From assembly GCA_007375735.1 (NCBI GenBank), contig VMEW01000001.1, positions 11,831 to 75,830 on the forward strand: 64,000 nucleotides of DNA. Reading direction: 5' to 3'. Positions within the stretch are counted from its first letter, which is position 1. The number at the start of each line of letters is the position of its first letter. Shown here piece by piece: positions 1 to 64,000 of the stretch. A program made the position numbers and the translations under genes. A model generated the notes under the pieces. The model searched no databases. It had not been told where the DNA came from and saw only the letters and a list, made by a program, of their open reading frames with translations. The DNA comes from Candidatus Peregrinibacteria bacterium Greene0416_19 (GTDB lineage Bacteria > Patescibacteriota > Gracilibacteria > Peribacterales > Peribacteraceae).

Positions 1-50
1 AGCGGGAATCCCAGAGCAAGAAGTGGAATACTGACCATTGCATCCACTTA

Positions 51-335
51 TCACTGAAAATTCACCACGATTAAAAACAACAGGAACACCACCAGCGGTG
101 CGGCGATCATAGTTGCCAGGAACCGCGAATGCGACCGCCCTGCGGCCAGACTCAGGTACACGCTGAACCCGCCGAACATCATCGCCACGAGCATGAAGGG
201 GAGGCGGGCGGCCTGCAGCCACCAGGCGCTCCACGGGAGGAGGATGTCGTTGCGCATCAGCACGTACGACAGGAAGAACGTCGCGCCGATGACGTAGAAG
301 AGGATCCCGGAGAGCTGGTGGAGGAACCGCGGCAC
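51..335 (-). CDS. small integral membrane protein (hypothetical)
   Basis: 94-aa ORF with three hydrophobic helices. The GTG start lies 6 nt downstream of a TACCAT box (complement of 342-347). No family recognised. Confidence 0.5.
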   Translation of the reverse strand: MPRFLHQLSGILFYVIGATFFLSYVLMRNDILLPWSAWWLQAARLPFMLVAMMFGGFSVYLSLAAGRSHSRFLATMIAAPLVVFLLFLIVVNFQ

Positions 336-434
336 CGCCGTATGGTATCACCAGCCTTCGCCGCGTGGCTACGGCCGGCAAGAACAGATAGTACTCATTT
401 TTCCAGATTGTATTGCTGCCAATGCCAGTGAGAT

Positions 435-590
435 CTACAGGTTCTTCTTTTTCTTCCGGTGCTGCACGGTCAGGATCTTGCGTCCTGTGCGGCGCCTGCG
501 GGCCAGCACCTTGCGGCCATCCGATGTCTTGCTGCGCTTGAGGAAGCCGTGCTTGCGGAGCCGCCGGCGCCATTTCAACTTGTTCAACAT
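435..590 (-). CDS. rpmH: 50S ribosomal protein L34
   Basis: Not in the ORF track (51 aa). Hand translation of the minus strand gives [51 protein letters not shown]. The core [21 protein letters not shown] is the L34 signature. ATG at 590, TAG at 437-435. Confidence 0.9.
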
Positions 591-610
591 CCGGCATAGA
601 GTACATCCAA

Positions 611-642
611 ATTCTCAATTTTCAATTCTCAATTTTCAATTA
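611..642. repeat. tandem ATTCTCAATTTTCA words in the divergent rpmH/M16 promoter region
   Basis: ATTCTCAATTTTCA occurs at 611-624 and again at 625-638, followed by a partial third unit. Related ATTCTC(A/C)ATT words occur at 4779-4807, 10835-10893 and 31745-31755. Confidence 0.8.
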
Positions 643-653
643 CACTCTGTCCC

Positions 654-1913
654 ATGTTCACCGTGCAGAAGCTCAAAAGCGGCCTCCGCGTCCTCACCGC
701 CCCCATCGACGGCACCGAATCCGTCACCGTCCTCATCTTTGCAGGGGCAGGTTCACGCTATGAGGAGCGGAAGGAGCGGGGGATCAGCCACTTCCTGGAA
801 CACATGTTCTTCAAGGGCGGCAAGAAGTACCGCAATACCAAGGAGGTGAGCGCGGCGATCGACGGGGTGGGCGGCGAGTTCAACGCGTTCACCGGCAAGG
901 AGTACGCGGGTTACTACGTGAAGATCGCCGCAACGGAGACGGAGCTCGCGTGCGACGTGCTCTCCGACATGCTCCTCCACGCATCGTTCCCGCCGCAGGA
1001 GATCGAGAAGGAGCGCGGCGTCATCATGGAGGAGGAGCGCATGTACCAGGACACGCCCATGTACCGGGCCGGGTGGGACTTCGAAGAGCTCATCTTCGGC
1101 GATCACCCGCTGGGGTGGGACACCATCGGCACCGAGGAACTCATCCGCGGCGTCACGCAGGCGGACTTCCAGAAACACAAGGACGAGTTCTACACGCCGG
1201 ATAACCTGGTCGTCACGTTCGCCGGCCGGATCGACGAGACCCGGGCACTCGCGCTCTCAGAGCAGTACTTCTCTGTCATAAAGGGGAAGAACACACGCCG
1301 GTTCCCCCCATTCGAAGGCTTCGCGAAGGAGAAAGTGTTCCTGCGGACGAAGAGCACCGAACAGGCGCACCTGGTGCTCGGTGTCCCAGGCGTCCACTCG
1401 CTCCATGCGGACCACTTCGTCCAGAAAGTCCTCTCCGTCATCCTCGGCGGCAACATGAGTTCGCGGATGTTCCTGAACATCCGCGAGGCGCAGGGGCTCT
1501 GCTACTACATCGCGACCGACGTCGACAATTACCTGGATGCCGGCGCCCTCTCCACGCGCGCGGGGGTCGACCAGTCCCGCCTCCACGAGGCAGTGCGCCG
1601 CATCCGGGAGGAGTACCTCCTCTGCGCCCGGGACAGCGTCACCGATGAGGAGGTCGACCGTGCGAAGGCCTTCTTGAAGGGGAAGATCACGCTTTCGCTC
1701 GAGGACAGCGAGGAGCGGGCGCACTTCTACGGCAAGCAGGAGCTGCTCTACCCCAAGACGCGGGACACCGACGAGTACTTCATGGAGATCGACAAGGTGT
1801 CGGTCGAGCAGGTGCATGCGCTCGCGAAGCGTCTGCTCCTTCCGGAGGAGATGCGGCTCGTCGTGATCGGGAAGGAAGAGAGGAAAGACGCTCTCGAGCA
1901 GCTGATGACGTGA
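654..1913 (+). CDS. M16 (pitrilysin/insulinase) family zinc peptidase
   Basis: 419 aa. Inverted zinc motif HxxEH (HFLEH) near the N-terminus, followed by EERMYQD-type downstream Glu region. Two-domain M16 length. Confidence 0.9.
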   Translation: MFTVQKLKSGLRVLTAPIDGTESVTVLIFAGAGSRYEERKERGISHFLEHMFFKGGKKYRNTKEVSAAIDGVGGEFNAFTGKEYAGYYVKIAATETELACDVLSDMLLHASFPPQEIEKERGVIMEEERMYQDTPMYRAGWDFEELIFGDHPLGWDTIGTEELIRGVTQADFQKHKDEFYTPDNLVVTFAGRIDETRALALSEQYFSVIKGKNTRRFPPFEGFAKEKVFLRTKSTEQAHLVLGVPGVHSLHADHFVQKVLSVILGGNMSSRMFLNIREAQGLCYYIATDVDNYLDAGALSTRAGVDQSRLHEAVRRIREEYLLCARDSVTDEEVDRAKAFLKGKITLSLEDSEERAHFYGKQELLYPKTRDTDEYFMEIDKVSVEQVHALAKRLLLPEEMRLVVIGKEERKDALEQLMT

Positions 1914-2914
1914 TGCCGTCCGCAGGTAAACCTATGACCATGCTCCACAGACTCAGACCGTGGCTCCCCACACTGTTCGGGCTGCTGCTGTTCTGTGTTG
2001 CGCTCTGGGTGCTTGGCCGTGAGCTTCGACACCACCCGCCAGAGGCGATCGTCGCCACCATGCAATCCATCCCGCGCCTGCGATTGCTCCTGTCGCTCAT
2101 GTTCGGCATTCTCTGCTACCTCCTCCTGACCGCGTACGATGAGATTGCGCTTCGGATGCTCGGCCGGAAGGTGCGGTACCGGAGCATCGCGTTCGCGTCG
2201 TTCGTGAGCTACGCGTTCGGCAATAATCTCGGGATGTCCGCCGTCACCGCAGGATCAGTACGGTTCCGCTTCTACAGCCATACAGGGCTCTCCATGAAGG
2301 ACGTTGTTGCAGTGACCGCCTGCTGCAGCCTCACCTTCTGGCTCGGTTTCCTGGCGCTGACCGGCCTCGTGTTCCTCGTCATGCCACCATCGATGTCTCC
2401 GTTCATCGCGGCACTGCCGTTCCATGCTGCGCAGGCGCTTGGCGCCGTGTTCCTGGGTGTCCTCCTGCTCTATTTCCTCTGGAACGGATTCTCGCGGACC
2501 CCGGTCAAAGTCGGACGCTTCCGCATACCGTCGCCGCCGCTCCGGCTCTCCCTCGCCCAGACGATCGTGGCCGCGCTGGAGATGATGCTCGTGGCTGGCA
2601 TGATCTACGTGCTCCTGCCCCCGGGCACCGGACTCGGGTATCTCCAGTTCCTCGGCCTGTTCCTCCTGGCGCACCTGCTCGGGCTCGCGAGCCAGGTGCC
2701 GGGCGGCATCGGCGTCTTCGAAACGGCGCTCATCGAGCTCCTTCCAGTGTCCGTTCCGGTCCCAGCGAGCATCGGCGCTCTCCTCGTCTACCGCATCATG
2801 TACAATCTCATCCCCCTCGCCCTTGCGGCGACGCTGGTGGCGCTGCGGGAAGTGCATGACCATCGAGCAGCACGGAGACACGCTCGGGACTGTGGCATGC
2901 GTAATATTGAATAG
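1913..2914 (+). CDS. MprF-like (lysylphosphatidylglycerol synthase TM region / UPF0104) membrane protein
   Basis: Polytopic membrane ORF. The N-terminal segment LRHHPPEAI...LLTAYDEIALRMLGRKVRY...FGNNLG is typical of the flippase-like LPG_synthase_TM family. Its ATG overlaps the M16 TGA by 1 nt (TGATG). Confidence 0.7.
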   Translation: MPSAGKPMTMLHRLRPWLPTLFGLLLFCVALWVLGRELRHHPPEAIVATMQSIPRLRLLLSLMFGILCYLLLTAYDEIALRMLGRKVRYRSIAFASFVSYAFGNNLGMSAVTAGSVRFRFYSHTGLSMKDVVAVTACCSLTFWLGFLALTGLVFLVMPPSMSPFIAALPFHAAQALGAVFLGVLLLYFLWNGFSRTPVKVGRFRIPSPPLRLSLAQTIVAALEMMLVAGMIYVLLPPGTGLGYLQFLGLFLLAHLLGLASQVPGGIGVFETALIELLPVSVPVPASIGALLVYRIMYNLIPLALAATLVALREVHDHRAARRHARDCGMRNIE

Positions 2915-2951
2915 CTAGCGTGAGCCCAAATCGTTGCTCTATACTGCTGCC

Positions 2952-3371
2952 GTGCAACAGACTCTCATCCTCCTCAAGCCCGACGCCCTCACGAAGCGTT
3001 TCTGCGGCAAAGTCATCACGCGGTTCGAAGATGCCGGTTTCAGTATTCGCGGTTGCAAGATGATCCGGCTGACGCCGCCGATTCTGCGCGAGCACTACGC
3101 GCACATCGCCGACAAGCCCTTCTACCCCGAAGTAGAGAAGTTCATGGGCTCGGCCCCGGTCATCGCGCTCGTGCTCGAAGGCGACGATGTGGTGGCGAAG
3201 GTGCGCGACATGCTCGGCGTCACCGACAGCCGCAGAGCCGCCCCCGGCACCCTCCGCGCGGAGCTTGGCGTGGACCAGATGGTGAACGTGGCGCATGCGT
3301 CGGATTCCCCGGAAACCGCCGGAAAAGAACTAGCGAGGTTCTTCCGACCTGAGGAACTGTGTATCTACTGA
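2952..3371 (+). CDS. ndk: nucleoside diphosphate kinase
   Basis: TLILLKPDA start motif and catalytic-His motif NVAHASDS. I prefer GTG 2952 (6 nt after TATACT 2940-2945) over the track start TTG 2934. Confidence 0.9.
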   Translation: MQQTLILLKPDALTKRFCGKVITRFEDAGFSIRGCKMIRLTPPILREHYAHIADKPFYPEVEKFMGSAPVIALVLEGDDVVAKVRDMLGVTDSRRAAPGTLRAELGVDQMVNVAHASDSPETAGKELARFFRPEELCIY

Positions 3372-3394
3372 GGATGCCGAGGATACCGAAGAGT

Positions 3395-3454
3395 CCGAAG
3401 AATCCGACGATGGCAACCTGTCCTCGAACTCGTCGGTATCGTCGGATTCTTCGG
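3395..3454. terminator. bidirectional hairpin between convergent ndk and S41 protease
   Basis: Perfect 17-bp stem: CCGAAGAATCCGACGAT (3395-3411) pairs with ATCGTCGGATTCTTCGG (3438-3454). It fills the 88-nt gap between two convergent stop codons. Confidence 0.6.
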
Positions 3455-3459
3455 AATCC

Positions 3460-4809
3460 TCAATTTGACGAAGCCGACGATGACGCCTTCTGCGTCACAT
3501 CCTCATGATCCAGCAGCCACTCTAGCGCAGCATCCAGCTGCGGATCGCGCTTGGCCTTCGCGTCCTCCACCGTCCGGTCCATCTTGATATCCGGCTGCAC
3601 CTTCTCCTTCCCTAAATTCTTTCCTTTGGGGGTCAGCCAGTGGGCGATGGTGACGCGCAGACTGCTGCCGCCGGGCAAATCGATGATTTCCTGCACCGTC
3701 CCCTTGCCGAAGGTTGGCATGCCGACCAACATTGCTCTCTTGTGGTCCTGCAGGGCACCGGCGGTGATCTCCGACGCCGACGCCGATCCTTCGTTGATAA
3801 GGACGACCAGAGGCAGCGTCGGCTCGATGACCCGCCCGTTCACGTCGTGATGTATCGAATCGGCGTCACGGCGTTCCACGGATACCACCCGTCCCTCCTT
3901 CAGGAACATCGACACGAGCTGGGTCGCACCCTCCAGGTAGCCCCCTCCGTTGAAGCGCAGGTCGAGGATGAGAGCTTTGATGGGCGGCTTTTCCTTCTTG
4001 AAAGTCTGCAGAGCCTCCCGCACTTCGTTGATGCTGTTCTCGCCGAACTGATTCAGGATGATCACGCCCACGGCCCCGCTCTGGGTTTGCTTGACCGATG
4101 ATTCCACGCTCGGGATGCGGATTTCGTCGCGGACGATCACGAGCGTACGTTCTCTTCCTTCGTTCTTGCGGAAGACGTTGAGCACCACCTTCGTTCCCTT
4201 GGGACCGCGGATCAGGTCCACGACCTGCGTGAGCGTGAGCCCCTGCACCGTGGTGCCGTCCACTTCCAGAATGATATCATCGGGGGCCAGGCCCGCCTTC
4301 TCGGCCGGCGATCCCTTGAGCGGCGATACCACGATGATCAGGCCGTCGCGTTCCACCAGCTCCGCGCCGATGCCTTGGAGTTTGCCGTTCAATGACTGGC
4401 GGAAATTCGTGTTTTCCTTGGGTGTCATGAACACGGTGTACGGATCGCCAATCGAGCGCACCAGCCCCTCCACCGCGCCGTACACCATCTTGCCGGTCTG
4501 CAGCTTGTCCGGCTCGATGTGGAAGCGCAGGAGCAGCCGCCACACGCTCCAGAGGAGCGCGAGGTCCACCTCCCGTTCCGGATCGGACATCACCTGTCCG
4601 CTCCCGGTCGCCGGGGAGAAGATCCGGTCGATCGCCCCCATCTTGTCTTCCAGCACTTTCACCTGGTACCGCATGCCCAAATGCCAGCCGAGCAGCAGCG
4701 CGAGCAGAATCAGCAGCCAGTAGCGATAATCTCTATACATACCCGCATGGAGCATGACGAATGGCGAACGAAAGAAACTCTCCATTCCCATTCTCCATTC
4801 GCAATTCAC
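3460..4809 (-). CDS. S41 family C-terminal processing peptidase with PDZ domain
   Basis: 449 aa. N-terminal TM helix, PDZ-like segment (GLAPDDIILEVDG) and S41 core with TFGKGTVQ. GTG start at 4809. Confidence 0.9.
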   Translation of the reverse strand: MNCEWRMGMESFFRSPFVMLHAGMYRDYRYWLLILLALLLGWHLGMRYQVKVLEDKMGAIDRIFSPATGSGQVMSDPEREVDLALLWSVWRLLLRFHIEPDKLQTGKMVYGAVEGLVRSIGDPYTVFMTPKENTNFRQSLNGKLQGIGAELVERDGLIIVVSPLKGSPAEKAGLAPDDIILEVDGTTVQGLTLTQVVDLIRGPKGTKVVLNVFRKNEGRERTLVIVRDEIRIPSVESSVKQTQSGAVGVIILNQFGENSINEVREALQTFKKEKPPIKALILDLRFNGGGYLEGATQLVSMFLKEGRVVSVERRDADSIHHDVNGRVIEPTLPLVVLINEGSASASEITAGALQDHKRAMLVGMPTFGKGTVQEIIDLPGGSSLRVTIAHWLTPKGKNLGKEKVQPDIKMDRTVEDAKAKRDPQLDAALEWLLDHEDVTQKASSSASSN

Positions 4810-4813
4810 CGAT

Positions 4814-4820
4814 TAGGATA
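4814..4820. promoter_or_regulatory. overlapping -10 boxes for two divergent, apparently leaderless genes
   Basis: TAGGAT (4814-4819, + strand) lies 6 nt before ATG 4826. TATCCT (complement of 4815-4820) lies 5 nt before GTG 4809. Only 16 nt separate the two start codons. Confidence 0.55.
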
Positions 4821-4825
4821 GGCCT

Positions 4826-5410
4826 ATGGTAAAGGCCAGATCGAGAATGCACAAACAGGCTTCAAAGCACTCGATCCGCATCACGAGCGCCATGCCGGTC
4901 GGTGACATCGTCGCGCTGCTGCCGGACGCACAGGGGTTGCTTGCGGAGTACGGCCTGCACTGCGCCGGTTGCTCGGTGGGCATGGTGGAGTCGCTCGAGG
5001 ATGGCTGTTCCATGCATGGGATCGACGACGCGGAGATCACGGAGCTGGTCGATGACCTGAACACGCTGCTGGACCGCATGCCGCAGCGGCCGCAGTCTCT
5101 GACGCTCACGTCCGCCGCCGCCCGCGCCATCCGCAAGGTGGCTGAGAAGGAGGGCAGAACAGGACAAGGCCTCGTCGTCGTGGTGGACAGTCATGGGGGC
5201 TTCTGCATGGAATTCCGCCAGGATGGCGATGGAAATGAGCGGACATTCACGAACGAGGAAGAGCCGGATGTTCACATCTTCGCATCAACGCTGACCCTGC
5301 AGCGGATCGGCGGATCGACCATCGATTTCCGCGAGGGGAGGTTTAAGCTGGATTTGGCGGAGGATGCGGGCTCTGGATGCGCATGTGGAGGTAGTTGCAA
5401 TTGTAAGTAA
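4826..5410 (+). CDS. DUF1858 (hybrid-cluster-associated redox disulfide domain) fused to a HesB/IscA-like Fe-S assembly domain
   Basis: N-terminal YGLHCAGCSVG...HGIDD motif is DUF1858-like. The C-terminal half resembles IscA/HesB and ends in a Cys-rich tail, GSGCACGGSCNCK. Confidence 0.7.
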   Translation: MVKARSRMHKQASKHSIRITSAMPVGDIVALLPDAQGLLAEYGLHCAGCSVGMVESLEDGCSMHGIDDAEITELVDDLNTLLDRMPQRPQSLTLTSAAARAIRKVAEKEGRTGQGLVVVVDSHGGFCMEFRQDGDGNERTFTNEEEPDVHIFASTLTLQRIGGSTIDFREGRFKLDLAEDAGSGCACGGSCNCK

Positions 5411-5421
5411 TAAAGAAGCAG

Positions 5422-5509
5422 GAGAGCGCCCTTCCATGGGCGCGGTCATCGATCAATGTTTCGTGGGGCCTTGTTTAACTTGCCACCCGCGCCCATGGAG
5501 GGCGCTCTC
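5422..5509. repeat. REPIN-like doublet of inverted REP hairpins
   Basis: GAGAGCGCCCTTCCATGGGCGCGG (5422-5445) and CCGCGCCCATGGAGGGCGCTCTC (5487-5509) are near-perfect reverse complements. Each unit is itself a GCGCCC/GGGCGC hairpin. A third copy is at 8318-8341. Confidence 0.8.
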
Positions 5510-5552
5510 GTTGATGATGGTTTTCGTTTTCAGTTCTTCTATACTGATTTTC

Positions 5553-6128
5553 ATGATCCGCCTCCCCGCCGCCCTGGAGCGTCTGCTCGCCGAACTCTTC
5601 CCGCGGATGCGCGAGCGCGATGAGTTTGTGATTCGGGCGATCGAGGAGGCGCTGGGGGAAGACGCACCGGAAGAAACCGAGCCGAAGGCGGTCGGCGGTA
5701 CTCTGCACCTCTTCACCGACGGCGGGTCGCGGGGGAACCCCGGGCAGGCGGCGATTGCTGCCATTCTGGAGGATCCGACACGCGGTGAGACGCTGAAACA
5801 ATATGCCGGACGCATCGGCATCGAGACCAATAACATCGCAGAGTACAGGGCGCTGATCGAAGGGTTGAAGATGGCCCGGCAGTTTCACCCGAACCGGCTC
5901 ATCTGTCACCTGGATGCGGAACTGGTGGTGAAGCAGCTCAACGGCGAGTACCGCGTGAAGATGCTCACGTTCGAGCCGCTGGTGCAGGAGATCCGCGACC
6001 TCTCCATGGACTTTCCCGACATCGTCTTCAAGCACATCCCGCGGGGCGACAACTACCGAGCCGACGCGTTGGTGAACAAGGTCTTGGACGAGCACCCGTC
6101 GCCGAGCTACAAACCGCCGCGCCATTGA
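5553..6128 (+). CDS. rnhA: ribonuclease H (type 1)
   Basis: FTDGGSRGNPG, NNIAEYRALIEGL and IPRGDNYRADALV motifs. ATG 5553 lies 7 nt after TATACT 5540-5545. The track start 5364 would read through the REP doublet. Confidence 0.85.
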   Translation: MIRLPAALERLLAELFPRMRERDEFVIRAIEEALGEDAPEETEPKAVGGTLHLFTDGGSRGNPGQAAIAAILEDPTRGETLKQYAGRIGIETNNIAEYRALIEGLKMARQFHPNRLICHLDAELVVKQLNGEYRVKMLTFEPLVQEIRDLSMDFPDIVFKHIPRGDNYRADALVNKVLDEHPSPSYKPPRH

Positions 6129-6178
6129 TCGCCGATTGATCGACAAACGAAGACCGGGCTCCGTACAATGGCGCCCGC

Positions 6179-7465
6179 ATGCGCTGCCTCATCGGACTCC
6201 TCGGCGTACTCGGCATCCTCGGTTTCGTCGGGCCGGCGCAGGCCGCACCGGATATCCTCACCTACCGCTACCAGCACCATCTCTTCGCCCTGCGGCCCTC
6301 TGCTCTCCCGGGTTGGCGGTCTCTTAGGGAGGTATGGATGGCGGACGGCCGGGAGATTGTGCCGCCGCCGGCATTTCGGGTGGATGGTGATGCACCGCCG
6401 CCGCTCCCGACTGGCGTCAGTGTCATCCGGAAAAACGGCTGGAACACAGCCGCAATCCGGGAGACGCTGCGGCAGCGTATCGGCGCATTCCTGCACCGCG
6501 ATGCGGGACGGGTGACGGTCCATCGCACCGGCTCCGGTGACATCACCTTCGACGGCGTCGGCCTCACGGGACGCGAGGTCAATCTGGAGCTCCTGGCCGG
6601 GCTGACTGTGTCTGCCTTGGAACAGAACGTTTCGGAAGTCCTTGTTCCAGTGATCGAGACGCAGCCGGAGATCACGGTGACGGATCCGTCCCTCGCCGAG
6701 CTGGGGATCAAGGAAGTCATCACGATCGGCGAATCCGACTACAGCAACTCGCCGCGCAACCGCCTTCACAACATCGCAGTAGGATTGAACAAGTTCAACG
6801 GGCATCTGATCCAGCCCGACGAAGTCTTTTCTTTCGTCAAAGTACTTGGGCCGGTGGACGGATCGACGGGATACCTGAAAGAACTTGTGATCAAGGGCGA
6901 CAGGACGGTCCCCGATTATGGTGGCGGTCTCTGCCAGGTGGGCACTACCGCCTATCGCGGCGTGTGGGAGTACGGTTTCCCCATCGTCCAGCGCCAGAAC
7001 CACAGCTACACGGTGAGTCACTACTTCCCCTACGGAACGGACGCGACGGTGTATCCGCCCTTCATCGACATGAAGTTCAGGAACGATCTGAAAAGCGGGC
7101 TCCTCATCCAGACGTACCAGCAGGGCGATTTCGCGTACTTCATCTACTACGGCACCCGGGACGGACGTTCAACCGAGCTCTACGGCCCCTACACCTGGGA
7201 CAAGACCGAGCCCCCGCCGGATCGTACCGAGGAGACGACCGACCTGCCGCCGGGCGAGCGCAAGAAGCTCAACGAACGCATCCCGGGCCTGAAGGCGATA
7301 TGGCACCGCATCGTCCGCACGTCGACCGGCGCGGAGATCGGGGAGCCGGTCTTCAGCAGCTACGAGGCACGGCCGCTCTTCTATCAGCTGGGGGTGGAGA
7401 GGTTACCGGAGAGTGAGCCGACGGTGGAGGAGGTGAATCAGGCGGAACCGCCGAGGGCGTTCTGA
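6179..7465 (+). CDS. VanW family protein
   Basis: Signal-peptide-like N-terminus (LLGVLGILGFVGPAQA). VanW core: GGGLCQVGTTAYRG...QNHSY.VSHY. Confidence 0.85.
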   Translation: MRCLIGLLGVLGILGFVGPAQAAPDILTYRYQHHLFALRPSALPGWRSLREVWMADGREIVPPPAFRVDGDAPPPLPTGVSVIRKNGWNTAAIRETLRQRIGAFLHRDAGRVTVHRTGSGDITFDGVGLTGREVNLELLAGLTVSALEQNVSEVLVPVIETQPEITVTDPSLAELGIKEVITIGESDYSNSPRNRLHNIAVGLNKFNGHLIQPDEVFSFVKVLGPVDGSTGYLKELVIKGDRTVPDYGGGLCQVGTTAYRGVWEYGFPIVQRQNHSYTVSHYFPYGTDATVYPPFIDMKFRNDLKSGLLIQTYQQGDFAYFIYYGTRDGRSTELYGPYTWDKTEPPPDRTEETTDLPPGERKKLNERIPGLKAIWHRIVRTSTGAEIGEPVFSSYEARPLFYQLGVERLPESEPTVEEVNQAEPPRAF

Positions 7466-7492
7466 GAGTTGTGAGCGTCGCGGCTGTTATAC

Positions 7493-7727
7493 ATGCCCCC
7501 TCCCCCGGCCCCTCCCCCTCGGCCTCGACCCTCTGGGGTCTCGGCCTGGGAGAGGGGAAGGTTAATCTTTCAATGCCGCACGGCGGAGCCGTGCTGCTGA
7601 TTGCAATAATGAACAATTGATCGTAGCAGCACGGCTCCGCCGTGCGGCATTCACCTACGCCTTGCCCTCTCCCAGGCCGTAGGCCCGCAGGCTGAGGCCG
7701 AGGGGGAGGGGTCGGGGGAGGGGGCAT
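7493..7727. repeat. 235-bp nested palindromic element (ATGCCCCC-terminus family)
   Basis: Outer 34-bp arms 7493-7526 / 7694-7727 have 1 mismatch. The middle arms contain CGGCCTGGGAGAGGG. Inner perfect 27-bp arms are 7572-7598 / 7625-7651. Confidence 0.9.
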
Positions 7728-7763
7728 GGAACAAGGCGGGCAAAAACTCGCTACAATCCTCAG

Positions 7764-8216
7764 GTGGACTTCCTCGTCTTCCGTCGCGCGTGGAGCCTGT
7801 CGCCGGTAACTCAGGTCGTGGCAATCGTCATTCTTTATCTGCTCTCCATCGTCGTTGGATATGTCGAGTTGCACACAAAGGGCACGTTTTTCGGATATCC
7901 GCTCTCCATCTCCATCCTCTTCGTGCCCATCTACGAAGAAATCATTTTCCGCGGTTTCATACTCGAAGCGCTGGCGAAGCGGTACTCGCCGGTGGCATCG
8001 GTGCTCCTGTCGTCGTTGCTTTTCGCCCTGTGGCATGCAAAGAATATTTTTTTCGTGCCGGTGAATGACGTGATTATGCAAATGATCTACACCGGCTGCG
8101 TCATCGGACCGATCTTCGGATTCATGGCTATGAAGAAGCGGACCGTCTGGCCAAGTGTGATTCTACATTATCTCAATAACATCGTGAGTCGGGTTCCGGC
8201 GATATTCTTGGTTTGA
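7764..8216 (+). CDS. CPBP (CAAX/Abi) family intramembrane metalloprotease, short form
   Basis: Motifs EEIIFRG (EExxxR), FALWH and HYLNN. GTG start 6 nt after TACAAT 7752-7757. Only 150 aa. Confidence 0.8.
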   Translation: MDFLVFRRAWSLSPVTQVVAIVILYLLSIVVGYVELHTKGTFFGYPLSISILFVPIYEEIIFRGFILEALAKRYSPVASVLLSSLLFALWHAKNIFFVPVNDVIMQMIYTGCVIGPIFGFMAMKKRTVWPSVILHYLNNIVSRVPAIFLV

Positions 8217-8223
8217 TTCCTCT

Positions 8224-8248
8224 TCACATCCTCCCCACCACCCCCGCC
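8224..8248. repeat. 25-bp direct repeat, copy 1 (duplicate of the recO 3' end)
   Basis: TCACATCCTCCCCACCACCCCCGCC is identical to 9230-9254. Confidence 0.9.
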
Positions 8249-8317
8249 CCGCAGATGAGGGGAGAAGGACAGGAATGGTATACACCCCTGCATAGGTGTC
8301 CATCAATCCTTTCGCGA

Positions 8318-8341
8318 CCGCGCCCGTGGAAGGGCGCTCTC
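8318..8341. repeat. solitary REP of the 5422-5509 family
   Basis: CCGCGCCCGTGGAAGGGCGCTCTC has one mismatch to the reverse complement of 5422-5445. Confidence 0.8.
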
Positions 8342-8415
8342 ACGGTGAAAGAATTTGCGTTGTAGCCGAGATTTTGATTATTGAAAAAAATGTGTTTTAC
8401 ATGTATTATATACAT

Positions 8416-9186
8416 ATGAAACTGCACACACCTTCTTCTTTGACAGGTCCCTCCGCCCCGTTGGAGCCCGAAGGTGCACTGCCTGTTTCCGATACGATAG
8501 AGCGAGACCGGGCTCAGAGCGGAAATATCGCACGTAGGATGGCTGATCTTCCGACTGCGCCGGAGTACCGCAATGGTCTGCCCGTGCTCACCCCGGAGGA
8601 ATTCCGCACCAATTACAACACGGATCAGGGTATCAACGGCATCGGGTCCATGACCACGTTCGATTTCCAAGGTTACGTTCGGACGAAAGACGGTGTCCAT
8701 TTCAAGGATGTTCTGGCGACTAACGGTCTCCTGAAGACGGAAACGTGTAAGGGCATACATGTGGGCACGGATGGAATCGTGGATTACAGTGCGATGACAG
8801 AAAATCGTCAGATGAAAGGTCCTCAGGATGTCGGAGAGTACGATATGTACATCCTCGTTCCCGGTGAGATTCAGCGGCAAACCGGCTGCGTGTGTGAATG
8901 CGATTCGTGTCGACGTCTTGATGATTTCAACGGTACAAAGGAAGAACTTGAAAAAATCTACAGTGGAGAAGGCTACATCGTCATCCGCATGATGCTGGAT
9001 CCCAAAGAAGACCCCCATGCGAGGGACAAAGCTGCCATCATCCATGATCTCATTGTGCATCACATCCGCGCAGGGAAGCCCCTCTATGAGATCGAATCGC
9101 TCCAGCGCGAGTGGGAGGGCAGATTGATGGGCATCTCGGAAAACGATCTGCATCGCGAGATGCGCACTCGGCATTTACTGGCATGA
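8416..9186 (+). CDS. hypothetical protein (no family recognised)
   Basis: 256 aa from ATG 8416, which lies 6 nt after TATTAT 8404-8409 in an AT-rich stretch. GC looks lower than the surroundings. Contains CVCECDSC. The opposite-strand ORF 8224..9174 looks like a shadow. Confidence 0.55.
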   Translation: MKLHTPSSLTGPSAPLEPEGALPVSDTIERDRAQSGNIARRMADLPTAPEYRNGLPVLTPEEFRTNYNTDQGINGIGSMTTFDFQGYVRTKDGVHFKDVLATNGLLKTETCKGIHVGTDGIVDYSAMTENRQMKGPQDVGEYDMYILVPGEIQRQTGCVCECDSCRRLDDFNGTKEELEKIYSGEGYIVIRMMLDPKEDPHARDKAAIIHDLIVHHIRAGKPLYEIESLQREWEGRLMGISENDLHREMRTRHLLA

Positions 9187-9229
9187 GAACGAACCTTCGA
9201 TGGAAGTATGTATTGGCACCCGGGTAGCG

Positions 9230-9254
9230 TCACATCCTCCCCACCACCCCCGCC
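9230..9254. repeat. 25-bp direct repeat, copy 2 (native recO 3' end)
   Basis: Identical to 8224-8248. It encodes the recO C-terminal residues AGVVGRM plus the stop. Confidence 0.9.
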
Positions 9255-9862
9255 GCCCTTAGCGGCGACGACAACTGCTCGCGGAGAATGTGATTGGTCA
9301 GCGCTTTCAGCTGCTCCGGAGAGGAGGGCACCGGAAGGTTCCTGAAATCCCCTTGCAACGCCACGTGCACGAACAGGTGATCGGCCACTTCCACATTTGC
9401 CATCTCCTCGATCTCCTCCGTCCCAGGCAAAAAGCCCAGATGATGGAGGAGGTGCAGCGTGTAGGCGAGGACGAGGTGCGGGACATCCTTTCCGCAGAGC
9501 ATGAGGAAGAGGCAGGTGGCGTCGAAGATTTTCGGGAGCGGCTCTTCTGCCTGCGTGAGTATAAGGAGAAGTTCGATTCCCTGTTGCGCTTCCGTGAAAA
9601 AGGACAGAGTGGCCACAGGTCTCTCACCTTTGGACTGCACGCCCGCGATGATCGACCCGGCTCGACTCTCTTTTAATTGCACAAGTGCTCGTTGAAATGG
9701 CAGGAGCGTGCCGCCCATCCGGCTCTTCAACTTCCGGACTCCTGAAGCCCTGGCCGATACTCTGCCGAGCTCCCGCGTCAGGAGCACGCAGTAGCGGTCC
9801 GCCTCGCCGACATCGTAGGTGCGGAGAATGAGAGCGTCGACGGTTCTCGCGTGCGGCATCAC
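9230..9862 (-). CDS. recO: DNA repair protein RecO
   Basis: N-terminal OB-fold-like DALILRTYDVGEADRYCVLLTRELGRVSARASGVRK is typical of RecO. Start is GTG 9862 or ATG 9859, downstream of TATGAT (complement of 9868-9873). Confidence 0.85.
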   Translation of the reverse strand: MMPHARTVDALILRTYDVGEADRYCVLLTRELGRVSARASGVRKLKSRMGGTLLPFQRALVQLKESRAGSIIAGVQSKGERPVATLSFFTEAQQGIELLLILTQAEEPLPKIFDATCLFLMLCGKDVPHLVLAYTLHLLHHLGFLPGTEEIEEMANVEVADHLFVHVALQGDFRNLPVPSSPEQLKALTNHILREQLSSPLRAAGVVGRM

Positions 9863-9868
9863 TGCGCA

Positions 9869-10804
9869 TCATACCTTCCTCACCCCCCACCAGGCTCCAA
9901 CAACACTGATAAAGGGAACGCACAAAATCTGAAGAGCCAGGATCCAGAACCAGGAGCGCCGCAGCAGGTGGACCACTTCCCGGGTGAGGCCGCCGAAGGC
10001 GCCGTCAGCCGCCAGCGCCGGCACGGCGAGCGGCAGCAGATTGACGATGACGGCCGTGAGCAGCGTGGCGAGCAGGAGCGAGAGGAGGAGGAGGATTCCC
10101 GCCTCCATCGCGAAAGGCAGGAGGACCGACACCTCGTCCGCGCCCACCAGGCGCTCCACCGTCACTTCCTCTTCCCGGGCCGCCGACCGGCTGCGGATGA
10201 GGGACACGGTCACGGCCAGCACCACGACAGACAGAAGCACGATGAGGAGCGAAACCAGAGCGCGGATAGCCAGGGTTACGTGCAGAAGTTCCCGCGCCTC
10301 CCGTTCCTGGTCCGTGGCTTTGGTCAGGTACGAGGGATCGATCACGCTCTTCCACTGCGGTTGCCTCGTGAACGTGATGAAGGAGTCCACGTCTTCGAGC
10401 GACCGCAACGTCACCCCGATCGTATCCGGGAACGGATTGCGGAGACCGTACTTTTCCAGGAATTGGACAAGGTTGGGGTCGCGCCTCCGTTCCTCTTCGT
10501 ACGCTTTCTCCTTGGTGATGTAGACGGCACGTTCGACCGCAGGGAGGGCCCGCGCCGCCGCGAAGAATAGCTGCGCGTCCTGGTCGGTGGCGCTCGTGAG
10601 CAGCTCTAGGCGCAGATCGGTCCGCGCGCGTAGCAGGTGCTGCAGCCCCTGCACGCCGATCATCAGGAACAGGAACAGCTGTCCGAGCAAGACGATGCCG
10701 AGCAGGGTGGTGAAGGCGCCGGCCCAGGTGCGCTCACGCAACAGGGAGACATACCCGCGCCGGAGACCCCGCTTGACGGTGAGAAGAGTCAGTCCATGAA
10801 GCAC
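9869..10804 (-). CDS. FtsX-like permease (cell-division/ABC-type)
   Basis: N-terminal TM, large extracytoplasmic loop and three C-terminal TMs. I prefer GTG 10804 (7 nt after TATACT, complement of 10812-10817). The track start 10897 reads through an AT-rich repeat. No ftsE is adjacent. Confidence 0.7.
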   Translation of the reverse strand: MLHGLTLLTVKRGLRRGYVSLLRERTWAGAFTTLLGIVLLGQLFLFLMIGVQGLQHLLRARTDLRLELLTSATDQDAQLFFAAARALPAVERAVYITKEKAYEEERRRDPNLVQFLEKYGLRNPFPDTIGVTLRSLEDVDSFITFTRQPQWKSVIDPSYLTKATDQEREARELLHVTLAIRALVSLLIVLLSVVVLAVTVSLIRSRSAAREEEVTVERLVGADEVSVLLPFAMEAGILLLLSLLLATLLTAVIVNLLPLAVPALAADGAFGGLTREVVHLLRRSWFWILALQILCVPFISVVGAWWGVRKV

Positions 10805-10834
10805 GGTGGTCAGTATAGACGCTCGCCCGCCGGC

Positions 10835-10893
10835 ATTGAGAATTGAGAATTGAAAATTGAGCATTACATTCTCCATTCTCAATTCAGCATTCC
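10835..10893. repeat. AT-rich imperfect palindrome of ATTGAGAAT / ATTCTCNATT words
   Basis: ATTGAGAATTGAGAATTGAAAATTGAGCATTACATTCTCCATTCTCAATTCAGCATTCC. Same word family as 611-642 and 4779-4807. Confidence 0.75.
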
Positions 10894-10898
10894 CCACA

Positions 10899-11531
10899 TC
10901 ATGAGACGGCTTGCTTCGCTTTCTCGCGCCTTCTCGGCTCCGCGAGCGACATCAAGTGCTCGGTCGTCTGCAGACACTCCTTCGCGCGGCGGTTCTCCGG
11001 TTCCAGATCCAGCGCGCGGCGGAAGAGCATGATCGCTTTGGAAAAGTGGCGTACTTGCAGGTACGCCACCCCCAGGTCGCAGAGAGTGAGGACGCTGTCC
11101 TTGTCAATATTGAGCGACCGCTCGAGCGTGACGACGCCCTGCGCGCGCTTACCGGCATTGAAGAGAGACCACCCCAGACATCGCAGGATCTCGCTGTTAT
11201 TCGGCTTCAATGCGTTAGCGGTCTTGAGTTGCCGAGTGGACTCGCGCCAGTGTTCCTCACGTGAGCGCAGGAAACCCAGAATGTAGTAGCCGGTGTAGCT
11301 CTCCCGATCGAGGCGCACCGCTTCCGCCGCCGCCGCCTCCGCCCGAGCATGGCGGCCCAGGCTCAGTTCGTTGTCAGCGATTTCCTCCAGTGCGGATACG
11401 TTGCTGGGATCTTCCAGCAGAAGTTCCTCCAGGATCATGAGTGCGGCTACATGATCTCCCTGGAGCTTGAGCTGTTCCGCATGCTCGAGGCGATCCAACG
11501 TGTCATCGGACCCGTCGTCGTGAGGCATCAT
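10899..11531 (-). CDS. tetratricopeptide repeat protein
   Basis: 210 aa with several TPR-like 34-aa units (A..Y..LG/A..AL.L.P). ATG lies 8 nt after TACAAT (complement of 11540-11545). Confidence 0.8.
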   Translation of the reverse strand: MMPHDDGSDDTLDRLEHAEQLKLQGDHVAALMILEELLLEDPSNVSALEEIADNELSLGRHARAEAAAAEAVRLDRESYTGYYILGFLRSREEHWRESTRQLKTANALKPNNSEILRCLGWSLFNAGKRAQGVVTLERSLNIDKDSVLTLCDLGVAYLQVRHFSKAIMLFRRALDLEPENRRAKECLQTTEHLMSLAEPRRREKAKQAVS

Positions 11532-11690
11532 GATGCCCCATTGTAGGGAAGACCAGTGTGGTTGCCAGTATTTTTCTGGCCATTCTTCCCTTGCATGCCT
11601 TCCGTGAGTCCATCAGTCACGATCGGCACCACCAATGAACATCTTGTGGCTTCCGCAAGAGCTCTTGTAAACTTCATCCGTTCATTTTCT

Positions 11691-11707
11691 GCCGCCCTAG
11701 CTCAGAG
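11691..11707 (+). other. orphan copy of the tRNA-Thr 5' end (acceptor 5' strand + D-arm start)
   Basis: GCCGCCCTAGCTCAGAG is identical to 11787-11803, 96 nt upstream of the real tRNA. It is followed by a CCGAGCGG/CCGCTCGG hairpin. Confidence 0.7.
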
Positions 11708-11786
11708 CCCAGCTCCGCCGAGCGGAGCGTCAGAAAACAAGAACCGCTCGGTCGTCGATCATTTCTTCCTCCATCACCATTCATAC

Positions 11787-11861
11787 GCCGCCCTAGCTCA
11801 GAGGTAGAGCACCTCCATGGTAAGGAGGGGGTCACGGGTTCAATTCCCGTGGGCGGCTCCA
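11787..11861 (+). tRNA. tRNA-Thr (anticodon GGU), CCA encoded
   Basis: Hand-folded cloverleaf. Acceptor GCCGCCC/GGGCGGC, D stem GCTC/GAGC and anticodon stem CCTCC/GGAGG with loop AUGGUAA. T arm ACGGG-TTCAATT-CCCGT, discriminator T, then CCA. Confidence 0.9.
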
Positions 11862-12093
11862 CGTACCAGAACGCCGCAGGCCCTTCGGGCAAGCGCTGCG
11901 CTTTCGCTTGCGTGCGTCGTTCGGTACGTGGCACCGCCGAGGCTGTTCTGGGACGTGCCCTGTACCGATGCGTTGTTCTCGTGCTACTGGCACCCGGAAA
12001 GCATCTGGTACAGGGCAGAAGTATGAGCACCCTCAAACCGAGCGCACAATCATCTCCCTCTTTACCTGGGTAGAGTAGAATTGCCATGTTCTC

Positions 12094-12681
12094 ATGACGA
12101 AGCCTCTTCCCTCTGCCGGCGTTCTCCTTCTTTCCATTTTCCTCTTGTCCTGCGGCGCCCAACCGATCTCGGAGAATACATCCAGCGCTCCTGGCTTCGA
12201 CTTCAGCCGCGAGCCAGTCTCCTTCACCTACGAACCATCCGATCGCAACTACGGAAGCACTCTTTCGAAGAGGGTGGAATTGATGCCGTTCACCGGCAAA
12301 GATCTGGCGGCGATGTGGGGGTGCGGCGATGCCGTCGCGGGACAGTATGATGGCCTGACCGCGATGTTCGCTGGCGCGCAGAAGACCATCTATTCGGTGG
12401 CGTACGTGACTGGCAATGTTGCGCGACAAACGGATGCTGCTCTGCAACCGAAGAAAGTAGGCACATACGAGCTGGCGCTCTATCCGAACATGGCGGGATA
12501 CCAGGATGTCGCCGCGTTTCAGAATCAGTTTCCTCCCTGCGGCGCCGGCGGCCCGCATCCCGTTCTCGTGAGCAGGCAGTGGCTCGTGTTTGAACATCGC
12601 TGCTACGACATCCCGATGGACGGCATGGAGCTGTGTGACGAGCTGACTGCGCCCGCCGCTGGGAGCGTCCGGTTACGCTGA
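12094..12681 (+). CDS. putative lipoprotein (hypothetical)
   Basis: Signal peptide with lipobox LLSC (MTKPLPSAGVLLLSIFLLSCG). No family recognised. Confidence 0.6.
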   Translation: MTKPLPSAGVLLLSIFLLSCGAQPISENTSSAPGFDFSREPVSFTYEPSDRNYGSTLSKRVELMPFTGKDLAAMWGCGDAVAGQYDGLTAMFAGAQKTIYSVAYVTGNVARQTDAALQPKKVGTYELALYPNMAGYQDVAAFQNQFPPCGAGGPHPVLVSRQWLVFEHRCYDIPMDGMELCDELTAPAAGSVRLR

Positions 12682-12761
12682 GACCAGCCCCCGTGCGAGA
12701 CGTCTCCAGGCGTTGGCACGCTTGGTGACACGGACTCGTCGACGAACTTCACGGACCGGGG

Positions 12762-13058
12762 CTACACCTGTTCGTTCTCTGTCTGCCTCACCGATGTGGT
12801 TGCTCCATTGTCGACATCACCGATTTGCTCCAGAACAAGGCGAACGCTGTAGCCCAGCGCCCCGGCCAAGTTCGTAATGGTCTCCATCGACGGAGAATTC
12901 TTCCCAAGCTCAATCTGACTAATGTACTCCAGTGACACACGCGTCCGACGAGAGAGTTGCTGCAGCGTCAGTCCACGGGCCTTACGGAGTTGATGAATTG
13001 TACTGCCGAATTGGTCGAAGCTCGTGGTCACTCCCGCTTTCAATGCGCTTTTCGCCAT
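12762..13058 (-). CDS. XRE-family helix-turn-helix transcriptional regulator
   Basis: HTH_3-like core: IHQLRKARGLTLQQLSRRTRVSLEYISQIELGKNSPSMETI. Start uncertain (ATG 13058 or GTG 13031). Either start overlaps the sufU-like 3' end. Confidence 0.7.
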   Translation of the reverse strand: MAKSALKAGVTTSFDQFGSTIHQLRKARGLTLQQLSRRTRVSLEYISQIELGKNSPSMETITNLAGALGYSVRLVLEQIGDVDNGATTSVRQTENEQV

Positions 13059-13479
13059 CTGGTTGAGGAGGGCAGAGTCTTCCCGCCGTCTCCATCCAAC
13101 TCTGCGGCGGCAAGCTCTGGAACTTCCTGATGGCATTCTTCAGCGTGTGCAGGCACAGCAGCGCGCACTTGGAGCGTCGCTGCCCGATGGAGACACCGAG
13201 CATGGTGCGGATGTTCTGCTCGCCCAGGGTGTTCACTTCATCGATGGTTTTGCCGGTCAGTTCCTCGCACAGCATCGACATGCCGGCCTGACTGATGGCG
13301 CAGCCGGTGCCATCCCAACCCACCACCTCAATCGCTCTCTCTTGTATGAGGAGGTCGACGGTCAGTGCGTCCCCGCAGGAGTGATTCACTTCCTCGTGGG
13401 AGATAGACGGCTGCGCGAGCCGCGATTTTCCGCGAGGATGCCGGTAATGGTCGAGGATCTGCTCGGCGTAGACGTCCAT
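12982..13479 (-). CDS. sufU: NifU/IscU/SufU-type Fe-S cluster scaffold
   Basis: Three Cys ligand contexts (NHSCGD, GTGCAIS, RSKCALL) and YRHPRG near the N-terminus. The non-conserved C-terminal tail is long. Confidence 0.8.
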   Translation of the reverse strand: MDVYAEQILDHYRHPRGKSRLAQPSISHEEVNHSCGDALTVDLLIQERAIEVVGWDGTGCAISQAGMSMLCEELTGKTIDEVNTLGEQNIRTMLGVSIGQRRSKCALLCLHTLKNAIRKFQSLPPQSWMETAGRLCPPQPDGEKRIESGSDHELRPIRQYNSSTP

Positions 13480-13480
13480 T

Positions 13481-13497
13481 TATAATTATAGTATAAT
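13481..13497. promoter_or_regulatory. back-to-back TATAAT boxes for divergent leaderless genes
   Basis: TATAAT 13492-13497 lies 6 nt before ATG 13504. TATAAT on the minus strand (complement of 13485-13490) lies 5 nt before ATG 13479. The intergenic gap is 24 nt. Confidence 0.6.
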
Positions 13498-13503
13498 GAT
13501 TCT

Positions 13504-13797
13504 ATGGTGAACTTCACACTCATCGATAAATTTTCCTCTCCGGACACCACCCTCCCTCCGCCCGCCATCGCCACGGAGCTTTTCAACAGTATTCGACAGT
13601 TCACGGAGGAAACGTTGCCAGTGTACAGTAAGACGCCGGATAGGGTGCGGACGGCTGAGGGTGTGCAGCGTATCACGTCGTGCCTGGGCGCGCTCGAGAG
13701 TGTGTGCGTCGTGCTCGGCGCCGGTGACGATGAATACCTCTCGCGAGAGATGACGCGCATTCGCAGCGGACTGACCGCCATGCTGACCGGTGATTAG
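13504..13797 (+). CDS. hypothetical protein inside the suf locus
   Basis: 97 aa. Codon third positions are GC-rich like neighbouring genes. Its end overlaps the sufS stop by 4 nt (convergent). Confidence 0.55.
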   Translation: MVNFTLIDKFSSPDTTLPPPAIATELFNSIRQFTEETLPVYSKTPDRVRTAEGVQRITSCLGALESVCVVLGAGDDEYLSREMTRIRSGLTAMLTGD

Positions 13798-15026
13798 TGC
13801 GAGAGGAGCACGGCGAGAACCTGCTCGATCGCTCCAGCTGCCGCATCGATTTCCTCGGTCATGTTGTAGATCCCGATCGACAGCCGCGTGGTGGCGGTCA
13901 GGCCCAAGCGACGATGGAGTGGTTGGGTGCAGTGGTGCCCGGCGCGCAGGCAGATGCCCCGCTTTCCGAGAATGTCCGTCAGGTCGTGCGGGTGCACACC
14001 GTCGATGGTGAAGCTCAGGCAGCCGTGGATATCCGACGGATCATCGGAGCCGATGATGCGCAGCCCGTCGATGCTGGTGAGCGTTCGGTACGTATGATCG
14101 ATGAGCGACCGCTCGTGCGCGATGATCTCATCCCACGGGTATTGCGAGAGCCAGTCGATCGCCGACCGGAGGCCGACTGCCTCAGCCACGGGCATCGTCC
14201 CGGCCTCAAATTTGTGCGGGATGTCTGCAGACGAGAATCCATCGGTCGTCACTTCATGGATCATCTGGCCCCCGCCGAGGAAGGGTGGCATCCTCTCCAG
14301 GAGCGCGCGTTTGCCGTAGAGGACGCCGATTCCGGTTGGTCCGTAGAGCTTGTGCCCGGAGAAAGCGAGGAAATCAATATCCAGTGCCCGCACATCGGTG
14401 GGCATGTGCGCTATTGATTGCGCGGCGTCGACCAGGACGAGCGCGCCGGCAGCGCGCGCAAGGTGGATCATCTCCGCGAGGGGCGGCCGCACGCCGAGGA
14501 CGTTACTTTGCCCCGTAACGCCCACAAGCTTCACGCGCCCGCCCCTCAGATACTCCCGCAACTGATCGAGCCGCAGATGCCCCCGGTCGTCGATGTCGAT
14601 CCAGCGGATGACGATGCCGCGCTCCGCTGCGAGTGCCTGCCACGCTACGATATTACTGTGATGTTCGAGTAGCGTGAGGAGCACCTCATCGCCGGTTTTC
14701 AACGTCGATCCTAAGGAGCGTGCGACCAGATTGATCGCCTCGGTGCAGTTTTTGGTGAAGATGATTTCCTCCGGCGCGGCCGCGCCGATGAAGCGCTGGA
14801 CGGTCCGGCGCGCTTCCTCGTAGGCGATCGTAGCTTCCTCCGCGAGCACGTGCATGCTGCGGTGCGGATTTCCGTTACTCTCCCGGTAGAAACGATCCAT
14901 CGATTGCACCACCGCTTCCGGCTTCAGCGCGGTCGCCGCGTTGTCCAGGCAGATGAGAGGATGTCCGTTGATGGTTCTGCGGAGAATGGGGAATTCCCGG
15001 CGGATGGCGGCGACGTTCAAGGCCAT
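13794..15026 (-). CDS. sufS: cysteine desulfurase, SufS-like (class V aminotransferase)
   Basis: PLP-Lys context SGHKLYGPTGIGVLYG and catalytic Cys loop RAGHHCTQPL. Confidence 0.9.
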   Translation of the reverse strand: MALNVAAIRREFPILRRTINGHPLICLDNAATALKPEAVVQSMDRFYRESNGNPHRSMHVLAEEATIAYEEARRTVQRFIGAAAPEEIIFTKNCTEAINLVARSLGSTLKTGDEVLLTLLEHHSNIVAWQALAAERGIVIRWIDIDDRGHLRLDQLREYLRGGRVKLVGVTGQSNVLGVRPPLAEMIHLARAAGALVLVDAAQSIAHMPTDVRALDIDFLAFSGHKLYGPTGIGVLYGKRALLERMPPFLGGGQMIHEVTTDGFSSADIPHKFEAGTMPVAEAVGLRSAIDWLSQYPWDEIIAHERSLIDHTYRTLTSIDGLRIIGSDDPSDIHGCLSFTIDGVHPHDLTDILGKRGICLRAGHHCTQPLHRRLGLTATTRLSIGIYNMTEEIDAAAGAIEQVLAVLLSH

Positions 15027-15182
15027 AGATGATCAGTATACGGCCGTCAAGCACGCGGGGGCAGAGCCCCCGCGCTTGACCCTGAGCCAGCCGGACGTGG
15101 AACGCCATTCTCCGACGCGGCCGCAAGCGGCCGCGCTTCGTCGAAGGGTGACTCGTTTCGCAGAAGACGCTAGACTGCCCAC

Positions 15183-17999
15183 GTGCAACAGCGAACCGTC
15201 CAGATCCTCACCTACGCCCTGCTGGCTGCTTTGCTGACGTGGGGGGTGTATGCGGTGATTGCCTACATCGGCGCGCCACTCCACTCCGCGGTGCTGGCAC
15301 CGGATGACGCGCTTGCAGCCGTTGATGCCGCCTGCGGGGACAAGAATCTCTTCTGCCGCGGCCTGCAGACGCTCCTGCCGTTCCTCGTCTTCACCGTCAC
15401 CCGCGCGGCTCCTTTTCTGTGGTACGCGGTGTTGAGCCTGGTTGCGTACGGTGTCTTTGTTGGTTGGAAAGCCGCGCAGTCGGGGAGCGGGAGGTTTTCG
15501 CTGCGCATCCGACCTTGGCATGTCTTCGTGTGGTTCCTGATCTCGCTCTGGGCGGTCTTCCTGGCTCTCAGCCACCTCAGTACCGCCGAACTACCGGTGC
15601 GGAAGATGGTGGAACCGCGGCCGGAAGTGTACGCCTCGGTGAGCGCAGAAACCCTGAAAGTGCTCAAAGAAAACTTCGATGAATTGAAGAACAGCGATTG
15701 CCTCTCCTCCGAGGTGGAGATGTTGGGGAATGTTCCCGTCTACACCATGAAGGGAACGTGCGTGCAGACCGCGTTCGTGACTCGTGTGCTCAGTCAGGTC
15801 CTCATTGCCATCATCTTCTTATTCGAGCTGCTGCTTGCGGGGCACACCGTTCTGATGCTCCTGCGTCTGCGGCCACGCAGTCTGCTGCTCGAAGGCATGC
15901 TGAGTGTCGGGATCGGCGTATACGTGTGGATCTTCGCCCTATGGCTTCTCGCTATCTCGTCGCTCTTCACCGCCAATGCCGGCTGGCTGTTGGTCATCGC
16001 TGTTCCCATCACATGCTTCCGGAGCGTCCTCTACTGGGCTGAGCGATTTTGGCGGCACGAATGGGAAGTACATCTCCGCTGGAGCAGCCCGCTCATTCTG
16101 CTGGCATGGTTGCTCATCAGTTACCTGGCATTCAATTTCCTGACCGTCGTCCGCCCGTTCCCGATCGGATGGGATGATCTGGGCAGCTACCTGAACCGGC
16201 CGCGACTGCTCGTGAGCTACGGGACATTCATCCACAGCATGGCCACGTTCCAGTGGGAGTACCTGACCGCGCTCGGTTTCCTGCTGTTCGGCTTCGCCAA
16301 TCCCTTCGCCGCCACGGCCTCCATGATCATCAACTGGACGGAGGGTCTGCTGGCCGTGCTGACGGTGTACCTGTTCACGAACCAGTTCCTGGGCCGCGGC
16401 CGGGGGATACTCGCGGCGCTGCTCTACTACTCGCTTCCACTTGTCGGTCACTTCTCGTTCGCGGACATGAAGATCGACAATGCCGTCTTCACCATGGCGG
16501 CGCTCGGGCTCCTGGCACTCTTTCTCTTCCTTTTTCCCACTGCCGAGGAGGCGGATCAGGAAGGAACCGATCCTCCCTGCCCGGATCTGCGGCTCCTGCT
16601 GCTCAGCGGACTCTTCATCTCCGTCGCGTTCGCCATGAAGTCAACGGCCATTATGACTCTCATGGCGCTTGCTGCGATTCTGGTGGCGGCGCGGTTGCAT
16701 TGGACGGCATTCATCAGCATGTCCGTTCTGATCTTCGTCCTCTTTGCGCTGCAGGGGGTGCTGGGTGTGGGTGACGTTGCCCGGCGGCTCTTTGGAGCGG
16801 AGGCCGATCTGTCCCGGACCACGTTCGTCGTGACCGCCGTTATCATCGCCCTGATTCCGGCGATGTATGCGGCATTCCGCGGCCGCGAGCGGCTGCTCTC
16901 CACCTTCCTGTACGGCGGCATCATCGGCGCCTGTTTCCTCGCATTCAACTTCCCGTGGATCCTCTACAATAACATCCAGAATGGCACCGGTACGCTGCGG
17001 CTGGAGATGGGCGCGCCCAATCGTTTCACGCCGGCCATTTCCCTCCGCGGAAAGGCAGACGTGAATGACAAGGGACAGGACATCCGCGTCCTGCCGCCCG
17101 AGCTGGCCGTTAACCCCGATCACCCGCTGTGCAAGGCATCGGGGGCGAAGGAGGAACTGGACCGCTACTGGGGCTTCCGCGTGGGATGGACACACTACCT
17201 AACGCTCCCGTGGCGGACGGTGATGAACCTGGATTCCGGCGGGTACTACGTGACGACCGCCGCCGCGCTGCTGCTCTTCCCGCTGCTCCTGCTCCTGCCC
17301 TACTTCTGGACCCGCAAGGGACGCTGGATGCGTTCCCTGTTTGGGGCGACGATCCTCATTCTCCTGGAGTGGATGTTCCTCGCCAACGGCATCCCGTGGT
17401 ACGGGGTGGGTGTCTTCCTTGGCCTCGCGATCGGTCTTGAGGTCCTCGTCGCCCGCGCGCCCGATATCCTGAGCAAAATCACGGTTTCCATCCTCATCAC
17501 GCTCTCACTGATGGCGTCCTTCGCCATGCGGTTCTGGCAGTTCGACCAACAGCAGAACCTGATCGAGTATCCGATGGGCAAGATCTCCGCCCGTGCGCTC
17601 TCCCAGCGTACCATTCCCTGGTACGAACCCATCCAGCAGATCGTAGTCGAACGGCATGAGAAGATCCCCAATCGTCCCTACCTGTACCGCATCGGGACGT
17701 TCATCCCGTACTTCATTCCCAAGAATCTGGAGACGATCGGCGTCACCGATCACCAACTCGATTTCTTCAACTGCCTGTACCAGGATCGCAATCCTGAACT
17801 CATGCTCAAGCGGCTGAAGACGCTCGGCTTCAACAGCATCATCTTCGACACGAACACGGCGACGATCGAGCGCGACGAACAGGGATCGCTCCATAAAAAA
17901 GTGCAGACATTTCTGGACTTCGTGAACACCCCGTCACTGGGCTTGCAGGTGCTGGTGAATGATCCTGGGAGCGGGGTGGCGTTTCTCCTTATTCCCTAA
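15183..17999 (+). CDS. 938-aa polytopic membrane protein, putative GT-C-fold glycosyltransferase with C-terminal soluble domain
   Basis: More than 15 hydrophobic segments. Acidic loop motif WDDLGSYLNRP resembles the DDx/DExY loop of ArnT/PMT-type GT-C enzymes. It sits directly upstream of a Dpm1/GtrB-like GT2. The fold assignment is an inference. Confidence 0.6.
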   Translation: MQQRTVQILTYALLAALLTWGVYAVIAYIGAPLHSAVLAPDDALAAVDAACGDKNLFCRGLQTLLPFLVFTVTRAAPFLWYAVLSLVAYGVFVGWKAAQSGSGRFSLRIRPWHVFVWFLISLWAVFLALSHLSTAELPVRKMVEPRPEVYASVSAETLKVLKENFDELKNSDCLSSEVEMLGNVPVYTMKGTCVQTAFVTRVLSQVLIAIIFLFELLLAGHTVLMLLRLRPRSLLLEGMLSVGIGVYVWIFALWLLAISSLFTANAGWLLVIAVPITCFRSVLYWAERFWRHEWEVHLRWSSPLILLAWLLISYLAFNFLTVVRPFPIGWDDLGSYLNRPRLLVSYGTFIHSMATFQWEYLTALGFLLFGFANPFAATASMIINWTEGLLAVLTVYLFTNQFLGRGRGILAALLYYSLPLVGHFSFADMKIDNAVFTMAALGLLALFLFLFPTAEEADQEGTDPPCPDLRLLLLSGLFISVAFAMKSTAIMTLMALAAILVAARLHWTAFISMSVLIFVLFALQGVLGVGDVARRLFGAEADLSRTTFVVTAVIIALIPAMYAAFRGRERLLSTFLYGGIIGACFLAFNFPWILYNNIQNGTGTLRLEMGAPNRFTPAISLRGKADVNDKGQDIRVLPPELAVNPDHPLCKASGAKEELDRYWGFRVGWTHYLTLPWRTVMNLDSGGYYVTTAAALLLFPLLLLLPYFWTRKGRWMRSLFGATILILLEWMFLANGIPWYGVGVFLGLAIGLEVLVARAPDILSKITVSILITLSLMASFAMRFWQFDQQQNLIEYPMGKISARALSQRTIPWYEPIQQIVVERHEKIPNRPYLYRIGTFIPYFIPKNLETIGVTDHQLDFFNCLYQDRNPELMLKRLKTLGFNSIIFDTNTATIERDEQGSLHKKVQTFLDFVNTPSLGLQVLVNDPGSGVAFLLIP

Positions 18000-18030
18000 G
18001 GATCCCGACGATATCGAGGAGAAAACGCCG

Positions 18031-18066
18031 TTCCTCGGACTCTTCGGTTTCCTCGGACTCTTCGGC
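18031..18066. repeat. tandem 18-mer TTCCTCGGACTCTTCGG(T/C) x2
   Basis: Units at 18031-18048 and 18049-18066. The reverse complement CCGAAGAGTCCGAGG matches 3386-3400 at 14 of 15 positions. Confidence 0.8.
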
Positions 18067-18157
18067 CTTCGCCGGCCGTAGTCACTGAGGCATTCCAGGG
18101 GATGTGCTGCAATTTCCAAAGTGGCTCCGGCCGACGGAGGTCGGTATCCTTACAGAG

Positions 18158-18823
18158 ATGATTATCGCAGTCATACCGGCCTACAACGAAGAGTCCCGCC
18201 TGGCTCAGGTGGTGCGTGATGCGCGGAAGTTCGCCCAGAAGGTCATTGTTGTGGATGATGGATCGACCGACGGCACAGCTGAGGTTGCGAGGCATGAGGA
18301 GGCGACCGTCGTGCGCCATGTGCAGAATTGCGGCGCGGGAGCCGCGACCATGACCGGCATCGAGGCGGCGCGGACGGCAGGGGCCACGGTGATCGTCACG
18401 CTCGACGCCGACGGGCAGCATGATCCACACGACATCCCCGCCCTGCTGAGACCGGCGGAGGAGGACAAGGCCGACATCGTCTTCTCGAACCGGTTCGGCC
18501 AGCGCAATCGCATCCCGTTCACGCGCCGTCTGTTCAACGCAATCGGGAACGTCGTGACGTTCGTCGCGACGGGCAAATGGGTGAGTGACAGCCAGAGCGG
18601 CTTCAAGGTGTTCGGCCCTCGGGCGCTCAGGGAAATCCAGCTCCGCATGAGCGGCTTCGAGTTCTGCACCGAGATCGTCCGCGAGGCGGCCAAGCATAAA
18701 TGGCGTGTCGCGCAAATTCCGACGAAGGTCGTCTACTCCGAGTACACCATGGCGAAGGGGCAATCGTTCGCCTCGGGGGTGAAGACGGCTCTCAAGATTC
18801 TGCTGCGGTCGTTCCTCCGGTAA
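18158..18823 (+). CDS. GT2 glycosyltransferase, Dpm1/GtrB-like (polyprenyl-phosphate sugar synthase type)
   Basis: IIAVIPAYNEE, VVDDGSTDGT and DADGQHDPHDIPALL motifs. ATG 18158 lies 7 nt after TATCCT 18145-18150. Confidence 0.85.
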   Translation: MIIAVIPAYNEESRLAQVVRDARKFAQKVIVVDDGSTDGTAEVARHEEATVVRHVQNCGAGAATMTGIEAARTAGATVIVTLDADGQHDPHDIPALLRPAEEDKADIVFSNRFGQRNRIPFTRRLFNAIGNVVTFVATGKWVSDSQSGFKVFGPRALREIQLRMSGFEFCTEIVREAAKHKWRVAQIPTKVVYSEYTMAKGQSFASGVKTALKILLRSFLR

Positions 18824-18833
18824 CATATCCCCT

Positions 18834-19193
18834 ATGAAGCTCACCCCCTACCAAATCGTCGCCCCCCTCATCGCCCTCCTAGCGGTCGTGTACGCGTGGA
18901 ACCTGGTGTTCCGGGGCAAGAAGACGGTGTGGGAAGCGAGTTTCTGGACCCTCTTCTGGGGGGCCATCGCGTTCGTAGCGCTCTTCCCCAACACGCTGGG
19001 ATACCTGTCCACCGTTACGGGGATCGAGAACCAGGAGAACGCCGTCATCGTCACCTTCCTCGGCATCCTCTTCTTCATTGTGTTCTACCTGGTCATTCGT
19101 CTGGAGGAACTGGAGCAGCGCCAGACGAGGATGGTGCGGGCGATGGCACTGCGCGAAGCTGAAATGAGTGGAAAATTGAAAACAGAAAAATGA
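18834..19193 (+). CDS. DUF2304-like small membrane protein
   Basis: 119 aa with 3-4 TM helices and a charged C-terminal helix (RLEELEQRQTRMVRAMALRE). Its position after a GT2 is typical of the GT2+DUF2304 pairing. Confidence 0.7.
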   Translation: MKLTPYQIVAPLIALLAVVYAWNLVFRGKKTVWEASFWTLFWGAIAFVALFPNTLGYLSTVTGIENQENAVIVTFLGILFFIVFYLVIRLEELEQRQTRMVRAMALREAEMSGKLKTEK

Positions 19194-19245
19194 AAGACGC
19201 TCGCATGGGTGACCTTTTTGCTGTTTTGAATTACTCTGTGTCCTC

Positions 19246-20394
19246 ATGCAGGCCATCCTCCTCATCAGCCCTTACTTCCGCGAGGAACACCGCTGGATGG
19301 TGAGCACGGTCAAGCTCGCGGAGCTGTGGCAGCGGCTGGGGTACCGGGTCATCGTCGCGTGCATGGGGGCGAAGACGGGGAGAGAGGCGGTGTCCGACAC
19401 GCTCACGATCTACCGCAAGAAAGATTTCTTCATTCCGGATCCATGGAACACGGGCATCGCATTCGGCTTCACCGGTATGGCCCGCCGGATCATCCGGGAG
19501 GAGCGGCCGGATATCATCATCGTCAACAAAGTCCTGTTCTGGACATCGCTCACGCTCATTGCGCTCCGCGCGCGCGGGATACATGCGCTGTTATTGACCG
19601 ATGCGCTCGTTGGGATCACGTGGATGCCCCGCGGAAGGCTGCCGCGGATCGTTGCGCGGATCGCCGCGTGGACGGTGGGATGGATCATCCTGCGCTGTGC
19701 CGCTCGGATCGTGACGTTCCATCCGCAGCCGGGAAAGGTTCTCAAGCGGCTCGGAGTGGCGGGGAAGACGCAGGTCGTTCCGACGGGGATAGATCTTGGA
19801 CCATTCAGGGACTCGGAACGTGAGACTCGGGACTCTGGTTCGAGAGTGACAGTAACGTATCTGGGGAGATTGGAGTCCGTGAAAGGGGTGGACGACTACC
19901 TGGCGGCGGCGGTAGAGCTGAAGAAGGAGCATCCGGGGGCGAAGTTCCAGGTCGTCGGCTGGTATAAGGAGGGACATCCCCTTGTGGCACAGTACGAACG
20001 CGAGGTCCTGTTCACCGGACTGAGACACGACATCGCGGCGATTCTTGCAAGCACCGACATCTTCGTTCTCCCGAGCTACAGCGAGGGCCTCAGCAATTCC
20101 CTGATGGAAGCGATGGCGAGCGGCTGCGCATGCGTGGCGTCGGATGTCGGCGGCAACGCGTACCTCATCCAGAACGGCGTATCGGGATTTTTGTTCCCGG
20201 CCGGAGACCGGCAGTCGCTTGCGGCCCACATCCGGCGGCTGATCGAAGATCCTCACAAGCGCAAAGCGATGGGGGAGGCGGCACAGCGGAGGATCGCGCA
20301 GTCGTTCGCTTGGGAGATCGTGGGATCTCTGTACGATCGCCTGTTCGCTGAGATGACGCCTAGCAGCCCTGCGGCTCCAGACCGATATTGTTGA
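19246..20394 (+). CDS. GT4 (GT-B, Glycos_transf_1) glycosyltransferase
   Basis: C-terminal E-x7-E region: LPSYSEGLSNSLMEAMASGCACVASDVGGN. Confidence 0.85.
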   Translation: MQAILLISPYFREEHRWMVSTVKLAELWQRLGYRVIVACMGAKTGREAVSDTLTIYRKKDFFIPDPWNTGIAFGFTGMARRIIREERPDIIIVNKVLFWTSLTLIALRARGIHALLLTDALVGITWMPRGRLPRIVARIAAWTVGWIILRCAARIVTFHPQPGKVLKRLGVAGKTQVVPTGIDLGPFRDSERETRDSGSRVTVTYLGRLESVKGVDDYLAAAVELKKEHPGAKFQVVGWYKEGHPLVAQYEREVLFTGLRHDIAAILASTDIFVLPSYSEGLSNSLMEAMASGCACVASDVGGNAYLIQNGVSGFLFPAGDRQSLAAHIRRLIEDPHKRKAMGEAAQRRIAQSFAWEIVGSLYDRLFAEMTPSSPAAPDRYC

Positions 20395-20719
20395 AGATTT
20401 CCAATCTGGCACGTACCTCCTCCGACGTACGCACTATCCGAGGATACTTTTGATCATAGGAACTATTGAGTTGCCATTCTTCTCCTCTCCATCTCACCAA
20501 ACATATCCAATCATGACGACCAATGAGCGCATATGCACCAGCACGAGCATCGGATTCCAAATGCCGGATCTTCTCTCGGAGGTTTCGGCATCGGGGATTT
20601 CCGAGCAATTCCGCCGAAAATGCCGTTGCCAGGTCTTCGTCATGGCCGGGGGGTGCGTTGCCGATGGTGCGTTTCTTACCGGGCATGAGGGTGGAGCAGG
20701 ATATAGGACTCCCCGGCAT
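20360..20719 (-). CDS. hypothetical ORF, possibly an N-terminally truncated remnant
   Basis: 119-aa ORF in a lower-GC spacer between two GT4 genes. The frame stays open upstream to 20815 (..GFILIAHDGLVGHNGEPGV) with no start codon. No family recognised. Confidence 0.3.
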   Translation of the reverse strand: MPGSPISCSTLMPGKKRTIGNAPPGHDEDLATAFSAELLGNPRCRNLREKIRHLESDARAGAYALIGRHDWICLVRWRGEEWQLNSSYDQKYPRIVRTSEEVRARLEIFNNIGLEPQGC

Positions 20720-20835
20720 GACGCCGGGTTCGCCATTGTGCCCTACCAGGCCGTCATGGGCAATGAGAATGAATCCTGAAGGAATCCCCTGAAGGAAACT
20801 TGAGTTCCCAGGGTGCTATGCGATCATAAGCCCCT

Positions 20836-21978
20836 ATGCGAGCGCGGATCGTCATCCTGTCGGCATTCGCCACCCCCTACCGCAGCGGCGCGGAGGCGTG
20901 CGCGGAAGAGATCGCGAAGCGACTCCTGCCGCGCTACGACGTCACGATCGTGACGGCGCGAATGCGGAGGGATCTGCCGCGCTCCACGAAGATCGCCGGC
21001 GGCGTGCCGCTCCTGCGCGTCGGTATCGGGAGCGAGCGACTCGATCCGTGGCTCTTCCCGCTCCTCGCGCCGTTCCATGTCCGCCGGCTGCGGCCGGTCC
21101 TGATCCACGCGATCCTGGAGACGTTCGCGGGGTTGGCACTGCACTGGTGCGGATTCTTTTCGAAAAAATCCAAGCGGCTCCTCACGCTGCAGACGACCAA
21201 CCGCAGCTTTCTCAAGTCGACCATCCTGCGTTCGCCTGATGCCGTCACCGCCATCAGCTCCGCACTTGTCCGGTCCGGCAGGGAGCGCGGACGGACGGAC
21301 ATCGAACTCATCTCCAACGGCGTCGATCTCCCCGCACTCCGCCAGGCTTGTGAGCGGTACCCGAAGATGTCCGGGAGAATCCTCTTCGTCGGCAGGCTCG
21401 AGCCGATGAAGGGGATCGATATCCTCCTGCGCTCATGCGCCGAAATTTTCTCGGAACCGGGAGCCCGGGGCGTAAAGCCCACGTGGGGGCCACGCCCCCT
21501 TTACGGGGCTCCCGGTTGCATGGATGTGAGGATCGTCGGGGATGGCTCACAGCGCCGGTCGCTTGAAAAGCTGGCACATGGCCTGGGCGTCGCCGGGCAC
21601 GTGCAGTTCCTGGGCTACCTCCCTCCTGCCGCCGTCTGTCGCGAATTCGCGCAAGCGGAAATATTTTGCGGGCTCTCGATCAGCGAGGCGATGGGGAACG
21701 TGTTCCTGGAAGCACAGGCTGCTGGCTGCGCGGTCATCGGCACGCGCGTGGGCGGGATTCCGGACATCGTCAAGGATGGCGAAACGGGGCTCCTCATTCC
21801 CCCGAACGATGTGAATACCGCCGCATGGGCGCTCAAGGCGCTCCTCACCGACGCACATCTCCGCTCGCGGTTGCAGGAAGCGGCACGGCGACACGCGGAA
21901 GAATACGACTGGGATATCGTCGCCGGCAGGTATGCAACTGTGTATGATCGGCTGCTCCCATCAGTCGCTCATGCCTGA
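20836..21978 (+). CDS. GT4 glycosyltransferase carrying an in-frame palindromic insert
   Basis: E-x7-E region: LSISEAMGNVFLEAQAAGCAVIGTRVGGIPDIV. Residues ARGVKPTWGPRPLYGA are encoded by the repeat at 21466-21511. Confidence 0.85.
   Translation: MRARIVILSAFATPYRSGAEACAEEIAKRLLPRYDVTIVTARMRRDLPRSTKIAGGVPLLRVGIGSERLDPWLFPLLAPFHVRRLRPVLIHAILETFAGLALHWCGFFSKKSKRLLTLQTTNRSFLKSTILRSPDAVTAISSALVRSGRERGRTDIELISNGVDLPALRQACERYPKMSGRILFVGRLEPMKGIDILLRSCAEIFSEPGARGVKPTWGPRPLYGAPGCMDVRIVGDGSQRRSLEKLAHGLGVAGHVQFLGYLPPAAVCREFAQAEIFCGLSISEAMGNVFLEAQAAGCAVIGTRVGGIPDIVKDGETGLLIPPNDVNTAAWALKALLTDAHLRSRLQEAARRHAEEYDWDIVAGRYATVYDRLLPSVAHA
21466..21511 (+). repeat. 46-nt palindromic element, copy 1 (intragenic, in-frame)
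   Basis: CGGGGCGTAAAGCCCACGTGGGGGCCACGCCCCCTTTACGGGGCTC. The exact reverse complement is at 22759-22804. It contains the CCCACGTGGG palindrome and a GGGGCGT/ACGCCCC stem. Confidence 0.9.
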
Positions 21979-22351
21979 TATCCCCTCGCTCATCGAACGT
22001 TGGGATACGCAGATGAATCGACGGAGCGCGTCCGACGATTGTTTCCTCAACCACGACCATGCGGCGCGGGCACTCCTGACTCTACTCGAGGAGATGCTGG
22101 CGCATCCCGCCGCCGCCCGTGCATTCGTACTAGCCAAAGCCGAGCGGCTCATCGCACCGGACCGTTTGCTGTTTTTCGCGACCGCCGTCGCTGCGGAGCT
22201 GTTTTCAATCTACGTCAGACTCCATGCCACCTTTCACGAAGATCCTCTCACGCATGACGACCTTGCCGCCGCCGCACGAGCTCTGCTGCCCGGAACAGAC
22301 TCTCAAACGTCCCCGCATCCATCCATTCCTCCCGCAGCACCGTTGCCTTGA
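21971..22351 (+). CDS. hypothetical helical protein (uncertain)
   Basis: The ORF has GC-rich third positions over its first two thirds. Its last ~100 nt overlap the convergent nucleotidyltransferase gene. Start uncertain (21932/21944/21971). Confidence 0.3.
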   Translation: MPDIPSLIERWDTQMNRRSASDDCFLNHDHAARALLTLLEEMLAHPAAARAFVLAKAERLIAPDRLLFFATAVAAELFSIYVRLHATFHEDPLTHDDLAAAARALLPGTDSQTSPHPSIPPAAPLP

Positions 22352-23003
22352 GTGCCCCGCGTTCCAGGTATGCCCTGCTTACATCCGTGATCTCGATCTC
22401 TCCACGAGGCGATGGCGGGAGCTTCCGGATGATATCGAAGCAATGTTTATCGTACACGTAGCATCCTGTCACTGCGAGATCGCTCTTGGGTTTCGTCGGT
22501 TTTTCTTCAATGGATATGATGCGATTGCCCTCCATCTCCGCCACGCCAAACCGTTCAGGGTCCGTCACTTGCTTGATGAACACATGGCCGCCTGCTTCGA
22601 ATGACTTGATGACCGGTGACAGATCATCGAAATACACGTTGTCTCCCAGGATGGCGCAGACGCTGTCGTTGTCGGCGAACTCTTCGGCGAGACCCAGTGC
22701 CTGTGCGATGCCGCCGGGCTTCTCCTGCACTTTGAAGGCGAACTCGCAGCCGAAGCGCGAGCCCCGTAAAGGGGGCGTGGCCCCCACGTGGGCTTTACGC
22801 CCCGACCCCAGGAACCGCGCGATCTGCTCCATATGCTCGGTGCCGGTCACCACCGCGATTTCCCGGATGCCCGCGGAGAGCAGCACCTGGAGCGGGTACT
22901 CGATGAGAGGCTTGTCATAGACCGGGAGCAGGCTCTTATTGGTGATCTCGGTCAGGGGCTTCAGCCGGGTGCCGGTGCCGCCGCAAATGAGGACTCCTTT
23001 CAT
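22248..23003 (-). CDS. sugar-1-phosphate nucleotidyltransferase (RmlA-like, short form) carrying an in-frame palindromic insert
   Basis: MKGVLICGGTGTRLKPLT (GxGTRL), VQEKPGGIAQAL and WMDAGT motifs. Residues GRKAHVGATPPLRGS are encoded by the repeat at 22759-22804. Confidence 0.85.
   Translation of the reverse strand: MKGVLICGGTGTRLKPLTEITNKSLLPVYDKPLIEYPLQVLLSAGIREIAVVTGTEHMEQIARFLGSGRKAHVGATPPLRGSRFGCEFAFKVQEKPGGIAQALGLAEEFADNDSVCAILGDNVYFDDLSPVIKSFEAGGHVFIKQVTDPERFGVAEMEGNRIISIEEKPTKPKSDLAVTGCYVYDKHCFDIIRKLPPSPRGEIEITDVSRAYLERGALKATVLREEWMDAGTFESLFRAAELVRRRQGRHA
22759..22804 (-). repeat. 46-nt palindromic element, copy 2 (intragenic, in-frame)
   Basis: GAGCCCCGTAAAGGGGGCGTGGCCCCCACGTGGGCTTTACGCCCCG is the reverse complement of 21466-21511. 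Confidence 0.9.
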
Positions 23004-23006
23004 AAA

Positions 23007-23140
23007 GATTCAGGGGATTCAGGAGAAGCAGGAGATTCAGGAGAAATAGTAGTAGAATCCAGCTCCGGCGTATAATCATATCATTCTCCTGAATCCCCTG
23101 AATCTCCCGCTTCTCCTGAATCTCCCGCTTCTCCTGAATC
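23007..23140. promoter_or_regulatory. divergent control region with inverted arrays of CCTGAATC words
   Basis: Three GATTCAGG words at 23007-23045 and four CCTGAATC words at 23084-23140. TAGAAT (23053-23058) and TATAAT (23071-23076) lie between the arrays. Confidence 0.6.
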
Positions 23141-23144
23141 TGAT

Positions 23145-24134
23145 ATGAATCTGCTGGTCACCGGCGGCGCCGGCTTCATCGGTTCCCACTTCGTCCTCCG
23201 GCATAAGCAGCGTTTCCCGGACGATGCAATCGTCGTGCTCGACAAGCTGACGTACGCGGGGAGCAAGGCGTTCCTCGATTCGGTCATCAATCGCATCCGC
23301 TTCGCGCAGGGGGACATCACCGACGTGGAGCTCACCGCCCAACTGATCGGACGCTACGGAATCGACACGATCGTCAACTTCGCAGCGGAGACGCACGTGG
23401 ACCGGAGCATCAAGAATGCGGTTCCCTTCATCCATACGAATATTCTGGGGGTGCAGAGTCTGATCGAAGTGTGCCGCGCGCATCCGGAAGTGCGGCTGCT
23501 CCACATCTCATCTGATGAAGTGTACGGCGACATCGCGGACGAAGACGCTCCTTGCAAGGTGGGCGATCCGCTCTTCCCCAGCTCTCCCTATGCGGCATCG
23601 AAAGCTGCCGGCGAAATGCTCCTCCTCTCTGCGATGCGCACCTACGGCATCAAGTGCGCTATCACGCGGTGCACCAATAATTTCGGTCCCCATCAGGACG
23701 ATGAGAAGTTCATCCCCACCGTCATCCGGCACGCGCTCAAGAACGAACCGGTCCCCGTCTACGGCAAGGGGAAGAACAAGCGTGACTGGCTGTACGTGAC
23801 CGATCACACCGATGCGCTCGAGCTCGTGCTGCAAACGGAGTGGGCATTCCACGATCCGGCTGTGCCGGGTGTCCATCCAAGCCAGCCCCGCGGTTCCGGT
23901 CACTTCTTCAACATCTCCGCCGACGACGAGCGCGAAAATTTCGAAGTGGCGAAAGCGGTGCTCGATATTCTCGGCAAGCCGCACTCGCTCATCTCCTTCG
24001 TCGAAGACCGGCCGGGGCATGACTGGCGGTACGCGCTGGATTCGTCTGCGATTCGGAATCTTGGATGGCAGCCGACAGTCGGCTTCAGGCAGGGTCTTGA
24101 GAAGACGGTGGAGTGGTACCGATCGAGACAGTAA
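23145..24134 (+). CDS. rfbB: dTDP-glucose 4,6-dehydratase-like SDR
   Basis: VTGGAGFIGSHF, YAASKAAGEM (YxxxK) and RmlB-like length. Divergent from the RmlA-like gene. Confidence 0.8.
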   Translation: MNLLVTGGAGFIGSHFVLRHKQRFPDDAIVVLDKLTYAGSKAFLDSVINRIRFAQGDITDVELTAQLIGRYGIDTIVNFAAETHVDRSIKNAVPFIHTNILGVQSLIEVCRAHPEVRLLHISSDEVYGDIADEDAPCKVGDPLFPSSPYAASKAAGEMLLLSAMRTYGIKCAITRCTNNFGPHQDDEKFIPTVIRHALKNEPVPVYGKGKNKRDWLYVTDHTDALELVLQTEWAFHDPAVPGVHPSQPRGSGHFFNISADDERENFEVAKAVLDILGKPHSLISFVEDRPGHDWRYALDSSAIRNLGWQPTVGFRQGLEKTVEWYRSRQ

Positions 24135-24139
24135 AACGA

Positions 24140-24163
24140 GCCCGCTCCAGAAGAGGAGCGGGC
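24140..24163. terminator. hairpin between convergent genes
   Basis: 9-bp stem GCCCGCTCC-AGAAGA-GGAGCGGGC, 6 nt after the rfbB stop. Confidence 0.6.
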
Positions 24164-24169
24164 GATGCG

Positions 24170-24445
24170 CTAGTAGAACCATTTCGCTCCCAGCGTTGCG
24201 CTTGTCCAGTACATGAAGCCAGTCATGACTCCCGTGAGGACGGCGCGGAGCTGTCGCATGTCGTAGGATCTGTTCCAGGTGGCGCCCAGTCCATTGAAGA
24301 TCGCCACCCAGGCGATCACCGTTGGATGTGAGATCCAGGAACGGGCCCAATCCAGCTGGCTGCCGCAGGCGATGAAGAGCAGACCGCCCAACAGCCCGAG
24401 TGCCATCATTCCGCACAACACCTTCCATTCTCTCGAGCGATTCAT
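24170..24445 (-). CDS. small membrane protein (hypothetical)
   Basis: 91 aa with 2-3 TM helices and GC-rich third positions. AAGGAG Shine-Dalgarno 6 nt upstream of ATG 24445. Confidence 0.6.
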   Translation of the reverse strand: MNRSREWKVLCGMMALGLLGGLLFIACGSQLDWARSWISHPTVIAWVAIFNGLGATWNRSYDMRQLRAVLTGVMTGFMYWTSATLGAKWFY

Positions 24446-24567
24446 CGTTATCTCCTTTCACGACAGTGAAATGATCAGAACGCGCATGCATCTAAATATC
24501 AAATTTACAATGTTCTGTCAATATGCGAAGCGGGATCGGGAGACTAGCGGAAGCTAGGATCTTCTGG

Positions 24568-25707
24568 ATGAAGATTCTTCTTGCTACAGGCATCTACCCG
24601 CCCGACATCGGCGGGCCGGCGACGTACGTGGAGCGGCTGGGGCGGGAGCTGTGCCAGAGGGGGATGCGGGTGGTGGTGGTGACCTACTCGGCAAAGGACG
24701 ATGGACAGGGGACCCCACTTCACACTTCGGGCTTCGAGGGGCAGGCGACGGACGACGGAGTGGAAATCGTGAGCGTGGCGAAATCCGGAGGTCCGCTCCT
24801 GCGGTGGAATCGGTACACGAAGGCATTGAAGGAGCATGGGGCCGATGCCGACCTTATCTACGTATTCTCCACGGTGAGCGCGGGGGTGCCGCTCGCGATG
24901 GCGGGGCTGAAAAAGCCTGTGCAGATCCTCCGGTTGGGGGGTGACTTCCTGTGGGAGCGGTACACGGGGCTTGGTGGCAAGATGTCGCTTAGGGCCTTCT
25001 ACGGCCGGTACGTGAGACTGCGGCATCTGCTGCAGTGGGTGCTGCGGCAGTTCGATCATATCGTCTTCTCCACCGAGTTTCAGCAGCGGATCTACGAACG
25101 CGCGTACCGGAGCCTGCCGGCACGGTCAGTGATCCAGAATGCGCTGCCCGAGGGGGAGCCCATGATGCACCAGCGCCATGAGCCGTTACGGATGCTCTTC
25201 CTGGGCCGGTTTGTAGGATTCAAGAACCTCCAGCGGCTCCTGCGGGCGGCACGGCTGTTGCCGCACGTTTCGCTCACGCTCATCGGCGCAGGCCCGCTCC
25301 AGAAGAGCCTGCAGCAGACGGTCGACAAGCTCGGTCTTGGGGGGCGGGTTTCCTTTCGTGCATCCGTGCACGGTGCAGACAAGCAGCAGGCGCTGCAGGA
25401 CCACGACCTGCTCGTGTTGCCCTCGTTCACCGAAATCAGTCCCCACGCAGCCATCGAAGCCCGTGCGGCGGGACTGCCGGTGCTCCTGACCGAGGAGACG
25501 GGACTCTCCACCGAGCTCACCGAAGGGATGAGCGTCCGCCCGCTCAAGACGGTCACCGACATCACCCGCGCGGTGCTGGAAGTGGAGCAGAACTACGAGG
25601 CGATTGCGCAGGCCGCCGCCGCGCCGTTCCGGTACCGGAGGACGTGGGAGGAGCTGGTTGCGGAGCACATGATGCTCTTCGGGGAACTGCTTTCGGGGCA
25701 ACGATGA
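24568..25707 (+). CDS. GT4 glycosyltransferase
   Basis: MKILLATGIYPPDIGGPATYV N-terminus and LPSFTEISPHAAIEARAAGLPVL. ATG 24568 lies 7 nt after TAGGAT 24555-24560. Confidence 0.85.
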   Translation: MKILLATGIYPPDIGGPATYVERLGRELCQRGMRVVVVTYSAKDDGQGTPLHTSGFEGQATDDGVEIVSVAKSGGPLLRWNRYTKALKEHGADADLIYVFSTVSAGVPLAMAGLKKPVQILRLGGDFLWERYTGLGGKMSLRAFYGRYVRLRHLLQWVLRQFDHIVFSTEFQQRIYERAYRSLPARSVIQNALPEGEPMMHQRHEPLRMLFLGRFVGFKNLQRLLRAARLLPHVSLTLIGAGPLQKSLQQTVDKLGLGGRVSFRASVHGADKQQALQDHDLLVLPSFTEISPHAAIEARAAGLPVLLTEETGLSTELTEGMSVRPLKTVTDITRAVLEVEQNYEAIAQAAAAPFRYRRTWEELVAEHMMLFGELLSGQR

Positions 25708-25718
25708 GTGGTGAGTGA

Positions 25719-25997
25719 TCAGCGATCAACAGTCACTTCAACATCTGGCGTGACATCGTCGTTGGTCTCATCAGCAAACCGCTCTGTTGCATCCGGCTGC
25801 CCACTCAGTTCGGGATGCTCTTTGAGCAACTCAGCGATGTGAGAAGAGACAAACGGTCGTCCGACGCTCTGCAGCCGCCTCATCACTTCGAGTGAGCTTT
25901 TTGCGATTTCGTGCTCAAACGCACGCTGTTCCTCGGGAGTGCGCTGCACAAAGTCTTCAGGCCTGAATGCTCGCTTTGATTTCATGTTCACGCGCAT
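25719..25997 (-). CDS. hypothetical protein
   Basis: 92-aa charged ORF in a lower-GC spacer. No family recognised. Confidence 0.4.
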   Translation of the reverse strand: MRVNMKSKRAFRPEDFVQRTPEEQRAFEHEIAKSSLEVMRRLQSVGRPFVSSHIAELLKEHPELSGQPDATERFADETNDDVTPDVEVTVDR

Positions 25998-26047
25998 GAA
26001 ATAGAGGGGGAAAGATTCATGTACTATACTCTGCTATTCTCCCTCTG

Positions 26048-27193
26048 ATGAAACTTCTGATGGTCTCCGGCGACCGATCGCTGATGGAAGGCAAAAAAAG
26101 CGCCTTCTGGTACACGCTGGAGGAGCTGCACAGGCACTGGGACAGGATTGATGTTATCTGTCCCCGTCCTGCCCTCACATTCCCTCTGCCGCGGCGTGGA
26201 GAAGGGAGTGGAGAGCCGGAGTTCCAGAATGTCTTTCTCCATCCGTCCCCGTGGGGACTCATACGCCAGCCTCGATGGATTCTGCAGAAAGGCCGCGAGC
26301 TCATCGTCGAACAGCATCACGATGTGATGACCGTGCATGAATATCCTCCTTTTTATAACGGACTGGGCGCCTCACGACTTCATCGTGCGACCGGCATTCC
26401 GTACGCGCTCGAAATTCATCACATCATCGGATATCCGGCGGCATCGTCGATGAGCGAATTCGTCGGGCACGTGTTGTCGCAGATCTATTTCCGGTATGGT
26501 GTTACACGGCCTGCCGCTGTGCGCGTGGTCAATGAGGAGGTGAAGGGTGTGCTCACGAGGTGGGGGGTCCCGGCAGAAAAGATTCATGTGGTACATTCGG
26601 CGTACCTCGATCATGCATTGCATGGGAGCCCGATAGTCCCGGAGAGCGACAAACAATATGATGTCGTGTTCGCCGGACGACTCGTCGCGAACAAAGGATT
26701 ACCAGAGGTCATCGATGCGATGTCCGGTCTTTCAGATGCAACATTGCTCATCATTGGGGATGGCCCTCTGCGCGCACAGGCGGAAGCCCGGGTGCGGGCC
26801 CTCGGGATGCAGAGCAGGGTGTCGTTCCGGGGGTGGCTGCCGGAGCAGCGGGATGTGGCGGAAGCCGTTCGATCGGCCAGGCTATTCGTGATGAACTCGA
26901 AGAGCGAAGGCGGGCCGCGGGTGGCGCTGGAGGCGATGGCGATGGGGATACCGGTGATTGTGACGCGGGTGGGGCTGATGCCGGAGGTGGTGCATGACGG
27001 GGTGAACGGTGTGTTCACCGATGGGACACCGGGGGATCTCCGGAAAAAGATTGAACATCTGTTGCATCATGAAAGTGTCAGGCAAGAGATTGGGATGGAG
27101 GCTCAGAAGATTCTTGAGAAATTTGAGAGGGTGCATTTGATTAAAGAATATGCGGAATTTTTAAAGGTTGTAGCTGGTTCTCACCGCGGGTAG
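26048..27193 (+). CDS. GT4 glycosyltransferase
   Basis: MNSKSEGGPRVALEAMAMGIPVIVTRVG. Its stop codon lies inside a REP (27184-27206). Confidence 0.85.
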   Translation: MKLLMVSGDRSLMEGKKSAFWYTLEELHRHWDRIDVICPRPALTFPLPRRGEGSGEPEFQNVFLHPSPWGLIRQPRWILQKGRELIVEQHHDVMTVHEYPPFYNGLGASRLHRATGIPYALEIHHIIGYPAASSMSEFVGHVLSQIYFRYGVTRPAAVRVVNEEVKGVLTRWGVPAEKIHVVHSAYLDHALHGSPIVPESDKQYDVVFAGRLVANKGLPEVIDAMSGLSDATLLIIGDGPLRAQAEARVRALGMQSRVSFRGWLPEQRDVAEAVRSARLFVMNSKSEGGPRVALEAMAMGIPVIVTRVGLMPEVVHDGVNGVFTDGTPGDLRKKIEHLLHHESVRQEIGMEAQKILEKFERVHLIKEYAEFLKVVAGSHRG

Positions 27194-27206
27194 AAAACCC
27201 GCTCTC
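27184..27206. repeat. solitary REP of the RAYT-associated family
   Basis: CCGCGGGTAGAAAACCCGCTCTC matches 50670-50691 and the reverse complement of 50157-50179. Confidence 0.85.
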
Positions 27207-27210
27207 GATT

Positions 27211-28224
27211 ATGCGATTATTGATTGTCACCCAAAAGGTTGATCGGAAGGATCCCATCCTGGGGTTCTTCCATCGGTGGATCGAGGAGTTCGCAAAGAAG
27301 TGCGAGCAGGTGACGGTGATCGGGCAGTTCGTTGGTGATCATCAGTTTCAGAAGCATGTACAGGTTCTATCGCTCGGGAAAGAGCGGGGGCTTCCGCGGT
27401 GGCGGCAAGTGTTCCGGTTTTGGAGAATTATCTGGTCGCAGCGGCGCTCGTACGATGCGGTGCTGGTGCATATGACGCCGATGTGGGTGGTGCTCGGCGC
27501 TCCTCTCTGGTGGATCGCCGGCAAACCGATGTATCAGTGGTACGAGGCGAGGGGGGGTGGATGGGTGCTCCGGATTGCAGAGAAATGCGTACAGAAGATT
27601 TTTTCGGCCAGCGCATTCGGCATGCCCTGGAAATCCGCCAAGCAAGTCGTGACCGGGCATGGCATCGATACGGAGATGTTTTCCCCCGGTTTGGATTCCC
27701 GCGATCCACAGCTAATTTGCTCGGTTGGTCGTATTACTGCATCAAAGAACGTAGATCGTCTTGTGGATGCTTTCACGAAGCTGGGTCGCTCGTACCAGTT
27801 TGTGATCGCAGGCGAAGCGATCCGACCGGATGATCAGAATCTGCTGAAGCAACTGCACGACACGTTCATTCATACGTCGGACGTGAAGCTCAATCTAGCA
27901 ATTGGAACCCGCTCTCAAGAGGAAGTTGTATCGCTACTTCAACGGGCGTCTCTTTTTCTTCATGCCTCGGCTACTGCGCTTGATAAGGCGCTCCTTGAGG
28001 CGATGGCATGTGAATGTCCTGTGATCTCCGCTGCCGAAGCCGCTTGCGGCGTGTTGCCGTCAGAGTGTGTGGCTACACTCGATACCCTGGTCGATCGTGC
28101 CAGGCACATGCTGGATCTCGATGAATCGGAGCGCATAAGAATCGGAAGGAAGTTGAGGATGACCGTCGTTGAAAACCACAGCCTTCCCCGGCTCATCGAC
28201 CGGTTGGTCCGGGAGATGCAATAG
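27211..28224 (+). CDS. GT4-like (GT-B) glycosyltransferase
   Basis: MRLLIVTQKVDRKDPILGFF N-terminus and LHASATALDKALLEAMACECPVISA. Confidence 0.8.
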   Translation: MRLLIVTQKVDRKDPILGFFHRWIEEFAKKCEQVTVIGQFVGDHQFQKHVQVLSLGKERGLPRWRQVFRFWRIIWSQRRSYDAVLVHMTPMWVVLGAPLWWIAGKPMYQWYEARGGGWVLRIAEKCVQKIFSASAFGMPWKSAKQVVTGHGIDTEMFSPGLDSRDPQLICSVGRITASKNVDRLVDAFTKLGRSYQFVIAGEAIRPDDQNLLKQLHDTFIHTSDVKLNLAIGTRSQEEVVSLLQRASLFLHASATALDKALLEAMACECPVISAAEAACGVLPSECVATLDTLVDRARHMLDLDESERIRIGRKLRMTVVENHSLPRLIDRLVREMQ

Positions 28225-28229
28225 CCGGG

Positions 28230-28973
28230 ATGACGAATCCCGGCTACCATCGGTGTGTGCCCTCCCCCAGGCTCACCATCGTCGTGCCCGTGTATAACGA
28301 AGAGCGGACGCTTGAGACGATCATCGATCGCATTTTCCAATCGTGCGGGGAGATTGCGAACGTCGTCTTCGTGGACGACGGATCGAAGGACCGGTCGCTC
28401 GAGATACTCAAGCGCCGGGCACGTCCGCAGGATACGGTTCTCACCAAGCCGAACGGCGGAAAAGGGTCGGCGGTGCGCATGGGGTACGCGCATGCCATCG
28501 GTGTCTACACCATCGTGCAGGATGCGGACCTGGAGTACGCACCGTCCGATATTCCGCCTCTGCTCGAACAGGCCGAGGCGCATCATCTCCCAGCCGTTTT
28601 TGGGTCCCGACGCCTGAAAAAGCAGAAGCAGTTCGTGCACCTCTCCACCTTCATCGGCGGCTCGATGCTCACGCACATCTGCAACATGCTCTACCGCACG
28701 CGCCTGACCGATCAGCCTACCTGCTACAAGATGGTGCGGACCGATATCATCAGGCGTCTTCCGCTCAAAGAGAACGATTTCCGGTTTGATCCGGAGCTGA
28801 CGGTACTGCTCGCACAGAACGGCATCCACATCAGAGAATTCCCGGTCTCTTATTCCCCCCGCACACGCAAGGAGGGCAAGAAAATCAACTGGAAAGACTG
28901 GTTTAAATGGGTGTGGGTGTTCGTGTCGCTGCGGTTCGCTCTCCGAACAAGATGGGCGCTGAGACAATCCTGA
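28230..28973 (+). CDS. GT2 glycosyltransferase, Dpm1/GtrB-like
   Basis: IVVPVYNEE, FVDDGSKDRS and VQDADLEYAPSDIPPLL motifs. Confidence 0.85.
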   Translation: MTNPGYHRCVPSPRLTIVVPVYNEERTLETIIDRIFQSCGEIANVVFVDDGSKDRSLEILKRRARPQDTVLTKPNGGKGSAVRMGYAHAIGVYTIVQDADLEYAPSDIPPLLEQAEAHHLPAVFGSRRLKKQKQFVHLSTFIGGSMLTHICNMLYRTRLTDQPTCYKMVRTDIIRRLPLKENDFRFDPELTVLLAQNGIHIREFPVSYSPRTRKEGKKINWKDWFKWVWVFVSLRFALRTRWALRQS

Positions 28974-28985
28974 TATGATCCATCG

Positions 28986-30365
28986 GTGCCTATCACCATG
29001 ATTCATCATCGGTGGTTTCCCTCAGGATTCGTTCTCGCATGTTGCGCCATTCTGATCGCGCTTTGGTTGCCGCTCATCCGGTATCCGGTGGTGAGCGACA
29101 CGTTGAATTACGCGCTGCTCGGTCAGAGCCTGTGGGAACACGGCACCTACATGCTCAACGGCGTGCCGTGGTCCAAGCATCTGCCGCTGCACGCCATCTT
29201 GTCGTATCCGCTCGTGAAGGTGTTTGGTTTGCATCTGGGGATGCACATCGCGAGCCTGCTCGGTGGCTTCGGCGTGCTGCTTGGAACGTACCTCGTCCTC
29301 CAGCGGACTGTGGGACGATCGGCTGCACTCCTGACAGTTCTGTTGGTTCTTCTTCATCCCGGCTTCGTGCTGATGTCCGCACTTGGATCTGCCGATCTGC
29401 TCTTCACAACTCTCCTGCTCCTCTCACTTGCGTTCTACCTGGAAGCGGATAAGGACGAGCGATGGTACGTGTTGGCTGGGCTCGCAGCCGGACTCGCGTG
29501 CCTCACCCGCTACAACGGCGCGCCGCTTTTTTTGCTCTTCCTTGGATACACATACTGGAAGCGCAGGGCGCATCTCCGCTCACACTGGTTCTGGTCCGGC
29601 ATAGTGCTCGGGTCCGCGGTCTTCAGTCTGTGGCTCGTCCGCAATATGGTGACGTTCGGCAACCCGCTCGCCTCCGGCTACCGTGATGAGCTGGCGCAGG
29701 AGGCGCCGAGCATCATCGGCCAGTTCCTCTCGAATGTCCTCTACTACGGGAATCCCGTCCACAACGTCTTTCCGTTCCTGTTCATCTTCGCCGCCGCGGG
29801 AGTGATCCTGCATGCCCGTCGACAGCCATTCCTGTTCCTCGCGATGCTCACAGCGTGGGTGGTGTCGGCGGTGTGGTGGGTGCAGGCGATCCGGTTCTTC
29901 TTCCCGGGATACCCGCTGCTCCAGGCATTCGCGGCACTTGCATTGCTTGATCTGTGGCGGAGGTGGAAGGCCATCCCATGGCTCATGGGGCTCGTCGCGG
30001 TTGTCGGGATGTCAGTCCAGGCATTCTCTTTGTGCATATACACCTATGGTGCCTGCAACGCATGGTTCGACCGGACCGTCGGTCTGCTGCCGGTGAACAT
30101 GGGGCTGACGTCTGAAGGGTTCTACGCTTGGGGACTCGCTCGCGATTATTTGAATGCGCACGCGCCGAAAGGGGCGACCGTCTACTATGAATTCATTGAA
30201 GATACCGGCGGGCATTTTCGTTCGGATTTCAGGATGACGTCGGATCAGAGCGATTGTGAGGCATATAGGATCACGCAGCGGCCGGAGGACAGTGAGGAGA
30301 TAGTGTTCCGGACGGAGGCAGCGCCGGTGACGTACGTGGTGGAGAGAGTATGCACCTCACCCTAA
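28986..30365 (+). CDS. GT-C glycosyltransferase (ArnT/PMT_2-like, GT39/83-type)
   Basis: 459 aa with ~11 TM helices and a first-loop acidic motif (VVSDTLNYALLGQSL). It directly follows a Dpm1-like GT2. Confidence 0.75.
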   Translation: MPITMIHHRWFPSGFVLACCAILIALWLPLIRYPVVSDTLNYALLGQSLWEHGTYMLNGVPWSKHLPLHAILSYPLVKVFGLHLGMHIASLLGGFGVLLGTYLVLQRTVGRSAALLTVLLVLLHPGFVLMSALGSADLLFTTLLLLSLAFYLEADKDERWYVLAGLAAGLACLTRYNGAPLFLLFLGYTYWKRRAHLRSHWFWSGIVLGSAVFSLWLVRNMVTFGNPLASGYRDELAQEAPSIIGQFLSNVLYYGNPVHNVFPFLFIFAAAGVILHARRQPFLFLAMLTAWVVSAVWWVQAIRFFFPGYPLLQAFAALALLDLWRRWKAIPWLMGLVAVVGMSVQAFSLCIYTYGACNAWFDRTVGLLPVNMGLTSEGFYAWGLARDYLNAHAPKGATVYYEFIEDTGGHFRSDFRMTSDQSDCEAYRITQRPEDSEEIVFRTEAAPVTYVVERVCTSP

Positions 30366-30560
30366 CCCTCTCCTCGCCTCGTCATGAACAAGATGAGTTT
30401 GTTCTTCATTACAGAGCTTTAGACAGAGGAGAGGGAATGTTTGTGTTTTGTATGGCTTGTGCAAAAAACATACACATCCCCTCTCCCTGCTCCGATTCAG
30501 TGAAAATAATATCTCTGCTGCCAGCTCCTGCATAAGCTGGGAGAGGGTTAGGGTGAGGTG
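30353..30560. mobile_element. MITE-like element with 21-bp perfect terminal inverted repeats
   Basis: CACCTCACCCTAACCCTCTCC (30353-30373) pairs with GGAGAGGGTTAGGGTGAGGTG (30540-30560). The interior is AT-richer and contains a second hairpin. The left TIR overlaps the stop of the GT-C gene. Confidence 0.65.
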
Positions 30561-30582
30561 GGTACAAGAACAACAAACAAAA

Positions 30583-31611
30583 CTACAATGCCTTATGCAA
30601 TCGTTCCCCCGCCTCATCAATCCACCCAAACGACCGGTACTCCGGCATGATCCTCTCTTTTTCTTTCCTCAACTTCTCCAACTCCATCCTCGATGGCAAC
30701 GACGGAAGCGGATAATCCTTTCCGGTGATTACCTTATGACATTCCTGAATGGTCCGTGCGGCGAGGAGGGCGGAAAATGTTCCGAACAGGATGTTGCCGC
30801 TCCAGGCCTTGTCCGGTGCCGACCGGAACCAGTCGAGCGTCTCGTCCGGTTTCTTGAAATACCTGAGCAGCATCACCGCGCCGCTCATGCCGCTGAAGCC
30901 GGTGATGTAGTCGGTCTCCTGTTCCTTCGGCACGATGAAACAGCGGTACCCTTTTTTCAGCAGGATCTCATTGGCCTTATCACCTGTGTCGTAGCGGCCG
31001 GGCGCCTTGCCGCTGTCGAAGGGATTCGCGTTCCCGTCGGCCGGTGCGAGTGAGAGTTTCTCCCAGTCGCAGAAAATCCCGCGATTGTACGCGATGCAGT
31101 AGCTGCTGCTCGGCCAGTGATGCTCCCCGCCAATCCTGAAGTGCCACCATGTGCGCGGGCGGAAGCTCACGCTCGCGGTCTTCGGCACTGCGAGTTCGCG
31201 CTCTACCAGATCGACCGCTTTCCCGCTCACGAAGAAGATATCGTCATCGCAGAGCCAGCCGATCCTCCGGTTGCGAGCGATGCGATACAAGAACTCATCG
31301 CTTTTCGTCGCGGCGTAGAAGTTCAGAAATTTCTGTACGCGCGCGCCCGGGAAATCTTTTGGGTTGAGTTCGCCAGAACAATCGAAGATGACAATGTCCA
31401 CACGATCACCCAGGTACTTCCGCGCGCAGTGGTGCCACACCGTCATCATCGGCGGCAGAATGTTCATGGTGAAGAGGGCGGGCTTTTCAGAAGGCGGCAG
31501 CTGGGGTCGGCGCAGGTAGTAGCCGAGCGTCGGAAGCAGCGTCCGGCGCGCGGTCGCGATGCTGAAGCCCTTGAAGAGCCGGGGGAGGAGGGCATGATAA
31601 GGATTTGCCAC
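30583..31611 (-). CDS. putative GT-A-fold glycosyltransferase, family not recognised
   Basis: 342 aa with a DDD motif (WLCDDDIFFV) after a Rossmann-like N-terminal half. GTG 31611 lies 6 nt after TATGAT (complement of 31618-31623). Confidence 0.55.
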   Translation of the reverse strand: MANPYHALLPRLFKGFSIATARRTLLPTLGYYLRRPQLPPSEKPALFTMNILPPMMTVWHHCARKYLGDRVDIVIFDCSGELNPKDFPGARVQKFLNFYAATKSDEFLYRIARNRRIGWLCDDDIFFVSGKAVDLVERELAVPKTASVSFRPRTWWHFRIGGEHHWPSSSYCIAYNRGIFCDWEKLSLAPADGNANPFDSGKAPGRYDTGDKANEILLKKGYRCFIVPKEQETDYITGFSGMSGAVMLLRYFKKPDETLDWFRSAPDKAWSGNILFGTFSALLAARTIQECHKVITGKDYPLPSLPSRMELEKLRKEKERIMPEYRSFGWIDEAGERLHKAL

Positions 31612-31758
31612 GGGAGCATCATACTTGTCGTCCCGCGCATACAGCTATGGGGAAAAAACAACACCTGCTCACCCGCCCGCCCCATTCTTCGCGCATTTTA
31701 TTTTCTTCTTGATTTAAGAAAATTCTATGTCTAGAATTGCGGACTATTCTCCATTTTT

Positions 31759-32079
31759 ATGCCTACACCTGAAGAAATCAGTTCCTTCTGTGGACATTGT
31801 GATCAAAAGAGACCGGATGGAACGTGCGACTTGGATAGAGGCCGTTCAACCGGCTCCGTTGTCGACATCGTTATTGGTACGCTCGTGAGACCCATCCTCG
31901 AAGAGATTGCATCAAGAGAAGGAGTTGCAACTCCTACCACAGCACAAAGGGATGTGCTTGCCTCCATGAGTGGAATGAAAAATCAAGAAAGATATGTGAT
32001 GCGTAATTGGTGTGGATGGGCTTCCGTCAATGGTCAGAGGGGAAATATGACCAAGGAAGGCTTTAAGCCAAAGGAATAG
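31759..32079 (+). CDS. hypothetical protein
   Basis: 106-aa ORF in a low-GC patch. TATTCT 31745-31750 lies 8 nt before the ATG. No family recognised. Confidence 0.4.
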   Translation: MPTPEEISSFCGHCDQKRPDGTCDLDRGRSTGSVVDIVIGTLVRPILEEIASREGVATPTTAQRDVLASMSGMKNQERYVMRNWCGWASVNGQRGNMTKEGFKPKE

Positions 32080-32085
32080 AGAAAT

Positions 32086-33279
32086 TCATCGCCCGGTCAG
32101 TACTGCGGACAAGATTCGGCGGACCTGCCCTTGGCGGGTGACACACCATTCGATTAGCATGAAATCGACGAATCCCGGTACCAGGATGAACCGCCAATCC
32201 AGCAGAAACCCCGGACGGTACTGCAGATAGAAATAGAACCATTGGAAGTGCAGCGTTGCCAGCACGATCGGAATCCACAGCGGGAACCGACGCAGCATCG
32301 GCAGGGCGGCGATGGTGAAGAGCAGAATCGATGCCTCCATGTAGAAGTGATCCATGTGATCGAGGAGCGCATTCATGCCGATCCCGATGATGGCACCCAG
32401 GAGCAGGCTCCGCATCAGTCGCCGGTCGGCTCCCGCCGTGTCTGGTGCGAGCATGGCGAAGAGTCCCAAGAATACGATAACCGGCGTCGTGTGCATCATA
32501 TTCCCCGGTCCCGTCAGTGCGGGATTCGGATAGTAGTAGTTGTGAACCGAGAAGAGGATCTGCAATCCATGTGCGATGTTCAGCAGGATCCTCGTCGGAC
32601 CCTGCAGCGCCCCGGCCTCACTCAGGTCCGCATGCGCACCCACGAAGATGCGGCCGGCTTGGACGTACTGGATCAGCAGATAGAGCGCGACGATTGCGCC
32701 TCCCATGAAGACCGCACGATGCCGCTCCCAGTTTTTTTCTTTCGATGGGTTCAGAACAAAGAGAAGCGGCAGCAGGACGATCGCGAAGGGCTTGGTGAGG
32801 ATCGCGAGCGCGAAGAGGATTCCCGTCAGCCACCAGCGTTTCGTCGTCGCAGACCAGATAGTCAGGAGCATCAGGAGCCAGTAGCCGGGACCGGTCCATC
32901 CTCTGAGAGAGACGAATGAAATGAACGGCATCAACGCGACGATCGAGGCGAGAACGATGCCGTGCCAGTCCTCTTTAAAGATCGATCGCCCGGCGAGGAA
33001 CCCCGCGAGTGGCAACAGGGCGGCGGCGATGAAGAGGCCGTAGATCTGCGCGATCGGCGATCGCGTGAACACGTAGATAATGAATCCGAATAGATCTGAG
33101 CCGTGGAAGCCGGGGATGGAGAGATCGAGTCGCCCGCCAGCGAGTGATTCGATGAAGCGCTGGTAGAGGAAGTGATCGTCCTGAGGACTCGGTGTCGCGC
33201 TCAAGAGCGAGATGCCGAGCACGATCGCAAGCGATCCGACGTAGATCCACGCGAGGAGCGATGCGGGACGTTCTTTCAT
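32086..33279 (-). CDS. polytopic membrane protein, GT-C-like
   Basis: About 10 TM helices. First loop carries DDHFLYQRF. The TKPFAIVLLPLLF segment resembles ArnT/DUF2029-type proteins. ATG 33279 lies 7 nt after TATCAT (complement of 33287-33292). Confidence 0.65.
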   Translation of the reverse strand: MKERPASLLAWIYVGSLAIVLGISLLSATPSPQDDHFLYQRFIESLAGGRLDLSIPGFHGSDLFGFIIYVFTRSPIAQIYGLFIAAALLPLAGFLAGRSIFKEDWHGIVLASIVALMPFISFVSLRGWTGPGYWLLMLLTIWSATTKRWWLTGILFALAILTKPFAIVLLPLLFVLNPSKEKNWERHRAVFMGGAIVALYLLIQYVQAGRIFVGAHADLSEAGALQGPTRILLNIAHGLQILFSVHNYYYPNPALTGPGNMMHTTPVIVFLGLFAMLAPDTAGADRRLMRSLLLGAIIGIGMNALLDHMDHFYMEASILLFTIAALPMLRRFPLWIPIVLATLHFQWFYFYLQYRPGFLLDWRFILVPGFVDFMLIEWCVTRQGQVRRILSAVLTGR

Positions 33280-33303
33280 CTGGTAAATGATACACCAACG
33301 AAA

Positions 33304-33329
33304 GACCCTCCCCCGCACGGGGGAGGGTC
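33304..33329 (-). terminator. G/C hairpin between co-directional genes
   Basis: 11-bp stem GACCCTCCCCC-GCAC-GGGGGAGGGTC, 21 nt after the upstream stop and just before the next -10 box. Same core as the CCCTCCCCC/GGGGGAGGG repeat family. Confidence 0.5.
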
Positions 33330-33349
33330 AAGTTGATCGGGAGCCGGCA

Positions 33350-34066
33350 TCATGCGGCGAAGGGATTTTTATGCTCCTTCATGAGCTTCTGCAGCCGATC
33401 GATTTCCTGTTCGACTGTCAGGCGGAGGCGGATCTTGCAGTCCGGGCACACGCGAAGGTGCTTCCGTCGTAGCTTGGGCAAGTCCAGTGCCCGGCAGAGC
33501 GCCGTAATTTCCCCCGCGTCCAGGCAACGGTGGAAACGTTCTGCATGGTGCTCGAGGAGCGCCAGGTCGTCCACGAACCGTTGAAGGATGTCATGCGGTA
33601 CCAGACGCTCGGTATCCAGCATTTCCTGGAGCTGCTGGCGCGGATTGTCCGTCGCGTAGTACATCACCCGCGCAAGCTCCGCGGCCGAGCTCAAGCCTCC
33701 ATGCTTGGCGAGAACCTTCTCTGCCAGGTCATAGAAGCGGGGTACCTCCCGGTCCTCGAGACCCTTCTTCCGGATGTACCCTTCGACCCGGAAGTCCATC
33801 CAGTCCGGATCGAATTCCGGCTTCGACTGAGTCACCGGCGGTGCCGCACTTTCAGTCGAATCCTCCCATGTCATAGCCAATTCCCTTACAGCGGATACCG
33901 CTTTCTTCTGTGCGGCTTCCTCGATGGTTACGAGAAAATCTTCATTGGTGCGCATCTTTCTTTCCGTAATCAATGTCCGGTGCTTTCGCCAGGCGGCGAA
34001 TAACGCTGCAACGAGCAGCAGGCCTGCGACCGCCGTCGCGCTACTAGTCAGCAAATTCCACTGCAT
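33350..34066 (-). CDS. membrane-anchored hypothetical protein
   Basis: ATG 34066 is preceded by GGAGG 9 nt upstream. One N-terminal TM helix (AVAGLLLVAALFAAW) followed by a charged soluble domain containing CPDC. No family recognised. Confidence 0.6.
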   Translation of the reverse strand: MQWNLLTSSATAVAGLLLVAALFAAWRKHRTLITERKMRTNEDFLVTIEEAAQKKAVSAVRELAMTWEDSTESAAPPVTQSKPEFDPDWMDFRVEGYIRKKGLEDREVPRFYDLAEKVLAKHGGLSSAAELARVMYYATDNPRQQLQEMLDTERLVPHDILQRFVDDLALLEHHAERFHRCLDAGEITALCRALDLPKLRRKHLRVCPDCKIRLRLTVEQEIDRLQKLMKEHKNPFAA

Positions 34067-34163
34067 ACGATTTTCCTCCGTCGGTTTGAAGGACCGAATC
34101 CCGATCTGAGAGCAGCGACAAGCCACTCATTTATTATTCTCGACTATCCTCAATATAAGTCAA

Positions 34164-34952
34164 CTATTCACGATGAGCCCTCATTTGTCGCTGGCAATCG
34201 AACCACACCCCCATCCGTGCCTCCCCCGGCTTCTCCAGCGGCTTCTCGCCCGCATAGTGCAGGATCTTCACATCCGTCTCATCGCCCTTCCAAAAAAAGT
34301 GCGCGTGATAGTTAAAGCGATGGTCCAGGCAATAAATCCTCTTCCATCGGAAGAACCGATTGAGGATGTCCTGATCGGCGGTTGGGCACGGTTTCAGCGG
34401 ACTCCCGAGCAGCTTCTGGTACGTGCGGCCATCCAGATGTTCCCTCCCGATCACCATCACGCCGGTGTTGAAGCCGATGCGGCGGAAGGAATCGGCCACT
34501 TCCTCTTTGCGCTTGCGGTCCTTGCCGGCCGGGCAGGCGGCGAATGGAACATCGAGGGTGAAGAGCGGCGTGATATCGCCGAGGCACAGCATGTCGGCGT
34601 CCAGAAAAATGATCCGGGCGGCATCGATCAAGTTGAACATCTCGAGCTTGAGGAGAGCCGCGTGCAGTCGCGGAGGTGTCACCGGGAAGAAGCGATGGTA
34701 CGGTTCTGCTTTCACTAGCTTGAACGTCACCTCTGGCCATAGAGATCTGATTCTCTGCTGATTCGTTTCCGACAGCGGTGAAAGAGTCTGACTGTGTAAC
34801 ACTACGAGTGGCGCCAGAAGAAATGGATTATGTTTGCGAATGGAAAAGAGCAAGACGCACGCGTACTCGGTGAAGGCGTCGTTGAGAGACATCACCATGC
34901 AGGTGCAATTTGTGTCATTGACCGGTTGGTGACTTCGAAAGAATCGAAACAC
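34164..34952 (-). CDS. GT8 family glycosyltransferase
   Basis: IIFLDADMLCLGDITPLF (DxD), FNTGVMVI and HYAGEKP motifs. GTG 34952 lies 6 nt after TACACT (complement of 34959-34964). Confidence 0.85.
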   Translation of the reverse strand: MFRFFRSHQPVNDTNCTCMVMSLNDAFTEYACVLLFSIRKHNPFLLAPLVVLHSQTLSPLSETNQQRIRSLWPEVTFKLVKAEPYHRFFPVTPPRLHAALLKLEMFNLIDAARIIFLDADMLCLGDITPLFTLDVPFAACPAGKDRKRKEEVADSFRRIGFNTGVMVIGREHLDGRTYQKLLGSPLKPCPTADQDILNRFFRWKRIYCLDHRFNYHAHFFWKGDETDVKILHYAGEKPLEKPGEARMGVWFDCQRQMRAHRE

Positions 34953-34958
34953 CCGGCC

Positions 34959-34968
34959 AGTGTACACT
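34959..34968. promoter_or_regulatory. palindromic AGTGTACACT giving a -10 box on both strands
   Basis: TACACT 34963-34968 lies 6 nt before ATG 34975 (+). TACACT on the complement of 34959-34964 lies 6 nt before GTG 34952 (-). Confidence 0.6.
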
Positions 34969-34974
34969 GGCTCT

Positions 34975-36585
34975 ATGACCGTCCGGCAGTTCCCCTTCGT
35001 CGCTCTAGGAACGGCTGTCCTGCTCGCGATCCTCATCCAGATCCCCGCCTTCATCCAAGAGCGCGATCAGCGTTACCGCGGCGTCCCCATCCATCTTAAT
35101 TCTGACGAGTACGTATACTTCGCGCGGGTGGAGCAGGCGTTGATCGGCGACGGCGCGCACGCCGACAATGCATTCATCGCCGACCGGTCGGTGCGGGGCA
35201 CGCAGTCCGCGCTGCTTGAGCGAATGGTGGGAACACTCTTCCGACCGACCGGCTGGAGCGTGGGGACGGTGCTCACGGTCATGGACTCAGTCACGATCGC
35301 TTTCCTCTTCCTTGCGCTCATCTGGTTTCTGCAGTTGTGCGGATTCCGTCGATGGTATTCCTATGGCGGCGCGCTCGCGTTCTGCGTTATCGAATTCTAC
35401 AACCTGAACCGCCCCATTCACCAGGGGTTGAGTTTTCTCCTGACACTCTTTGCGATGGCAGCGCTCGTGGAGGGAATGAACGGGCGACGGTGGCTCGGAA
35501 TCCTCGGCGGCGCAATGCTCGGGCTCCTTGTCGGGGTGTACTTTTGGGCCTTTACATGGATATGGTTGTTCTTTGGGTTGCTGGCGCTGATTTCGTTGCT
35601 TTTCAGCCGCTCCAAGCACATCGACATCGCGTGGCTCGTGATTTTTGGAGTCACCGGCATGCTCACCGCATTCCCGTTCGTCATCGATGCAGTCAGAGCG
35701 GCAAGCAACCAGCACTTCGCGGAGGCCGTGTTCCGCAGCGGCATGCATCCTGGGCGACTGCCGGAATCGATGCCATACAGCATTCTCTTCACAGTCATGG
35801 CGGGGAGCGTGTTGTGGTTGATCATGCGTGAGCGTGAGTCGATGCGCAAACATGCCGCAGCGGCAGTCATCATTTTCACAGGATTCATTGCGATTCATCA
35901 ACAGCTCGTGCACGGGCAGGTGTTCAATTTCGTCTCGCACTATATGTTCGGGCTCGTGCTGGCGGCGCTGTGCATGGTCCTGCTCGCGGTCACGATCCGG
36001 AAGAAAGTTGCGATCGTCGTCGCGGCTGCCGCCATTGTCTATCTGTCTGCTGTCGCCTGGGATGGCCGGTACGTTCTATCCCAATTCAGACGGCTACCCG
36101 AACGTTTCCATGAGCAGCATCTGGCAGGAGCGTTCTCCGCACTCTCCACCCTTCCGCGCGCGACAGTGCTCAGCGATCCTCGTACGTCGCTCGGCATCGC
36201 CGCGTACACCCATCACGATGTCGTGTATGCGCTGTACCTGAAGAACCTGCTCCTGAGCCACGAGCAGATTGCCGCGCGGTACTGCCTGACACAGCTGCCG
36301 GTGCCACCGGAGGAGCGGCGCATCCGGGAGCAGGAATGGCTCGTCTATCCGGACGCGAACAGCGCCTTCCGAGATCCGGCGGTGCGCGAGAGGGAAGTGC
36401 GGATGGTGGAGGAGGCGTGTGCGGCAATGGACCGGGATCCGGTCGCGCTCATCACGGCGTACGGACCGCAGTACATTCTGTGGGACCGGAAGGATCATCC
36501 GGAATGGAACTTCGACAAAATGGGAGTATTGGTCGATTCGATTTCAAAGGGGGAGGAGTGGGAGATTTTGAGAGTTATTTGGTAA
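34975..36585 (+). CDS. polytopic membrane protein with C-terminal soluble domain (possible GT-C/polymerase-like)
   Basis: 536 aa. Loop motif NSDEYVYFARV after TM1, about 12 TM helices, then ~170 soluble residues. No family recognised with confidence. Confidence 0.6.
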   Translation: MTVRQFPFVALGTAVLLAILIQIPAFIQERDQRYRGVPIHLNSDEYVYFARVEQALIGDGAHADNAFIADRSVRGTQSALLERMVGTLFRPTGWSVGTVLTVMDSVTIAFLFLALIWFLQLCGFRRWYSYGGALAFCVIEFYNLNRPIHQGLSFLLTLFAMAALVEGMNGRRWLGILGGAMLGLLVGVYFWAFTWIWLFFGLLALISLLFSRSKHIDIAWLVIFGVTGMLTAFPFVIDAVRAASNQHFAEAVFRSGMHPGRLPESMPYSILFTVMAGSVLWLIMRERESMRKHAAAAVIIFTGFIAIHQQLVHGQVFNFVSHYMFGLVLAALCMVLLAVTIRKKVAIVVAAAAIVYLSAVAWDGRYVLSQFRRLPERFHEQHLAGAFSALSTLPRATVLSDPRTSLGIAAYTHHDVVYALYLKNLLLSHEQIAARYCLTQLPVPPEERRIREQEWLVYPDANSAFRDPAVREREVRMVEEACAAMDRDPVALITAYGPQYILWDRKDHPEWNFDKMGVLVDSISKGEEWEILRVIW

Positions 36586-36606
36586 TCCGAAATGAATTGT
36601 ACGACA

Positions 36607-36801
36607 CCCGGGTAGCGTCAACGGCATGACCACGGCCGGTACAACAATAGCGTCAGACCGGTTACGTCAATCATCATCTCTGCCGTGACGCGGTTGGCGA
36701 TCATGACCCGGGATCGCGTCACGGCGGAGATTCAGGGTTCTCCCGATTCGTTGACAATAACTGGCACCCCTGAGTTGGTCGTGCCGTTGACGCTACCCGG
36801 G
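36607..36801. mobile_element. MITE-like element with 26-bp terminal inverted repeats
   Basis: CCCGGGTAGCGTCAACGGCATGACCA (36607-36632) pairs with TGGTCGTGCCGTTGACGCTACCCGGG (36776-36801) with 1 mismatch. Inner hairpin at 36682-36692 / 36715-36725. A 16-nt solo end copy is at 9217-9232. Confidence 0.65.
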
Positions 36802-36807
36802 ATGCAG

Positions 36808-37587
36808 TTATCTCTTGAACGGACACGTTTCGACAATCAGTCTCCATCCATACGCAAATCTCGCCCATTCATACGCCAGCGGCAGACGCTTGCCTTGGTG
36901 CGGCAACAGCCAAATGAAGAAAATGCGTATCGCAGCAATGAGCCGTGATCGGAGAGTGTGAAGAATCCTCTTGAACCAATGCAGCCAGCCCTGTCCGCGC
37001 GATGCCCCAGCTTCGATCCTCACGTACCGCTCGTTCTTCTCCTTCCATTCCCTGAGCGGGGGCAGCGGGGCGAGGCATGGATTCTTCAATCGTGTGATCG
37101 GGATGCCCGATTTCACGCGCACCCGTTCATGCACCGGCTTGATCCAGCCGATGACCGCATCGCGGTGGAAGAAGTAGATCCGCTCGTTGGGGTATGTGCT
37201 CGCGTGCTCGATGACTGTTCCGTTGAGCACGTACTTGCGGGGGACGAGGAATGCCACGGGCTCGGTTGATGACGCGATGTTTGTGATCTCCGCGAACAGC
37301 TCCGGGGATGCATATTCGTCGCTGTCGAGGATGAAGATCCACGGTTGTGTCGCTGCCTCGAGCGTGATGTTGCGGATGCGGGCGAAGTCGGTGACGCCCT
37401 CCATACGATCATTCTGCGGGATGATCCGCGCTCCATGCCGCTTCGCAATGTCGAGTGTGTCATCGGTGCTCCCGCCGTCGACGACAAGGATTTCAGCTGC
37501 TCCTTTCACGCTCTCCAGCGCCCGTGCGAGGGTGCGGCCGGAATTCAACGTGAGCACGTGGACGCTCAACGGAAGGGTCTGTTCCAT
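36808..37587 (-). CDS. GT2 glycosyltransferase (DSDE type)
   Basis: VHVLTLNSGRTL, VVDGGSTDDT and ILDSDEY motifs. Confidence 0.85.
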   Translation of the reverse strand: MEQTLPLSVHVLTLNSGRTLARALESVKGAAEILVVDGGSTDDTLDIAKRHGARIIPQNDRMEGVTDFARIRNITLEAATQPWIFILDSDEYASPELFAEITNIASSTEPVAFLVPRKYVLNGTVIEHASTYPNERIYFFHRDAVIGWIKPVHERVRVKSGIPITRLKNPCLAPLPPLREWKEKNERYVRIEAGASRGQGWLHWFKRILHTLRSRLIAAIRIFFIWLLPHQGKRLPLAYEWARFAYGWRLIVETCPFKR

Positions 37588-37629
37588 GGCATGTCATGGT
37601 AACAGCTTTTGCCTCGGCATTCCCCTCCT

Positions 37630-38073
37630 TTATACGTACACCAGATACTTGTATAAAAGGAAATTCCAGCTCACTGTGGTGCCGATGCTGGCGATCTTCG
37701 CGAAGACTTCGATGCTCAACAAGCTCCCGACGAGCGCATCCGGCTGGAAGATCGCCTGTACGAATGCAAATGAACCCGCGACGTCGACGATCAGGAACAC
37801 AATGACGGTCTGTGCAACGATGTTCCACGCCTGCAGGATGATGTATCGGATAGCGTGATTCATCACTTGCTCCTTTTTCCTGAAAACGAAGTATTTGTGG
37901 AAAAGGAACGCCGAGAGCAGCCCCAGGAAGCTCGAGAGCACGGCACCCACCAGGTAGTGGATGCCCAGGAGGAGCATGACCTTGTAGCTCGTGAGCTCAA
38001 TAGCCGCGGCCGAACCGCCGCTTACCAAGTAGAAGAGGAACTGAGGAAGGTGGGGTTTGATTCGCTGGTACAT
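37630..38073 (-). CDS. GtrA-like membrane protein
   Basis: QFLFYLVSGGSAAAIELTSY...HKYFVFRKK is typical of GtrA. ATG 38073 lies 8 nt after TATCCT (complement of 38082-38087). Confidence 0.8.
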   Translation of the reverse strand: MYQRIKPHLPQFLFYLVSGGSAAAIELTSYKVMLLLGIHYLVGAVLSSFLGLLSAFLFHKYFVFRKKEQVMNHAIRYIILQAWNIVAQTVIVFLIVDVAGSFAFVQAIFQPDALVGSLLSIEVFAKIASIGTTVSWNFLLYKYLVYV

Positions 38074-38139
38074 CACGGGGGAGGATAGCGCGATGAGCGC
38101 GGACAATCATCCGGAACCGGCACGACGATGGAACCGGGA

Positions 38140-39552
38140 TTACGAATCCCGGCTGCGGATTGCATTGCAATCATCCGGCATTGGTACCACATAATAACTT
38201 CCGCCTAATTGCACCGCACGGTCGCCGTACGTCGTTATTTCCTCCACGTTCACCTTCCGCACCCGGCGGCGGCAGCGCTGCTCCGGGCGCGGGATACGGT
38301 ACTCCTCGGGCATGGTGGGCGAAACGCGGTCACGGACCAGGAAGAGCAAGCGGGGGTTGCGCGGCAATTGCGCGAAGATTTCCGACTCCTCAATGAAGAG
38401 TTCTTCGTTCTGGTACTCTGCAATGAGTGTTGCGACGCTCCGCTGGAGTTCGGTGCCGAGCCCGGATCCGCGGTGGTCGAGCTGCCACAGACCTTGGAAC
38501 AGGATGATCATCCCGAGAATCAACGCCGCCGCCTTTTGTCCAAGGAGCCTCACTGCTCCTGCTGGCACAAAGAGAAAGAGCAGCAACGTTGCGGGGAGCA
38601 GATGCCGGTACCAGCCGTAGCTGTTCAAAAAGTATCCGCCAAAGAGCACGATGAGCGACGCGATCATCACCAGTGTCGACGTCCTCATTCTGTTCCGGAG
38701 CGCCGCCATGCCGGCCGCACCGAACACAATCATCAATCCGAAGGCCAAGTAGGGCATCCGGAGGAGAATGCCTGCGTTTTCCCGCAGCACGTAGAAGATC
38801 GGCATGTCACCACCGCCAAGAACGAATTCCGAGATTTCCTCGTTCAGGCTCCCCAGCGGCGTGTGAGCCGCCTCCACCAGGCGCCACGGAAGGTACACGG
38901 CGACCGTCAGAATACCGGCAGTGGTCAGTGCAAGAACCTCACTCCACTTCTTTCGGACGAGTGCGATGATCCAGGCGACGCCGAGTGCCGGCAGAATCAA
39001 TCCGAATGTGAGTTTCGAGAGGAAAGAAAGTCCGAACAGGACGCCGGCGAAGACGCCACGCTTGACCGGACGTTCGATCGCTTCGTACGCAAGCAATCCC
39101 AGAATGAGGAACGCGAATGCGGGAACCTCGCCGAGCACGGGTTTGCCCGTGTTCACGAAGGCGGAGAGCGTGACAAGGAGCGCGGTCGACCAGCGCGCCG
39201 CATTCCGGCCGGCAATTCGCTTCGCGAGCAGATAGAACGTCACGGTCGTCAGGATCAGGTACAGCACCATCGGAGCGCGCGCCGCTTCGATGGAGATCCC
39301 AAAGAGCGCGATCGAGAGGGCGGTCGGGAGGATGACCGTCGGACCCACCGCCAGGAAGTACGGGTAGTACCAGATGTCATTCAGGAGCGGGATGCCGTAG
39401 CTCCCACCTTCTGCAAGATGGCGCGCCGTCATGATGAAGAGTCCTTCATCGATCCAGGCGTTGGGGAAGGTGCCCAGTTCCCGGCTAAAGAAGAAGAGGG
39501 CGGTGAGGCCGAGGAGGTATTCGGGGAGGAAGCGGCGGAGGTGGGGGGGCAC
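38140..39552 (-). CDS. GT-C glycosyltransferase (ArnT/PMT_2-like)
   Basis: First-loop motif AWIDEGLFIMTARHL and ~11 TM helices. GTG 39552 lies 6 nt after TATACT (complement of 39559-39564). The track start 39627 is TTG. Confidence 0.75.
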   Translation of the reverse strand: MPPHLRRFLPEYLLGLTALFFFSRELGTFPNAWIDEGLFIMTARHLAEGGSYGIPLLNDIWYYPYFLAVGPTVILPTALSIALFGISIEAARAPMVLYLILTTVTFYLLAKRIAGRNAARWSTALLVTLSAFVNTGKPVLGEVPAFAFLILGLLAYEAIERPVKRGVFAGVLFGLSFLSKLTFGLILPALGVAWIIALVRKKWSEVLALTTAGILTVAVYLPWRLVEAAHTPLGSLNEEISEFVLGGGDMPIFYVLRENAGILLRMPYLAFGLMIVFGAAGMAALRNRMRTSTLVMIASLIVLFGGYFLNSYGWYRHLLPATLLLFLFVPAGAVRLLGQKAAALILGMIILFQGLWQLDHRGSGLGTELQRSVATLIAEYQNEELFIEESEIFAQLPRNPRLLFLVRDRVSPTMPEEYRIPRPEQRCRRRVRKVNVEEITTYGDRAVQLGGSYYVVPMPDDCNAIRSRDS

Positions 39553-39634
39553 GGCAGTAGTATACCGTGGTTGGAAACGCCGCACCCCGGAAGGGTGCTG
39601 CTGTGGTGGTGGCAATTGAACGTCCAAATCAGCA

Positions 39635-39652
39635 GCACGGCTCCTGCCGTGC
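39635..39652 (-). terminator. short hairpin after the methyltransferase gene
   Basis: GCACGGC-TCCT-GCCGTGC. It resembles one arm of the inner palindrome at 7572-7651. Confidence 0.4.
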
Positions 39653-39657
39653 GGTGC

Positions 39658-40473
39658 CTATCCATTTTTTCTCAACACCGCCACGGTCGTCACCCCTTTC
39701 CTGTAAGGTTTCGCTTTCCTCTGTAGAACCTTAACCAATCGCTTCGCCTCCCCCGCGTAGATTGTCTTCAGTATCGCATTGATCGGTGCAGGCGGCATCG
39801 TCACGTCCGTCCCTCCCTCGCCGGACGATGATCCCTTGATGCGGTTGATCATCCGCTGCACCTTCGCGAGTGGGTAGAGCCGGCTCATGCAGTGTGACAT
39901 CAACAGTTCCTCGACCGGCGTACCGGTCCAAAGTTTTCTGAACGTGTCCGGCTCATATCGCCGGTAGTGCTCGAAAGCCACATCATGCGGGCTCCAGAGG
40001 GACATGTCGGCGGGGGCCATCATGATGAGAAAGGCACCCGGCTTCATGTGCTCGATCAGCTCATGGACGAACGCGACGTCATTCTCGATGTGTTCGAGCA
40101 CTTCGATGAGCAGGATGCCGTCGGCTTTCGCAAAATCTTCCGCAACGTCCTTCGGCGCGTAGCCATGGACGAAGGTGCAGTGCGGAAAACGTCCGCGGGC
40201 GCGGTTGAAGCCGTCCTCCGTCGGTTCCACGCCGATGACGCGATACTCCCGTGACAGGTATGCCGTGACACCGCCAGTGCCGCAGCCCACGTCGATCAGC
40301 AGTCGGGATTCGCGTAAAGCGACGTGGTCGCCACGCGACTTTACGTCGTAATCCCGGACCGATGACGGCGGCAGAAGTTCGTGCAACAGTGCATCCAGAA
40401 TCGCGCGGCGGCCCAGGAACCACCAGTGGTGCTCCTCGCAGGCGGCGTGAACGTCAAATTGTGGAGTTTGCAT
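39658..40473 (-). CDS. class I SAM-dependent methyltransferase
   Basis: Motif I LIDVGCGTGGVT and post-I/II segments (ILLIEVLEH). Confidence 0.85.
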   Translation of the reverse strand: MQTPQFDVHAACEEHHWWFLGRRAILDALLHELLPPSSVRDYDVKSRGDHVALRESRLLIDVGCGTGGVTAYLSREYRVIGVEPTEDGFNRARGRFPHCTFVHGYAPKDVAEDFAKADGILLIEVLEHIENDVAFVHELIEHMKPGAFLIMMAPADMSLWSPHDVAFEHYRRYEPDTFRKLWTGTPVEELLMSHCMSRLYPLAKVQRMINRIKGSSSGEGGTDVTMPPAPINAILKTIYAGEAKRLVKVLQRKAKPYRKGVTTVAVLRKNG

Positions 40474-40479
40474 ATGGTG

Positions 40480-41490
40480 TCAGAACATCCGGTTGGTCCA
40501 CGTCTTGGGTGTTTTGTCGGAAATGATCTCGATGTCGAAGGTGTACTTGAATTTCTTCGTTCCGCGCTTCCGGATCCAGTCGATCATCTCCTGCAGGCCC
40601 TGGCGCAGCGTGTAGGTCGTTTTGTAGCCGAGGAGCCTCCGGGCTTTGCCGGCGTCACACGTCGCGAGCTTCACCTCCTGCGGGCGGCCGGGGACGTAGA
40701 CGGGGTCCAGCTTGAATGACAGAAGATCGGCAATCGTCTGCGCGAGCTCATTGATCGTGATAAATTCCTCATCCGGTCCGATGTTGATGACTTCCCCCGC
40801 CACGTTCGGCGCGTCGATGAGTTTTTCAAGAATCTGGATGTCATCTTGTACGAAGCTGAAGCAGCGCTTCTGCTCGCCGTCGCCGTAGATGATCGGCTGG
40901 CGGCCCTGGAGCATCAGGTTGATCATGATGCTTGCCACGTTGCGGTACGGGTCATCGTACTTCTGACGCGGTCCGATGATGTTGTGCGGGACAGCGATGA
41001 CATACTCCATGCTGTGCACGTCTGCGAGGTTCCTCAGCAAATCCTCCCCGGCGAGCTTGGCGATGCCGTAGGGATCCTGCGGCTTGCAGATCATGTCCTC
41101 GGTGAACGGTACCTTCTCCTGCGTGCCGTAGCGCGCCATGCTCGAGCAGTAGACGAACCGGCGCACTCCGGAGGCGATGGCCGCGCTGATCACCGACGCG
41201 GAAATCTGAAATGTGTTCTGCGTGACAAGATTCGGCGCGAAGACCGACAGTCCCTCGTACGCGGTGGCGGCGCAGTGGTAGACGGTGTCCACCCCTTGCA
41301 TCACCTTCTTCATGGAGTTCAGGTACTTGCAGTCGTACTGGTAGAACTCCACTTCATCCGGAACGTTGTCTAGGTAGCCGCCGATCAAGTTATCGCAGCC
41401 GACCACGCCGTACCCGAGTTCCAGGCAGCGTTCGGCCAGGTGACTGCCCAGGAACCCCGCGACGCCGGTGATGAAAATCTTCCTACCCAT
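40480..41490 (-). CDS. NAD-dependent sugar epimerase/dehydratase (SDR)
   Basis: ITGVAGFLGSHL and YGIAKLAGE (YxxxK) motifs. ATG 41490 overlaps the upstream GT4 stop by 8 nt. Confidence 0.85.
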   Translation of the reverse strand: MGRKIFITGVAGFLGSHLAERCLELGYGVVGCDNLIGGYLDNVPDEVEFYQYDCKYLNSMKKVMQGVDTVYHCAATAYEGLSVFAPNLVTQNTFQISASVISAAIASGVRRFVYCSSMARYGTQEKVPFTEDMICKPQDPYGIAKLAGEDLLRNLADVHSMEYVIAVPHNIIGPRQKYDDPYRNVASIMINLMLQGRQPIIYGDGEQKRCFSFVQDDIQILEKLIDAPNVAGEVINIGPDEEFITINELAQTIADLLSFKLDPVYVPGRPQEVKLATCDAGKARRLLGYKTTYTLRQGLQEMIDWIRKRGTKKFKYTFDIEIISDKTPKTWTNRMF

Positions 41491-42610
41491 AGGTTTCAAG
41501 CCATTCGGTGAGTGAAGCCACGATTGTACGTGGCTGGAACTGCGCCTGCGAGAGGCGCAAGCCGCCTTCGCCGATCTTTTTCCGGAGCTGTTCATCGTTC
41601 CTGAGTGTCAGAATAGCCTCCGCAAGCGCATGCGGATCGCCCGACGTCACCAGGAACGAATCCTGACCGTGCCGGAACACTCGCTCAGATGCTGGTGTCC
41701 GGCCGGTGACAAGCGGTCGGCCGCACGCGATCACTTCATACGCTTTATTCGGGATCACGCGAGCGGCTTTGCCGCTCGCGCCGAAGATCCCCAGGCAGAT
41801 GTCCGCGCCGTTCACGAATGCGGGGAGCTCCGTCATCGTCAGCGTGCCTAAGAACTGGACGTTCCGGAGACCCAGCTCGTCGGCGAGCCTCCGCATCGCC
41901 GGATAGGTCTGGCCTTTGCCGGCGAGTTCAAACGTCACATTCTCGCCGCGATCCTGCAACTCCTTGGCTGCAAGAAGAATCGTATCGATACCTTGCAGGG
42001 GGATGAAGGTGCCGTGGAAGCGGATGGTGAACTGCGTCTGTTCCTGCTTTTGATTGTCCCAGCCCCCACCCCCCGGCCCCCTCCCCCGCGGGGGGAGGGG
42101 GAGGAACAAATCAGTACGGCAGCCGATCGGGAGGACCAGAATTTTTTCCGGCGTCAGACCGAACGTGTCGACGAAGTATCGCTTGTGCTCTTCCGTATCG
42201 AGCAGGACAACGGTCGCAAGGTGACATGCGAGCCAGTCGGTGAACCACAGGAACCACGCGTGCGGCGACCATCGGGAAACCCGTTTGCGATCGTGCACTT
42301 CCGTATCGTAGAGCGAGAGGAATGCATCGAGGATGACGGGAATGCCCTCGCGACGTCCGAGCCGCCATGCAAGAAGCATCAAATAGTGGCCCAGGAACGG
42401 AACGTAGATTGCATCAGGTTTGGCTGGCATCGCGTTCCATCTCCGTCCCAGATCGGTGTACTTCGCAAAGAGTCCCTCCGCTTCCGTCCGGCAGAGAGTC
42501 ACCTCGCAGCCTCTTTCGCCGAGCCCGGTGCGGATGACCCACGAACGGGCTCCTTCGAGGTCAAAGTGACCGAAGGCAACGATGCGCTTGGTTGTCGACG
42601 GGGATTCCAT
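41483..42610 (-). CDS. GT4-like glycosyltransferase carrying an in-frame G/C-hairpin insert
   Basis: GT-B architecture. GGAGG lies 9 nt upstream of ATG 42610. Residues PLPPRGRGPGGGGW are encoded by the repeat at 42058-42104, in the inter-domain linker. Confidence 0.8.
   Translation of the reverse strand: MESPSTTKRIVAFGHFDLEGARSWVIRTGLGERGCEVTLCRTEAEGLFAKYTDLGRRWNAMPAKPDAIYVPFLGHYLMLLAWRLGRREGIPVILDAFLSLYDTEVHDRKRVSRWSPHAWFLWFTDWLACHLATVVLLDTEEHKRYFVDTFGLTPEKILVLPIGCRTDLFLPLPPRGRGPGGGGWDNQKQEQTQFTIRFHGTFIPLQGIDTILLAAKELQDRGENVTFELAGKGQTYPAMRRLADELGLRNVQFLGTLTMTELPAFVNGADICLGIFGASGKAARVIPNKAYEVIACGRPLVTGRTPASERVFRHGQDSFLVTSGDPHALAEAILTLRNDEQLRKKIGEGGLRLSQAQFQPRTIVASLTEWLETYG
42058..42104. repeat. 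G/C-hairpin element inside a coding sequence
   Basis: CCCAGCCCCCACCCCCCGGCCCCCTCCCCCGCGGGGGGAGGGGGAGG. Near-identical (3 mismatches by eye over ~40 nt) to the intergenic copy at 44870-44911. Confidence 0.85.
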
Positions 42611-42676
42611 AGACTATTCCTCCAGATCGTACCCTGATCCTAGCCCTTGCCCCAGCCCTGACCCTACAATCCCCGC

Positions 42677-43837
42677 ATGCGCATCGCCTACGTCACCCAT
42701 ACTCGCTTCCCCACCGAAAAGGCGCACGGCATGCAGGTGGCGCAGGTGTGCCATGCTCTGTCGCGCCTGGGACACCAGGTGACGCTCGTGACGCCGACGG
42801 TAGAAAATTCAATTCACGAGGATCCGCACGCGTACTACGGTTTGCCTCATTCGTTCGATGTTCTCACACTCGAGCACTTCGACGCGCGCACGTCGCCGTG
42901 GGTGCCCGGCTTCCTCCACTTCCGCGTGTCGATGCGCGCCTACCGGCGGGAACTTGCAAGATACTTCGCATCCGAGAAGCCCGATCTGATCTACGCGCGC
43001 TCGCCGCTCCTGCTCAGCGAACTCCTCGCGACAGGTGTTCCGGTCATTCTGGAGCTCCACTCACTCCCGCGCGTCGGACGGTGGATATTCGTCAGGAATT
43101 GTCATCGCTGTCGGAGCGTCGTGTGCCTCACATCGCTCCTCAAACATGAACTGCAGTCATGGGGCGTGAAGGAGGAGAACACCATCGTCGAAGGCGATGC
43201 GGTCGATCTGGATCGTTTCCGCGATCCGGTGCCGCTCTACGAGGCGAAGGAACAGTGGAAACTCCCGCGCACTGCGCCCGTCATCGCCTACGTCGGCACA
43301 CTCGTCACGCAGAATACGATCGAGAAGGGGGTTCCGGAGCTCATCGAAGCGTTTGTCCTCCTGCAGAAGAAAGGTATCAAGTTCTTCGGCTGGATTGTCG
43401 GCGGGCCGCACGAGTGGGTCGAGACGTACAAAGCTCGCGCCAAAGAACTCGGCATCGATGCGCACATCCGCTTCGAAGGCGCCATCCGCGTGGAGAAGGT
43501 TCCCTCGGCCCTCAGCGCAGTCGACGTGTGCGTCTACCCCGCGCCGCGCTCCGCTCATCCGTACTTCACCCGCGACACCTCCCCGCTCAAGCTCTTCGAG
43601 TACATGGCCGCCGAAAAGCCGATCGTATGCGCGGATCTGCCGCCGCTGCGCGACGTCGTCGATGAGAAGCTCGTGGAGTTCTGCGAGCCGGGAGATGCGC
43701 AGTCGCTCGCGCATGCGATCGGGAAAGTTCTCAAAAACCCGGATGCCGCGCGTGAGAAGGCACGGCGGGCGTTCCTGGCGATGGGGGGGCGGACGTGGGA
43801 GAAGCGGATGAAGAGAATCCTGGATGCGGCCTCATGA
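42677..43837 (+). CDS. GT4 glycosyltransferase
   Basis: MRIAYVTHTRFPTEKAHG N-terminus and SPLKLFEYMAAEKPIVCADLPPL. ATG lies 6 nt after TACAAT 42665-42670. Confidence 0.85.
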   Translation: MRIAYVTHTRFPTEKAHGMQVAQVCHALSRLGHQVTLVTPTVENSIHEDPHAYYGLPHSFDVLTLEHFDARTSPWVPGFLHFRVSMRAYRRELARYFASEKPDLIYARSPLLLSELLATGVPVILELHSLPRVGRWIFVRNCHRCRSVVCLTSLLKHELQSWGVKEENTIVEGDAVDLDRFRDPVPLYEAKEQWKLPRTAPVIAYVGTLVTQNTIEKGVPELIEAFVLLQKKGIKFFGWIVGGPHEWVETYKARAKELGIDAHIRFEGAIRVEKVPSALSAVDVCVYPAPRSAHPYFTRDTSPLKLFEYMAAEKPIVCADLPPLRDVVDEKLVEFCEPGDAQSLAHAIGKVLKNPDAAREKARRAFLAMGGRTWEKRMKRILDAAS

Positions 43838-43889
43838 TAAATCAAGGAGGCTCCGAAGAGCCCCCTTTTCCCGACGTCAGGCGTCGGTG

Positions 43890-44219
43890 TTACTGCTCCT
43901 TCTCCGGCCAGTCCTCGATGCGCAGGTCGTTACCTTCGCCCTGGATGCACCGAAGGGCCACCATCTGTACAAGATCGTTGATCTCCAGATCTCCGAGGAA
44001 CATCCCGGGAGCGCGGATGGTAGGCATCCCTTTGATGATCCCCAGATTGACTCCTTTCTGAATGATCCGTACGGGGATCGTGTACACCTCGGGCTCTTCC
44101 ATCGCCGCAGCGAATTGGAGGAAACCGACCGGATCGTACGTCATCAACTCCCGGAGCTTGAAGACGATTGCCTGACCCATCGTGCGCGCGGGTCGCTGAG
44201 CCCTCGCCGCTTTTTTCAT
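43890..44219 (-). CDS. hypothetical protein
   Basis: GC-rich third positions. Start uncertain (ATG 44219 or 44279). No family recognised. Confidence 0.45.
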   Translation of the reverse strand: MKKAARAQRPARTMGQAIVFKLRELMTYDPVGFLQFAAAMEEPEVYTIPVRIIQKGVNLGIIKGMPTIRAPGMFLGDLEINDLVQMVALRCIQGEGNDLRIEDWPEKEQ

Positions 44220-44393
44220 CGAGGCCTTCTTCGGAGTCGTCACGACATGTCTCCTTGAAAAGAGCAGATTCCCAGCCATCCATGACCGGGATTCTGCAAA
44301 AACAGGAACCCAGCATCCAGACTGGATGTATACAGTACAATTTCAATTAATTTAGTCAATACAACACTGCGTCGTCCCGGACAGCGTTTTCGT

Positions 44394-44810
44394 ATGATGC
44401 GACGCATGGAAGGCGTTCTGTCGGTTACCAAAGGCTCCGATGTCTACGCCCTGTTCGTCGATGCCTCCCTGCCGGTGGAGGGTCACCACTTCGTCACCGA
44501 CAATGCGGCGGAATTCCAGGTCGGACTGTTCCAGCGCCCCGCCGGACACGCCGTGAAGCCGCACATGCATCCGCGGCGCGCGCAGACCATTCAGGGCGTG
44601 ACGGAGTTCGTGTATATAAAAGAAGGGAAGGTCCGGGTGAAGGTTTTCGACGAGGAGTGGAACGAACTCGCCGTCTACGAAGCCGGGGCCGGACATTTTT
44701 TCGTCTTCTTCCGCGGCGGACATGCGATTGACATGCTGGAGCCGACACGGTTTATAGAAGTGAAGCAGGGGCCGTATCCGGGGGATAAGGTGGCGAAGGT
44801 GTTTCAGTGA
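44394..44810 (+). CDS. cupin-fold protein (possible sugar keto-isomerase/epimerase)
   Basis: 138 aa with a His-rich cupin motif (GHAVKPHMHP ... GGHAIDM). Located upstream of the DegT aminotransferase. The specific activity is not recognised. Confidence 0.6.
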   Translation: MMRRMEGVLSVTKGSDVYALFVDASLPVEGHHFVTDNAAEFQVGLFQRPAGHAVKPHMHPRRAQTIQGVTEFVYIKEGKVRVKVFDEEWNELAVYEAGAGHFFVFFRGGHAIDMLEPTRFIEVKQGPYPGDKVAKVFQ

Positions 44811-44869
44811 GTGGTCTGCATTCATATCTATTGTGGCATTCCAGCCCCCCCCTGCCATTTAAACAAGTA

Positions 44870-44980
44870 GCCCCCACCCCCCGACCCCCTCCCCCGACGG
44901 GGGAGGGGGAGAACGTCAGAAAGAGCATTGATATCGTCCCCCCTTCCCCCATCGGGGGAAGGGGCAGGGGGATGGGGGCT
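44870..44980. repeat. two adjacent G/C hairpin repeats
   Basis: GCCCCCACCCCCCGACCCCCTCCCCCGACGGGGGAGGGGGAG at 44870-44911, and TCCCCCCCTTCCCCCATCGGGGGAAGGGGCAGGGGGATGGGGGC at 44937-44980. Confidence 0.85.
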
Positions 44981-45030
44981 GATTGCTTCAATGGGGATGG
45001 GGGCTGAAAAACCTGTGCTACTCTTGCCCC

Positions 45031-46167
45031 ATGCACGTTCCCGTCAACGAGCCCCTCATCTCCGCCGAAGCCAAGGCGTACGTGAACGATGCGCTTGATA
45101 CCGGCTGGATTTCTTCTTCCGGTCCCTCCATCGATCGGTTTGAGCGCACGTTCGCCGATTACCTGGGAGTGAAGCACGCCGTCACGACGATGAATGGCAC
45201 GACCGCCCTGCATCTCGCGCTCGCCACGCTCGACATCGGCCCGGGTGATGAAGTGATCGTGCCGGACTTCACGATGATCGCTTCGGTCGCGGCGGTTCTC
45301 TACACCGGGGCTCTGCCGGTGTTCGTCGATGCCGATCCGGAGACATGGTGCATGGATGTCTCGCAGATCGAGGGGAAGATCACGCCGAAGACGAAAGCGA
45401 TCATGCCGGTGCACATCTACGGACATCCCTGCGATATGGATCCTGTTCTGGATCTTGCGAAGCGGCATGGACTGACAGTCGTCGAAGACGCAGCGGAAGC
45501 GCATGGTGCCGCTTACAACGGTTCGACGCCGCTCACCGCAGGGGGGCGGCTGTGCGGTTCGATGGGTCGGATCAACGCCTTCAGTTTCTACGCGAATAAA
45601 ATCATCACCACGGGCGAGGGTGGGATGGTCGTGACGGACGATGATGCGCTCGCTGCCCGTGCCCGCTCGCTCAAAGATCTGGCGCACAGTCCCGGCAAGC
45701 GCTTCTGGCACGAGGAACTCGGGTACAACTACCGCATGACCAATTTACAAGCGGCGGTGGGCCTGGGACAACTCGAGAACGTGGCATCCTACCTGGCTCA
45801 CAAGAAATGGATGGCGGCGGAGTACGGCAAACGACTCTCGAAGATTGGCGGCATCCGGCTCCCAGTCACGAAGCCGTGGGCGACGAACGTGTACTGGATG
45901 TATGGCATCGTCATCGAGGAATCATTCGGCATGACCCGTGATCAATTCAGGGATGCATTGAAGGAGAAAGGCGTCGATACCCGGGATTTTTTCTACTCCT
46001 CGGCCACCCAACCAATGGTGAGGAAGCTCGTCGGCGACCAAGGGCCGTTCCCTGTGTCGCAGAGGCTCGGGGAATGTGGACTGTACCTTCCGTCGGGGCT
46101 TGCGCTGACGCAGGAACAAATCGAGTATGTGTGCGATGCAATCCAACAGGTCGCCCGTGCCGCATGA
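45031..46167 (+). CDS. DegT/DnrJ/EryC1/StrS family sugar aminotransferase
   Basis: EPLISAEAKAYVNDALDTGWISS N-terminus and PLP-Lys context FSFYANKIITTGEGG. ATG lies 6 nt after TACTCT 45019-45024. Confidence 0.9.
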   Translation: MHVPVNEPLISAEAKAYVNDALDTGWISSSGPSIDRFERTFADYLGVKHAVTTMNGTTALHLALATLDIGPGDEVIVPDFTMIASVAAVLYTGALPVFVDADPETWCMDVSQIEGKITPKTKAIMPVHIYGHPCDMDPVLDLAKRHGLTVVEDAAEAHGAAYNGSTPLTAGGRLCGSMGRINAFSFYANKIITTGEGGMVVTDDDALAARARSLKDLAHSPGKRFWHEELGYNYRMTNLQAAVGLGQLENVASYLAHKKWMAAEYGKRLSKIGGIRLPVTKPWATNVYWMYGIVIEESFGMTRDQFRDALKEKGVDTRDFFYSSATQPMVRKLVGDQGPFPVSQRLGECGLYLPSGLALTQEQIEYVCDAIQQVARAA

Positions 46168-46915
46168 GATCACATTCGTATCGGTCATCCTCCCCACCTA
46201 CAATGAAGTGGAGAACATCGTGCCGTTGACGGAGGCGATCCACGGCGCGATCAGGTATCCTCATGAGATCATCGTCGTCGATGATAATTCTCCGGATGGA
46301 ACGTCGCAGGCGGTTCGATATGCCATCGATAGTGGCAGCGTTCAGGGACTCAGGCTTGAAACTCGCCTGACCGATCGGGGACTCACCAAGAGCATTCAGC
46401 AGGGCATCGATCTCGCCCAGGGCGACGTGATCGTGTGGATGGATTGCGATTTCTCCATGCCGCCGGAGAAGATCCTGGAGCTGCTCGCAAGGGTCGAAGA
46501 GGGATATGACATGGCGATCGGCTCGCGATTCGTTGCAGGCGGCAGCACGAAGGACTTCGACGCGGGGGGCGGCAAGGAGGAATCGAAACTTGTCATCGTG
46601 CTCAGTCAGTTCCTCAACTGGCTCACGCGTTTCCTTCTCTACAAGAATTTCCACGACTACACCAGTGGCTTCATCGCGGTGCGAAAGGAAGTACTCGAAT
46701 CGATCCCGCTTTGCGGCGACTACGGCGAGTACTTCATGGATTTGATGGTGCATGCGATCAAGCGCGGGTACACATTCATCGAGATTCCGTATACCTGCGT
46801 CCCGCGTCGTGCGGGCGAGACGAAGACGGGCGGAAGTATCATGGTTATTGTCCGGCGTGGGATGAAGTACTTGTGGGCGCTAGCGCGACTCTGGTGCTTC
46901 AAAATCTTCGGATGA
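46127..46915 (+). CDS. GT2 glycosyltransferase, Dpm1/ArnC-like
   Basis: VSVILPTYNEVENI, VVDDNSPDGT and MDCDFSMPPEKI motifs. Start uncertain (46127/46136/GTG 46157); all candidates overlap the DegT 3' end. Confidence 0.8.
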   Translation: MCAMQSNRSPVPHEITFVSVILPTYNEVENIVPLTEAIHGAIRYPHEIIVVDDNSPDGTSQAVRYAIDSGSVQGLRLETRLTDRGLTKSIQQGIDLAQGDVIVWMDCDFSMPPEKILELLARVEEGYDMAIGSRFVAGGSTKDFDAGGGKEESKLVIVLSQFLNWLTRFLLYKNFHDYTSGFIAVRKEVLESIPLCGDYGEYFMDLMVHAIKRGYTFIEIPYTCVPRRAGETKTGGSIMVIVRRGMKYLWALARLWCFKIFG

Positions 46916-47018
46916 AGCAAAATGTTATTTGTTGTGTTTTGAACCGCGCGTGGCATGCACGAATATGGCGACAGCCAAGCCAATGATGGCCAGAGTGAGG
47001 TAGAAGAGCAGGAATGGG

Positions 47019-47219
47019 TCAACGGCAATATTCATTCTTGGCTGAGCAAATATAGAGACTGAAATACCAGAACATGAACGACAAAACCAAGCCCAATGCT
47101 GCTTGCAAAATGTTGATCGAGTCAAGAAGAAAGGGCAAAAAGATTGACGCAAGCGTCACTTGCGCGATGTCGGTGCAGATGCCGGAAAGCCGCTCCCGTT
47201 GAGTGTCGGTCAAAACCAT
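47019..47219 (-). CDS. small membrane protein (hypothetical)
   Basis: 66 aa with 2 TM helices in a low-GC patch. ATG lies 8 nt after TAATCT (complement of 47228-47233). A further 36-aa TM mini-ORF (46925..47035) overlaps its 3' end. Confidence 0.45.
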   Translation of the reverse strand: MVLTDTQRERLSGICTDIAQVTLASIFLPFLLDSINILQAALGLVLSFMFWYFSLYICSAKNEYCR

Positions 47220-47262
47220 AGCATGCGAGATTACTCCCGTGAGTCATACCGGACAAGCGGTA

Positions 47263-48273
47263 TTACAAATCCAGTTCATGCTTTATGACGACAGCAGCTT
47301 TTTCGATCGTGGTGACACTTGGATGAACGGTATCCCAGCTGAGCGTCTCGACTTCATTTCCGAAGGTGTCGTAGAGATCGATCACCGTGAAGCCCGCCTT
47401 CCCAGCGATCGATCGCAGCTTCGGTCGCGTCGGAGCGTGCAGTTCCTTGTCCGGCCAGATAACGAAGAGCTTCGGCATGGATGCCGGCAACGCCGACGCG
47501 AAGGCGCTGAGTGTGCGCGCGTATCGGTCGATGTTCTCCGGGCGGACGCTCTCCTGTTCGGGATGTTCCTTGAATTCCTTCTGTTGCGCGCGCAGGTTGC
47601 TCCTTTCCGTCCGCGCGCTCACGAGTTTCTTCACCGTTCGGTAGAAGGCGCTGTGGAGGTCCAACCAGCAGCGGCCTGGAACCAGGCCCAGGATACCGGT
47701 TTCGATGGGGTTGCAGCGTCGCGGTTCCCGCTGCCATCCGGCTGGACGCAGGTTCCCCTCGTCGTCTACCACGCCGGGGTCCATGTCGTGCAGGTCATTC
47801 CAATAGAAGACGATGATGAGCGCCGCCGGATCGAGCGATCGTATCTTCGTATCGTAGGCAGAAACTTCCTGCGAGAGGGTATAACCCGGCACCCCCGCGT
47901 TCAGGACGTTGTATTGATGGGCCAGGAGCCCGCTCAGTTTTGCGGACAACGTCTGATCATCCGCGACGCCGTAGCCGAACGAGATGGAGTCGCCGAGAAC
48001 AGCGATGGTTCGTTTCTGAGGATCGATCTCTGGCGAACGGAAGCCCAGGGAATTTGTGGTGACGATGCGGCGGTATGCGCGCTCGTGGACGTTTGGACGC
48101 AGCTCGTAACTGATTCGCGGATCGGCGCTCGTGCGGAAAATCTGCGGCGGGCCGGGATGACCTTTCTCCACTCCGGTGACACGGAGTGACACTTCGCCGA
48201 CAACGAAGAAGCCGATGACGGTGCCGAAGAGGAAGGAGAGGTTGATGAGCCGATCGCGCGTCAGGGATCGCAT
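47263..48273 (-). CDS. membrane-anchored SGNH/GDSL hydrolase family protein
   Basis: N-terminal TM helix, block I AVLGDSISFGYG and block V WDTVHPS. Confidence 0.8.
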   Translation of the reverse strand: MRSLTRDRLINLSFLFGTVIGFFVVGEVSLRVTGVEKGHPGPPQIFRTSADPRISYELRPNVHERAYRRIVTTNSLGFRSPEIDPQKRTIAVLGDSISFGYGVADDQTLSAKLSGLLAHQYNVLNAGVPGYTLSQEVSAYDTKIRSLDPAALIIVFYWNDLHDMDPGVVDDEGNLRPAGWQREPRRCNPIETGILGLVPGRCWLDLHSAFYRTVKKLVSARTERSNLRAQQKEFKEHPEQESVRPENIDRYARTLSAFASALPASMPKLFVIWPDKELHAPTRPKLRSIAGKAGFTVIDLYDTFGNEVETLSWDTVHPSVTTIEKAAVVIKHELDL

Positions 48274-48316
48274 CGCGGATACCGTAGCGGTGAGACCGGT
48301 GCTCGGCTACTGGTCG

Positions 48317-48435
48317 GTGCCCCCTCCCTGCGTCCCTCCCCTCGCTTCGCTGGGGGAGGGAAAGAAATATTTTCTTTGCTTACCTTCCCTCTCCCAGGCC
48401 GAAGGCCGAGGGGGAGGGACGCAGGGAGGGGGCAT
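48317..48435. repeat. 119-bp palindromic element (ATGCCCCC-terminus family)
   Basis: GCCCCCTCCCTGCGTCCCTCCCCTCG (left arm) pairs with CGAGGGGGAGGGACGCAGGGAGGGGGC (right arm). The inner word CCCTCTCCCAGGCCG is shared with 7665-7680. Confidence 0.85.
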
Positions 48436-48535
48436 GTTTCCACGCCGCCAGACTTCGAAAAACCCTCCCCGTCGACTCGACCTTTTCCCCTTCGCTACGC
48501 CCAAAGAGTATAGTGGCTAGAGTATTTTCCCCGCT

Positions 48536-50074
48536 ATGCGTCGCTCCATCTCCATCGCACTCCTCACCCTCCTCCCGGCATCAGCCGCCTTCGCCGCGTT
48601 TCCAGATGTTCCATCCGAGTATCCGTATGCGGAGGGGATCGCCTACGTCCAAGAGCAGAACATCGTATCCGGCTATCCGGACGGGACGTACCTCCCCAAC
48701 CGCATGGTCAACCGGGCGGAGTTCACCAAGATCATCATTGCATCCCGCTATGCAAAACCAGCCATCGATGCCTGTCTGCGGCAACACCCGGATGCCCTCC
48801 GCTTCCGGGACGTGCCGGTGGGGAGCTGGTATGCGCCGTTCCTGTGCATGGCGGTGACGGGGAAGATCATTGGCGGTTACCCCGACGGCACCTTCCGCGG
48901 CGCCGGCACCATCAACTTCGCAGAAGCAGCCAAGATCTTCGCAGGCGGTTTCGCGCTCAGGACCGATGACAGCCTGGGCACCGTGTACGGCGAATCGGTG
49001 TGGTACCGGCCGTCCACCATGAAGTTGGCCCAAATGGACGCGATCCCTTCGACGGTCGACCGGAATGATCACCCCGTCACGCGGGGCGAGATGGCGGAAA
49101 TGATCTACCGACTGCAGACGGGGCAGAAGTCCACACCCTCCGAATCGTCGCGCACGGTGAGCGACCCCGCGGGATTCTCCTTCACGTACCCTGCCGACAT
49201 TTTTCTGGTTGTTCCCTCCTCCGATACCGTGGCAGTGGGAGCCGATGTGAGCAAGGAGCGGAAGGTGAATGGTATCCGCCTTGTCCACGCGGCGCCGGTG
49301 GAGCATTGCGATCTGTCGGGATTGCCGGAGCACTGCACGCCGCTCACGCGGGACAGCACGATCGGCTTCTTCGTGGTGCCGGAATTCTACTCGGTTCTCA
49401 AGAACTTGGCACAGCCCTGGCAGCGCGAAACCGAAATGCAGGTCGGCGGCGTCACCGGATTCACCTTCACGTCGGGCGCCGAGGGGGAGGGAAACGTCTA
49501 CATCTTCCTGCCGCTCACCGACCGCAGCACACTCATGATCGTGCGCTCGTTCATCAGCGAGGACACGAATTTGGCATACAAGGGCGTAAGCGGTTTCCTG
49601 CCGATCGCGGAGCAGGAGAAGGTCAGCAAGCAGGTACTGGACTCCCTCACCCTCCAGAGCGCCCCGGCGGGTGCCACAACGCAGGTGAAGCTCTTCTTCT
49701 TCAGTGAGAAGGATCGCAAAGAGGCGACCTACCAGGCGAGTTTTCCCGTGACCCGCACCACCCCCAAATCGGAGCGTATTGCCGATGCCGCGCTCCGGCT
49801 CCTCTTCGCCGGGCCAACGACAGACGAACAGAATCAGGGCGCCCGGACCATGCCGGAACTGTCCGCACTCGCATCGCCCTACATCAGCGTCTCCGTGAAG
49901 GACGGCACCGCGTACGTGAATTTCCACAAGGAGGCGCTGGAGCACCTGAACGCGGTCGCCGGCATCCAGCATATGGTCAAGGCGCCGATTGAGGCCACGC
50001 TCAAGCAGTTCCCGACGATCAAGCAGGTGCAGTATGCGATTGATGGGAAGGTGTATACGGAGTGGGGGGCCTAG
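48536..50074 (+). CDS. secreted cell-wall protein with three SLH repeats and a C-terminal GerMN domain
   Basis: Signal peptide (LLTLLPASAAFA). SLH repeats begin FPDVPSEYPYAEGIAYV, FRDVPVGSWYAPF and VWYRPST. The C-terminus LLFAGPTTDEQNQG...VNFHKE...IDGKVY is GerMN-like. Confidence 0.8.
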   Translation: MRRSISIALLTLLPASAAFAAFPDVPSEYPYAEGIAYVQEQNIVSGYPDGTYLPNRMVNRAEFTKIIIASRYAKPAIDACLRQHPDALRFRDVPVGSWYAPFLCMAVTGKIIGGYPDGTFRGAGTINFAEAAKIFAGGFALRTDDSLGTVYGESVWYRPSTMKLAQMDAIPSTVDRNDHPVTRGEMAEMIYRLQTGQKSTPSESSRTVSDPAGFSFTYPADIFLVVPSSDTVAVGADVSKERKVNGIRLVHAAPVEHCDLSGLPEHCTPLTRDSTIGFFVVPEFYSVLKNLAQPWQRETEMQVGGVTGFTFTSGAEGEGNVYIFLPLTDRSTLMIVRSFISEDTNLAYKGVSGFLPIAEQEKVSKQVLDSLTLQSAPAGATTQVKLFFFSEKDRKEATYQASFPVTRTTPKSERIADAALRLLFAGPTTDEQNQGARTMPELSALASPYISVSVKDGTAYVNFHKEALEHLNAVAGIQHMVKAPIEATLKQFPTIKQVQYAIDGKVYTEWGA

Positions 50075-50156
50075 GGGGCGTTCCACACCAAGATGGAACG
50101 GACATTTTGATGTACCCAAGCCAAGAATCTTCGTTGTTCAACAAATAAAGAACCCC

Positions 50157-50691
50157 GAGAGCGGGTTTTCTACCCGCGGATGGCGAAGGATAACGGCATG
50201 TCCCAACGCCACCCGACCCAAAACGATTGTGTCATGTTCGTGACGACGAACGTGGCCCGTCGCCTGCCCCTCTTCGCCGATCCGGCCTGTGCCCGCGAAG
50301 CAGTCGAGACACTCTATCGTGTCCAGGCGATGTATCCGTTCTTCCTCTTCGGCTTTGTCATTATGCCGGATCATTGCCATCTTCTCCTGAAGGTTCCACC
50401 ACCAGCAGAAATTTCGAGCATCATTGGTTCCTATAAGCGGGCCGTCAGCCACAATCTCGTCCGCGGTCCCATATGGCAGCCACGATTCCATATGAAGATT
50501 CCGGGCGATTGCTATGCAGCGCTGAGATACATTCACCTGAATTCCGTGAGGGCGAAATTGACCGAGAATCCGGAGGAGTACCTGTGGTCATCAGCATCGG
50601 GGCGGTGGGACGTGCAGAGCTTAGAAGGCCCGTAGGGACATGGCGCGGGTGGAATCTTGCACCTTACAACCGCGGGTAGAAAACCCGCTCT
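50157..50691. mobile_element. RAYT cassette: Y1 transposase gene flanked by inverted REPs
   Basis: GAGAGCGGGTTTTCTACCCGCGG (50157-50179) and CCGCGGGTAGAAAACCCGCTCT (50670-50691) are inverted copies bracketing the ORF. Each unit is a GCGGGT/ACCCGC hairpin. Confidence 0.85.
50180..50635 (+). CDS. REP-associated tyrosine transposase (IS200/IS605 Y1 family)
   Basis: HUH motif in VIMPDHCHLLL and catalytic Tyr context ALRYIHLNSVRAKL...EEYLWSS. Confidence 0.85.
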   Translation: MAKDNGMSQRHPTQNDCVMFVTTNVARRLPLFADPACAREAVETLYRVQAMYPFFLFGFVIMPDHCHLLLKVPPPAEISSIIGSYKRAVSHNLVRGPIWQPRFHMKIPGDCYAALRYIHLNSVRAKLTENPEEYLWSSASGRWDVQSLEGP

Positions 50692-50718
50692 TAGATATAT
50701 TTGTTATTTGATTATTTT

Positions 50719-52479
50719 TTAGTCTAATTCAAATTTCTTGAGGTATGTCTCCTGTTCCCGCAGCACCTCCGCCGGCATATCCTTCTTGTTCAGCAAGAAA
50801 CTTCCCAACACCAAATAATCCATATGCGTGTTCAGGAAACAATTCAGGGCGTCTTTCGGCGACTCGACGATGGGCTCGCCTCGCACATTGAACGATGTGT
50901 TGATGATGACGGGGCACTGCGTTTTCTCCTCGAACTTCTTGATCAGGTCGTAGTAGCGCGGGTTCTGGTCACGGCGGATGGTCTGGATTCTCGCTGAACC
51001 GTCGACGTGGGTGACAGCCGGGATCTGCTCGCGGCGGTGGGGGAGGGTGTCGGCCACGAGGAGCATGTAGGGGCTCTCGACGTTCAACGCGAACCATTCG
51101 CCGACTTTCTCCTCCAGCACCGTCGGCGCGAAGGGACGGAAGGACTCGCGGAATTTTATTTTGAGGTTCACCTTCTGCCAATTCTCCCGGTTCCGCGCGT
51201 CCGCGATGATGGAGCGGTTGCCAAGCGACCGAGGGCCGTACTCCATCCGGCCCTGGAACCATCCGATGACATTGTCTCCTTCGAGGAGAGAGGCAACGGA
51301 ATCGAAGAGTGCACCATCGTCGAGCCGCTCGTACGGAAGGTTCTGCTGCCTGAGCAAGCTCTCGATCTCCTCAGTCGAGTATTCGTTCCCCAGGAATGCA
51401 TGCTCCATCTTCTTCGTTCGTGCGCCGTTGAACACACGATGCCAGATGAGGAGTGCCCCGCCGAGTGCCCCGCCGGCGTCTCCTGACGCAGGCTGAATGA
51501 AGATGTCCTTGAAGAGGCCTGCTTTGAGGATTTTCCCATTCGCGACGCAATTGAGCGCCACGCCACCGGCAAGGCACAGGTAATCGCTCGGGCATAGCTC
51601 CTTCGCGCGCATCACGATCTTCATCATCGCCTGCTCGGTGATTTCCTGCAGCGACCGCGCCACGTCTTTGTGGAACTGCGTCAGTTCCTTCTCCGGCTTG
51701 CGGGCGGGCTGTCCGAAGAGCTTCTCGATCGCCCGACCGGTCATCGTCATGCCGTACTCGTAGTTGAAGTACTTCATGTTGAGACGGAAACTGCCGTCTT
51801 CCTTCAACTCGATGAGCTCACGCATCTCTCTCATGTACGTCGGTTGTCCGTACGGCGCGAGCCCCATTACCTTGTACTCGGCACTATTCACCTTAAATCC
51901 CAGATAATAGGTGATGGCGGAGTAGAGGAGACCGAGTGAATGCGGAAAGTGAATTTCCTCTTTCAGCGCAAGGCTCGTTCCCTCGCCCTTCCCGATCGTC
52001 GTCGTCGCCCACTCGCCCACGCCGTCGACCGTCACCACCGTCGCCTGCGGAAAGCCGGAGACGTAGTAGGCCGATGCGGCATGCGATTCGTGGTGTTGGC
52101 AGTAGTAGATCGGTCCCGTGTAGCCGAGTTCCTTCTTGATGTTCTGCGGGATCCACAACTTTTTGGTCATCCATTCTTGCATTGCTGCCTGATACGACCG
52201 CAACCCACGCGGCCATACCTTCATGTAGGTCGGGATGATGCGGTCGAAGAACTTCAGGAGCGGCTTCTCGTAGAAACCGACGGCGTCAATGTCTTTGATC
52301 GTGATGCCGGCGAACTTGAGTGCCTGCTCAACCGCGCGCTTTGGGAGCGCATCGTCATGTTTCTTCCGCGTGTACCGCTCCTCGTGCGCCGCGAAGATCA
52401 CCTCGCCGTCTTTCACCAGGCACGCGGCACTGTCATGGTAGTAGCAGGAGAGGCCGAAGATGTAGATGGGTTTGGGCAT
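50719..52479 (-). CDS. carbamoyltransferase (NodU/CmcH/SxtI family)
   Basis: 586 aa. N-terminal IFGLSCYYHDSAACLV motif and two-domain NodU length. Confidence 0.9.
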   Translation of the reverse strand: MPKPIYIFGLSCYYHDSAACLVKDGEVIFAAHEERYTRKKHDDALPKRAVEQALKFAGITIKDIDAVGFYEKPLLKFFDRIIPTYMKVWPRGLRSYQAAMQEWMTKKLWIPQNIKKELGYTGPIYYCQHHESHAASAYYVSGFPQATVVTVDGVGEWATTTIGKGEGTSLALKEEIHFPHSLGLLYSAITYYLGFKVNSAEYKVMGLAPYGQPTYMREMRELIELKEDGSFRLNMKYFNYEYGMTMTGRAIEKLFGQPARKPEKELTQFHKDVARSLQEITEQAMMKIVMRAKELCPSDYLCLAGGVALNCVANGKILKAGLFKDIFIQPASGDAGGALGGALLIWHRVFNGARTKKMEHAFLGNEYSTEEIESLLRQQNLPYERLDDGALFDSVASLLEGDNVIGWFQGRMEYGPRSLGNRSIIADARNRENWQKVNLKIKFRESFRPFAPTVLEEKVGEWFALNVESPYMLLVADTLPHRREQIPAVTHVDGSARIQTIRRDQNPRYYDLIKKFEEKTQCPVIINTSFNVRGEPIVESPKDALNCFLNTHMDYLVLGSFLLNKKDMPAEVLREQETYLKKFELD

Positions 52480-52480
52480 G

Positions 52481-52711
52481 TTAGAACGGCCGTTTCATCG
52501 TTTCGGCCGTCTCCACTGTTGCCGGGATCCAGAACGACGCTGTCGGTTGCGGACGACGGACGAGTGCCACAATCTTCATGATGATCGCGTAGATCCCGAA
52601 CCCCACGATCCACAGGATCGTCAGGATGATGAAGCTCATGAGCTTCCCGAGTGCGTGGGAGAACTCCATCCATGCATCGTAGAACCAGGAGAGGGGCGGG
52701 GGGAGGCGCAT
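52481..52711 (-). CDS. small 2-TM membrane protein in the SxtJ position
   Basis: 76 aa from ATG 52711, which overlaps the upstream TGA by 1 nt. Only 1 nt separates its stop from the carbamoyltransferase start. SxtJ identity is inferred from position and TM content only. Confidence 0.5.
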   Translation of the reverse strand: MRLPPPLSWFYDAWMEFSHALGKLMSFIILTILWIVGFGIYAIIMKIVALVRRPQPTASFWIPATVETAETMKRPF

Positions 52712-52869
52712 CAAAAAACGGTGTAAATGAACGGTGCCAGTGCCGACCCCTGTGCGAAGACGAGGATGAGGCCCAGGAGCGTGATGAGCAAGATCATCGG
52801 CAGCAGCCACCATTTCTTGCGCACCCGCATGAACTGCCAGAGCTCGGCGAAGATGGCGAGTTTGGACAT
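52711..52869 (-). CDS. DUF5989 / SxtK-like mini-protein
   Basis: 52 aa: MSKLAIFAELWQFMRVRKKWWLLPMILLITLLGLILVFAQGSALAPFIYTVF. The ELW.F...RKK.WL.P and GSA.APFIYT.F patterns match my recollection of DUF5989. Confidence 0.7.
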   Translation of the reverse strand: MSKLAIFAELWQFMRVRKKWWLLPMILLITLLGLILVFAQGSALAPFIYTVF

Positions 52870-52873
52870 GCAG

Positions 52874-54055
52874 CTATAGTAGGGATGCACACACGAATCT
52901 CGCAATCAATTCCCCCGCAACCCGGTGCCCTTCCTCATTCCAGTGTCCGGCTCCCGGACCAGTCTGCTCGAAGCCGTGGAAGGTGAGCGTCCGTTCCTCG
53001 GTCAGTTTCTGCATCATTGGTGCCAGTGTGAGCGTCGGAAAGCCGTACTTTTTACCTGTCCGTTCAATCCTCCGTTCCGGATAAAACAGATCTGTCACGC
53101 CGAGTTCCCGCGCTGCACGCTCACGCACCGCCGGATCCGGGTGGACCTGTATGCCGTTGCTCAGGGTGACGACCGCGAATCCGGCGCCGCTCTCCCGCAC
53201 GTCGATCTGCATTCCTCCCAGGATTTGCTCGGTCAATTCCCACGCTTCCCTCCATTCTCCGGTTCCCGGTTCCCGGTAGACCTCATCGTCCAGCCCGGTC
53301 TCATGGCCCGCAATGTCCGTGCCCGACCCGGTTGATGCGGTGATGGCTGCATTCCGTCCGATGATTTTCTTCGCATGGTACAGCACTTGCAGTGCACGGG
53401 AATGGTGAACCAGAGACTGGAAGAAGCGGGAGCTGAACGAGAGCTGCCGTCGGAATGCCGGATTCTCCCGGAATGAAAAATCGGGATTGAGACTCTCTCC
53501 ATCCAGCCGGAAGTATGGCTTCATCCTGTTCCCCTCGAGCGCGAAGGAGTTGTTGCGGATGTCATTCCCCGTCGTCATCGCGAGGAGCACGATGTCCGGA
53601 GCGAACTGACGCACCACTTGCCGGAAGTGAATGCGCTCCTGCGCGGTGCCGAAGCCGGATACGCCGAAGTTAAGCACTTCGATCTTCTCCCGGTTTAGGC
53701 GGTCACAGGAACGCAGTGCATGCTCCATTACCGCTGGGAATGTCTTCTCCAGCTCCACCTGTCGTGCCTCGGTATAAGAATCTCCCAGGACTGCGATCCG
53801 GACAGTTCCTTCCGGTTTCCCGACCCTGCGATCCTTGTCCCGCATGCCGTGGCGGTTGATGCGCACGTACGCTCGCCCCTCTTCCGTCTGCCACCCGGCT
53901 GCTCCGGGCCGCAGGCTGAAGCCGGTCCATTCGTCGGCGCGCGTCCAGAGGGGGTAGGAGGTGCCGGTGAGGCGGAAGGTGACTTCGACGAGGAGGAAGC
54001 CCACGAGCAACGATCCCGCAAGAAGGCCCAAGGGAACGACAACGTTCTTTCGCAC
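52874..54055 (-). CDS. membrane-anchored SGNH-like hydrolase/acyl-esterase (paralogous architecture to 47263..48273)
   Basis: GTG 54055 lies 7 nt after TAGTCT (complement of 54063-54068). TM helix followed by block I AVLGDSYTEA. The track start 54253 reads through a palindromic repeat. Confidence 0.7.
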   Translation of the reverse strand: MRKNVVVPLGLLAGSLLVGFLLVEVTFRLTGTSYPLWTRADEWTGFSLRPGAAGWQTEEGRAYVRINRHGMRDKDRRVGKPEGTVRIAVLGDSYTEARQVELEKTFPAVMEHALRSCDRLNREKIEVLNFGVSGFGTAQERIHFRQVVRQFAPDIVLLAMTTGNDIRNNSFALEGNRMKPYFRLDGESLNPDFSFRENPAFRRQLSFSSRFFQSLVHHSRALQVLYHAKKIIGRNAAITASTGSGTDIAGHETGLDDEVYREPGTGEWREAWELTEQILGGMQIDVRESGAGFAVVTLSNGIQVHPDPAVRERAARELGVTDLFYPERRIERTGKKYGFPTLTLAPMMQKLTEERTLTFHGFEQTGPGAGHWNEEGHRVAGELIARFVCASLL

Positions 54056-54082
54056 GAGTGTGAGACTACCATTTCTAGGCCC

Positions 54083-54253
54083 ATGCCCCCACCCCCGACC
54101 CCTCCCCCTCCCTCCGGTCGGGAGAGGGGAGAGACGTCTGAGGTGTATTCCCACAGCTTCACAAAGATTATGGAGAGAAGCAGGATGCCTTCTTCCTGAA
54201 TGGAGCTCCCCTCTCCCGACGATAGGAGGGGGAGGGGTCGGGGGTGGGGGCAT
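54083..54253. repeat. 171-bp palindromic element (ATGCCCCC-terminus family) in a divergent promoter region
   Basis: Perfect 29-bp arms ATGCCCCCACCCCCGACCCCTCCCCCTCC (54083-54111) / 54225-54253. Inner 14-bp arms 54118-54131 / 54206-54219. Confidence 0.9.
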
Positions 54254-54320
54254 GAATCAGGAGATCACAACCTTCGATCGACGCTTGTGCTTGGGCAAGT
54301 CGCTCTCCATACTTTCCCCA

Positions 54321-55235
54321 ATGACCACGCTCGTCACGGGCTCCTCCGGCACCATCGGCACGCGGCTCGTGGAAATGATGCTTGAGCGGAAGATCCCCGT
54401 GATGGGTATCGACTGGATGCCCAACAAATGGCAACCGTCCGTGCATGCAGTCACACGACAATGCGACCTTCGCGACTTTCAAGCGCTCGAGCGGCTGGAG
54501 CTTCCGGCAGATGTGGACACAATTATTCACCTGGCCGCAAACGCCCGTGTGTACGAGCTGGTCGAAGACCCGGATCGCGCGCGGGATAACATGATGACCA
54601 CGTACAACGTGCTGGAGTATGCGCGGCGGAAGGGCATCAGACGGTTTCTGTTCGCGTCGTCACGGGAAGTGTATGGCAACGCAGGACACGAGACGTACAG
54701 CGAGGACATGATCACTGTGCCGGGCTGCGAAAGCCCGTACACCGCGAGCAAGATTGCCGGTGAAGCGCTCATGCAGGCCTACACGCGTTGCTACAGCATG
54801 GATCATATCATCTTCCGGTTCAGCAACGTCTACGGCATGTACGATGACAGCAACCGCGTCATCCCACTCTTCCTGCGCTTGGCCCAGAACAATGAGACGC
54901 TCGTGGTATTCGGGAAGGAGAAGTGTCTGGACTTCACCTACATCGATGACACGGTGGAGGGCGTGTTGCTGGGCCTTGAACGATTCGATGCAGTGAAAAA
55001 TGGTACCTACAACCTGGCGTACGGTGAGGGGACGACCATCCTGCACCTGGCGGAACGGGTGAAGGATCTTACCGGCAGCACATCGGAGATTCGCATTGCC
55101 TCCTCCCGTCGCGGAGAGGTGACCAACTACGTCGCCGACATCTCGCAAGCGAAGGCGGCGCTCGGGTACACCCCAAAAACATCCTTCGCGGACGGCATCC
55201 GGAGGACGGCGGAGTGGTACGGGGCGCATACCTGA
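54321..55235 (+). CDS. NAD-dependent sugar epimerase/dehydratase (SDR)
   Basis: VTGSSGTIGTRL and YTASKIAGE motifs. ATG 54321 lies 7 nt after CATACT 54308-54313. Confidence 0.85.
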   Translation: MTTLVTGSSGTIGTRLVEMMLERKIPVMGIDWMPNKWQPSVHAVTRQCDLRDFQALERLELPADVDTIIHLAANARVYELVEDPDRARDNMMTTYNVLEYARRKGIRRFLFASSREVYGNAGHETYSEDMITVPGCESPYTASKIAGEALMQAYTRCYSMDHIIFRFSNVYGMYDDSNRVIPLFLRLAQNNETLVVFGKEKCLDFTYIDDTVEGVLLGLERFDAVKNGTYNLAYGEGTTILHLAERVKDLTGSTSEIRIASSRRGEVTNYVADISQAKAALGYTPKTSFADGIRRTAEWYGAHT

Positions 55236-55238
55236 ATG

Positions 55239-56213
55239 TCATAGGCTGACCAGCCACTGCCTCCTCCGTACGCGTGATGCCATAAGTGGAAACGAGAGAG
55301 GTGTTCGCCGATCCTTCGTCCGGACGGATCCGAGTCCCGCTTCGAATCCGTGCTCCTGCTTCAGCCATCGCGAGAGTTGTCGGAGTTCACGGATGTATGG
55401 TGCATAGATGTGTGTAGCGATCAAACTACTTCCTTCCATGTGGTAGGTCGCAAGGCCTGTGTCGTAGAGCCAGGGTTTGAGCAGCTTCAGCCCATGGAAA
55501 TGGTAGAAGACAAGCGGCCGCCCGTCGACGAGAACGTTCGTCCCGTCCCATGCATACCGGTGGGTATCCAGATTCCACGGTGCAACGTTGAGGCCGGGAT
55601 GCGTTGCAATCTTCACGTTCCGGAAGAGCCGCGGCACCTGCTCCAGATACTTCTGGTTCGAGAATTTCCCATCCTCCACCCGGTCATGGCACCACTCGAT
55701 GCACCGGTCACACCACCACTGCACGGCCTTCGCGCCTTCGGGGGTTTTCGTGGCTGCGCAGAAGCCGGCATTGAAAAGCCCATTCTGGAGCTTCGAGTGG
55801 AGATGCTCGGGGAACCCGTGCGGAGTGAGGAGTATCTCACTTGCGCCGATCTCCCGAGCGATGGCATCGGGAGAGGAGAAGAACCACAGGTCACCGTCGA
55901 GGTAGGTGAGGAGCGTGCCTTCCGACAGACGGTCCAGCACCGAGCGGAGCAGAAAGGGTTTGCTGGTCGCGATGTACTCGTACGACCCCCGCTGGGGTTT
56001 GACGGCCGGGAGCTCCGGATAGGCTGTCTCCACCTCCCGCAGGCTGAAGGCGCTCACGGACGGAATCTTCATGCGGTCAAACAGAGCGAAGGATGCATCG
56101 TCCGTGCACAGGATCCAGAGCCTGAAAGACGTTCCCTGCCGCTCCAGCGAGCGGATGAGCGCCATCGTCCGCAGGACGAAGTGCGCGTCGATCATGGTGC
56201 AGAATTCGAGCAC
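55239..56213 (-). CDS. putative nucleotide-diphospho-sugar transferase (GT-A-like, family not recognised)
   Basis: YLDGDLWFF (DxD) after a Rossmann-like N-terminal half. GTG 56213 lies 6 nt after TACCAT (complement of 56220-56225). Confidence 0.6.
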   Translation of the reverse strand: MLEFCTMIDAHFVLRTMALIRSLERQGTSFRLWILCTDDASFALFDRMKIPSVSAFSLREVETAYPELPAVKPQRGSYEYIATSKPFLLRSVLDRLSEGTLLTYLDGDLWFFSSPDAIAREIGASEILLTPHGFPEHLHSKLQNGLFNAGFCAATKTPEGAKAVQWWCDRCIEWCHDRVEDGKFSNQKYLEQVPRLFRNVKIATHPGLNVAPWNLDTHRYAWDGTNVLVDGRPLVFYHFHGLKLLKPWLYDTGLATYHMEGSSLIATHIYAPYIRELRQLSRWLKQEHGFEAGLGSVRTKDRRTPLSFPLMASRVRRRQWLVSL

Positions 56214-56289
56214 GAAGCGATGGTATCACCATGGCCGTGCGTGCGCTCTCCGGCTTGAGAATCATCAATTCCTCCCATACCCTGCCTGC

Positions 56290-58131
56290 ATGTGCGGCAT
56301 AGCGGGATACACCGGCATCGATGAGCGGGAGTACCTCCAAAAAATGACCGACCGGCTGTTCCACCGCGGCCCGGATGACGGCGGGGAATACCATTCCGCG
56401 GAAGATTGCGTGCATCTTGGCATGCGTCGACTGGCGATTGTGGATATCAAGGATGGCGTGCAGCCCATGACGACGGCCGACGGCCGGTTCTGCATCGTGT
56501 ATAACGGTGAAATATTCAATGCGCCGGAACTGCGGAAAGAATTGGAATCCCAGGGCAGAGCATTCCGCACCGACCACTCGGATACCGAGGTCATCCTCCA
56601 GCTCTATGCGCGCGACGGCGCCATGGCACCCGGCCGGCTCAACGGCATGTTCGCATTCGCCATCTACGATCGCGATCGGCGCACCCTCTTCTGCGCACGG
56701 GATCAGGCCGGCATCAAGCCATTCTTCTACAGTGTCGGTCCGGACGGACGGTTCTCCTTTGCATCAGAAATCAAAGCTTTGTTGTTGCTTCCCTGGGTCG
56801 AGCGAGCGATCGACCGCCAGGCGGTGGCGGACTTCCTCAGCTTCCAGGCCATACCTGCGCCGCGAACTATCTACAGCGCCATCCGCAAGCTGCCGGCGGG
56901 TGCCAGCCTGATCTACTCCCTTGCCGATCACTCCGTTTCCGTTCTGCCATACTGGACACCGCCGGTGGACCTGTACCGCCGTGATCCCCTGCGCGCCGAT
57001 CCACGCGAGTATCCACGCATCATCCGGGGCGCCTTCGAGCGGGCGGTGAATCGTTGGTCCACGAGCGACGTACCGATTGCCTATTCGCTCTCCGGCGGTA
57101 TCGATTCCTCCGCCGTCGTCGGTGCGAGCGCACATATTCTGAAAGGTCCGCTCGCGACGTACACGCTCGGCTTCACCGATAGCCCGGATCTGGATGAGCG
57201 CGCGCCTGCGCGGGAGGTGGCAGCGATGTGGAACACGGATCACCATGAAATCCTGCTGACGGAGCAGGATCTTCTCGGCTCGCTCGATGCGATGGCGGAT
57301 GCGCTCGATGAGCCGTACGCCGGAGGCCTGCCCTCCTGGTTCGTGTTTCGGGAGATGGGCAGGCACGTGAAAGTGGCCATGACCGGCACGGGTGGCGACG
57401 AGCTCTTCGGGAATTACGGGAAATGGCTGGCGCACGAGTGGGGCGGCAAGCGCCTCACGCGCATCCGCACGTTCCTCCGTAACGGCGGCAGCATGCGCCA
57501 CCTCCTCGCCTCTCCCCACGGAGCCCTCCACTACCCGTACTTCACCGATGCCGCCAAACAATCGCTCCTCACCCCGGCATTCGCATCGGGACTCTCCCCC
57601 TCCACAGCATTGCTCGAACACTTGTGGCGCGCGAGCCCCGATGCTGATCCCAGGAGCAGGGTTGCCTTCATGGACTTCCAACTGCAGCTGCCCGAGGAAT
57701 TTCTCTTCATGACGGACAGGTTCTCCATGGCGCACTCAGTGGAAGCCCGCACACCGCTCCTCGACCGGGAACTCGTCGAGACGGTGTTCCGCATCCCCCC
57801 GGAAGCGCGTACGACGAGCGGATCCCTCAAGCGGCTCTTCATCGCCGCCGTCGCCGACCTGCTTCCGCCGGCTGTCCTCTCCTCGCGCAAGCGGGGGTTC
57901 GTCCTGCCCGCCGGCCGGTGGCTCCGGGGGCGGCTCCGGCCGCTCGTGGAGGATCTGTGCAATCCTTCTTCCCTGCGGACGCAGGGCATTTTTCAGGAGT
58001 CCGTCTTCGAGCAGATCGTCCGTCCGCATCTCTCGGGCGAACGAAACCTCGACTGGCAACTCTGGACGATCCTGAGTTTCCAGCTGTGGTACGACCACTT
58101 CATTTCTCCGTCGCGGGTTTCCGTGCGTTGA
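56290..58131 (+). CDS. asparagine synthase (glutamine-hydrolysing)-like amidotransferase
   Basis: MCGIAG N-terminus (Cys2 nucleophile) and PP-loop SLSGGIDSS. 613 aa from ATG 56290. Confidence 0.9.
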   Translation: MCGIAGYTGIDEREYLQKMTDRLFHRGPDDGGEYHSAEDCVHLGMRRLAIVDIKDGVQPMTTADGRFCIVYNGEIFNAPELRKELESQGRAFRTDHSDTEVILQLYARDGAMAPGRLNGMFAFAIYDRDRRTLFCARDQAGIKPFFYSVGPDGRFSFASEIKALLLLPWVERAIDRQAVADFLSFQAIPAPRTIYSAIRKLPAGASLIYSLADHSVSVLPYWTPPVDLYRRDPLRADPREYPRIIRGAFERAVNRWSTSDVPIAYSLSGGIDSSAVVGASAHILKGPLATYTLGFTDSPDLDERAPAREVAAMWNTDHHEILLTEQDLLGSLDAMADALDEPYAGGLPSWFVFREMGRHVKVAMTGTGGDELFGNYGKWLAHEWGGKRLTRIRTFLRNGGSMRHLLASPHGALHYPYFTDAAKQSLLTPAFASGLSPSTALLEHLWRASPDADPRSRVAFMDFQLQLPEEFLFMTDRFSMAHSVEARTPLLDRELVETVFRIPPEARTTSGSLKRLFIAAVADLLPPAVLSSRKRGFVLPAGRWLRGRLRPLVEDLCNPSSLRTQGIFQESVFEQIVRPHLSGERNLDWQLWTILSFQLWYDHFISPSRVSVR

Positions 58132-59119
58132 GGAGGATGCCGTTCCCGCCGCGGCGGATGGACACGTCCGCCAGGTCCGTGCGGCTGCACCATTCCCGCA
58201 CGGACGCGATGGTTTGCGGAAAATCATACCGGGCGGAGAGGGCGTCGAAGGTATCGAGGATCGCCCACTGCACCAGCTGCTCCCGGCTGAGGGGAAGGAT
58301 GCCGGTGTAGTTCCAGCACGGCACGAGGAGCGGGACGATGCGCCGCAGCACCGGGATCCGCCGCATGGCATTGTCGATGGGGAACCACAGCGGAACGTAC
58401 CACTCAGCGATCCCGCGGAGGAGCGATGGAGGGAGGCGCTTCGTGAGCCAGCGGTAGAGGAATTTCGACTGCCATCGGTCGGGCAGCGGCCGCCGCCTCG
58501 ATGGTACCCAGCGGCGGTACACGTCCGCTGCGATCTTCCCGCCCGGCCTGAGCGGGGGCAGGAGGCAGCGGAACGCCCGCTCGGGGTCCGGCGTGTGCTG
58601 GAGCACACCGTAGCAGAAGACGTACTCCACCGAAGACGGGGCGATCGGCAGACGGAACACATCGGCCTGTAGAATGTGCAGTCGCGGGTGCGGCCAGTGA
58701 TTCGCGGCGCAGGCGTCGACGGCGCTGCTGTAGTCCATGGCAATCACCTCCGCGCCGGCTGCGAGCAGGATTTCTGTGAAGCGCCCCGCGCCGCACCCCA
58801 CTTCCAATACCCTCTTCCCTGCAAGTTCATCCGTCCGCCATCCCGTTCCCTCATGGAAGCGGTCACGGCTGATGTGCGTGCCATTGCGGCTGTCGAGCTG
58901 CACGAGCCGGTAGCGGTTCCACTGCAGGCCGAAATTTTCCGTGTATCCGTCATCCTGCACGAAGCGGGGGATGCCGTTGCAGATGGCGTAAGTCTTCCCA
59001 TTCTCTCCGTGCAGCCCCCCCTCCATCACTTCCGCGCCTTCCTGCAGGGTCATCTGCTCAAGCGAGAGCGGGCCGCCGGTGCCGGGATCGCGGAGGAACG
59101 GGAGGAGGGAACGGTGCAT
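58100..59119 (-). CDS. SAM-dependent methyltransferase with N-terminal Trm112-like zinc-ribbon-type segment
   Basis: LLPFLRDPGTGGPL...CNGIPRFV followed by motif I VLEVGCGAGRFT. Start ATG 59119, 4 nt after the upstream stop. Confidence 0.8.
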   Translation of the reverse strand: MHRSLLPFLRDPGTGGPLSLEQMTLQEGAEVMEGGLHGENGKTYAICNGIPRFVQDDGYTENFGLQWNRYRLVQLDSRNGTHISRDRFHEGTGWRTDELAGKRVLEVGCGAGRFTEILLAAGAEVIAMDYSSAVDACAANHWPHPRLHILQADVFRLPIAPSSVEYVFCYGVLQHTPDPERAFRCLLPPLRPGGKIAADVYRRWVPSRRRPLPDRWQSKFLYRWLTKRLPPSLLRGIAEWYVPLWFPIDNAMRRIPVLRRIVPLLVPCWNYTGILPLSREQLVQWAILDTFDALSARYDFPQTIASVREWCSRTDLADVSIRRGGNGILLNARKPATEK

Positions 59120-59123
59120 GGCG

Positions 59124-60764
59124 TCAGTGGGATGCGAGGTAATCCTCGTCCTGCGATCGCAGTACCCAGTCGCGGAAGGCGCGCAAGTCCGGCGCCGCGG
59201 CAAGATCGGGGAGCGATGCTGCGCGGAGGATCACGTTCTGATCGAGGGGATGGCCGAGTTTGCTGAACGATGACTGCACCATCTCCCACGTATGGAACGT
59301 GAGGGGACGGAGCCGGAAGAGCGCGTGCGCATGACGGCGGGCGAGCGTGGTTTCCTCCGGCGTCAGGAGCGGAATATCCTCGATACGCCGAAGCTTTTCC
59401 AGATATTCCTGCGATGAAGCAGAATCATTCGTGAAGCCCAGGCCCGAATAGCGCCCCGTGCCGGCCGTCAGGACCGGGATGCCGAAGCACGGTGCCTCGA
59501 TGCCGATGGTGCCGCGCACCGTGATGCAGTAGTCGGTGATCGCGAAGAAGCTGTAGGTGCTGATGTCGGTGTCCGGCGCAACGACCGTGATGTGGGGCGG
59601 CAGCGTAGCGAAATTGGCGTCGAGCGCGATGACATCGCGCGGCTGGGCCGTAATCCCGAGCTGTTTCATCTTCCATACGTAATCAGGGTGCAGCTTGATC
59701 ACCCAGTTGACCCGGTCGTTGCCGCAGGCGACCTTCACCGTCTCGATGAGCCATTTCTCGTAGTCTTCAAACAGGTTCGTGCCGTAGAAGAACGTCGCAT
59801 CCCAGAGGACGTGTGAAAAGATGACGACCGTCTTCTTCGCGGGGTCCAGACCGAGCTGCGACCGCACCGCGTCTGGGTTCTTCAACTTCTTCCCCTCCAA
59901 GAGGAATTTCCGGTTGAACCACGTGCCCTCGGCGTAGGACCGGCGGAGTTCGGCTATGAACGATTCCTCTGTCTCTGCGGTCCATGGCAAGCGCTTGATC
60001 CGCTCCCAGGCGGACGGCGATACCGATGCGGCATGCACGTCGGCGTTTTCCAACGTGTATCGCTTGAGAAACATCGAATCGCGCGTATGTGCGTGCACGT
60101 ACTGGATGCAGGGACAGCCGTGCGCGAGCGCGGCGTCGAACACTTCGGCGTAGGGGGAGTACCCCTTTTCCAGAAATAATACGACGTCGGTATGCTCTGC
60201 ATCGAAGAACGCGTGCGCGGCTTCCGCAGCCTGAAATGAGCGCGGGAGCAGCCCCCGCAGAAGCTGCTGTGCCTCCGGATCGTCGAACGCAACACTCCCC
60301 TGGCGCAGCCTGCGGACGATGGTCGAGAGCGTGTGCTTTCCCACCCGCACGCCACGATGCGTGCAGCGCATGAATTCGTGGAACGTCGATGAGCGCAGGG
60401 CGGCTTCCAGACGATCCTGTGGGACCCGCGAGGCATGCTGATCCATGAGATCATCGAGGAACACGAATTGATCGATGCCCATTGACCGGAAGTACAGTTG
60501 TGCCCGTTTGTTCGTCCGGTCGGTCAGCACCGTGATTGCGGATCCATCCAACTCAAGCGCCTTGCCGAACACGCCTTCCATCTTCACCTGAGCGACCCAG
60601 TCGGTCAGGCTCACGATCAGGATCTTCTTCCCATTTCCAGCGGACCGGGATTGGTGGAGAAAGAAGACTTTCCATCGGAAGGACAGATAATCCCACAGCA
60701 CCGCCAGGTCGTCCGCCAGGCGCCGCCGGTCGAACAGCCGGCCGAAACGCCGGATGACGCTCAT
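59124..60764 (-). CDS. GT-B-like protein resembling capsule-synthesis (KpsS/KpsC, Capsule_synth) enzymes
   Basis: 546 aa. KKILIVSL N-terminal domain. C-terminal domain with VIFSHVLWD, WVIKLHPDY and ITVRGTIGIEAPCFGIPVL. Its ATG overlaps the neuA stop (ATGA). Family assignment from motif memory only. Confidence 0.5.
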   Translation of the reverse strand: MSVIRRFGRLFDRRRLADDLAVLWDYLSFRWKVFFLHQSRSAGNGKKILIVSLTDWVAQVKMEGVFGKALELDGSAITVLTDRTNKRAQLYFRSMGIDQFVFLDDLMDQHASRVPQDRLEAALRSSTFHEFMRCTHRGVRVGKHTLSTIVRRLRQGSVAFDDPEAQQLLRGLLPRSFQAAEAAHAFFDAEHTDVVLFLEKGYSPYAEVFDAALAHGCPCIQYVHAHTRDSMFLKRYTLENADVHAASVSPSAWERIKRLPWTAETEESFIAELRRSYAEGTWFNRKFLLEGKKLKNPDAVRSQLGLDPAKKTVVIFSHVLWDATFFYGTNLFEDYEKWLIETVKVACGNDRVNWVIKLHPDYVWKMKQLGITAQPRDVIALDANFATLPPHITVVAPDTDISTYSFFAITDYCITVRGTIGIEAPCFGIPVLTAGTGRYSGLGFTNDSASSQEYLEKLRRIEDIPLLTPEETTLARRHAHALFRLRPLTFHTWEMVQSSFSKLGHPLDQNVILRAASLPDLAAAPDLRAFRDWVLRSQDEDYLASH

Positions 60765-61447
60765 CGTTGCCGCAGAAGGAACTCCGCGTAGGCCAGGTCG
60801 TCCGGGCCGTCGATATCGACCGAACTGCGCGCGTCCATCACGAAGGGGATCGAGCGGTCTCCGTAGAGCGTTCCCGCTTCGATCACTGTCCGCCGCACGA
60901 TCAAGATCGCCGGACCGTTGCGCGCGTAGAATCGTTCCTTGTCCTGTCTCCGGAGGACCAGGGGGCCCTCGGAGAGCGGCGCGAGCAGTCCGTCCTTCAG
61001 TTGCATGAGCGAAGTCGGGCTGAAGCGGTGCGGCACCTCCGTCACGCTCACGACGGTGTCGACGTTCTTCTTTTCAAAGAGAGTGAGTGCCGCATCGATG
61101 TGTGCCGTCGTCCGTAGCGGAGAGGTCGGTTGTAGGAGAGCGATTGCATCGGGAACGTACCCCTCGATCCGATCGAGTTCACTCAGAATGTGCTGGAGGA
61201 CAGGCAGGATGGGCGTTGCGTCTTCGGCAAGATTCGCCGGTCGCAGGAAAGGGCATGGCACCCCGAGTGATGCGCCCAGCGCCGCAATTGCCGGATCATC
61301 GGTCGAGAGGATGGCGCGTCCGAGCACGCTCCCAGCCGCAGCCTCGCACGTGTGGGCCATGAGCGGCTTCTCGCCGAGCGGTGCCACGTTCTTATTGGGG
61401 ATGCCCTTCGAGCCGCTGCGCGCGGGGATGATGCCCAGGATTTCCAT
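60761..61447 (-). CDS. neuA: acylneuraminate (nonulosonate) cytidylyltransferase
   Basis: GIIPARSGSKGIPNKN N-terminal motif. 228 aa. Confidence 0.85.
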   Translation of the reverse strand: MEILGIIPARSGSKGIPNKNVAPLGEKPLMAHTCEAAAGSVLGRAILSTDDPAIAALGASLGVPCPFLRPANLAEDATPILPVLQHILSELDRIEGYVPDAIALLQPTSPLRTTAHIDAALTLFEKKNVDTVVSVTEVPHRFSPTSLMQLKDGLLAPLSEGPLVLRRQDKERFYARNGPAILIVRRTVIEAGTLYGDRSIPFVMDARSSVDIDGPDDLAYAEFLLRQR

Positions 61448-61453
61448 AGTCGG

Positions 61454-62608
61454 TCAGTAGGTCAGTTGCTTCTGTACGGAGAGAGTCGCCGTGGAGAGGA
61501 TGTCCGCGATCTTTTCGCCAGCCGTTCCGTCCCCGTAGAGTGTGTCCGGCTCGTACGGGCCGTGCGCCAGCTGCTTTTTCACCGCCGAGACGATCGCCGC
61601 GTGATCGTGACCGGCATCCAGGATATTCGCTCCCCGGTCACGCCCGGTCTGGCGTGTGCCGACGTTCACGACCGGCACCCCCAGGAAGCTCCCCTCGCGG
61701 ATGGCGGCGCTGGAGTTGCCCACCATGCAGGCGCAGTGGCGCATGATGGGGATGAAGGTTTCCACCGGCAGATTCTTGTAGAAGCGTATGTAGCTGTCGT
61801 CTTTGTGTTCGCGGAAGATGCGGATGCCCTGCGCAATGTCTTCCGATCCGGCGTCGGCATTGGGCCAGAAGAAGATGGTGGGGATGTGTAACTCCTCGAT
61901 TGCCTTGAGCGTTTCTTCAATCTGGTCGCGGCCCTGCCCGTACTCGGTGGTGACCGGGTGCTGCATCACGAGCAGGTAGGGCTTGCGGAAGTCGATACCT
62001 CCTCCCACCCCCTCCTGAAGGAGCAGCGGCAGTGACGCCGGATCGGAGTGCAGCCGCGCCACCTCCGCCACCAGGTCCATCCGCGGGCAGCCCACCACGT
62101 GCACCCGCTTCGGATCCTCCCCCATGCGGATGATGCGATCGGCGGCCCGGTCGTTGGATGGGAAGTGCAACTGGGCCAGCTTGGTGACCGCATGTCGGAT
62201 GCTCTCGTCGATGGTGCCGCTCACCTCGCCCCCCATCGTGTGGGCGAGGGGGATGTTCATGTACGCCGCGGCCACCGCGGTCGCCATCGTCTCGAAGCGG
62301 TCGCCCACCGTCACCACCGCGTCCGGCCGCAAGCGGTCGAATACCCGCGCGAGCTCGATCAGCCCTAGCCCGGTCGACTGCGCCATCGTCAGCGGTGTCT
62401 CGCCCTCGATCAGCATGTGCACCCGCTCGTCGGGGGCAAAGCCGTCTTTCTCCATGAATTTGACCACCGATCCATACCGGTCGAGCAGGGCCGATGCGCC
62501 AACCACCACCTGGAGCGCGAGATCCGGATGCGCCTGTACCGCCCGCATCACGCTCTTGATGGAGCTGTAGTTTGCCCGTGAGCCGACGACGACGCAGATT
62601 GTGCGCAT
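61454..62608 (-). CDS. neuC: UDP-N-acetylglucosamine 2-epimerase (hydrolysing) type
   Basis: MRTICVVVGSRANYSSIKSV N-terminus, HTMGGEVSGTIDE and GNSSAAIREG motifs. Confidence 0.85.
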   Translation of the reverse strand: MRTICVVVGSRANYSSIKSVMRAVQAHPDLALQVVVGASALLDRYGSVVKFMEKDGFAPDERVHMLIEGETPLTMAQSTGLGLIELARVFDRLRPDAVVTVGDRFETMATAVAAAYMNIPLAHTMGGEVSGTIDESIRHAVTKLAQLHFPSNDRAADRIIRMGEDPKRVHVVGCPRMDLVAEVARLHSDPASLPLLLQEGVGGGIDFRKPYLLVMQHPVTTEYGQGRDQIEETLKAIEELHIPTIFFWPNADAGSEDIAQGIRIFREHKDDSYIRFYKNLPVETFIPIMRHCACMVGNSSAAIREGSFLGVPVVNVGTRQTGRDRGANILDAGHDHAAIVSAVKKQLAHGPYEPDTLYGDGTAGEKIADILSTATLSVQKQLTY

Positions 62609-62619
62609 AGGGAATTGGC

Positions 62620-63627
62620 TCAGGAGAACTTTTGGAGATCAGATGGTATCATGACAGTATCAGCCGGGATGTCCCGTGTTGCCCTCGTACCGATCACGTC
62701 CGAAATCCTGGCTGCTGGGATCCCGGTGCCTGGCTTCTTGATGCCGAGCATGGCCCGTGTGACGGTTGTGCCTTTCTTGATGGGAACGAGTGCAGCCACG
62801 CTCTTCTCAAATGTCTGCTTCATATTCTTGAATCGCGATGCATCGGATTTGTCCACGGGATGATGCAGCATCGCCTCCGCCGCGCGGATGACCTCGCACA
62901 TCTGGCGAAACTCAGCCGGCTCGAGCGAATGCTTCGCATCGCTGCCGTACATGTGCCGACTGAAGGTGAGGTGTTTCTCAATGACGCTCGCGCCCAAGGT
63001 CACCGCCGCGATCGGCGCCGCGAGTGTCATCGTGTGGTCGGACAGGCCGACGGGGCATTGGTACCGCTCGCGCATTTCCGCAAGCAGGTTCAGGCCCACC
63101 TGCTCCGGGGGGCACGGATACTCGGAGGTGCACTGCAGCACGGTCAGATCGTTGCCGCCGCGACGGATCGTCTCCACCGCACGATCGAGCTCTTCCCATG
63201 AACTCATGCCCGAGGAGAGGATGACCGGCTTGCCCGTCGCTGCGATCTTTTCAAGTAAGGGGAGATTCGTGACCTCGCCCGACGGGACTTTGTAGCGCGC
63301 AACCCCGACCTTCTCGAGCAGATCGACCGCCTCTTCGCTGAAGGGGGAAGACAGGAACTCGATGCCTGTTCCGTCAGCATGCTCTTTCAGTTTCTTCCAT
63401 TGTTCGAGCATGAAGCCGGTCCGCCTGAAGTACTCGTAGCGCGACTCGTCTTTGAAGTAGGGGGACGACGGCGCGTCCTTCGTTGTTTCCGCATCGGCGA
63501 TGTGCGTCTGGAACTTGACCGCGTCGGCGCCCACGTCCTTCGCCAGCTCGATCAATCTCTTGGCGTTTCCGAAGCTCCCGTCGTGGACGGAGCCGATCTC
63601 GGCGATGATGAGGACGCGGGTGCTCAT
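62620..63627 (-). CDS. neuB: N-acetylneuraminate (nonulosonate) synthase with SAF domain
   Basis: IIAEIGSVHDGS and AVKFQTH motifs, with a C-terminal SAF-like segment (GTGIPA...IG). Confidence 0.9.
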   Translation of the reverse strand: MSTRVLIIAEIGSVHDGSFGNAKRLIELAKDVGADAVKFQTHIADAETTKDAPSSPYFKDESRYEYFRRTGFMLEQWKKLKEHADGTGIEFLSSPFSEEAVDLLEKVGVARYKVPSGEVTNLPLLEKIAATGKPVILSSGMSSWEELDRAVETIRRGGNDLTVLQCTSEYPCPPEQVGLNLLAEMRERYQCPVGLSDHTMTLAAPIAAVTLGASVIEKHLTFSRHMYGSDAKHSLEPAEFRQMCEVIRAAEAMLHHPVDKSDASRFKNMKQTFEKSVAALVPIKKGTTVTRAMLGIKKPGTGIPAARISDVIGTRATRDIPADTVMIPSDLQKFS

Positions 63628-63724
63628 TGGATGCTATTGAAGCATGTTTGCGGCTGAACGGCCATACCCACGTCGTCCTTTCACCGCTTCTGGTTGCCGG
63701 TCTTTGGCGGTATGATGGTCGTCA

Positions 63725-64000
63725 ATGCGGAAGCTGGTCATCATCGGCTCGGGCGCCCAGAGCATCGACATTCTGGAGACGGTTCATGCCATCAATGAGC
63801 GACAGCCCACATACGCTCTCACCGGTTTCCTGGATGACGACGTGTCGCTGAGGGGAAAAGAGATATTCGGGCTGCCCATACTCGGCCCCATTGCGGACGG
63901 AGCATCTCTGCCTTCGGACACCTTCTTCGTCAGCGGAATCGGGTTATTGTCCCTCCTCGCCCGCCGGCCCGCCATCATTGCGCGCACCGGCGTCAGCCCC
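63725..64000 (+). CDS. NeuD/PglD-like sugar acetyltransferase, 5' partial (runs off the window)
   Basis: Not in the ORF track because there is no stop. Hand translation gives MRKLVIIGSGAQSIDILETVHAINERQPTYALTGFLDDD..GKEIFGLPILGP, typical of the NeuD/PglD N-terminal domain. ATG lies 8 nt after TATGAT 63711-63716. Confidence 0.6.
   Translation, partial: MRKLVIIGSGAQSIDILETVHAINERQPTYALTGFLDDDVSLRGKEIFGLPILGPIADGASLPSDTFFVSGIGLLSLLARRPAIIARTGVSP

Follow-up and report, generated by a model that had tools for sequence, protein, structure and literature searches.

Start-adjacent TAnnnT boxes suggest predominantly leaderless transcription units in a 64-kb segment of a Candidatus Peribacteria contig

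The leaderless mechanism itself is well known. Among bacteria the closest described systems are the genomes of GeneMarkS-2 "group C" (Actinobacteria, Deinococcus-Thermus; Lomsadze et al. 2018, PMC6028130), in which a Pribnow-type -10 box is described 6-8 nt before the first genes of operons and 25-50% of operons are given as leaderless. In Deinococcus deserti, 167 of 262 genes with a mapped transcription start site (TSS) are leaderless (64%) (de Groot et al. 2014, summarised in PMC6028130). Two further architectures make little use of Shine-Dalgarno (SD) motifs: in haloarchaea ("group D") most transcripts are leaderless and the promoter box lies ~26 nt upstream of the start, while in Bacteroidetes-type non-SD initiation ("group B") a single motif, which cannot be a promoter, is found before first genes as well as internal ones.

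The window analyzed here, a stretch of 64,000 nt, is part of a 231-kb metagenome contig from an uncultured organism. Gene order and closest protein relatives place it in Candidatus Peribacteria (CPR): its best SufS matches are four Peribacteria MAGs, and the order of 10 genes running from SufU to GT4, one of them encoding a lineage-specific 938-aa protein, is conserved in Peribacteria at 46-69% identity. GC content is 59.7%, and that of Ca. Peribacter riflensis is 58.5% (PMC4736985). The predicted architecture is of the known group C type, at unusually high frequency and in a lineage for which our literature search found no report of leaderless architecture; the sole CPR TSS set found in that search was from Nanosynbacter lyticus, and CPR/Peribacteria are not among the group C-rich lineages named in the main text of PMC6028130. 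An initial annotation of this DNA had named only Actinobacteria and Deinococcus-Thermus as rich in leaderless mRNAs, and had given the window no lineage.

As in group C genomes as described there, the window has a -10 box 6-8 nt from first genes that is missing from internal genes, a weak or absent -35 element, and ATG or GTG starts. It differs in frequency (an estimated ~57% of genes and ~75% of first genes putatively leaderless, versus 25-50% of operons in PMC6028130) and in its remaining genes, which mostly appear to lack an SD, whereas in group C such genes are said to use SD sites. The fraction is similarly high in D. deserti, which belongs to a different phylum and whose leaderless set has experimental TSS and proteogenomic support, while for the window it is predicted from sequence. 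A TAnnnT-type -10 motif just upstream of the start codon is reported for D. deserti too. The window resembles haloarchaea in its predicted preponderance of leaderless transcripts and little SD use; unlike theirs, its motif is a bacterial -10. An archaeal-type (group D) assignment was rejected: there was no enrichment at gaps of 20-30 nt in the window, and Peribacteria synteny marks the organism as bacterial.

The 37 boxes of the initial annotation and their start codons (19 on the plus strand, 18 on the minus strand) were all located where it had placed them, with gaps of 5-9 nt between box and start. Two entries were refined. The CATACT at 54308-54313 does not fit TAnnnT, and the overlapping TACTTT at 54310-54315 does, at gap 5 before the ATG 54321 of an epimerase gene (54310-54323, plus; here and below, spans run from box to start codon). 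For RecO both proposed starts are possible, namely ATG 9859 (TATGAT, gap 8) and GTG 9862 (gap 5; 9857-9873, minus). Six boxed starts were added (18834, 28986, 44406, 48536, 52869 and 56290), and in the curated set 43 of 65 genes (about two thirds) are boxed. Public gene calls match the boxed start at 20 of 27 genes.

Some starts in the initial annotation had been chosen because of their box, and AT-richer intergenic DNA combined with free start choice might give boxes by chance. In a box-blind set of 59 genes, with starts picked by coding potential only, 26 carried TAnnnT at gap 5-9 (28 boxes in all). Local shuffles that kept the upstream composition gave a mean of 3.8 boxed genes (maximum 13 in 2000 shuffles), and the other upstream 5-nt bins of the same DNA held ~2.9 TAnnnT per bin; the positional enrichment over shuffled controls that the initial annotation had called for was thus borne out. 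Only 1.1% of internal in-frame ATG/GTG codons were boxed (n=906), and TAnnnT ranked first among 64 XYnnnZ patterns tested, with 28 matches versus 11 for the second. Under the same pipeline the window reached 47% and Acidimicrobiia 14-25%, while AT-rich Clostridia showed no signal or excess. When any candidate start was allowed, control bins averaged 7.3 of 59 genes with a box, so ~7 boxed genes could be chance matches. Box enrichment is far above chance; the box-blind enrichment, the 64-pattern rank and the Clostridia control refute an artefact, the probability of which we consider negligible.

The behavior of the box suggests a promoter -10 element and not a ribosome-binding site. At box-blind starts the enrichment peaks at gaps of 6-7 nt, the usual spacing from a -10 box to the transcription start. 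Spacing alone would also fit a non-SD ribosome-binding or translation signal of the group B type, located in short 5' leaders with the real promoters further upstream, since 5-9 nt is the usual SD spacing too; SD motifs are nearly absent in the lineage, so another signal might be expected. Such a signal should mark internal genes as well, yet the box is found on 38 of 48 first genes versus 5 of 17 operon-internal genes (Fisher p = 6e-4, curated set), and in the lineage loci on 48 of 136 versus 8 of 56 (p = 0.003). This significant depletion at internal genes separates the window from group B, with which it shares scarce SD motifs, and group B membership was rejected on it. Nor does the box ever precede TTG (0 of 32 TTG candidates versus 40 of 157 ATG/GTG candidates): the boxed curated starts comprise 30 ATG and 12 GTG, plus ATG 52869 added later, and start codons with an initial purine are expected if a leaderless transcript starts there. 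The box is invariant at the same positions as the sigma-70 -10 element, and no second upstream box was enriched at gaps 10-45 in the window. Against this reading, the pyrimidine(-1)/purine(+1) preference that a TSS should show was not distinguishable, Y standing at -1 in 62% of boxed versus 73% of unboxed genes.

Three divergent pairs with overlapping opposite-strand boxes bear on the same question. The starts of the S41 protease (TATCCT, gap 5, GTG 4809; 4807-4820, minus) and the DUF1858 protein (TAGGAT, gap 6, ATG 4826; 4814-4828, plus) are 16 nt apart; those of GT8 (TACACT, gap 6, candidate start GTG 34952; 34950-34964, minus) and a 536-aa hypothetical protein (TACACT, gap 6, ATG 34975; 34963-34977, plus), 22 nt; and those of SufU/NifU, which has the same start residue in orthologs (TATAAT, gap 5, ATG 13479; 13477-13490, minus), and a 97-aa protein (TATAAT, gap 6, ATG 13504; 13492-13506, plus), 24 nt. 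Such distances leave no space for leaders, and promoters of leadered transcripts would fall inside the neighboring coding sequence. Taken with the gene-class and start-codon bias, this makes a translation signal very improbable as an account of the box, and we favor the -10 element.

Starts fixed by other evidence are all boxed: AsnB, whose N-terminus is an obligatory Met-Cys (TACCCT, gap 6, ATG 56290; 56278-56292, plus), ribosomal protein L34 (rpmH; Pfam Ribosomal_L34 and public record; TACTCT, gap 7, ATG 590; 588-603, minus) and Ndk, where the NDK Pfam model starts at residue 2 of the GTG 2952 product (TATACT, gap 6; 2940-2954, plus). Over boxed starts, coding potential was -0.11 per codon in the upstream ORF extension and +0.24 downstream. 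The use of the box to settle ambiguous starts, proposed in the initial annotation, was supported for ndk, for rnhA (RNase H, also the coding-potential start; TATACT, gap 7, ATG 5553; 5540-5555, plus), for an ftsX-like gene (TATACT, gap 7, GTG 10804; 10802-10817, minus), for a GT-C/PMT_2 gene (TATACT, gap 6, GTG 39552; 39550-39564, minus), for an SGNH-like gene (TAGTCT, gap 7, GTG 54055; 54053-54068, minus) and for a GT4 gene with agreeing ortholog starts (TAGGAT, gap 7, ATG 24568; 24555-24570, plus). At a GT2 gene (TATCCT, gap 7, ATG 18158; 18145-18160, plus) orthologs start at the boxed codon and not at 18104. The start of a 256-aa hypothetical protein (TATTAT, gap 6, ATG 8416; 8404-8418, plus) is uncertain, being without coding-potential support and publicly called at 8539.

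The other plus-strand sites precede an M16 peptidase (TACACT, gap 7, ATG 654; 641-656), VanW (TACAAT, gap 9, ATG 6179; 6164-6181; upstream arrangement TCGACA-18-TACAAT), a CAAX protease (TACAAT, gap 6, GTG 7764; 7752-7766), three GT4 genes (TACTCT, gap 8, ATG 19246, 19232-19248; TATTCT, gap 7, ATG 26048, 26035-26050, first gene of the 26048-30365 array; and TACAAT, gap 6, ATG 42677, 42665-42679), hypothetical proteins of 106 aa (TATTCT, gap 8, ATG 31759; 31745-31761) and 134 aa (TATGAT, gap 7, ATG 44406; 44393-44408), a DegT aminotransferase (TACTCT, gap 6, ATG 45031; 45019-45033), an SLH-domain protein (TATTTT, gap 7, ATG 48536; 48523-48538) and a hexapeptide transferase that runs past the window end (TATGAT, gap 8, ATG 63725; 63711-63727). 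Those on the minus strand precede a 94-aa gene downstream of rpmH, where the public call agrees (TACCAT, gap 6, GTG 335; 333-347), a TPR protein (TACAAT, gap 8, ATG 11531; 11529-11545), hypothetical proteins of 342 aa (TATGAT, gap 6, GTG 31611; 31609-31623) and 324 aa (TACCAT, gap 6, GTG 56213; 56211-56225), a GT87-like gene (TATCAT, gap 7, ATG 33279; 33277-33292), a GT2 gene (TACCAT, gap 8, ATG 37587; 37585-37601), GtrA (TATCCT, gap 8, ATG 38073; 38071-38087), a putative gene for a 66-aa hydrophobic ORF (TAATCT, gap 8, ATG 47219; 47217-47233) and an SGNH hydrolase (TACGGT, gap 7, ATG 48273; 48271-48286). A GC-rich hairpin lies directly upstream of the GT87-like gene.

Some boxes closely follow a same-strand gene: the candidate promoter of Ndk lies just 37 nt past it, that of RecO within its final bases (gene distance 9 nt), and that of DUF2304 (TAACAT, gap 7, ATG 18834; 18821-18836, plus) overlaps the GT2 stop codon (gene distance 10 nt), while the gene distance is 12 nt at a GT-C/PMT_2 gene with an operon-inside promoter (TATGAT, gap 6, GTG 28986; 28974-28988, plus) and 4 nt at DUF5989, whose start comes from the public call (TACTAT, gap 6, ATG 52869; 52867-52881, minus). 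The boxes might be real promoters of secondary weight, with longer leadered or polycistronic transcripts dominant for most of the boxed genes and leaderless mRNAs present without dominating. Canonical intrinsic terminators show no clear enrichment (20 versus 13.9 expected), which makes read-through plausible, and the fractions given by flanks and lineage are lower, about 40-55%. Longer transcripts would require internal initiation, yet no SD and no coupled stop codon is present at the boxed starts; 23 of them face a divergent neighbor, so that no upstream same-strand transcript reaches them without crossing an opposite gene. We therefore regard dominance of longer transcripts as unlikely, and prefer the boxes as the main promoters.

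The box signal recurs in 16 related loci. The SufS box (TATACT, gap 8, ATG 15026; 15024-15040, minus) is kept in 11 of 15 orthologs and that of the 938-aa gene (TAGACT, gap 6, GTG 15183; 15171-15185, plus) in 11 of 14, at only 46-60% amino-acid identity, and 8 of 14 DUF2304 orthologs are boxed. Gaps of 8-10 nt are common among SufS orthologs, which points to leaders of 2-3 nt and not strictly zero. In ~19 kb of flanks of the same contig replication was weak at box-blind starts (2 of 17 boxed); with alternative in-frame starts allowed, 6 of 10 first genes were boxed versus 1.0 expected.

SD motifs at spacing 6-9 are confined to unboxed genes of the window, and four sites at spacing 6-8 are clear. 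The initial annotation had correctly noted GGAG(G) at a few starts, all on the minus strand: AGGAG 6 nt before ATG 24445 (24443-24456), and GGAGG 8 nt before ATG 34066 (34064-34079) and ATG 42610 (42608-42623). The fourth is AGGAG, 7 nt before GTG 44243 (44241-44255, minus); all four genes are predicted to be leadered. No SD positional peak appeared in 143 unboxed lineage genes, while controls peak strongly. The rmlA and rmlB starts have neither box nor SD: their divergent spacer (23004-23144) carries central boxes (TATAAT/TATCAT on the plus strand, TACTAT on the minus strand), with predicted leaders of ~35-60 nt whose G-poor 9-nt repeats reach both ATGs.

The computational tests proposed in the initial annotation, and several further ones, favor a -10 element and support its leaderless reading. 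A housekeeping sigma-70-type RNA polymerase would recognize TAnnnT, for which the consensus is TAYNMT, in the absence of a conserved -35 element, and transcription would start 6-8 nt downstream of the box, on the A or G of ATG/GTG; at gaps of 8-9 the two would lie about 2-3 nt apart at most, the general prediction being a start at that codon or up to about 2 nt away. With the -10 box only 5-9 bases upstream, the mRNAs probably carry the start codon at their very 5' end and have neither leader nor ribosome-binding site, and ribosomes with initiator tRNA would load on the 5'-terminal AUG/GUG without SD pairing. Some downstream genes (Ndk, RecO, DUF2304, GT-C 28986 and DUF5989) may be transcribed from a start-adjacent promoter of their own that lies in the last part of the preceding gene, while others, whose start codon has no SD and is separated from the preceding stop codon by -11 to +20 nt, may rely on termination-reinitiation coupling; the four genes with a good SD, together with rmlA and rmlB, would form a leadered minority. 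It is thus likely that most transcription units of this Peribacteria window are leaderless, through a start-adjacent -10 element and SD-free loading on a 5'-terminal AUG/GUG.

All 37 boxes (TAnnnT hexamers resembling a -10 element) that the initial annotation had placed upstream of start codons lie where it put them, with gaps (the nucleotides between box and start codon) of 5-9 nt. Because some of those starts had been picked by their box, we built a gene set that ignores it: a self-trained model of codon log-likelihoods served to score ORFs in all six frames, and the candidate with the highest coding score was taken as the start of each of 59 genes. At the window GC of 59.7%, the chance of a TAnnnT match is only ~0.008 per hexamer position. 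Upstream of the 59 box-blind starts, 4, 9, 8, 5 and 2 boxes were found at gaps of 5, 6, 7, 8 and 9 nt respectively (28 in total), versus ~2.9 in each of the other upstream 5-nt bins. The positional enrichment over shuffled sequence expected from the initial annotation was borne out: 26 of the 59 genes were boxed (i.e., had a box at gap 5-9), while in 2000 shuffles of the 40 nt upstream the mean was 3.8 and the maximum 13. Moreover, only 1.1% of internal in-frame ATG/GTG codons (n=906) had a box, and TAnnnT ranked first among 64 XYnnnZ patterns (28 matches; 11 for the second-best).

Boxes were also found at six genes previously left unboxed (starts 18834, 28986, 44406, 48536, 52869 and 56290), and the curated table holds 43 boxed genes out of 65. 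The first-listed gaps of 42 of these were 6 nt (16 genes), 7 nt (13), 8 nt (nine), 5 nt (three) and 9 nt (one), and that of the 43rd, DUF5989, was 6 nt; the box consensus was TAYNMT and the box-to-start spacer was C-rich (42% C). When the count of genes with any boxed candidate start (37/59) was corrected by the control rate (7.3/59), ~57% of genes in the window were estimated to have a real start-adjacent box; the same correction gave ~75% of first genes (those able to head a transcription unit) in the window and ~40% lineage-wide. Some 43 promoters per 64 kb would imply very small transcription units.

A hexamer so close to the start codon might be either a promoter or a non-SD (non-Shine-Dalgarno) ribosome-binding site. 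Four results favour the promoter: i) With first genes defined by a divergent neighbour or an upstream gene at least 40 nt away and the rest as closely following genes, 38/48 first genes were boxed versus 5/17 closely following ones in the window (Fisher p = 6e-4), and it is by first- versus internal-gene occurrence that GeneMarkS-2 distinguishes the two, according to PMC6028130; ii) The gap mode of 6-7 nt agrees with the customary distance from -10 element to transcription start site (TSS); iii) None of 32 TTG candidate starts was boxed versus 40 of 157 ATG/GTG candidates, a purine being the preferred first nucleotide of RNA polymerase; iv) The starts of the divergent pairs 4809/4826, 34952/34975 and 13479/13504 are only 16, 22 and 24 nt apart and their opposite-strand boxes overlap, leaving no space for leaders. 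Full -35/-10 promoters were not above chance in the window (7 versus 4.7 expected), suggesting that the boxes are "-10 only" promoters; a weak T/G excess was present ~20-22 nt upstream of the box. A pyrimidine(-1)/purine(+1) test did not discriminate (pyrimidine at -1 in 62% of boxed versus 73% of unboxed genes), and intrinsic terminators between same-strand boxed genes were marginally enriched (20 versus 13.9 expected).

Several independent lines of evidence support the boxed codons as true starts. In AsnB, a class-II glutamine amidotransferase, an N-terminal Met-Cys is obligatory, and TACCCT lies exactly 6 nt upstream of its ATG 56290 (MCGIAG); the Met-Cys requirement excludes the 73 in-frame codons upstream of this ATG. 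ORF 590 (-) encodes ribosomal protein L34 with its N-terminus in register with the family, and the NDK Pfam model begins at the second residue of the protein that starts at GTG 2952. In related genomes the ortholog start residue equals the boxed-start residue for SufS, SufU, a 938-aa protein, GT2, DUF2304 and the GT4 genes at 19246 and 24568, the GT2 orthologs matching 18158 and not 18104. Moreover, in 16 genes with an alternative upstream start, the mean codon score was -0.11 in the upstream extension versus +0.24 in the 40 codons that follow the boxed start (p = 5e-14), the coding average being 0.27. Public gene calls coincide with the boxed start in 20 of the 27 boxed genes that they cover; in the other seven, the boxed starts 2952 (Ndk), 4809, 5553 (RNase H), 8416, 10804 (FtsX-like), 24568 (GT4) and 56213 are called at 2934, 4785, 5436, 8539, 10864, 24523 and 56195 respectively. 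In two of these cases, Ndk and GT4 24568, independent evidence speaks for the boxed start and against the public call. SD-tuned gene callers mis-set starts in MAGs of this lineage, and box-guided starts would mend N-termini, signal peptides and intergenic maps. Since public N-termini stem from such SD-biased callers, homology comparisons with them would not count as independent evidence on the disputed starts.

By Pfam annotation, the window holds housekeeping genes (including L34, M16 peptidase, Ndk, S41 protease, RNase H, RecO, FtsX-like and SufS/SufU) and then a large island of glycosylation and cell-envelope genes, with many GT2/GT4/GT-C glycosyltransferases, RmlA/B, NeuB, CMP-sugar synthase, AsnB, a carbamoyltransferase and an SLH-domain protein. 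One operon on the minus strand (50719-54055), encoding SGNH-like, DUF5989 (52 aa), SxtJ-like and carbamoyltransferase proteins, has stop/start junctions that overlap by 1 nt or lie 1-4 nt apart. It sits within a nonulosonic-acid/glycan island (NeuB, CMP-sugar synthase, UDP-GlcNAc 2-epimerase, AsnB and the SLH-domain protein 48536), and this predicted gene content suggests a role in S-layer or surface-glycan decoration.

Among genes without a start-adjacent box, four (24445, 34066, 42610 and 44243) have a strong SD at spacing 6-8. GGAG/GAGG clustering at spacing 6-9 was confined to unboxed genes of the window, and on the basis of this clustering SD-led initiation is probably still functional in this organism. 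In eleven unboxed closely following genes the distance between the preceding stop and the start codon is -11 to +20 nt and there is no SD, which fits termination-reinitiation coupling. At rmlA and rmlB, central TATAAT/TACTAT boxes are accompanied by G-poor 9-nt repeats that reach up to the ATGs, and transcription from these boxes would give leaders of ~35-60 nt consisting of the repeats. The start at 12094 has TAGAAT at gap 12. A few starts, 20836, 50180 (IS200) and 63627 (NeuB), are tentative. The IS200-type Y1 transposase fragment or gene (50180-50635, +) has neither box nor SD and is preceded by hairpin-like sequence.

Two kinds of repetitive sequence were observed beside promoters. The first consists of G-poor 7-9-nt units in tandem (AATTCTC, TCTCCAT, TCTCCTGAA and the like), which immediately precede promoters or start codons at 610-641, 4779-4800, 10835-10896, 18031-18065 and 23006-23141, and upstream of SufU, GT2 and DUF2304 orthologs in five related loci (L001, L002, L004, L091 and L098). 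They are often mirrored across a divergent spacer, and in relatives G-free tracts extend as far as unboxed ATGs; possible roles of the repeats are those of unstructured leaders that work independently of SD or of upstream promoter elements. Long nested palindromes with common ends (ATGCCCCCWCCCCCGRCCCCTCCCCCTC ... GAGGGGGAGGGGTCGGGGGWGGGGGCAT) occupy intergenic positions just upstream of boxed promoters at 7492-7728, 54083-54253 and ~44870-45000, the spacer 7466-7763 being 81% self-complementary over 247 nt. They may belong to a family of REP/MITE-like elements, or else serve as bidirectional terminators/insulators.

In the NCBI taxonomy the lineage is phylum Peregrinibacteriota, class Peribacteria; the GC of Ca. 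Peribacter riflensis is 58.5% (PMC4736985). SufS is encoded on the 230,958-bp metagenome contig ENA ERZ27284380 k139_731739, and its best relatives in a species-representative genome set are four Candidatus Peribacteria MAGs (56-60% identity). A 10-gene order (SufU, SufS, 938-aa protein, GT2, DUF2304, GT4, GT4, RmlA, RmlB, GT4) is common to the window and these MAGs at 46-69% identity. The 938-aa protein (15183-17999, +; L001-L004 and L087-L099 among related loci) has no Pfam domain and is conserved at 46-57% identity; in the loci examined its gene, which has no assigned function and appears to be specific to Peribacteria, is head-to-head with SufS. A tRNA near SufU is also conserved in synteny in the window and L002, L003 and L004 (~11.7 kb); the 87 nt upstream of the window copy (tRNA-Thr GGT, 11787-11861, +) hold no TAnnnT.

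To replicate the result, 80 loci around SufS were put through the box-blind pipeline. In the four Peribacteria loci 18 of 59 starts were boxed and SD was almost absent, while Clostridia loci showed no positional box excess and 59-74% SD; in Acidimicrobiia 14-25% were boxed versus 47% for the window under the same pipeline. With 13 more metagenomic loci added, each with the 938-aa gene, the pooled lineage set had 67/227 boxed starts versus 17 per control bin, with a peak at gaps 6-7, and first genes were again boxed more often (48/136) than operon-internal ones (8/56; p = 0.003). A box at gap 5-10 was retained upstream of 11/15 SufS and 11/14 938-aa gene orthologs (chance ~5-12%), and the spacer sequence surrounding the boxes showed no conservation; retention at other orthologs was variable (DUF2304 8/14, GT4 5/13, GT2 3/16 and SufU 2/14). 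Replication was weak in the ~19 kb of flanks of the same contig, where 2/17 box-blind starts were boxed; when alternative in-frame starts were allowed, 6/10 first genes were boxed versus 1.0 expected, and 0/7 internal genes. In one flank locus (L085), annotated divergent starts 2 nt apart (4286, -, and 4289, +) are both unboxed; TACCCT occurs at gap 7 from an alternative start codon, GTG 4241.

In 143 unboxed lineage genes no SD positional peak was found (7 at spacing 5-10 versus 12.6 per equivalent bin), while the same pipeline gave 70 matches versus 1.4 in other bins for Clostridia, 21 versus 3.8 for Acidimicrobiia and 26 versus 3.6 for Sneathiella. The 25 nt upstream of these genes were pyrimidine-rich, with sense-strand G below C (5.0 versus 7.0, p = 3e-6), the reverse of the bias in SD-using controls. 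Neither rRNA genes, sought for the 16S anti-SD, nor riboswitches or leader RNAs were found in the window, contig flanks and 13 lineage loci (~340 kb), where the only RNA genes were tRNAs.

Judged from sequence, the window's start-adjacent boxes fit the established group C architecture (the GeneMarkS-2 class of bacterial leaderless transcription with a Pribnow box) in an under-studied lineage, at high frequency and against an SD-poor background. PMC6028130 describes group C as having leaderless first genes with a Pribnow box 6-8 nt ahead of the start; it was predicted in 1028 of 4769 bacteria (chiefly Actinobacteria and Deinococcus-Thermus), 25-50% of operons being leaderless, and 167 of 262 mapped genes were leaderless in D. 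deserti. In group C genomes, as published, non-leaderless genes have SD sites, whereas unboxed genes of the Peribacteria lineage have no SD peak. No literature report of leaderless mRNAs in CPR (Candidate Phyla Radiation), Peribacteria, Patescibacteria or Saccharibacteria was found, and the only CPR TSS set found was that of Nanosynbacter lyticus (188 sites inferred from RNA-seq).

A link between ribosomes lacking bS21 and leaderless translation is an inference from the abstract of PMC4929434 and from reported work on kasugamycin in E. coli. The protein is frequently missing from Peregrinibacteria ribosomes (PMC9297842), so the question of translation start is directly relevant to reduced CPR ribosomes; by analogy, bS21-less ribosomes may be connected with leaderless translation here as well. 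It is possible, if on balance rather doubtful, that Peribacteria, with reduced ribosomes often without bS21, have largely given up SD-led initiation: most transcription units would be leaderless, in a fraction that equals or exceeds any known in Bacteria, internal genes would be translated via stop-start coupling or from their own embedded promoters, and other leadered genes would use pyrimidine-rich, G-poor leaders.

CPR organisms are not yet known to grow alone in culture, and the combination of near-absent SD and start-adjacent promoters is a concrete hypothesis open to metatranscriptomics. With these boxes, the Candidate Phyla Radiation joins the groups predicted to rely heavily on leaderless genes. 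If SD has indeed been largely abandoned, initiation in this lineage would follow another regime than in Actinobacteria and Deinococcus, where non-leaderless genes still have SD, and this regime may be related to the reduction of the ribosome.

Follow-up and report, generated by a model that had tools for sequence, protein, structure and literature searches.

A putative main locus for cell-envelope glycans in a Peribacteria bacterium, with predicted multicomponent extracytoplasmic glycosylation modules

The closest experimentally studied analogues of the modules described here are the GacI/GacJ(DUF2304)/GacL and PpgS/Rv3632 systems, which with GtrA/B/V represent the known three- and four-component polyprenyl-phosphate-sugar systems that these modules match. 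The closest studied GT2 plus DUF2304 systems modify polysaccharides. Unlinked initiators are normal; in streptococci GacO is located outside the gac cluster. In Lactococcus, WpsA and WpsB, homologues of GacI and GacJ, form a GT2–DUF2304 pair that initiates PSP on C55-P, with polymerisation and transfer carried out by GT-C enzymes; this system requires a Wzx (WpsG) encoded inside the cluster, whereas the locus considered here has none. The published description of Ca. P. riflensis portrays Peribacteria as devoting much of their capacity to sugars of the envelope, to sialic acid and rhamnose, and to S-layer proteins, and Peribacteria encode S-layer proteins together with many large exported proteins.

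The DNA analysed (the window) is a 64,000-nt stretch from a MAG of Candidatus Peregrinibacteria, class Peribacteria, within the CPR/Patescibacteria. The organism is an uncultured groundwater bacterium with a small genome. Pfam and NCBIfam scans covering every plausible ORF (Table 1) reproduced the inventory of seven GT4, four GT2 and one GT8 transferases in positions 15183–64000 given in a preliminary description, and the same region also codes for GtrA, DUF2304 and SLH proteins and for dTDP-sugar, nonulosonic-acid, carbamoyl, methyl and amido functions. Several polyprenyl-phosphate-monosaccharide/GT-C modules had been proposed among many cytoplasmic transferases and sugar-tailoring genes, which agrees with the family assignments, and the analogy drawn with GtrABV, ArnC/ArnT and Ppm1/PMT holds. 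Of two proteins left as unclassified GT-A-like, one is possibly the 342-aa protein, which has no Pfam or NCBIfam match, and the other gave no significant family match in either collection. The glycan region extends at least 9.6 kb beyond the window end.

Table 1. Features of positions 15183–64000 of the window
Feature	Position	Strand	Evidence or remark
GT-C938, 938-aa polytopic GT-C-fold transferase	15183..17999	+	PF13231 in homologues; AF2/Foldseek
GT2a, Dpm1/PpgS/GacI-type polyprenyl-phosphate-sugar synthase	18104..18823	+	PF00535 7.6e-28
DUF2304 small membrane protein	18834..19193	+	PF10066 6.3e-21
GT4	19246-20394	+	Glycos_transf_1 6e-34; class-wide synteny
GT4	20836-21978	+	Glycos_transf_1 9e-36; class-wide synteny
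RmlA-like glucose-1-phosphate thymidylyltransferase	22248..23003	-	PF00483 1e-52; TIGR01207 1.4e-72, below cut-off
RmlB dTDP-glucose 4,6-dehydratase	23145..24134	+	TIGR01181 385.5 bits (cut-off 365 passed)
GT4	24523-25707	+	Pfam; syntenic
GT4	26048-27193	+	Pfam; syntenic
GT4, C-terminal GT-B half only	27211-28224	+	Pfam; syntenic
GT2b, AglJ/ArnC-type polyprenyl-phosphate-sugar synthase	28230..28973	+	PF00535 1.4e-25
GT-C459, PMT_2-type GT-C	28986..30365	+	PF13231 7.3e-15 (above threshold); PF02366 9e-7
342-aa soluble protein	30583..31611	-	homologue in several Peribacteria loci
GT-C397, 397-aa polytopic GT87/DUF2029-like GT-C	32086..33279	-	GT87 6.4e-5, below threshold
238-aa single-TM protein	33350..34066	-	gene call; no Pfam or NCBIfam match
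GT8 glycosyltransferase, 244 aa	34164..34898	-	PF01501 1.3e-19
GT-C536, 536-aa GT-C	34975..36585	+	AF2 model and Foldseek
GT2c	36808..37587	-	PF00535 4.5e-17
GtrA-family small membrane protein	37630..38073	-	PF04138 1.1e-13
GT-C470, PMT_2/ArnT-like GT-C	38140..39552	-	PF13231 7.5e-12 (above threshold); ArnT model 1.4e-5
SAM methyltransferase	39658-40473	-	
LegB-like NAD-dependent dehydratase/epimerase	40480-41490	-	
GT4, divergent pair	41483-42610	-	Pfam
GT4, divergent pair	42677-43837	+	Pfam
DegT/LegC-family sugar aminotransferase	45031..46167	+	PF01041 4e-123; TIGR04181 1.3e-99
GT2d, DPMS/ArnC-type polyprenyl-phosphate-sugar synthase	46136..46915 (46127 in the inventory)	+	PF00535 4.6e-29
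GDSL/SGNH hydrolase-like protein	47263..48273	-	PF13472 4.9e-10; one N-terminal TM
SLH + GerMN wall-anchored protein	48536..50074	+	PF00395 4.4e-22; PF10646 2.6e-12
IS200-like transposase	50180-50635		
NodU/CmcH-type carbamoyltransferase	50719-52479	-	
Small SxtJ-like and DUF5989 proteins, with carbamoyltransferase	within 50719..52869	-	
GDSL-like 393-aa protein	52874-54055	-	
304-aa NAD-dependent epimerase/dehydratase	54321-55235	+	
318-aa protein, family not assigned	55239-56195	-	
AsnB-like amidotransferase	56290-58131	+	
Methyltransferase	58100-59119	-	
Nonulosonic-acid operon	59124..63627	-	putative transferase, CMP-sugar synthetase, NeuC-like 2-epimerase, NeuB-family synthase
PglD-like hexapeptide acetyltransferase, N-terminus	63725..64000	+	PglD_N 1.7e-4; runs past window

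Throughout the class the left 13–15 kb forms a syntenic core locus and no variable island, so the earlier label of a glycan island does not suit it. Gene order in the left 13 kb is almost invariant in the 80 species genomes examined, GT-C938, GT2a and DUF2304 stand directly next to one another in 64 of the 67 species genomes, always with NifS adjoining, and the GT4/rmlAB block is syntenic class-wide among the species genomes compared. Judged by sequence comparison, GT-C938 is a signature protein of class Peribacteria, with relatives in 235 GTDB species genomes; over 450 homologues share about 50% identity with it, and PF13231 is present in many of them. About 16 TM segments are predicted; the core of the GT-C fold begins near residue 300, preceded by ∼300 additional N-terminal membrane residues, and the motif RPFPIGWDDLGSYLNRPR at 324–341 is invariant. 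GT2a is TM-less, contains the motif DADGQHDP, matches PpgS over its full length yet below cut-off (4.4e-51), followed by AglJ and ArnC, and probably uses a HexNAc. The DUF2304 gene starts 10 nt downstream, and by analogy its product is a candidate GacJ/Rv3632-type activator partner of GT2a. It is very improbable that the whole region is a mosaic brought together by chance from glycan operons, independent or acquired horizontally, that lack functional unity, a state that would render a single assembly logic meaningless. Such a mosaic would be in keeping with the fall in GC to 0.54–0.58 at 26–38 kb and 46–52 kb, the IS200-like transposase gene, and the spread of the equivalent genes over several regions in Ca. 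P. riflensis, but not with the near-invariant left-hand gene order, the synteny of the middle block kept in locus L007, or the glycan-related share of the 49 kb (78%).

Gaps of 17 nt between the last two GT4 genes, 5 nt between GT4 and GT2b, and 12 nt between GT2b and GT-C459 indicate that GT4-GT4-GT2b-GT-C459 is a single operon. GT2b is likewise TM-less, has the motif DADLEYAP and matches AglJ (2e-23) and ArnC (1e-18). GT2d (motif DCDFSMPP) matches PfDPMS over residues 17–243 (4.6e-30), and its start is overlapped by the aminotransferase gene; this pair resembles arnB-arnC and is conserved in L007, L044, and L061. GT2a, GT2b, and GT2d, proposed earlier to be Dpm1-like, match polyprenyl-phosphate-sugar synthases best (best NCBIfam matches PpgS, AglJ, and ArnC; PDB matches PfDPMS and ArnC, both of which are found for GT2a). 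GT2c, which shares an operon with GtrA and GT-C470, is not clearly Dpm1-type on its sequence: the motif is DSDEYASP and the top PDB matches are the protein/peptide glycosyltransferases GmaR and SunS, ahead of DPMS. The GT2c-GtrA-GT-C470 trio is conserved in L007, and the GtrA protein is a candidate polyprenyl-phosphate-sugar flippase.

Four or five polytopic proteins had been called GT-C-like, and all five are supported, GT-C459 and GT-C470 by PMT_2 matches, GT-C938 and GT-C536 by structure prediction and Foldseek, and GT-C397 by the below-threshold GT87 match and by homologues that carry PF09594 or are fused to GtrA. Each has an acidic pair directly after the first core TM, seen as S37-D38 in GT-C459, D33-D34 in GT-C397, D34-E35 in GT-C470, and within an invariant LNSDE motif in GT-C536, whose soluble domain is C-terminal. 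The AF2 model of GT-C938 (pLDDT 85) matched AglB (3e-5), ArnT (4e-4), and STT3, and that of GT-C536 (pLDDT 94), which has no Pfam, NCBIfam or PDB sequence match, matched AftA (2e-6), PglB (1e-5), STT3, and DPY19; TM-scores of about 0.3–0.6 cannot discriminate among GT-C_A families. A GT-C536 family profile found 1067 cluster representatives, and one member of the family is fused to GtrA. Among the 143 homologues of GT-C397, some carry PF09594, and PF04138 is listed for seven; one full-length homologue has a C-terminal extension bearing the precomputed PF04138 match, a GtrA fusion. The novelty is modest, and lies in a class-wide signature GT-C and in two families (GT-C536 and GT-C397) with no above-threshold Pfam match here and with natural GtrA fusions.

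The PMT_2/PMT matches of GT-C459 and GT-C470 would also suit PMT-like O-glycosylation via polyprenyl-phosphate sugars as the main role of the GT-Cs, with Sec-exported SLH or S-layer proteins, pilins, or the large surface proteins of Peribacteria that are rich in cysteine as targets and the GT4 and nonulosonate genes serving a separate polysaccharide. Another Peregrinibacteria genome encodes a bona fide PMT+PMT_4TMC protein right beside the conserved block, an SLH protein gene lies inside the locus, and the exported protein complement of Peribacteria noted above is consistent with such targets. However, PMT_2 takes in ArnT-like lipid/glycan modifiers too, Pfam detected neither the MIR nor the PMT_4TMC domain of GT39 in the five GT-Cs, the nearest studied GT2 plus DUF2304 systems act on polysaccharides, and the SLH gene adjoins the IS200-like gene and was not among the genes found up to 10 kb either side of GT-C938 elsewhere in the genomes compared. 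Overall, predominant protein glycosylation appears improbable, and a role for the SLH protein as glycan acceptor or partner is conjecture.

No ORF in the window matches PGT, MOP flippase, Wzy/WaaL or ABC-2 families, nor does any in 9.6 kb past the window end or 10 kb upstream, and in 80 species, Pfam scans of representatives of the unassigned polytopic ORFs lying up to 10 kb either side of the core block also gave no PGT, MOP flippase or ABC-2 match. The preliminary description was right that the window has no linked initiator, Wzx, Wzy/WaaL or ABC exporter; two of the findings it had named as contrary, a canonical initiator right after the window end and polytopic proteins that are ordinary Wzx, Wzy or WaaL, were not encountered in the 9.6 kb scanned or among the HMM matches. 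Only one GtrA and no Wzx are present for up to four synthase/GT-C modules, which weighs against the module reading favored below, as does the likeness of GT2c to GmaR and SunS. The further proposal of the preliminary description, of an assembly logic outside the standard schemes, is not supported. Ca. Peribacter riflensis, of the same class, has a closed genome in which the homologous locus (NifU, SufS, a 937-aa protein, DPM1-like, K09153) likewise lacks a linked initiator, and its annotation table lists WecA/TagO (_458), a WcaJ-like PGT (_783), and Wzx (_981) at unlinked loci, and a WaaL/Wzy-like protein (_371), MurJ, ABC-2 transporters, and CsaB elsewhere; the presence of WecA and Wzx is taken from this relative's published annotation rather than from the MAG. 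Because PGT, Wzx, and ABC-2 are unlinked there, the absence of linked genes does not imply non-standard logic, and GacO and the WpsA/WpsB initiator pair provide further precedents. The locus would work by known mechanisms, and by analogy the ‘missing’ starter and export genes are most likely encoded elsewhere in the genome.

A PGT-independent, monophosphate-primed route, which we regard as somewhat unlikely, would accord with the lack of a PGT in the window and both flanks and with the lack of PGT, MOP, and ABC-2 matches among the polytopic ORFs scanned around the core block of 80 species. GT2a/DUF2304 and/or GT2b would prime polyprenyl-phosphate with the first sugar, with no need for a WecA/WbaP-type initiator for this glycan, co-transcribed GT4s would extend the lipid-linked sugar in the cytoplasm, and the flipped oligosaccharide would be polymerised by GT-C938 or GT-C459 or transferred en bloc to the wall or to an S-layer protein, the same logic as in the lactococcal WpsA/B-WpsJ and archaeal AglJ-type pathways. 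Consistent with this are the initiation of PSP by WpsA/WpsB with its GT-C-mediated later steps, the tight operons that GT4s share with a Dpm1-type GT2 and a GT-C in a layout kept class-wide, the ranking of AglJ as second-best NCBIfam match of GT2a and best of GT2b, and the oligosaccharyltransferases AglB, PglB, and STT3 in the best Foldseek lists of GT-C938 and GT-C536, although the TM-scores do not separate these families and a motif search found no oligosaccharyltransferase WWDxG motif. Furthermore, the lactococcal precedent depends on its in-cluster Wzx, WecA, a WcaJ-like PGT, and Wzx appear in the annotation of the relative, and the operon linkage would fit equally well if these genes decorated a polymer that is primed separately, as with the gac cluster.

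We favor, with evenly divided confidence in the explanation taken as a whole, a main cell-envelope glycan locus with multicomponent extracytoplasmic modules and a main chain primed and exported by genes elsewhere. In the cytoplasm, RmlA/RmlB would supply a dTDP-6-deoxyhexose, and other genes an amino sugar as well as a CMP-nonulosonate tailored with acetamidino, methyl, and carbamoyl groups, for use by the GT4, GT8, and GT2 transferases. In three, possibly four, extracytoplasmic modules, a TM-less Dpm1-type GT2 would make a polyprenyl-monophosphate sugar at the inner face, tethered to the membrane and activated by a small DUF2304 or GtrA partner; the lipid-linked sugar would then be flipped, and one of the five unrelated GT-C-fold enzymes would move the sugar, outside the membrane, onto a wall glycopolymer and/or secreted protein. 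Priming, flipping or export, and ligation of the main chain would most likely depend on PGT, Wzx/ABC-2, and ligase genes elsewhere, a placement inferred from the relative's closed genome.

Among the tailoring genes, the GDSL/SGNH protein encoded upstream of the SLH gene is a candidate esterase or transferase for O-acyl groups of the glycan. The putative transferase of the nonulosonic-acid operon is a 546-aa Capsule_synth/KpsS-like protein (Capsule_synth 1.4e-3, below threshold), and pseI of P. riflensis is flanked by KpsS-like genes that resemble it. The PglD-like gene at the window end is completed in the adjoining sequence as a 216-aa Hexapep gene.

The housekeeping genes that fill positions 1-15 kb of the window encode an M16 peptidase, an MprF-like flippase domain, NDK, CtpA, VanW and RecO, together with an FtsX-like protein, tRNA-Thr, NifU and NifS, and from 15183 onward 35 glycan-related genes occupy 78% of the sequence. 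GT-C938, a 938-aa polytopic protein, is identical to the NCBI entry 'Greene041619_30', and the ENA contig that carries it is 230,958 bp long. This match puts the organism in class Peribacteria of the CPR/Patescibacteria. Pfam and NCBIfam reproduced the inventory of the preliminary description (seven GT4, four GT2 and one GT8 glycosyltransferases, one GtrA and one DUF2304) and also confirmed RmlA and RmlB, three more SDR epimerase/dehydratases and a LegC-family aminotransferase. Further matches comprise two methyltransferases, three GDSL-like proteins, an AsnB-like amidotransferase, a carbamoyltransferase with SxtJ-like and DUF5989 partners, an operon of NeuB, NeuC-like and CMP-synthetase genes with a 546-aa KpsS-like protein, a PglD-like acetyltransferase, and a protein with SLH and GerMN domains. 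Independent ENA gene calls agree with this inventory and refine several start sites. Relaxed Pfam and NCBIfam scans gave nothing significant for proteins of 342, 238, 318, 117, 138 and 546 aa or for ORFs of 450, 336 and 309 aa past the window end, the last having a borderline GT2 match (7.6e-5), the only one among the unassigned ORFs scanned. Two proteins earlier listed as unclassified GT-A-like found no family match in these scans, nor did the 546-aa putative nonulosonate transferase in a PDB sequence search. Matches to NeuB (2e-82), Epimerase_2 (1e-74) and CTP_transf_3 (3e-16), with LegB-like and LegC-family matches below cut-off and the PglD-like acetyltransferase completing the gene set, predict a nonulosonic acid pathway that is legionaminic/pseudaminic-type in general rather than assigned to one nonulosonate.

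Features of the locus and its surroundings (window positions unless a locus is named)
Feature	Coordinates	Strand	Remarks
MprF-like protein	1910-2914	+	334 aa, 7 TM
FtsX-like protein	9869-10897		
ORF	11674-12597	-	probably spurious; overlaps tRNA-Thr
tRNA-Thr (GGT)	11787-11861	+	single; in interval flanking NifU/NifS pair
GT-C938	15183-17999	+	polytopic
GT-C938 N-terminal extension	15183-16080	+	residues 1-300
GT2a	18104-18823	+	
DUF2304	18834-19193	+	starts 10 nt after GT2a
Two GT4 genes	at 26048 and 27211		GC3 0.64-0.65 vs 0.75-0.81 in neighbours
GT2b	28230-28973	+	
GT-C459	28986-30365	+	polytopic; 12 nt after GT2b
GT-C397	32086-33279	-	polytopic
GT-C536	34975-36585	+	polytopic
GT2c	36808-37587	-	
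GtrA	37630-38073		
GT-C470	38140-39552	-	polytopic
GT2d	46136-46915	+	
IS200-type Y1 transposase	50180-50635	+	full-length-sized; PF01797 1.9e-9; between SLH gene and carbamoyltransferase
Carbamoyltransferase, SxtJ-like (76 aa), DUF5989 (52 aa)	50719-52869	-	the last two tiny conserved membrane proteins
Sugar genes beyond the window end	L001 90-3337		6.3-9.5 kb past window end
PMT protein, another Peregrinibacteria genome	L008 3637-5385	-	few kb from GT-C938 block

Relatives of GT-C938 were detected in a scan in 235 GTDB species genomes, and the family is almost confined to Peribacteria; of the best 80, one is a contig labelled Kiritimatiellales with the full Peribacteria block, and the others all belong to Peribacteria or Peregrinibacteria. 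In 64 of the 67 loci that offer sufficient sequence, GT2a and DUF2304 come directly after GT-C938, and NifS stands before it in all 61 of 61. One gene order, GT-C938-GT2a-DUF2304-GT4-GT4-rmlA-rmlB-GT4-GT4-GT4(half)-GT2b, is repeated throughout the class, while the middle block (GT-C536, GT2c-GtrA-GT-C470, GT4, DegT-GT2d, GDSL) is syntenic in one other genome. The locus counts as conserved core rather than variable island, and a mosaic without functional unity is very improbable.

The exceptional contig (JAIPIN010000003.1, 'Kiritimatiellales bacterium') has the block in full, NifU-NifS-GT-C938-GT2-DUF2304-GT4-GT4-rmlA-rmlB..., at 50% identity and is probably a mis-binned Peribacteria contig. 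The stretch at 26-36 kb has lower GC, and the two GT4 genes of low GC3 are still syntenic class-wide. The transposase lies within a local GC dip (0.56), a possible sign of rearrangement or variability in this stretch. In Ca. Peribacter riflensis, a closed-genome relative of the same class, tRNA-Thr likewise flanks NifU.

Three of the GT2 proteins had been read as Dpm1/GtrB/ArnC-type enzymes, and their best matches bear this out. GT2a matches PpgS best in NCBIfam (4.4e-51, full length, but below cut-off at 173 vs 370 bits), followed by AglJ and ArnC; GT2b matches AglJ and ArnC; and GT2d matches Dol-P hexose transferase, ArnC and AglJ, with PfDPMS at 4.6e-30 in the PDB. Their closest structures include PfDPMS and ArnC and the DxD...P motifs are present, placing all three in the Dpm1/GtrB/ArnC clade of predicted polyprenyl-monophosphate-sugar synthases; because all scores are under the equivalog cut-offs, the matches show the clade rather than the sugar. 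GT2c, which shares an operon with GtrA and GT-C470, is instead similar to GmaR and SunS. All four GT2s are short (221-262 aa) and none has a predicted TM segment, so that they would depend on membrane partners. One candidate partner is the DUF2304 protein, whose family members GacJ and Rv3632 bind and stimulate GacI and PpgS, respectively; by this analogy it would be an activator rather than a proven flippase. The DegT gene overlaps the start of GT2d in the fashion of arnB-arnC, and GT4-GT4-GT2b-GT-C459 are separated by gaps of only 5-17 nt. GT-C proteins are encoded with synthases, in that GT-C938 adjoins GT2a, GT-C459 follows GT2b and GT-C470 belongs to the GtrA-GT2c operon. A dedicated flippase for each module was not found: the window and flanks hold one GtrA and no MOP/Wzx, which leaves the modules at 15-19, 28-30 and 45-47 kb without a linked flippase.

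The assignment of the five polytopic proteins to the GT-C superfamily, made at first from the sequence, was upheld by Pfam for the 459- and 470-aa proteins, both with PMT_2 above threshold, and by Foldseek for the 938- and 536-aa proteins. It is weakest for GT-C397, where it relies on a sub-threshold GT87 match, PF09594 in some homologues and several homologues that are GT-C-GtrA fusions. GT-C938 itself has no Pfam match; its more than 450 full-length homologues share ∼50% identity, many have PF13231, and the motif RPFPIGWDDLGSYLNRPR at 324-341 is invariant in the alignment. Its AF2 model (pLDDT 85, pTM 0.89) matches AglB, ArnT, STT3 (each at a Foldseek probability of 1.0), Pmt4 and ALG12. Ahead of the GT-C core, the N-terminal extension contains ∼6-7 TM helices as well as small beta elements, and four of its cysteines (C51, C58, C173, and C193) are invariant, which suggests a disulfide-stabilised extracytoplasmic module. 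GT-C536 gave no match in Pfam, NCBIfam or PDB sequence searches; its model (pLDDT 94) matches AftA, PglB, DPY19 and STT3 at probability 1.0, and the LNSDE motif that comes after TM1 does not vary in its alignment. The family profile retrieved 1067 cluster representatives, and the GT-C part of ten distant members sampled had no significant Pfam family in any, one of the ten (P0401) having an N-terminal GtrA domain.

An acidic pair (DD, DE, or SD) follows the first core TM segment in all five GT-Cs. Pairwise BLAST among the five found no similarity, so that they constitute five distinct families, and recent duplication was rejected. AglB, PglB and STT3 are among the top Foldseek matches of GT-C938 and GT-C536, but a regular-expression search for WWD/WWDxG was negative in all five proteins, and an oligosaccharyltransferase identity was rejected for these two; the structural likeness is at the general GT-C_A level only. 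Membership of GT39 (PMT) was likewise not found, as MIR and PMT_4TMC are absent from all five, which have only PMT_2 and weak partial PF02366 matches. Profiles built from the three lineage-specific GT-C alignments found nothing useful among PDB sequences, so that fold comparison is needed for these families. Mainly protein O-glycosylation, as the function of the locus, is improbable. In another Peregrinibacteria genome, the protein tabulated for L008 combines a GT39-type PMT match (5.9e-27) with PMT_4TMC (3.1e-16), from which protein O-mannosylation probably exists in the phylum.

The locus resembles several known systems. As in GacI/GacJ/GacK/GacL of S. pyogenes (GlcNAc side chain) and mycobacterial PpgS (Rv3631)/Rv3632, a Dpm1-type GT2, a DUF2304 and a polytopic GT-C occur together, although the GT-C here is 938 aa, with ∼300 extra residues of N-terminal membrane domain. 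Rml genes and cytoplasmic GTs share the locus as in gac, where the initiator GacO is unlinked, but the Wzx (GacK) and ABC exporter (GacDE) of gac are absent. The WpsA/WpsB-WpsJ PSP pathway of Lactococcus lactis also groups a GT2 and DUF2304 with several cytoplasmic GTs and GT-Cs in one operon, whereas its own Wzx (WpsG) and Wzz-like WpsH have no counterpart here. GT-C470-GtrA-GT2c forms a gtr-like operon comparable to GtrA/GtrB/GtrV and CsbB/GtcA/YfhO, and in relation to ArnB/ArnC/ArnT the DegT-GT2d overlap mirrors arnB-arnC and GT2b-GT-C459 is a synthase/transferase pair. Unlike GtrB and ArnC, the GT2s here lack C-terminal TM helices, and GT2c is closer to GmaR and SunS than to GtrB. Lipid A is absent in the CPR monoderm, and acceptors must therefore differ. 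With archaeal Agl S-layer N-glycosylation (AglJ/AglD, AglB, AglS) the locus shares GT2s that match AglJ, several synthases of Dol-P/Pren-P sugars, a GT-C whose C-terminal domain is soluble, and the S-layer/SLH context; in contrast, the GT-Cs lack WWDxG, all AglJ scores fall far below cut-off and the organism is bacterial.

No PGT, MOP flippase, Wzy/WaaL or ABC-2 gene was found in the window, the 9.6 kb beyond its end (where a canonical initiator was also sought) or the 10 kb upstream, as the preliminary description had noted for the glycan region. PF00953, PF02397, MOP and Wzy_C of the Wzx/Wzy pathway were all without match in the window and flanks. ABC_tran and ABC-2 of the ABC-dependent pathway had no match either; the sole FtsX-like protein lies among the flanking housekeeping genes, where no ATPase accompanies it. 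Synthase-dependent pathways use a processive GT2 joined to a multi-TM translocation channel, and this too is absent, the four GT2s being without TM segments. The DNA beyond the end holds further nonulosonate and sugar genes and no polytopic proteins, and that upstream is housekeeping. When representatives of the remaining polytopic ORFs close to the block in these 80 genomes were scanned, they proved to be PMT/PMT_2 proteins, proteins of no Pfam family or unrelated transporters, with no PGT, Wzx, Wzy or ABC-2 among them.

The non-standard assembly logic proposed from these absences is not supported. In the published annotation of Ca. P. riflensis, the source for such genes elsewhere in the genome, the homologous locus comprises NifU (_866), SufS (_865), a 937-aa protein (_864), a DPM1-like protein (_863), and K09153 (_862), and far from it lie WecA/TagO (_458), a WcaJ-like PGT (_783) and Wzx (_981), with WaaL/O-antigen-polymerase-like (_371), MurJ, ABC-2 transporters and two CsaB pyruvyltransferases also unlinked. 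Unlinked initiators are normal, as GacO outside the gac cluster illustrates. In Lactococcus, WpsA/WpsB, homologues of GacI/GacJ, initiate an oligosaccharide on C55-P, and GT-C enzymes polymerise and transfer it, so that the locus may already hold its own initiator. Most likely, and with roughly even confidence, a wall glycopolymer is primed and exported by unlinked genes and decorated by GT2/partner/GT-C modules, and/or proteins are so decorated. Nucleotide sugars and cytoplasmic GTs would build the glycopolymer on a carrier, primed and exported from outside the locus, and three or four Dpm1-type GT2/small-partner/GT-C modules would decorate it, and/or proteins, outside the membrane; the sugars, flipping step, acceptors and role of the SLH protein in this model are presumed.

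A monophosphate-primed en-bloc route is possible but unlikely. The 'complex multicomponent' PSP pathway of Lactococcus lactis is a precedent for polyprenyl-monophosphate priming. On this route, the GT4s of the Peribacteria locus would extend a monophosphate-linked primer. In the strongest form, quite improbable, a class-defining wall glycan would be made wholly on polyprenyl monophosphate, with GT2a/DUF2304 priming, co-transcribed GT4s extending in the cytoplasm and GT-C938 moving and transferring the product en bloc, without a phosphoglycosyl transferase, Wzx or ABC exporter. The cysteine-bearing N-terminal membrane domain of GT-C938 would then aid translocation or acceptor binding, and a minimal-genome symbiont would possess a bacterial equivalent of the archaeal Agl logic.

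Attachment to host cells is the presumed way of life of CPR/Patescibacteria, which makes surface chemistry central to it, and to our knowledge this chemistry is almost uncharacterised. One CPR class gives ∼5% of a ∼1-Mb genome to envelope glycans, assuming a genome size like that of Ca. P. riflensis (∼1.1 Mb from coordinates), and the locus leans heavily on lipid-monophosphate sugar donors and GT-C transferases. A heavy investment of Peribacteria in envelope sugars, including sialic acid, rhamnose and S-layer proteins, has been described (Anantharaman et al., 2016), while no earlier account of GT-C/GtrA-type glycosylation in CPR came up in literature searches. The systems in the locus belong to a known kind and do not overturn current glycan-assembly schemes; the new elements are the class-signature 938-aa GT-C, strictly linked to a GT2+DUF2304 pair, and the 536- and 397-aa GT-C families with little or no Pfam coverage. 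The 536-aa type is a large family (>1000 sequence clusters) outside every Pfam model, and natural GtrA fusions offer a functional handle on both.

The MprF-like protein matches the N-terminal flippase half only (NCBIfam 1.3e-65, model 2-304 of 841), lacks the lysyl-PG synthase domain and could be a flippase of lipids or lipid-linked sugars; the organism is thought to scavenge its lipids. In the DNA past the window end, consecutive genes for a SIS_2 isomerase, a TAL/FSA aldolase and an inositol-monophosphatase-like phosphatase adjoin a metallophosphoesterase and a GFO/IDH/MocA oxidoreductase, and appear to make up a pathway that supplies the locus with an unusual higher or branched sugar. The name SxtJ comes from the operon for saxitoxin biosynthesis, but in the window the carbamoyltransferase-SxtJ-DUF5989 trio lies in a glycan locus.

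Follow-up and report, generated by a model that had tools for sequence, protein, structure and literature searches.

Two unrelated glycan genes in the genome of Candidatus Peregrinibacteria bacterium Greene0416_19 share an identical palindromic block of 46 nt, raising the question of what this block is and how it came to lie within both coding sequences. The window analysed here is a stretch of 64,000 nucleotides. A string search of the whole window finds the 46-mer exactly twice, at 21466-21511 (plus strand) and 22759-22804 (minus strand), the two being exact reverse complements with 0 mismatches. No third copy occurs in the window, even with 3 mismatches allowed, and 0/100 dinucleotide shuffles match the 46-mer. 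Both blocks lie inside called, Pfam-supported genes. The first is located in a GT4-family glycosyltransferase gene (20836-21978, plus strand, 380 aa; Pfam Glycos_transf_1, Glyco_trans_1_4 and Glyco_transf_4), the second in an RmlA-like gene (22248-23003, minus strand, 251 aa) for a short-form glucose-1-phosphate thymidylyltransferase-like enzyme (Pfam NTP_transferase, 1e-52, with PDB matches). The host genes are on opposite strands, so that the element has the same orientation in both mRNAs, yet it is read in different frames: as RGVKPTWGPRPLYGA (residues 211-225) in the GT4 protein and as GRKAHVGATPPLRGS in the RmlA-like protein. The third frame of the element contains a TAA. A sequence-only reading of the locus had noted the inverted pair, its orientation in the two mRNAs, the differing frames and the TAA, and these points were reproduced here. 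Its conclusion that what the two genes share is a piece of nucleic acid, not a protein domain, also holds: the block is an insertion relative to orthologues and is translated in two frames.

The same reading took the unit to be 46 nt long. While the repeat pair stands, this length does not: each block comprises a 41-nt element proper (21468-21508, plus strand, triplet class CCC/GGG; 22762-22802, minus strand) and 5 identical flank bases, the element being a rare variant of a 39-nt family with two added bases (an extra A and an extra C). Both copies are recovered by the family covariance model R1 at 49.2 bits (E=3e-10 for the GT4 copy).

Comparison to orthologues shows that the RmlA copy is an insertion. 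RmlA homologues are mostly 234-250 aa long, typically 236-238, versus 251 here, and 15/15 closely aligned orthologues lack exactly 13 residues at the insert site. The copy is read as (S)GRKAHVGATPPLRG(S), residues about 68-81, and interrupts a FLGSG-xRFG segment; the same FLGSGxRFG consensus is found in a 49-sequence RmlA alignment, and the structures PDB 3HL3 and 1FXO display an identical 13-residue gap. An empty DNA site is visible in a syntenic relative (locus L015), and the net DNA gain is 39 nt, or 13 codons. Orthologues and structures thus bear out the earlier proposal that the insert splits a conserved segment of the nucleotidyltransferase, with the insertion measuring 13 residues instead of the 15-16 anticipated.

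The GT4 homologues at 51-59% identity are mostly shorter than the host protein. Since the site corresponds to a linker of variable length among GT4 orthologues, the alignments are only consistent with an insertion, the boundaries of which are not set by an empty site. In the AF2 models, both inserts form low-confidence coil between regular secondary-structure elements: pLDDT is <50 for RmlA residues 68-78, while the GT4 insert lies in a coil (206-229, pLDDT about 58-64) flanked by a helix (194-205) and a strand (230-235).

A hairpin scan revealed a third copy, of canonical 39-nt length, at 40310-40348 (minus strand), ~17 kb from the GT4/RmlA pair. Its sense strand is CGAC GTAAA GTCG CGTGG CGA CCACG TCGC TTTAC GCGA, and with 61.7 bits (E=3e-13) it outscores every other R1 match in the window. 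Its in-frame reading is (Y)DVKSRGDHVALR(E), corresponding to residues about 42-55 of a class I SAM-dependent methyltransferase (39658-40473, minus strand, 271 aa; Pfam Methyltransf_23, _25, _12 and _11; gene called in loci L010 and L133). As PDB homologues align from residue about 55, this copy is placed immediately before the Rossmann core. Orthologues with an empty site were not found for the methyltransferase; the L015 methyltransferase was rejected as an orthologue at 26% identity over part of the protein, leaving the third copy without an empty site. A fourth copy is intergenic and lies just outside the window, giving 4 family copies in this genome within about 77 kb searched. In an independent Logan assembly of run SRR8863439, contigs break inside the palindromes of this genome, including mid-element at 40328. 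These contig ends show that the reads contain the methyltransferase copy and the other palindromes, with the context unchanged; searches with the GT4 and RmlA proteins returned no Logan contig.

The family unit of 39 nt has the architecture R-C-GTAAA-G-N / CGTGG-R-CCACG / N-C-TTTAC-G-R, where N is a variable triplet differing between subfamilies and R is its reverse complement. It thus consists of three 13-nt modules, 13 codons in total, in which a conserved scaffold of constant GTAAA, CGTGG, CCACG and TTTAC blocks is interspersed with five covarying triplets. Among 33 unique 39-mers the blocks C-GTAAA-G, CGTGG, CCACG and C-TTTAC-G are invariant. The termini CGTAAAG and CTTTACG (7-nt inverted repeats) flank the core in all pattern-selected copies, which is partly by construction because the scan pattern demanded GTAAAG and CTTTAC. 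The five-way triplet covariation is perfect in 88 of 114 canonical copies, spanning 13 triplet classes; 95.8% of cells are paired, and 57 cells are compensated compared to 15 ± 3 in shuffles (0/500). Five-way covariation of the triplets implies that a nucleic-acid structure is under constraint. A three-hairpin register and a 12-bp-hairpin register receive equal support from the covariation, and a single preferred fold was rejected, as thermodynamic MFE structures vary by triplet class. Accordingly, the GGGGCGT/ACGCCCC stem suggested previously can be retained as one of several compatible registers and not as a structure conserved across the family.

The distribution of the family was determined by an architecture-based pattern scan of GTDB genomes, for which chance matches are estimated at about 1-2. 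This returned at least 116 sites, nearly all in CPR or Verrucomicrobiota, with a lineage-specific distribution of the triplet classes; one CPR MAG alone carries at least 7 pattern copies, plus additional ones found by the covariance model. Further copies do exist, in the same genome and elsewhere, in favour of the earlier reading. Nine in-frame hosts are Pfam-confirmed, with the copy lying inside the Pfam domain: GatB, LepA, aconitase, MetRS, RluD, UvrA, Mur ligase, hydantoinase B and an NTP transferase. The canonical GatB copy matches a 13-residue gap relative to PDB 3H0L. By approximate ORF-based classes, 46/129 copies are in long ORFs, as against 70% of random positions, and 65/129 lie outside any sizeable ORF; overall, about half of the copies are in spacers or other repeats. 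The family is thus approximately classed as depleted in coding sequence, far less strictly than classical REPs. Intragenic copies occur in both orientations, and either strand's two open frames are read through; both stop-free frames are used (29 to 16). Read-through copies number 64; of the 32 stop-frame copies expected, at most 8 candidates exist. A noisy in-silico deletion test saw 31/65 short-ORF copies gain ORF under one of four variants, mostly as small extensions. The exact 22-nt core has no match in GTDB genomes or viral contigs and gives partial matches at chance level only in plasmids and phages, where canonical 39-mers are without any match. Rfam yields no family at gathering thresholds, and none that is real at E<=5 around the copies (a spurious snoRNA scores E=2.6).

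Filled and empty sites can be compared in three cases: the verrucomicrobial repeat array L004, in which filled and empty units are adjacent, RmlA/L015 and GatB/3H0L. The verrucomicrobial filled site has GG/CT, and the GT4 and RmlA copies share a C-G ... C-T-C flank. Net gains across the three sites are 38 nt for a unit of 40 nt and 39 nt each for units of 41 and 39 nt, with a junction ambiguity of 0-3 nt. No target-site duplication of constant length is found in the three comparisons. Both a target motif and a target-site duplication were rejected on these inconsistent comparisons, and hence no insertion target is claimed.

The elements closest to this family are those of Rickettsia. The Rickettsia palindromic elements RPE-1 to RPE-8 reportedly insert in-frame into genes, and their nomination as the nearest analogue is upheld by the occurrence here of in-frame palindromic insertions that are likewise absent from orthologues, as seen from the RmlA gap and empty site and from GatB. 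In both systems palindromic DNA lies in-frame in unrelated protein-coding genes including housekeeping ones (here GatB, aconitase, MetRS and others), is translated and tolerated in loops, and is also found in non-coding DNA. In contrast to the present 39-nt unit with its three 13-nt modules and five-fold covarying triplet, RPE-1 is about 100-150 nt. RPE-4/6 are single stem-loops, tagged with CGTC and possessing an 8-9 bp stem and a CCA tail (PMC3733652). Neither a terminal CGTC tag nor a single stem of 8-9 bp occurs in the 33 unique 39-mers, which sets the RPEs apart by description. Furthermore, the hosts are CPR and Verrucomicrobiota, not Rickettsia.

In-frame palindromes outside Rickettsia have been described by Di Nocera, De Gregorio & Rocco 2013 (PMC3733652) in the form of intragenic GTAG/CGTC REPs, including those of a verrucomicrobium. 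The kind of element is therefore already known, from RPEs and intragenic REPs. The family is apparently undescribed: we found no account of it in the literature, nor of a matching CPR or Peribacteria repeat. Like GTAG/CGTC REPs, which are palindromes of 20-40 bp, mostly extragenic but also in genes, the 39-nt unit is a multi-copy palindrome within that size range. There are recurring host classes (uvrA, aminoacyl-tRNA synthetase, pseudouridine synthase), with REPs of Opitutus terrae reported in uvrA, helicases, tRNA synthetases and pseudouridine synthases, and a verrucomicrobium is the richest GTAG case (PMC3733652). One covariation register combines a 5' GTAAA tail with a 12-bp hairpin, by which the element resembles a tagged REP. 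However, the family lacks a terminal GTAG/CGTC tag, its block reading GTAAA, and GTAA is not among the GTAG variants GYAG, GYRG, GTRG, GTMG and GTGG (PMC3733652). The O. terrae peptides GTGVPPV, VGPALAAG and HGRHARAT are unlike those of the 39-nt family, and the single stem-loop of such REPs differs from the fixed 39-nt composite.

Cyanobacterial small dispersed repeats, said to be about 21-27 nt, are similar in being tiny palindromic units that nest in other repeats, occur occasionally in genes and have no obvious transposase or target duplication. Their sequences, sizes and hosts are different, and we know of no report of codon-multiple length or five-fold triplet covariation among them. Bacterial MITEs can carry ORFs and be intragenic (Delihas 2007/2011; review PMC3184786). 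They share short terminal inverted repeats (CGTAAAG/CTTTACG here) and in-frame copies that add peptide segments, but most of them measure 100-400 bp, have target-site duplications and can be traced to a recognisable parent IS; none of these traits was found for the 39-nt family in the loci examined.

REPs are reportedly associated with RAYTs, and a RAYT (REP-associated tyrosine transposase) is encoded within this window at 50180-50635 (plus strand, 151 aa; Pfam Y1_Tnp; NCBIfam NF047646 REP_Tyr_transpos, 84 bits against a cut-off of 80). As in REPIN-RAYT systems, the 39-nt element is a non-autonomous unit of two inverted hairpin-forming halves, multi-copy per genome. REPINs are about 100 nt, extragenic and vertically inherited, and flank a single-copy RAYT (Bertels & Rainey 2011, PMC3116915), whereas the present family is cross-phylum with about a third of its copies in open frames, and the RAYT here goes with a different hairpin. 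An inverted-repeat search located a GTAG-type hairpin, gcgggTAGAAAAcccgc, directly upstream of the RAYT start (50156-50179), with partners at 50667-50690 and 27184-27207. This hairpin, the flanking repeat proper to the RAYT, does not belong to the 39-nt family, the unit of which is absent from the RAYT flanks. By tblastn, the surroundings of about 125 family copies, 868 kb in all, contain no RAYT-like gene. The window RAYT is thus unsupported as cognate enzyme of the family, its flanking hairpins being different and none being near other copies. In the loci examined, no IS has ends of the CGTAAAG/CTTTACG type. Spread may proceed through a trans-acting HUH/Y1-type enzyme (RAYT or IS200-like), or a comparable one, recognising a single-stranded hairpin; this is the likeliest propagation route, proposed very tentatively because no enzyme is tied to the family.

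The best explanation overall, with a probability of roughly 0.75, is that the 46-nt blocks are copies of a structured repeat, selfish in the manner of REPs and RPEs, which inserted into pre-existing genes, and are not a shared protein module. In this reading, the 39-nt element would be non-autonomous DNA that is mobile or copy-pasted. Gene-borne copies would survive only if the frame is kept, the TAA frame avoided and a permissive loop hit; the survivors would then be translated, giving the protein 13 additional residues, rich in Gly, Pro and Arg, of which no function is required. What would let the element persist within genes is that the 13 codons it contributes are free of stops and fall in loops.

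It is conceivable, if unlikely, that the window pair arose by local copying, i.e. ectopic recombination or gene conversion between genes 1.2 kb apart, with one true insertion in the locus. The 46 nt are 100% identical, and as this includes 5 flank bases past the 41-nt element, one window copy could derive from the other by recombination; 9/11 flank positions match, and both copies carry the rare two-base variant. Yet gene conversion between genes that are otherwise unrelated would have had only a short tract, 46 bp, to act on, the shared C-G ... C-T-C flank could reflect a target preference, given that the verrucomicrobial filled site also has GG/CT, and the family reaches unrelated sites by insertion, including the methyltransferase 17 kb off, the L008 spacer and sites in >100 other genomes. 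Retention of the element for use as RNA or DNA, be it as mRNA structure, protein-binding site or inversion substrate at 21466/22804, appears improbable. Roles at the RNA or DNA level are known for REPs (PMC3733652), the family shows strong structural covariation and invariant blocks across phyla, and 3/3 strong window copies fall within a single region of glycan biosynthesis. Between the two inverted copies lie the 3' halves of the GT4 and RmlA genes, such that inversion would switch off both glycan genes at once, since the frames differ. Against this, covariation is equally expected if the structure serves mobility alone, the hosts are functionally unrelated housekeeping genes, and copies use both orientations and both frames, about half being in spacers or other repeats. 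Neither an invertase nor an alternative arrangement was seen, and the GT4 and RmlA products are intact in the two assemblies carrying them.

Were the insert excised from the transcript or the protein, in the manner of a mini-intron or a comparable element, the peptides would never appear in the enzymes. The element is highly structured, and CPR rRNA genes reportedly carry insertions that get removed. Removed insertions in these genes are also mentioned in PMC4736985. Nonetheless, splicing would make frame and stops irrelevant, so the excess of 64 open-frame read-throughs over at most 8 weak stop-frame candidates (32 expected) counts against removal, as does the canonical length of exactly 13 codons. 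Among the ribozyme and intron families of Rfam none matches, and 13 residues are too few for an intein; we regard this explanation as very improbable. That the family is an artefact of sequencing or assembly, for instance a palindrome of chimeric origin or resembling an adaptor that assemblers introduced, is scarcely credible, even though all members come from MAGs and palindromes are hard to assemble, with Logan contigs breaking there. An adaptor would show one fixed sequence, in contrast to the thirteen covarying triplet classes, their lineage-specific distribution and the in-frame bias of copies. Contig names point to various assemblers and many studies, and the same element half is present in the same context at the end of an independent contig. 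The earlier concern over an assembly artefact is answered in that the element is not confined to one assembler.

Within the preferred reading of a selfish structured repeat, the observations might be joined further into a cross-phylum class of 'coding-compatible' selfish DNA. The 13-codon length and the two stop-free frames per strand would then be adaptations to genes, the five-fold triplet a programmable code read by a dedicated enzyme (e.g. guide-like pairing setting structure or target choice), and the sharing between CPR and Verrucomicrobiota a sign of horizontal exchange, possibly between episymbionts and hosts. We consider this extension speculative and rather doubtful.

In-frame palindromic DNA has so far been regarded mainly as a peculiarity of Rickettsia and a few REP-rich genomes. 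The 39-nt family spans two large, mostly uncultured lineages, including the genome-reduced CPR, and its 13-codon element sits in essential genes (GatB, LepA, MetRS, aconitase, UvrA, Mur ligase). The covariance model provides a searchable tool for a repeat family that inflates or decorates MAG proteins and breaks small-k assemblies, and the inserts carry a warning for annotation: 13-residue Gly/Pro/Arg-rich segments in CPR proteins can be repeat-derived, not functional. The five-fold triplet covariation offers an unusually clean natural experiment on the structure needed for propagation. Finally, the family may serve to trace gene flow between CPR and Verrucomicrobiota, and may be a source of new surface loops in proteins.

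The 46-mer CGGGGCGTAAAGCCCACGTGGGGGCCACGCCCCCTTTACGGGGCTC occurs at exactly two sites in the window, 21466-21511 (+) and 22759-22804 (-), with 0 mismatches. A third copy is absent from the window even at 3 mismatches, and 100 shuffles gave 0 matches. Gene calls and Pfam place the two sites within a GT4 glycosyltransferase (20836..21978, +) and a short-form RmlA-like nucleotidyltransferase (22248..23003, -), bearing out the sequence-only reading of an exact inverted pair inside two host genes. The two genes converge, so the element has the same orientation in both transcripts. Translation agrees with that reading too: the element is read in two different frames, as RGVKPTWGPRPLYGA and GRKAHVGATPPLRGS, and the remaining frame contains TAA. 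Five flanking bases are common to both copies, and on this basis one was possibly made from the other by local copying. A called 139-aa gene (21932-22351, +) overlaps the 3' ends of both host genes and has no Pfam match; in such GC-rich DNA, the call is likely spurious. Between the divergent RmlA and RmlB genes, the intergenic region (23006-23140) is made up of 9-nt periodic repeats, GATTCAGGAGAAGCAGGAGATTCAGGAGA plus its mirror, which jointly enclose the presumed RmlA/RmlB promoters in a large imperfect palindrome.

All 15 RmlA orthologues compared (70-79% identity) read FLGS-G-x-RFG where the window RmlA reads FLGS-GRKAHVGATPPLRGS-RFG, a gap of 13 residues. The FLGSGxRFG consensus is also present in a 49-sequence RmlA alignment, and the 13-residue gap is repeated against the solved RmlA structures 3HL3 and 1FXO. 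At the DNA level, a fully syntenic Peribacteraceae locus (L015) provides the empty site, TTC CTC GGA TCC GGC TCG CGC TTC GG, for comparison with the filled window site, TTC CTG GGG TCG GG[39 nt]C TCG CGC TTC GG; the sole ambiguity in the insertion point is a run of three G. Hence, the proposed insertion of DNA is upheld by the orthologues and the empty site, but the net gain is 39 nt and not 46, and the RmlA insert comprises 13 residues rather than the 15-16 initially suggested. In GT4, the element sits in a linker of 0 to about 35 residues across orthologues, which is consistent with insertion without delimiting it. AF2 models of RmlA and GT4 have high overall confidence (pLDDT 86 and 92.5), with the inserts predicted as low-confidence coil linking a helix to the next strand (RmlA 68-78, GT4 206-229).

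The exact core was not found in GTDB genomes. It was matched on six metagenome contigs from peat or rhizosphere, where it is intergenic and where the encoded proteins cluster with those of Verrucomicrobiia/Limisphaerales MAGs. In a verrucomicrobial locus (L004), the element lies within a single repeat of a tandem, REP-like array and the adjoining repeats are empty, so that filled and empty sites stand side by side. A hairpin scan revealed a third window site (40310-40348), in-frame in a SAM methyltransferase (39658..40473, -), with the same layout and different stems, while a fourth copy lies in a spacer 3.7 kb left of the window (L008). Taken together, the GT4, RmlA, methyltransferase, L008 and verrucomicrobial copies yield a family formula of R-C-GTAAA-G-N, CGTGG-R-CCACG and N-C-TTTAC-G-R (39 nt, 3 x 13), in which the triplet N varies and R is its reverse complement. 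An additional A and an additional C make the GT4 and RmlA copies a 41-nt variant, and the verrucomicrobial metagenome copies form a 40-nt variant. A covariance model of the family, run with filters off, recovers only the three intragenic sites in the window (E ≤ 3e-10), the L008 copy in the window flanks (~77 kb of source genome covered) and no copy in the syntenic relative. In an independent Logan assembly of SRR8863439, contig ends fall inside source-genome palindromes, for example mid-element at 40328, and those of three contigs (L009, L011, L013) lie exactly inside the palindromic repeats at window 7537, 40328, 44898 and 54226; the reads therefore contain these sequences in that same setting. 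These repeats break up assemblies built with small k and cut gene calls short.

The pattern GTAAAG-N(2-7)-CGTGG-NNN-CCACG-N(2-7)-CTTTAC was scanned over 596 Gb of species-representative genomes, for which we estimate a chance expectation of about 1-2 sites from the 22 fixed bases. At least 116 stretches matched. Among the matches listed, about 51 are Patescibacteria/CPR, about 50 Verrucomicrobiota and about 15 others, with lineages taken from record titles and all family members derived from MAGs; part of the ~15 others may be mis-binned, given flanks in common with Verrucomicrobia contigs. Exactly 39 nt was found for 114 of the 129 copies examined, and 88 of these 114 obey a perfect five-triplet rule (a=c=e=R, b=d=N) in 13 triplet classes; the constant blocks are invariant by construction, as the pattern fixed them, while triplets and outer flanks were free. 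Class CCC is common to CPR and Verrucomicrobiota, the remaining classes being lineage-restricted, and one MAG can harbour several. Host-locus GC is 35-66% for CPR and 32-71% when all groups are included.

For 33 unique sequences, a three-hairpin model pairs 95.8% of cells and yields 57 doubly changed ones, compared to 15 ± 3 when shuffled (0/500). This pairing collapses once partners are slid, and covariation extends to the central 'loop' triplet. One 12-bp hairpin preceded by a 5' GTAAA tail receives equal support and is the thermodynamic optimum in some triplet classes. The element structure is therefore constrained, and either candidate fold fits.

Verrucomicrobiota copies (e.g. L024, L032, L048, L108), coding ones included, nearly always have GTTGA-R ... 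R-TTGAG flanks (CTCAAC on the opposite strand), so the dispersed verrucomicrobial unit either exceeds 39 nt or has a repeat as its target. In a Peribacteria MAG (CAYHOS01; L080, L098), a longer G/C-rich repeat surrounds the 39-nt core, and EGLGVEE-type peptide repeats flank the core peptide on both sides, which suggests composite, larger RPE-1-like units. A predicted viral contig (IMGVR_UViG_3300047409_000209) carries one copy (4061-4099) outside any sizeable ORF; such a contig might take the element from one lineage to another.

With coding status assigned from ORFs, long open frames contain 46/129 copies and medium ones 18/129, whereas 70% of random positions in the same loci fall in long ORFs; the element is thus depleted in genes yet far from excluded. 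For GatB, LepA, aconitase, MetRS, an RluD-type pseudouridine synthase and hydantoinase B, Pfam places the in-frame copies inside the matched domain regions; it also confirms in-frame copies for UvrA, a Mur ligase and a further NTP transferase. The canonical GatB copy corresponds to 13 additional residues relative to 3H0L. Two peptide patterns are found repeatedly, xVKxRGxHxxLRx and xRKxxWxPRxFTx, and both are used (29 to 16). Removal of the element at the RNA level does not fit: alongside 64 read-through copies, 32 stop-frame cases are expected without selection, and we find at most 8 weak candidates. The data fit copies that would be translated, and purged when harmful. A uvrA open frame of a Patescibacteria MAG (JAHKAK010000109.1, 4552-6833) holds three copies, with a fourth 21 nt past its end (two from the pattern, two from the covariance model); the six contigs examined of this MAG together hold about 13 copies, which represent three or more triplet classes.

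Rickettsia palindromic elements (RPEs) are palindromic repeats that lie in-frame in genes. GTAG/CGTC REPs occur in-frame in several phyla, including the verrucomicrobium Opitutus terrae, where they interrupt uvrA, helicase and other genes (PMC3733652). In contrast, the 39-nt family has neither the GTAG nor the CGTC tag that defines those REPs, and its peptides differ from the published O. terrae list. Rfam contains no match, and searches of the accessible literature with family strings and peptide signatures found no paper on the subject, the one string match being an unrelated bee-virus paper. In-frame palindromic repeats are already known as a kind; the 39-nt family itself appears not to have been described.

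Other repeats populate the window. A glycosyltransferase gene (41483..42610, -) carries a second, unrelated G/C-rich palindrome in-frame (LPLPPRGRGPGGGGW, 42061-42103), at a point where the linker is 10-12 residues shorter in orthologues; an intergenic copy (44869-44911) is 93% identical. Three intergenic MITE-like units share the termini CATGCCCCC[T/A]CCCCCG[G/A]CCCCTCCCCCTC, which form long inverted repeats with a spacing of 70-170 nt (7492-7526/7694-7728, 48318-48341/48411-48434 and 54082-54111/54225-54254); nested in the first is another inverted repeat, perfect over 27 nt (7572-7598/7625-7651). AT-rich AATTCTCAATTTTCAAT-type repeats are located at 610-640, 4789-4808 and 10835-10886, and two 26-nt inverted-repeat pairs at 5422-5447/8316-8341 and 36607-36632/36776-36801, one overlapping a gene start.

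The window encodes a REP-associated tyrosine transposase (RAYT; 50180-50635, +; NCBIfam 84 bits, cut-off 80), bracketed by inverted GTAG-type hairpins gcgggTAGAAAAcccgc (50138-50711) that are unlike the family element. A third exact gcgggTAGAAAAcccgc hairpin (27184-27207) overlaps the end of a GT gene (26048..27193), its TAG serving as stop codon, and a variant just outside the window (L008, 3180-3198) does likewise at the pheT end. No RAYT-like genes were found in 868 kb around other family copies, nor was a constant target duplication. Our likeliest guess for the mobiliser, albeit a doubtful one, would be a single-strand, hairpin-dependent HUH/Y1-type enzyme. Since the RAYT hairpin differs, no RAYT-like gene turned up around the other copies and no constant duplication is seen, we commit solely to a REP/RPE-like, non-autonomous element that is filtered by selection.
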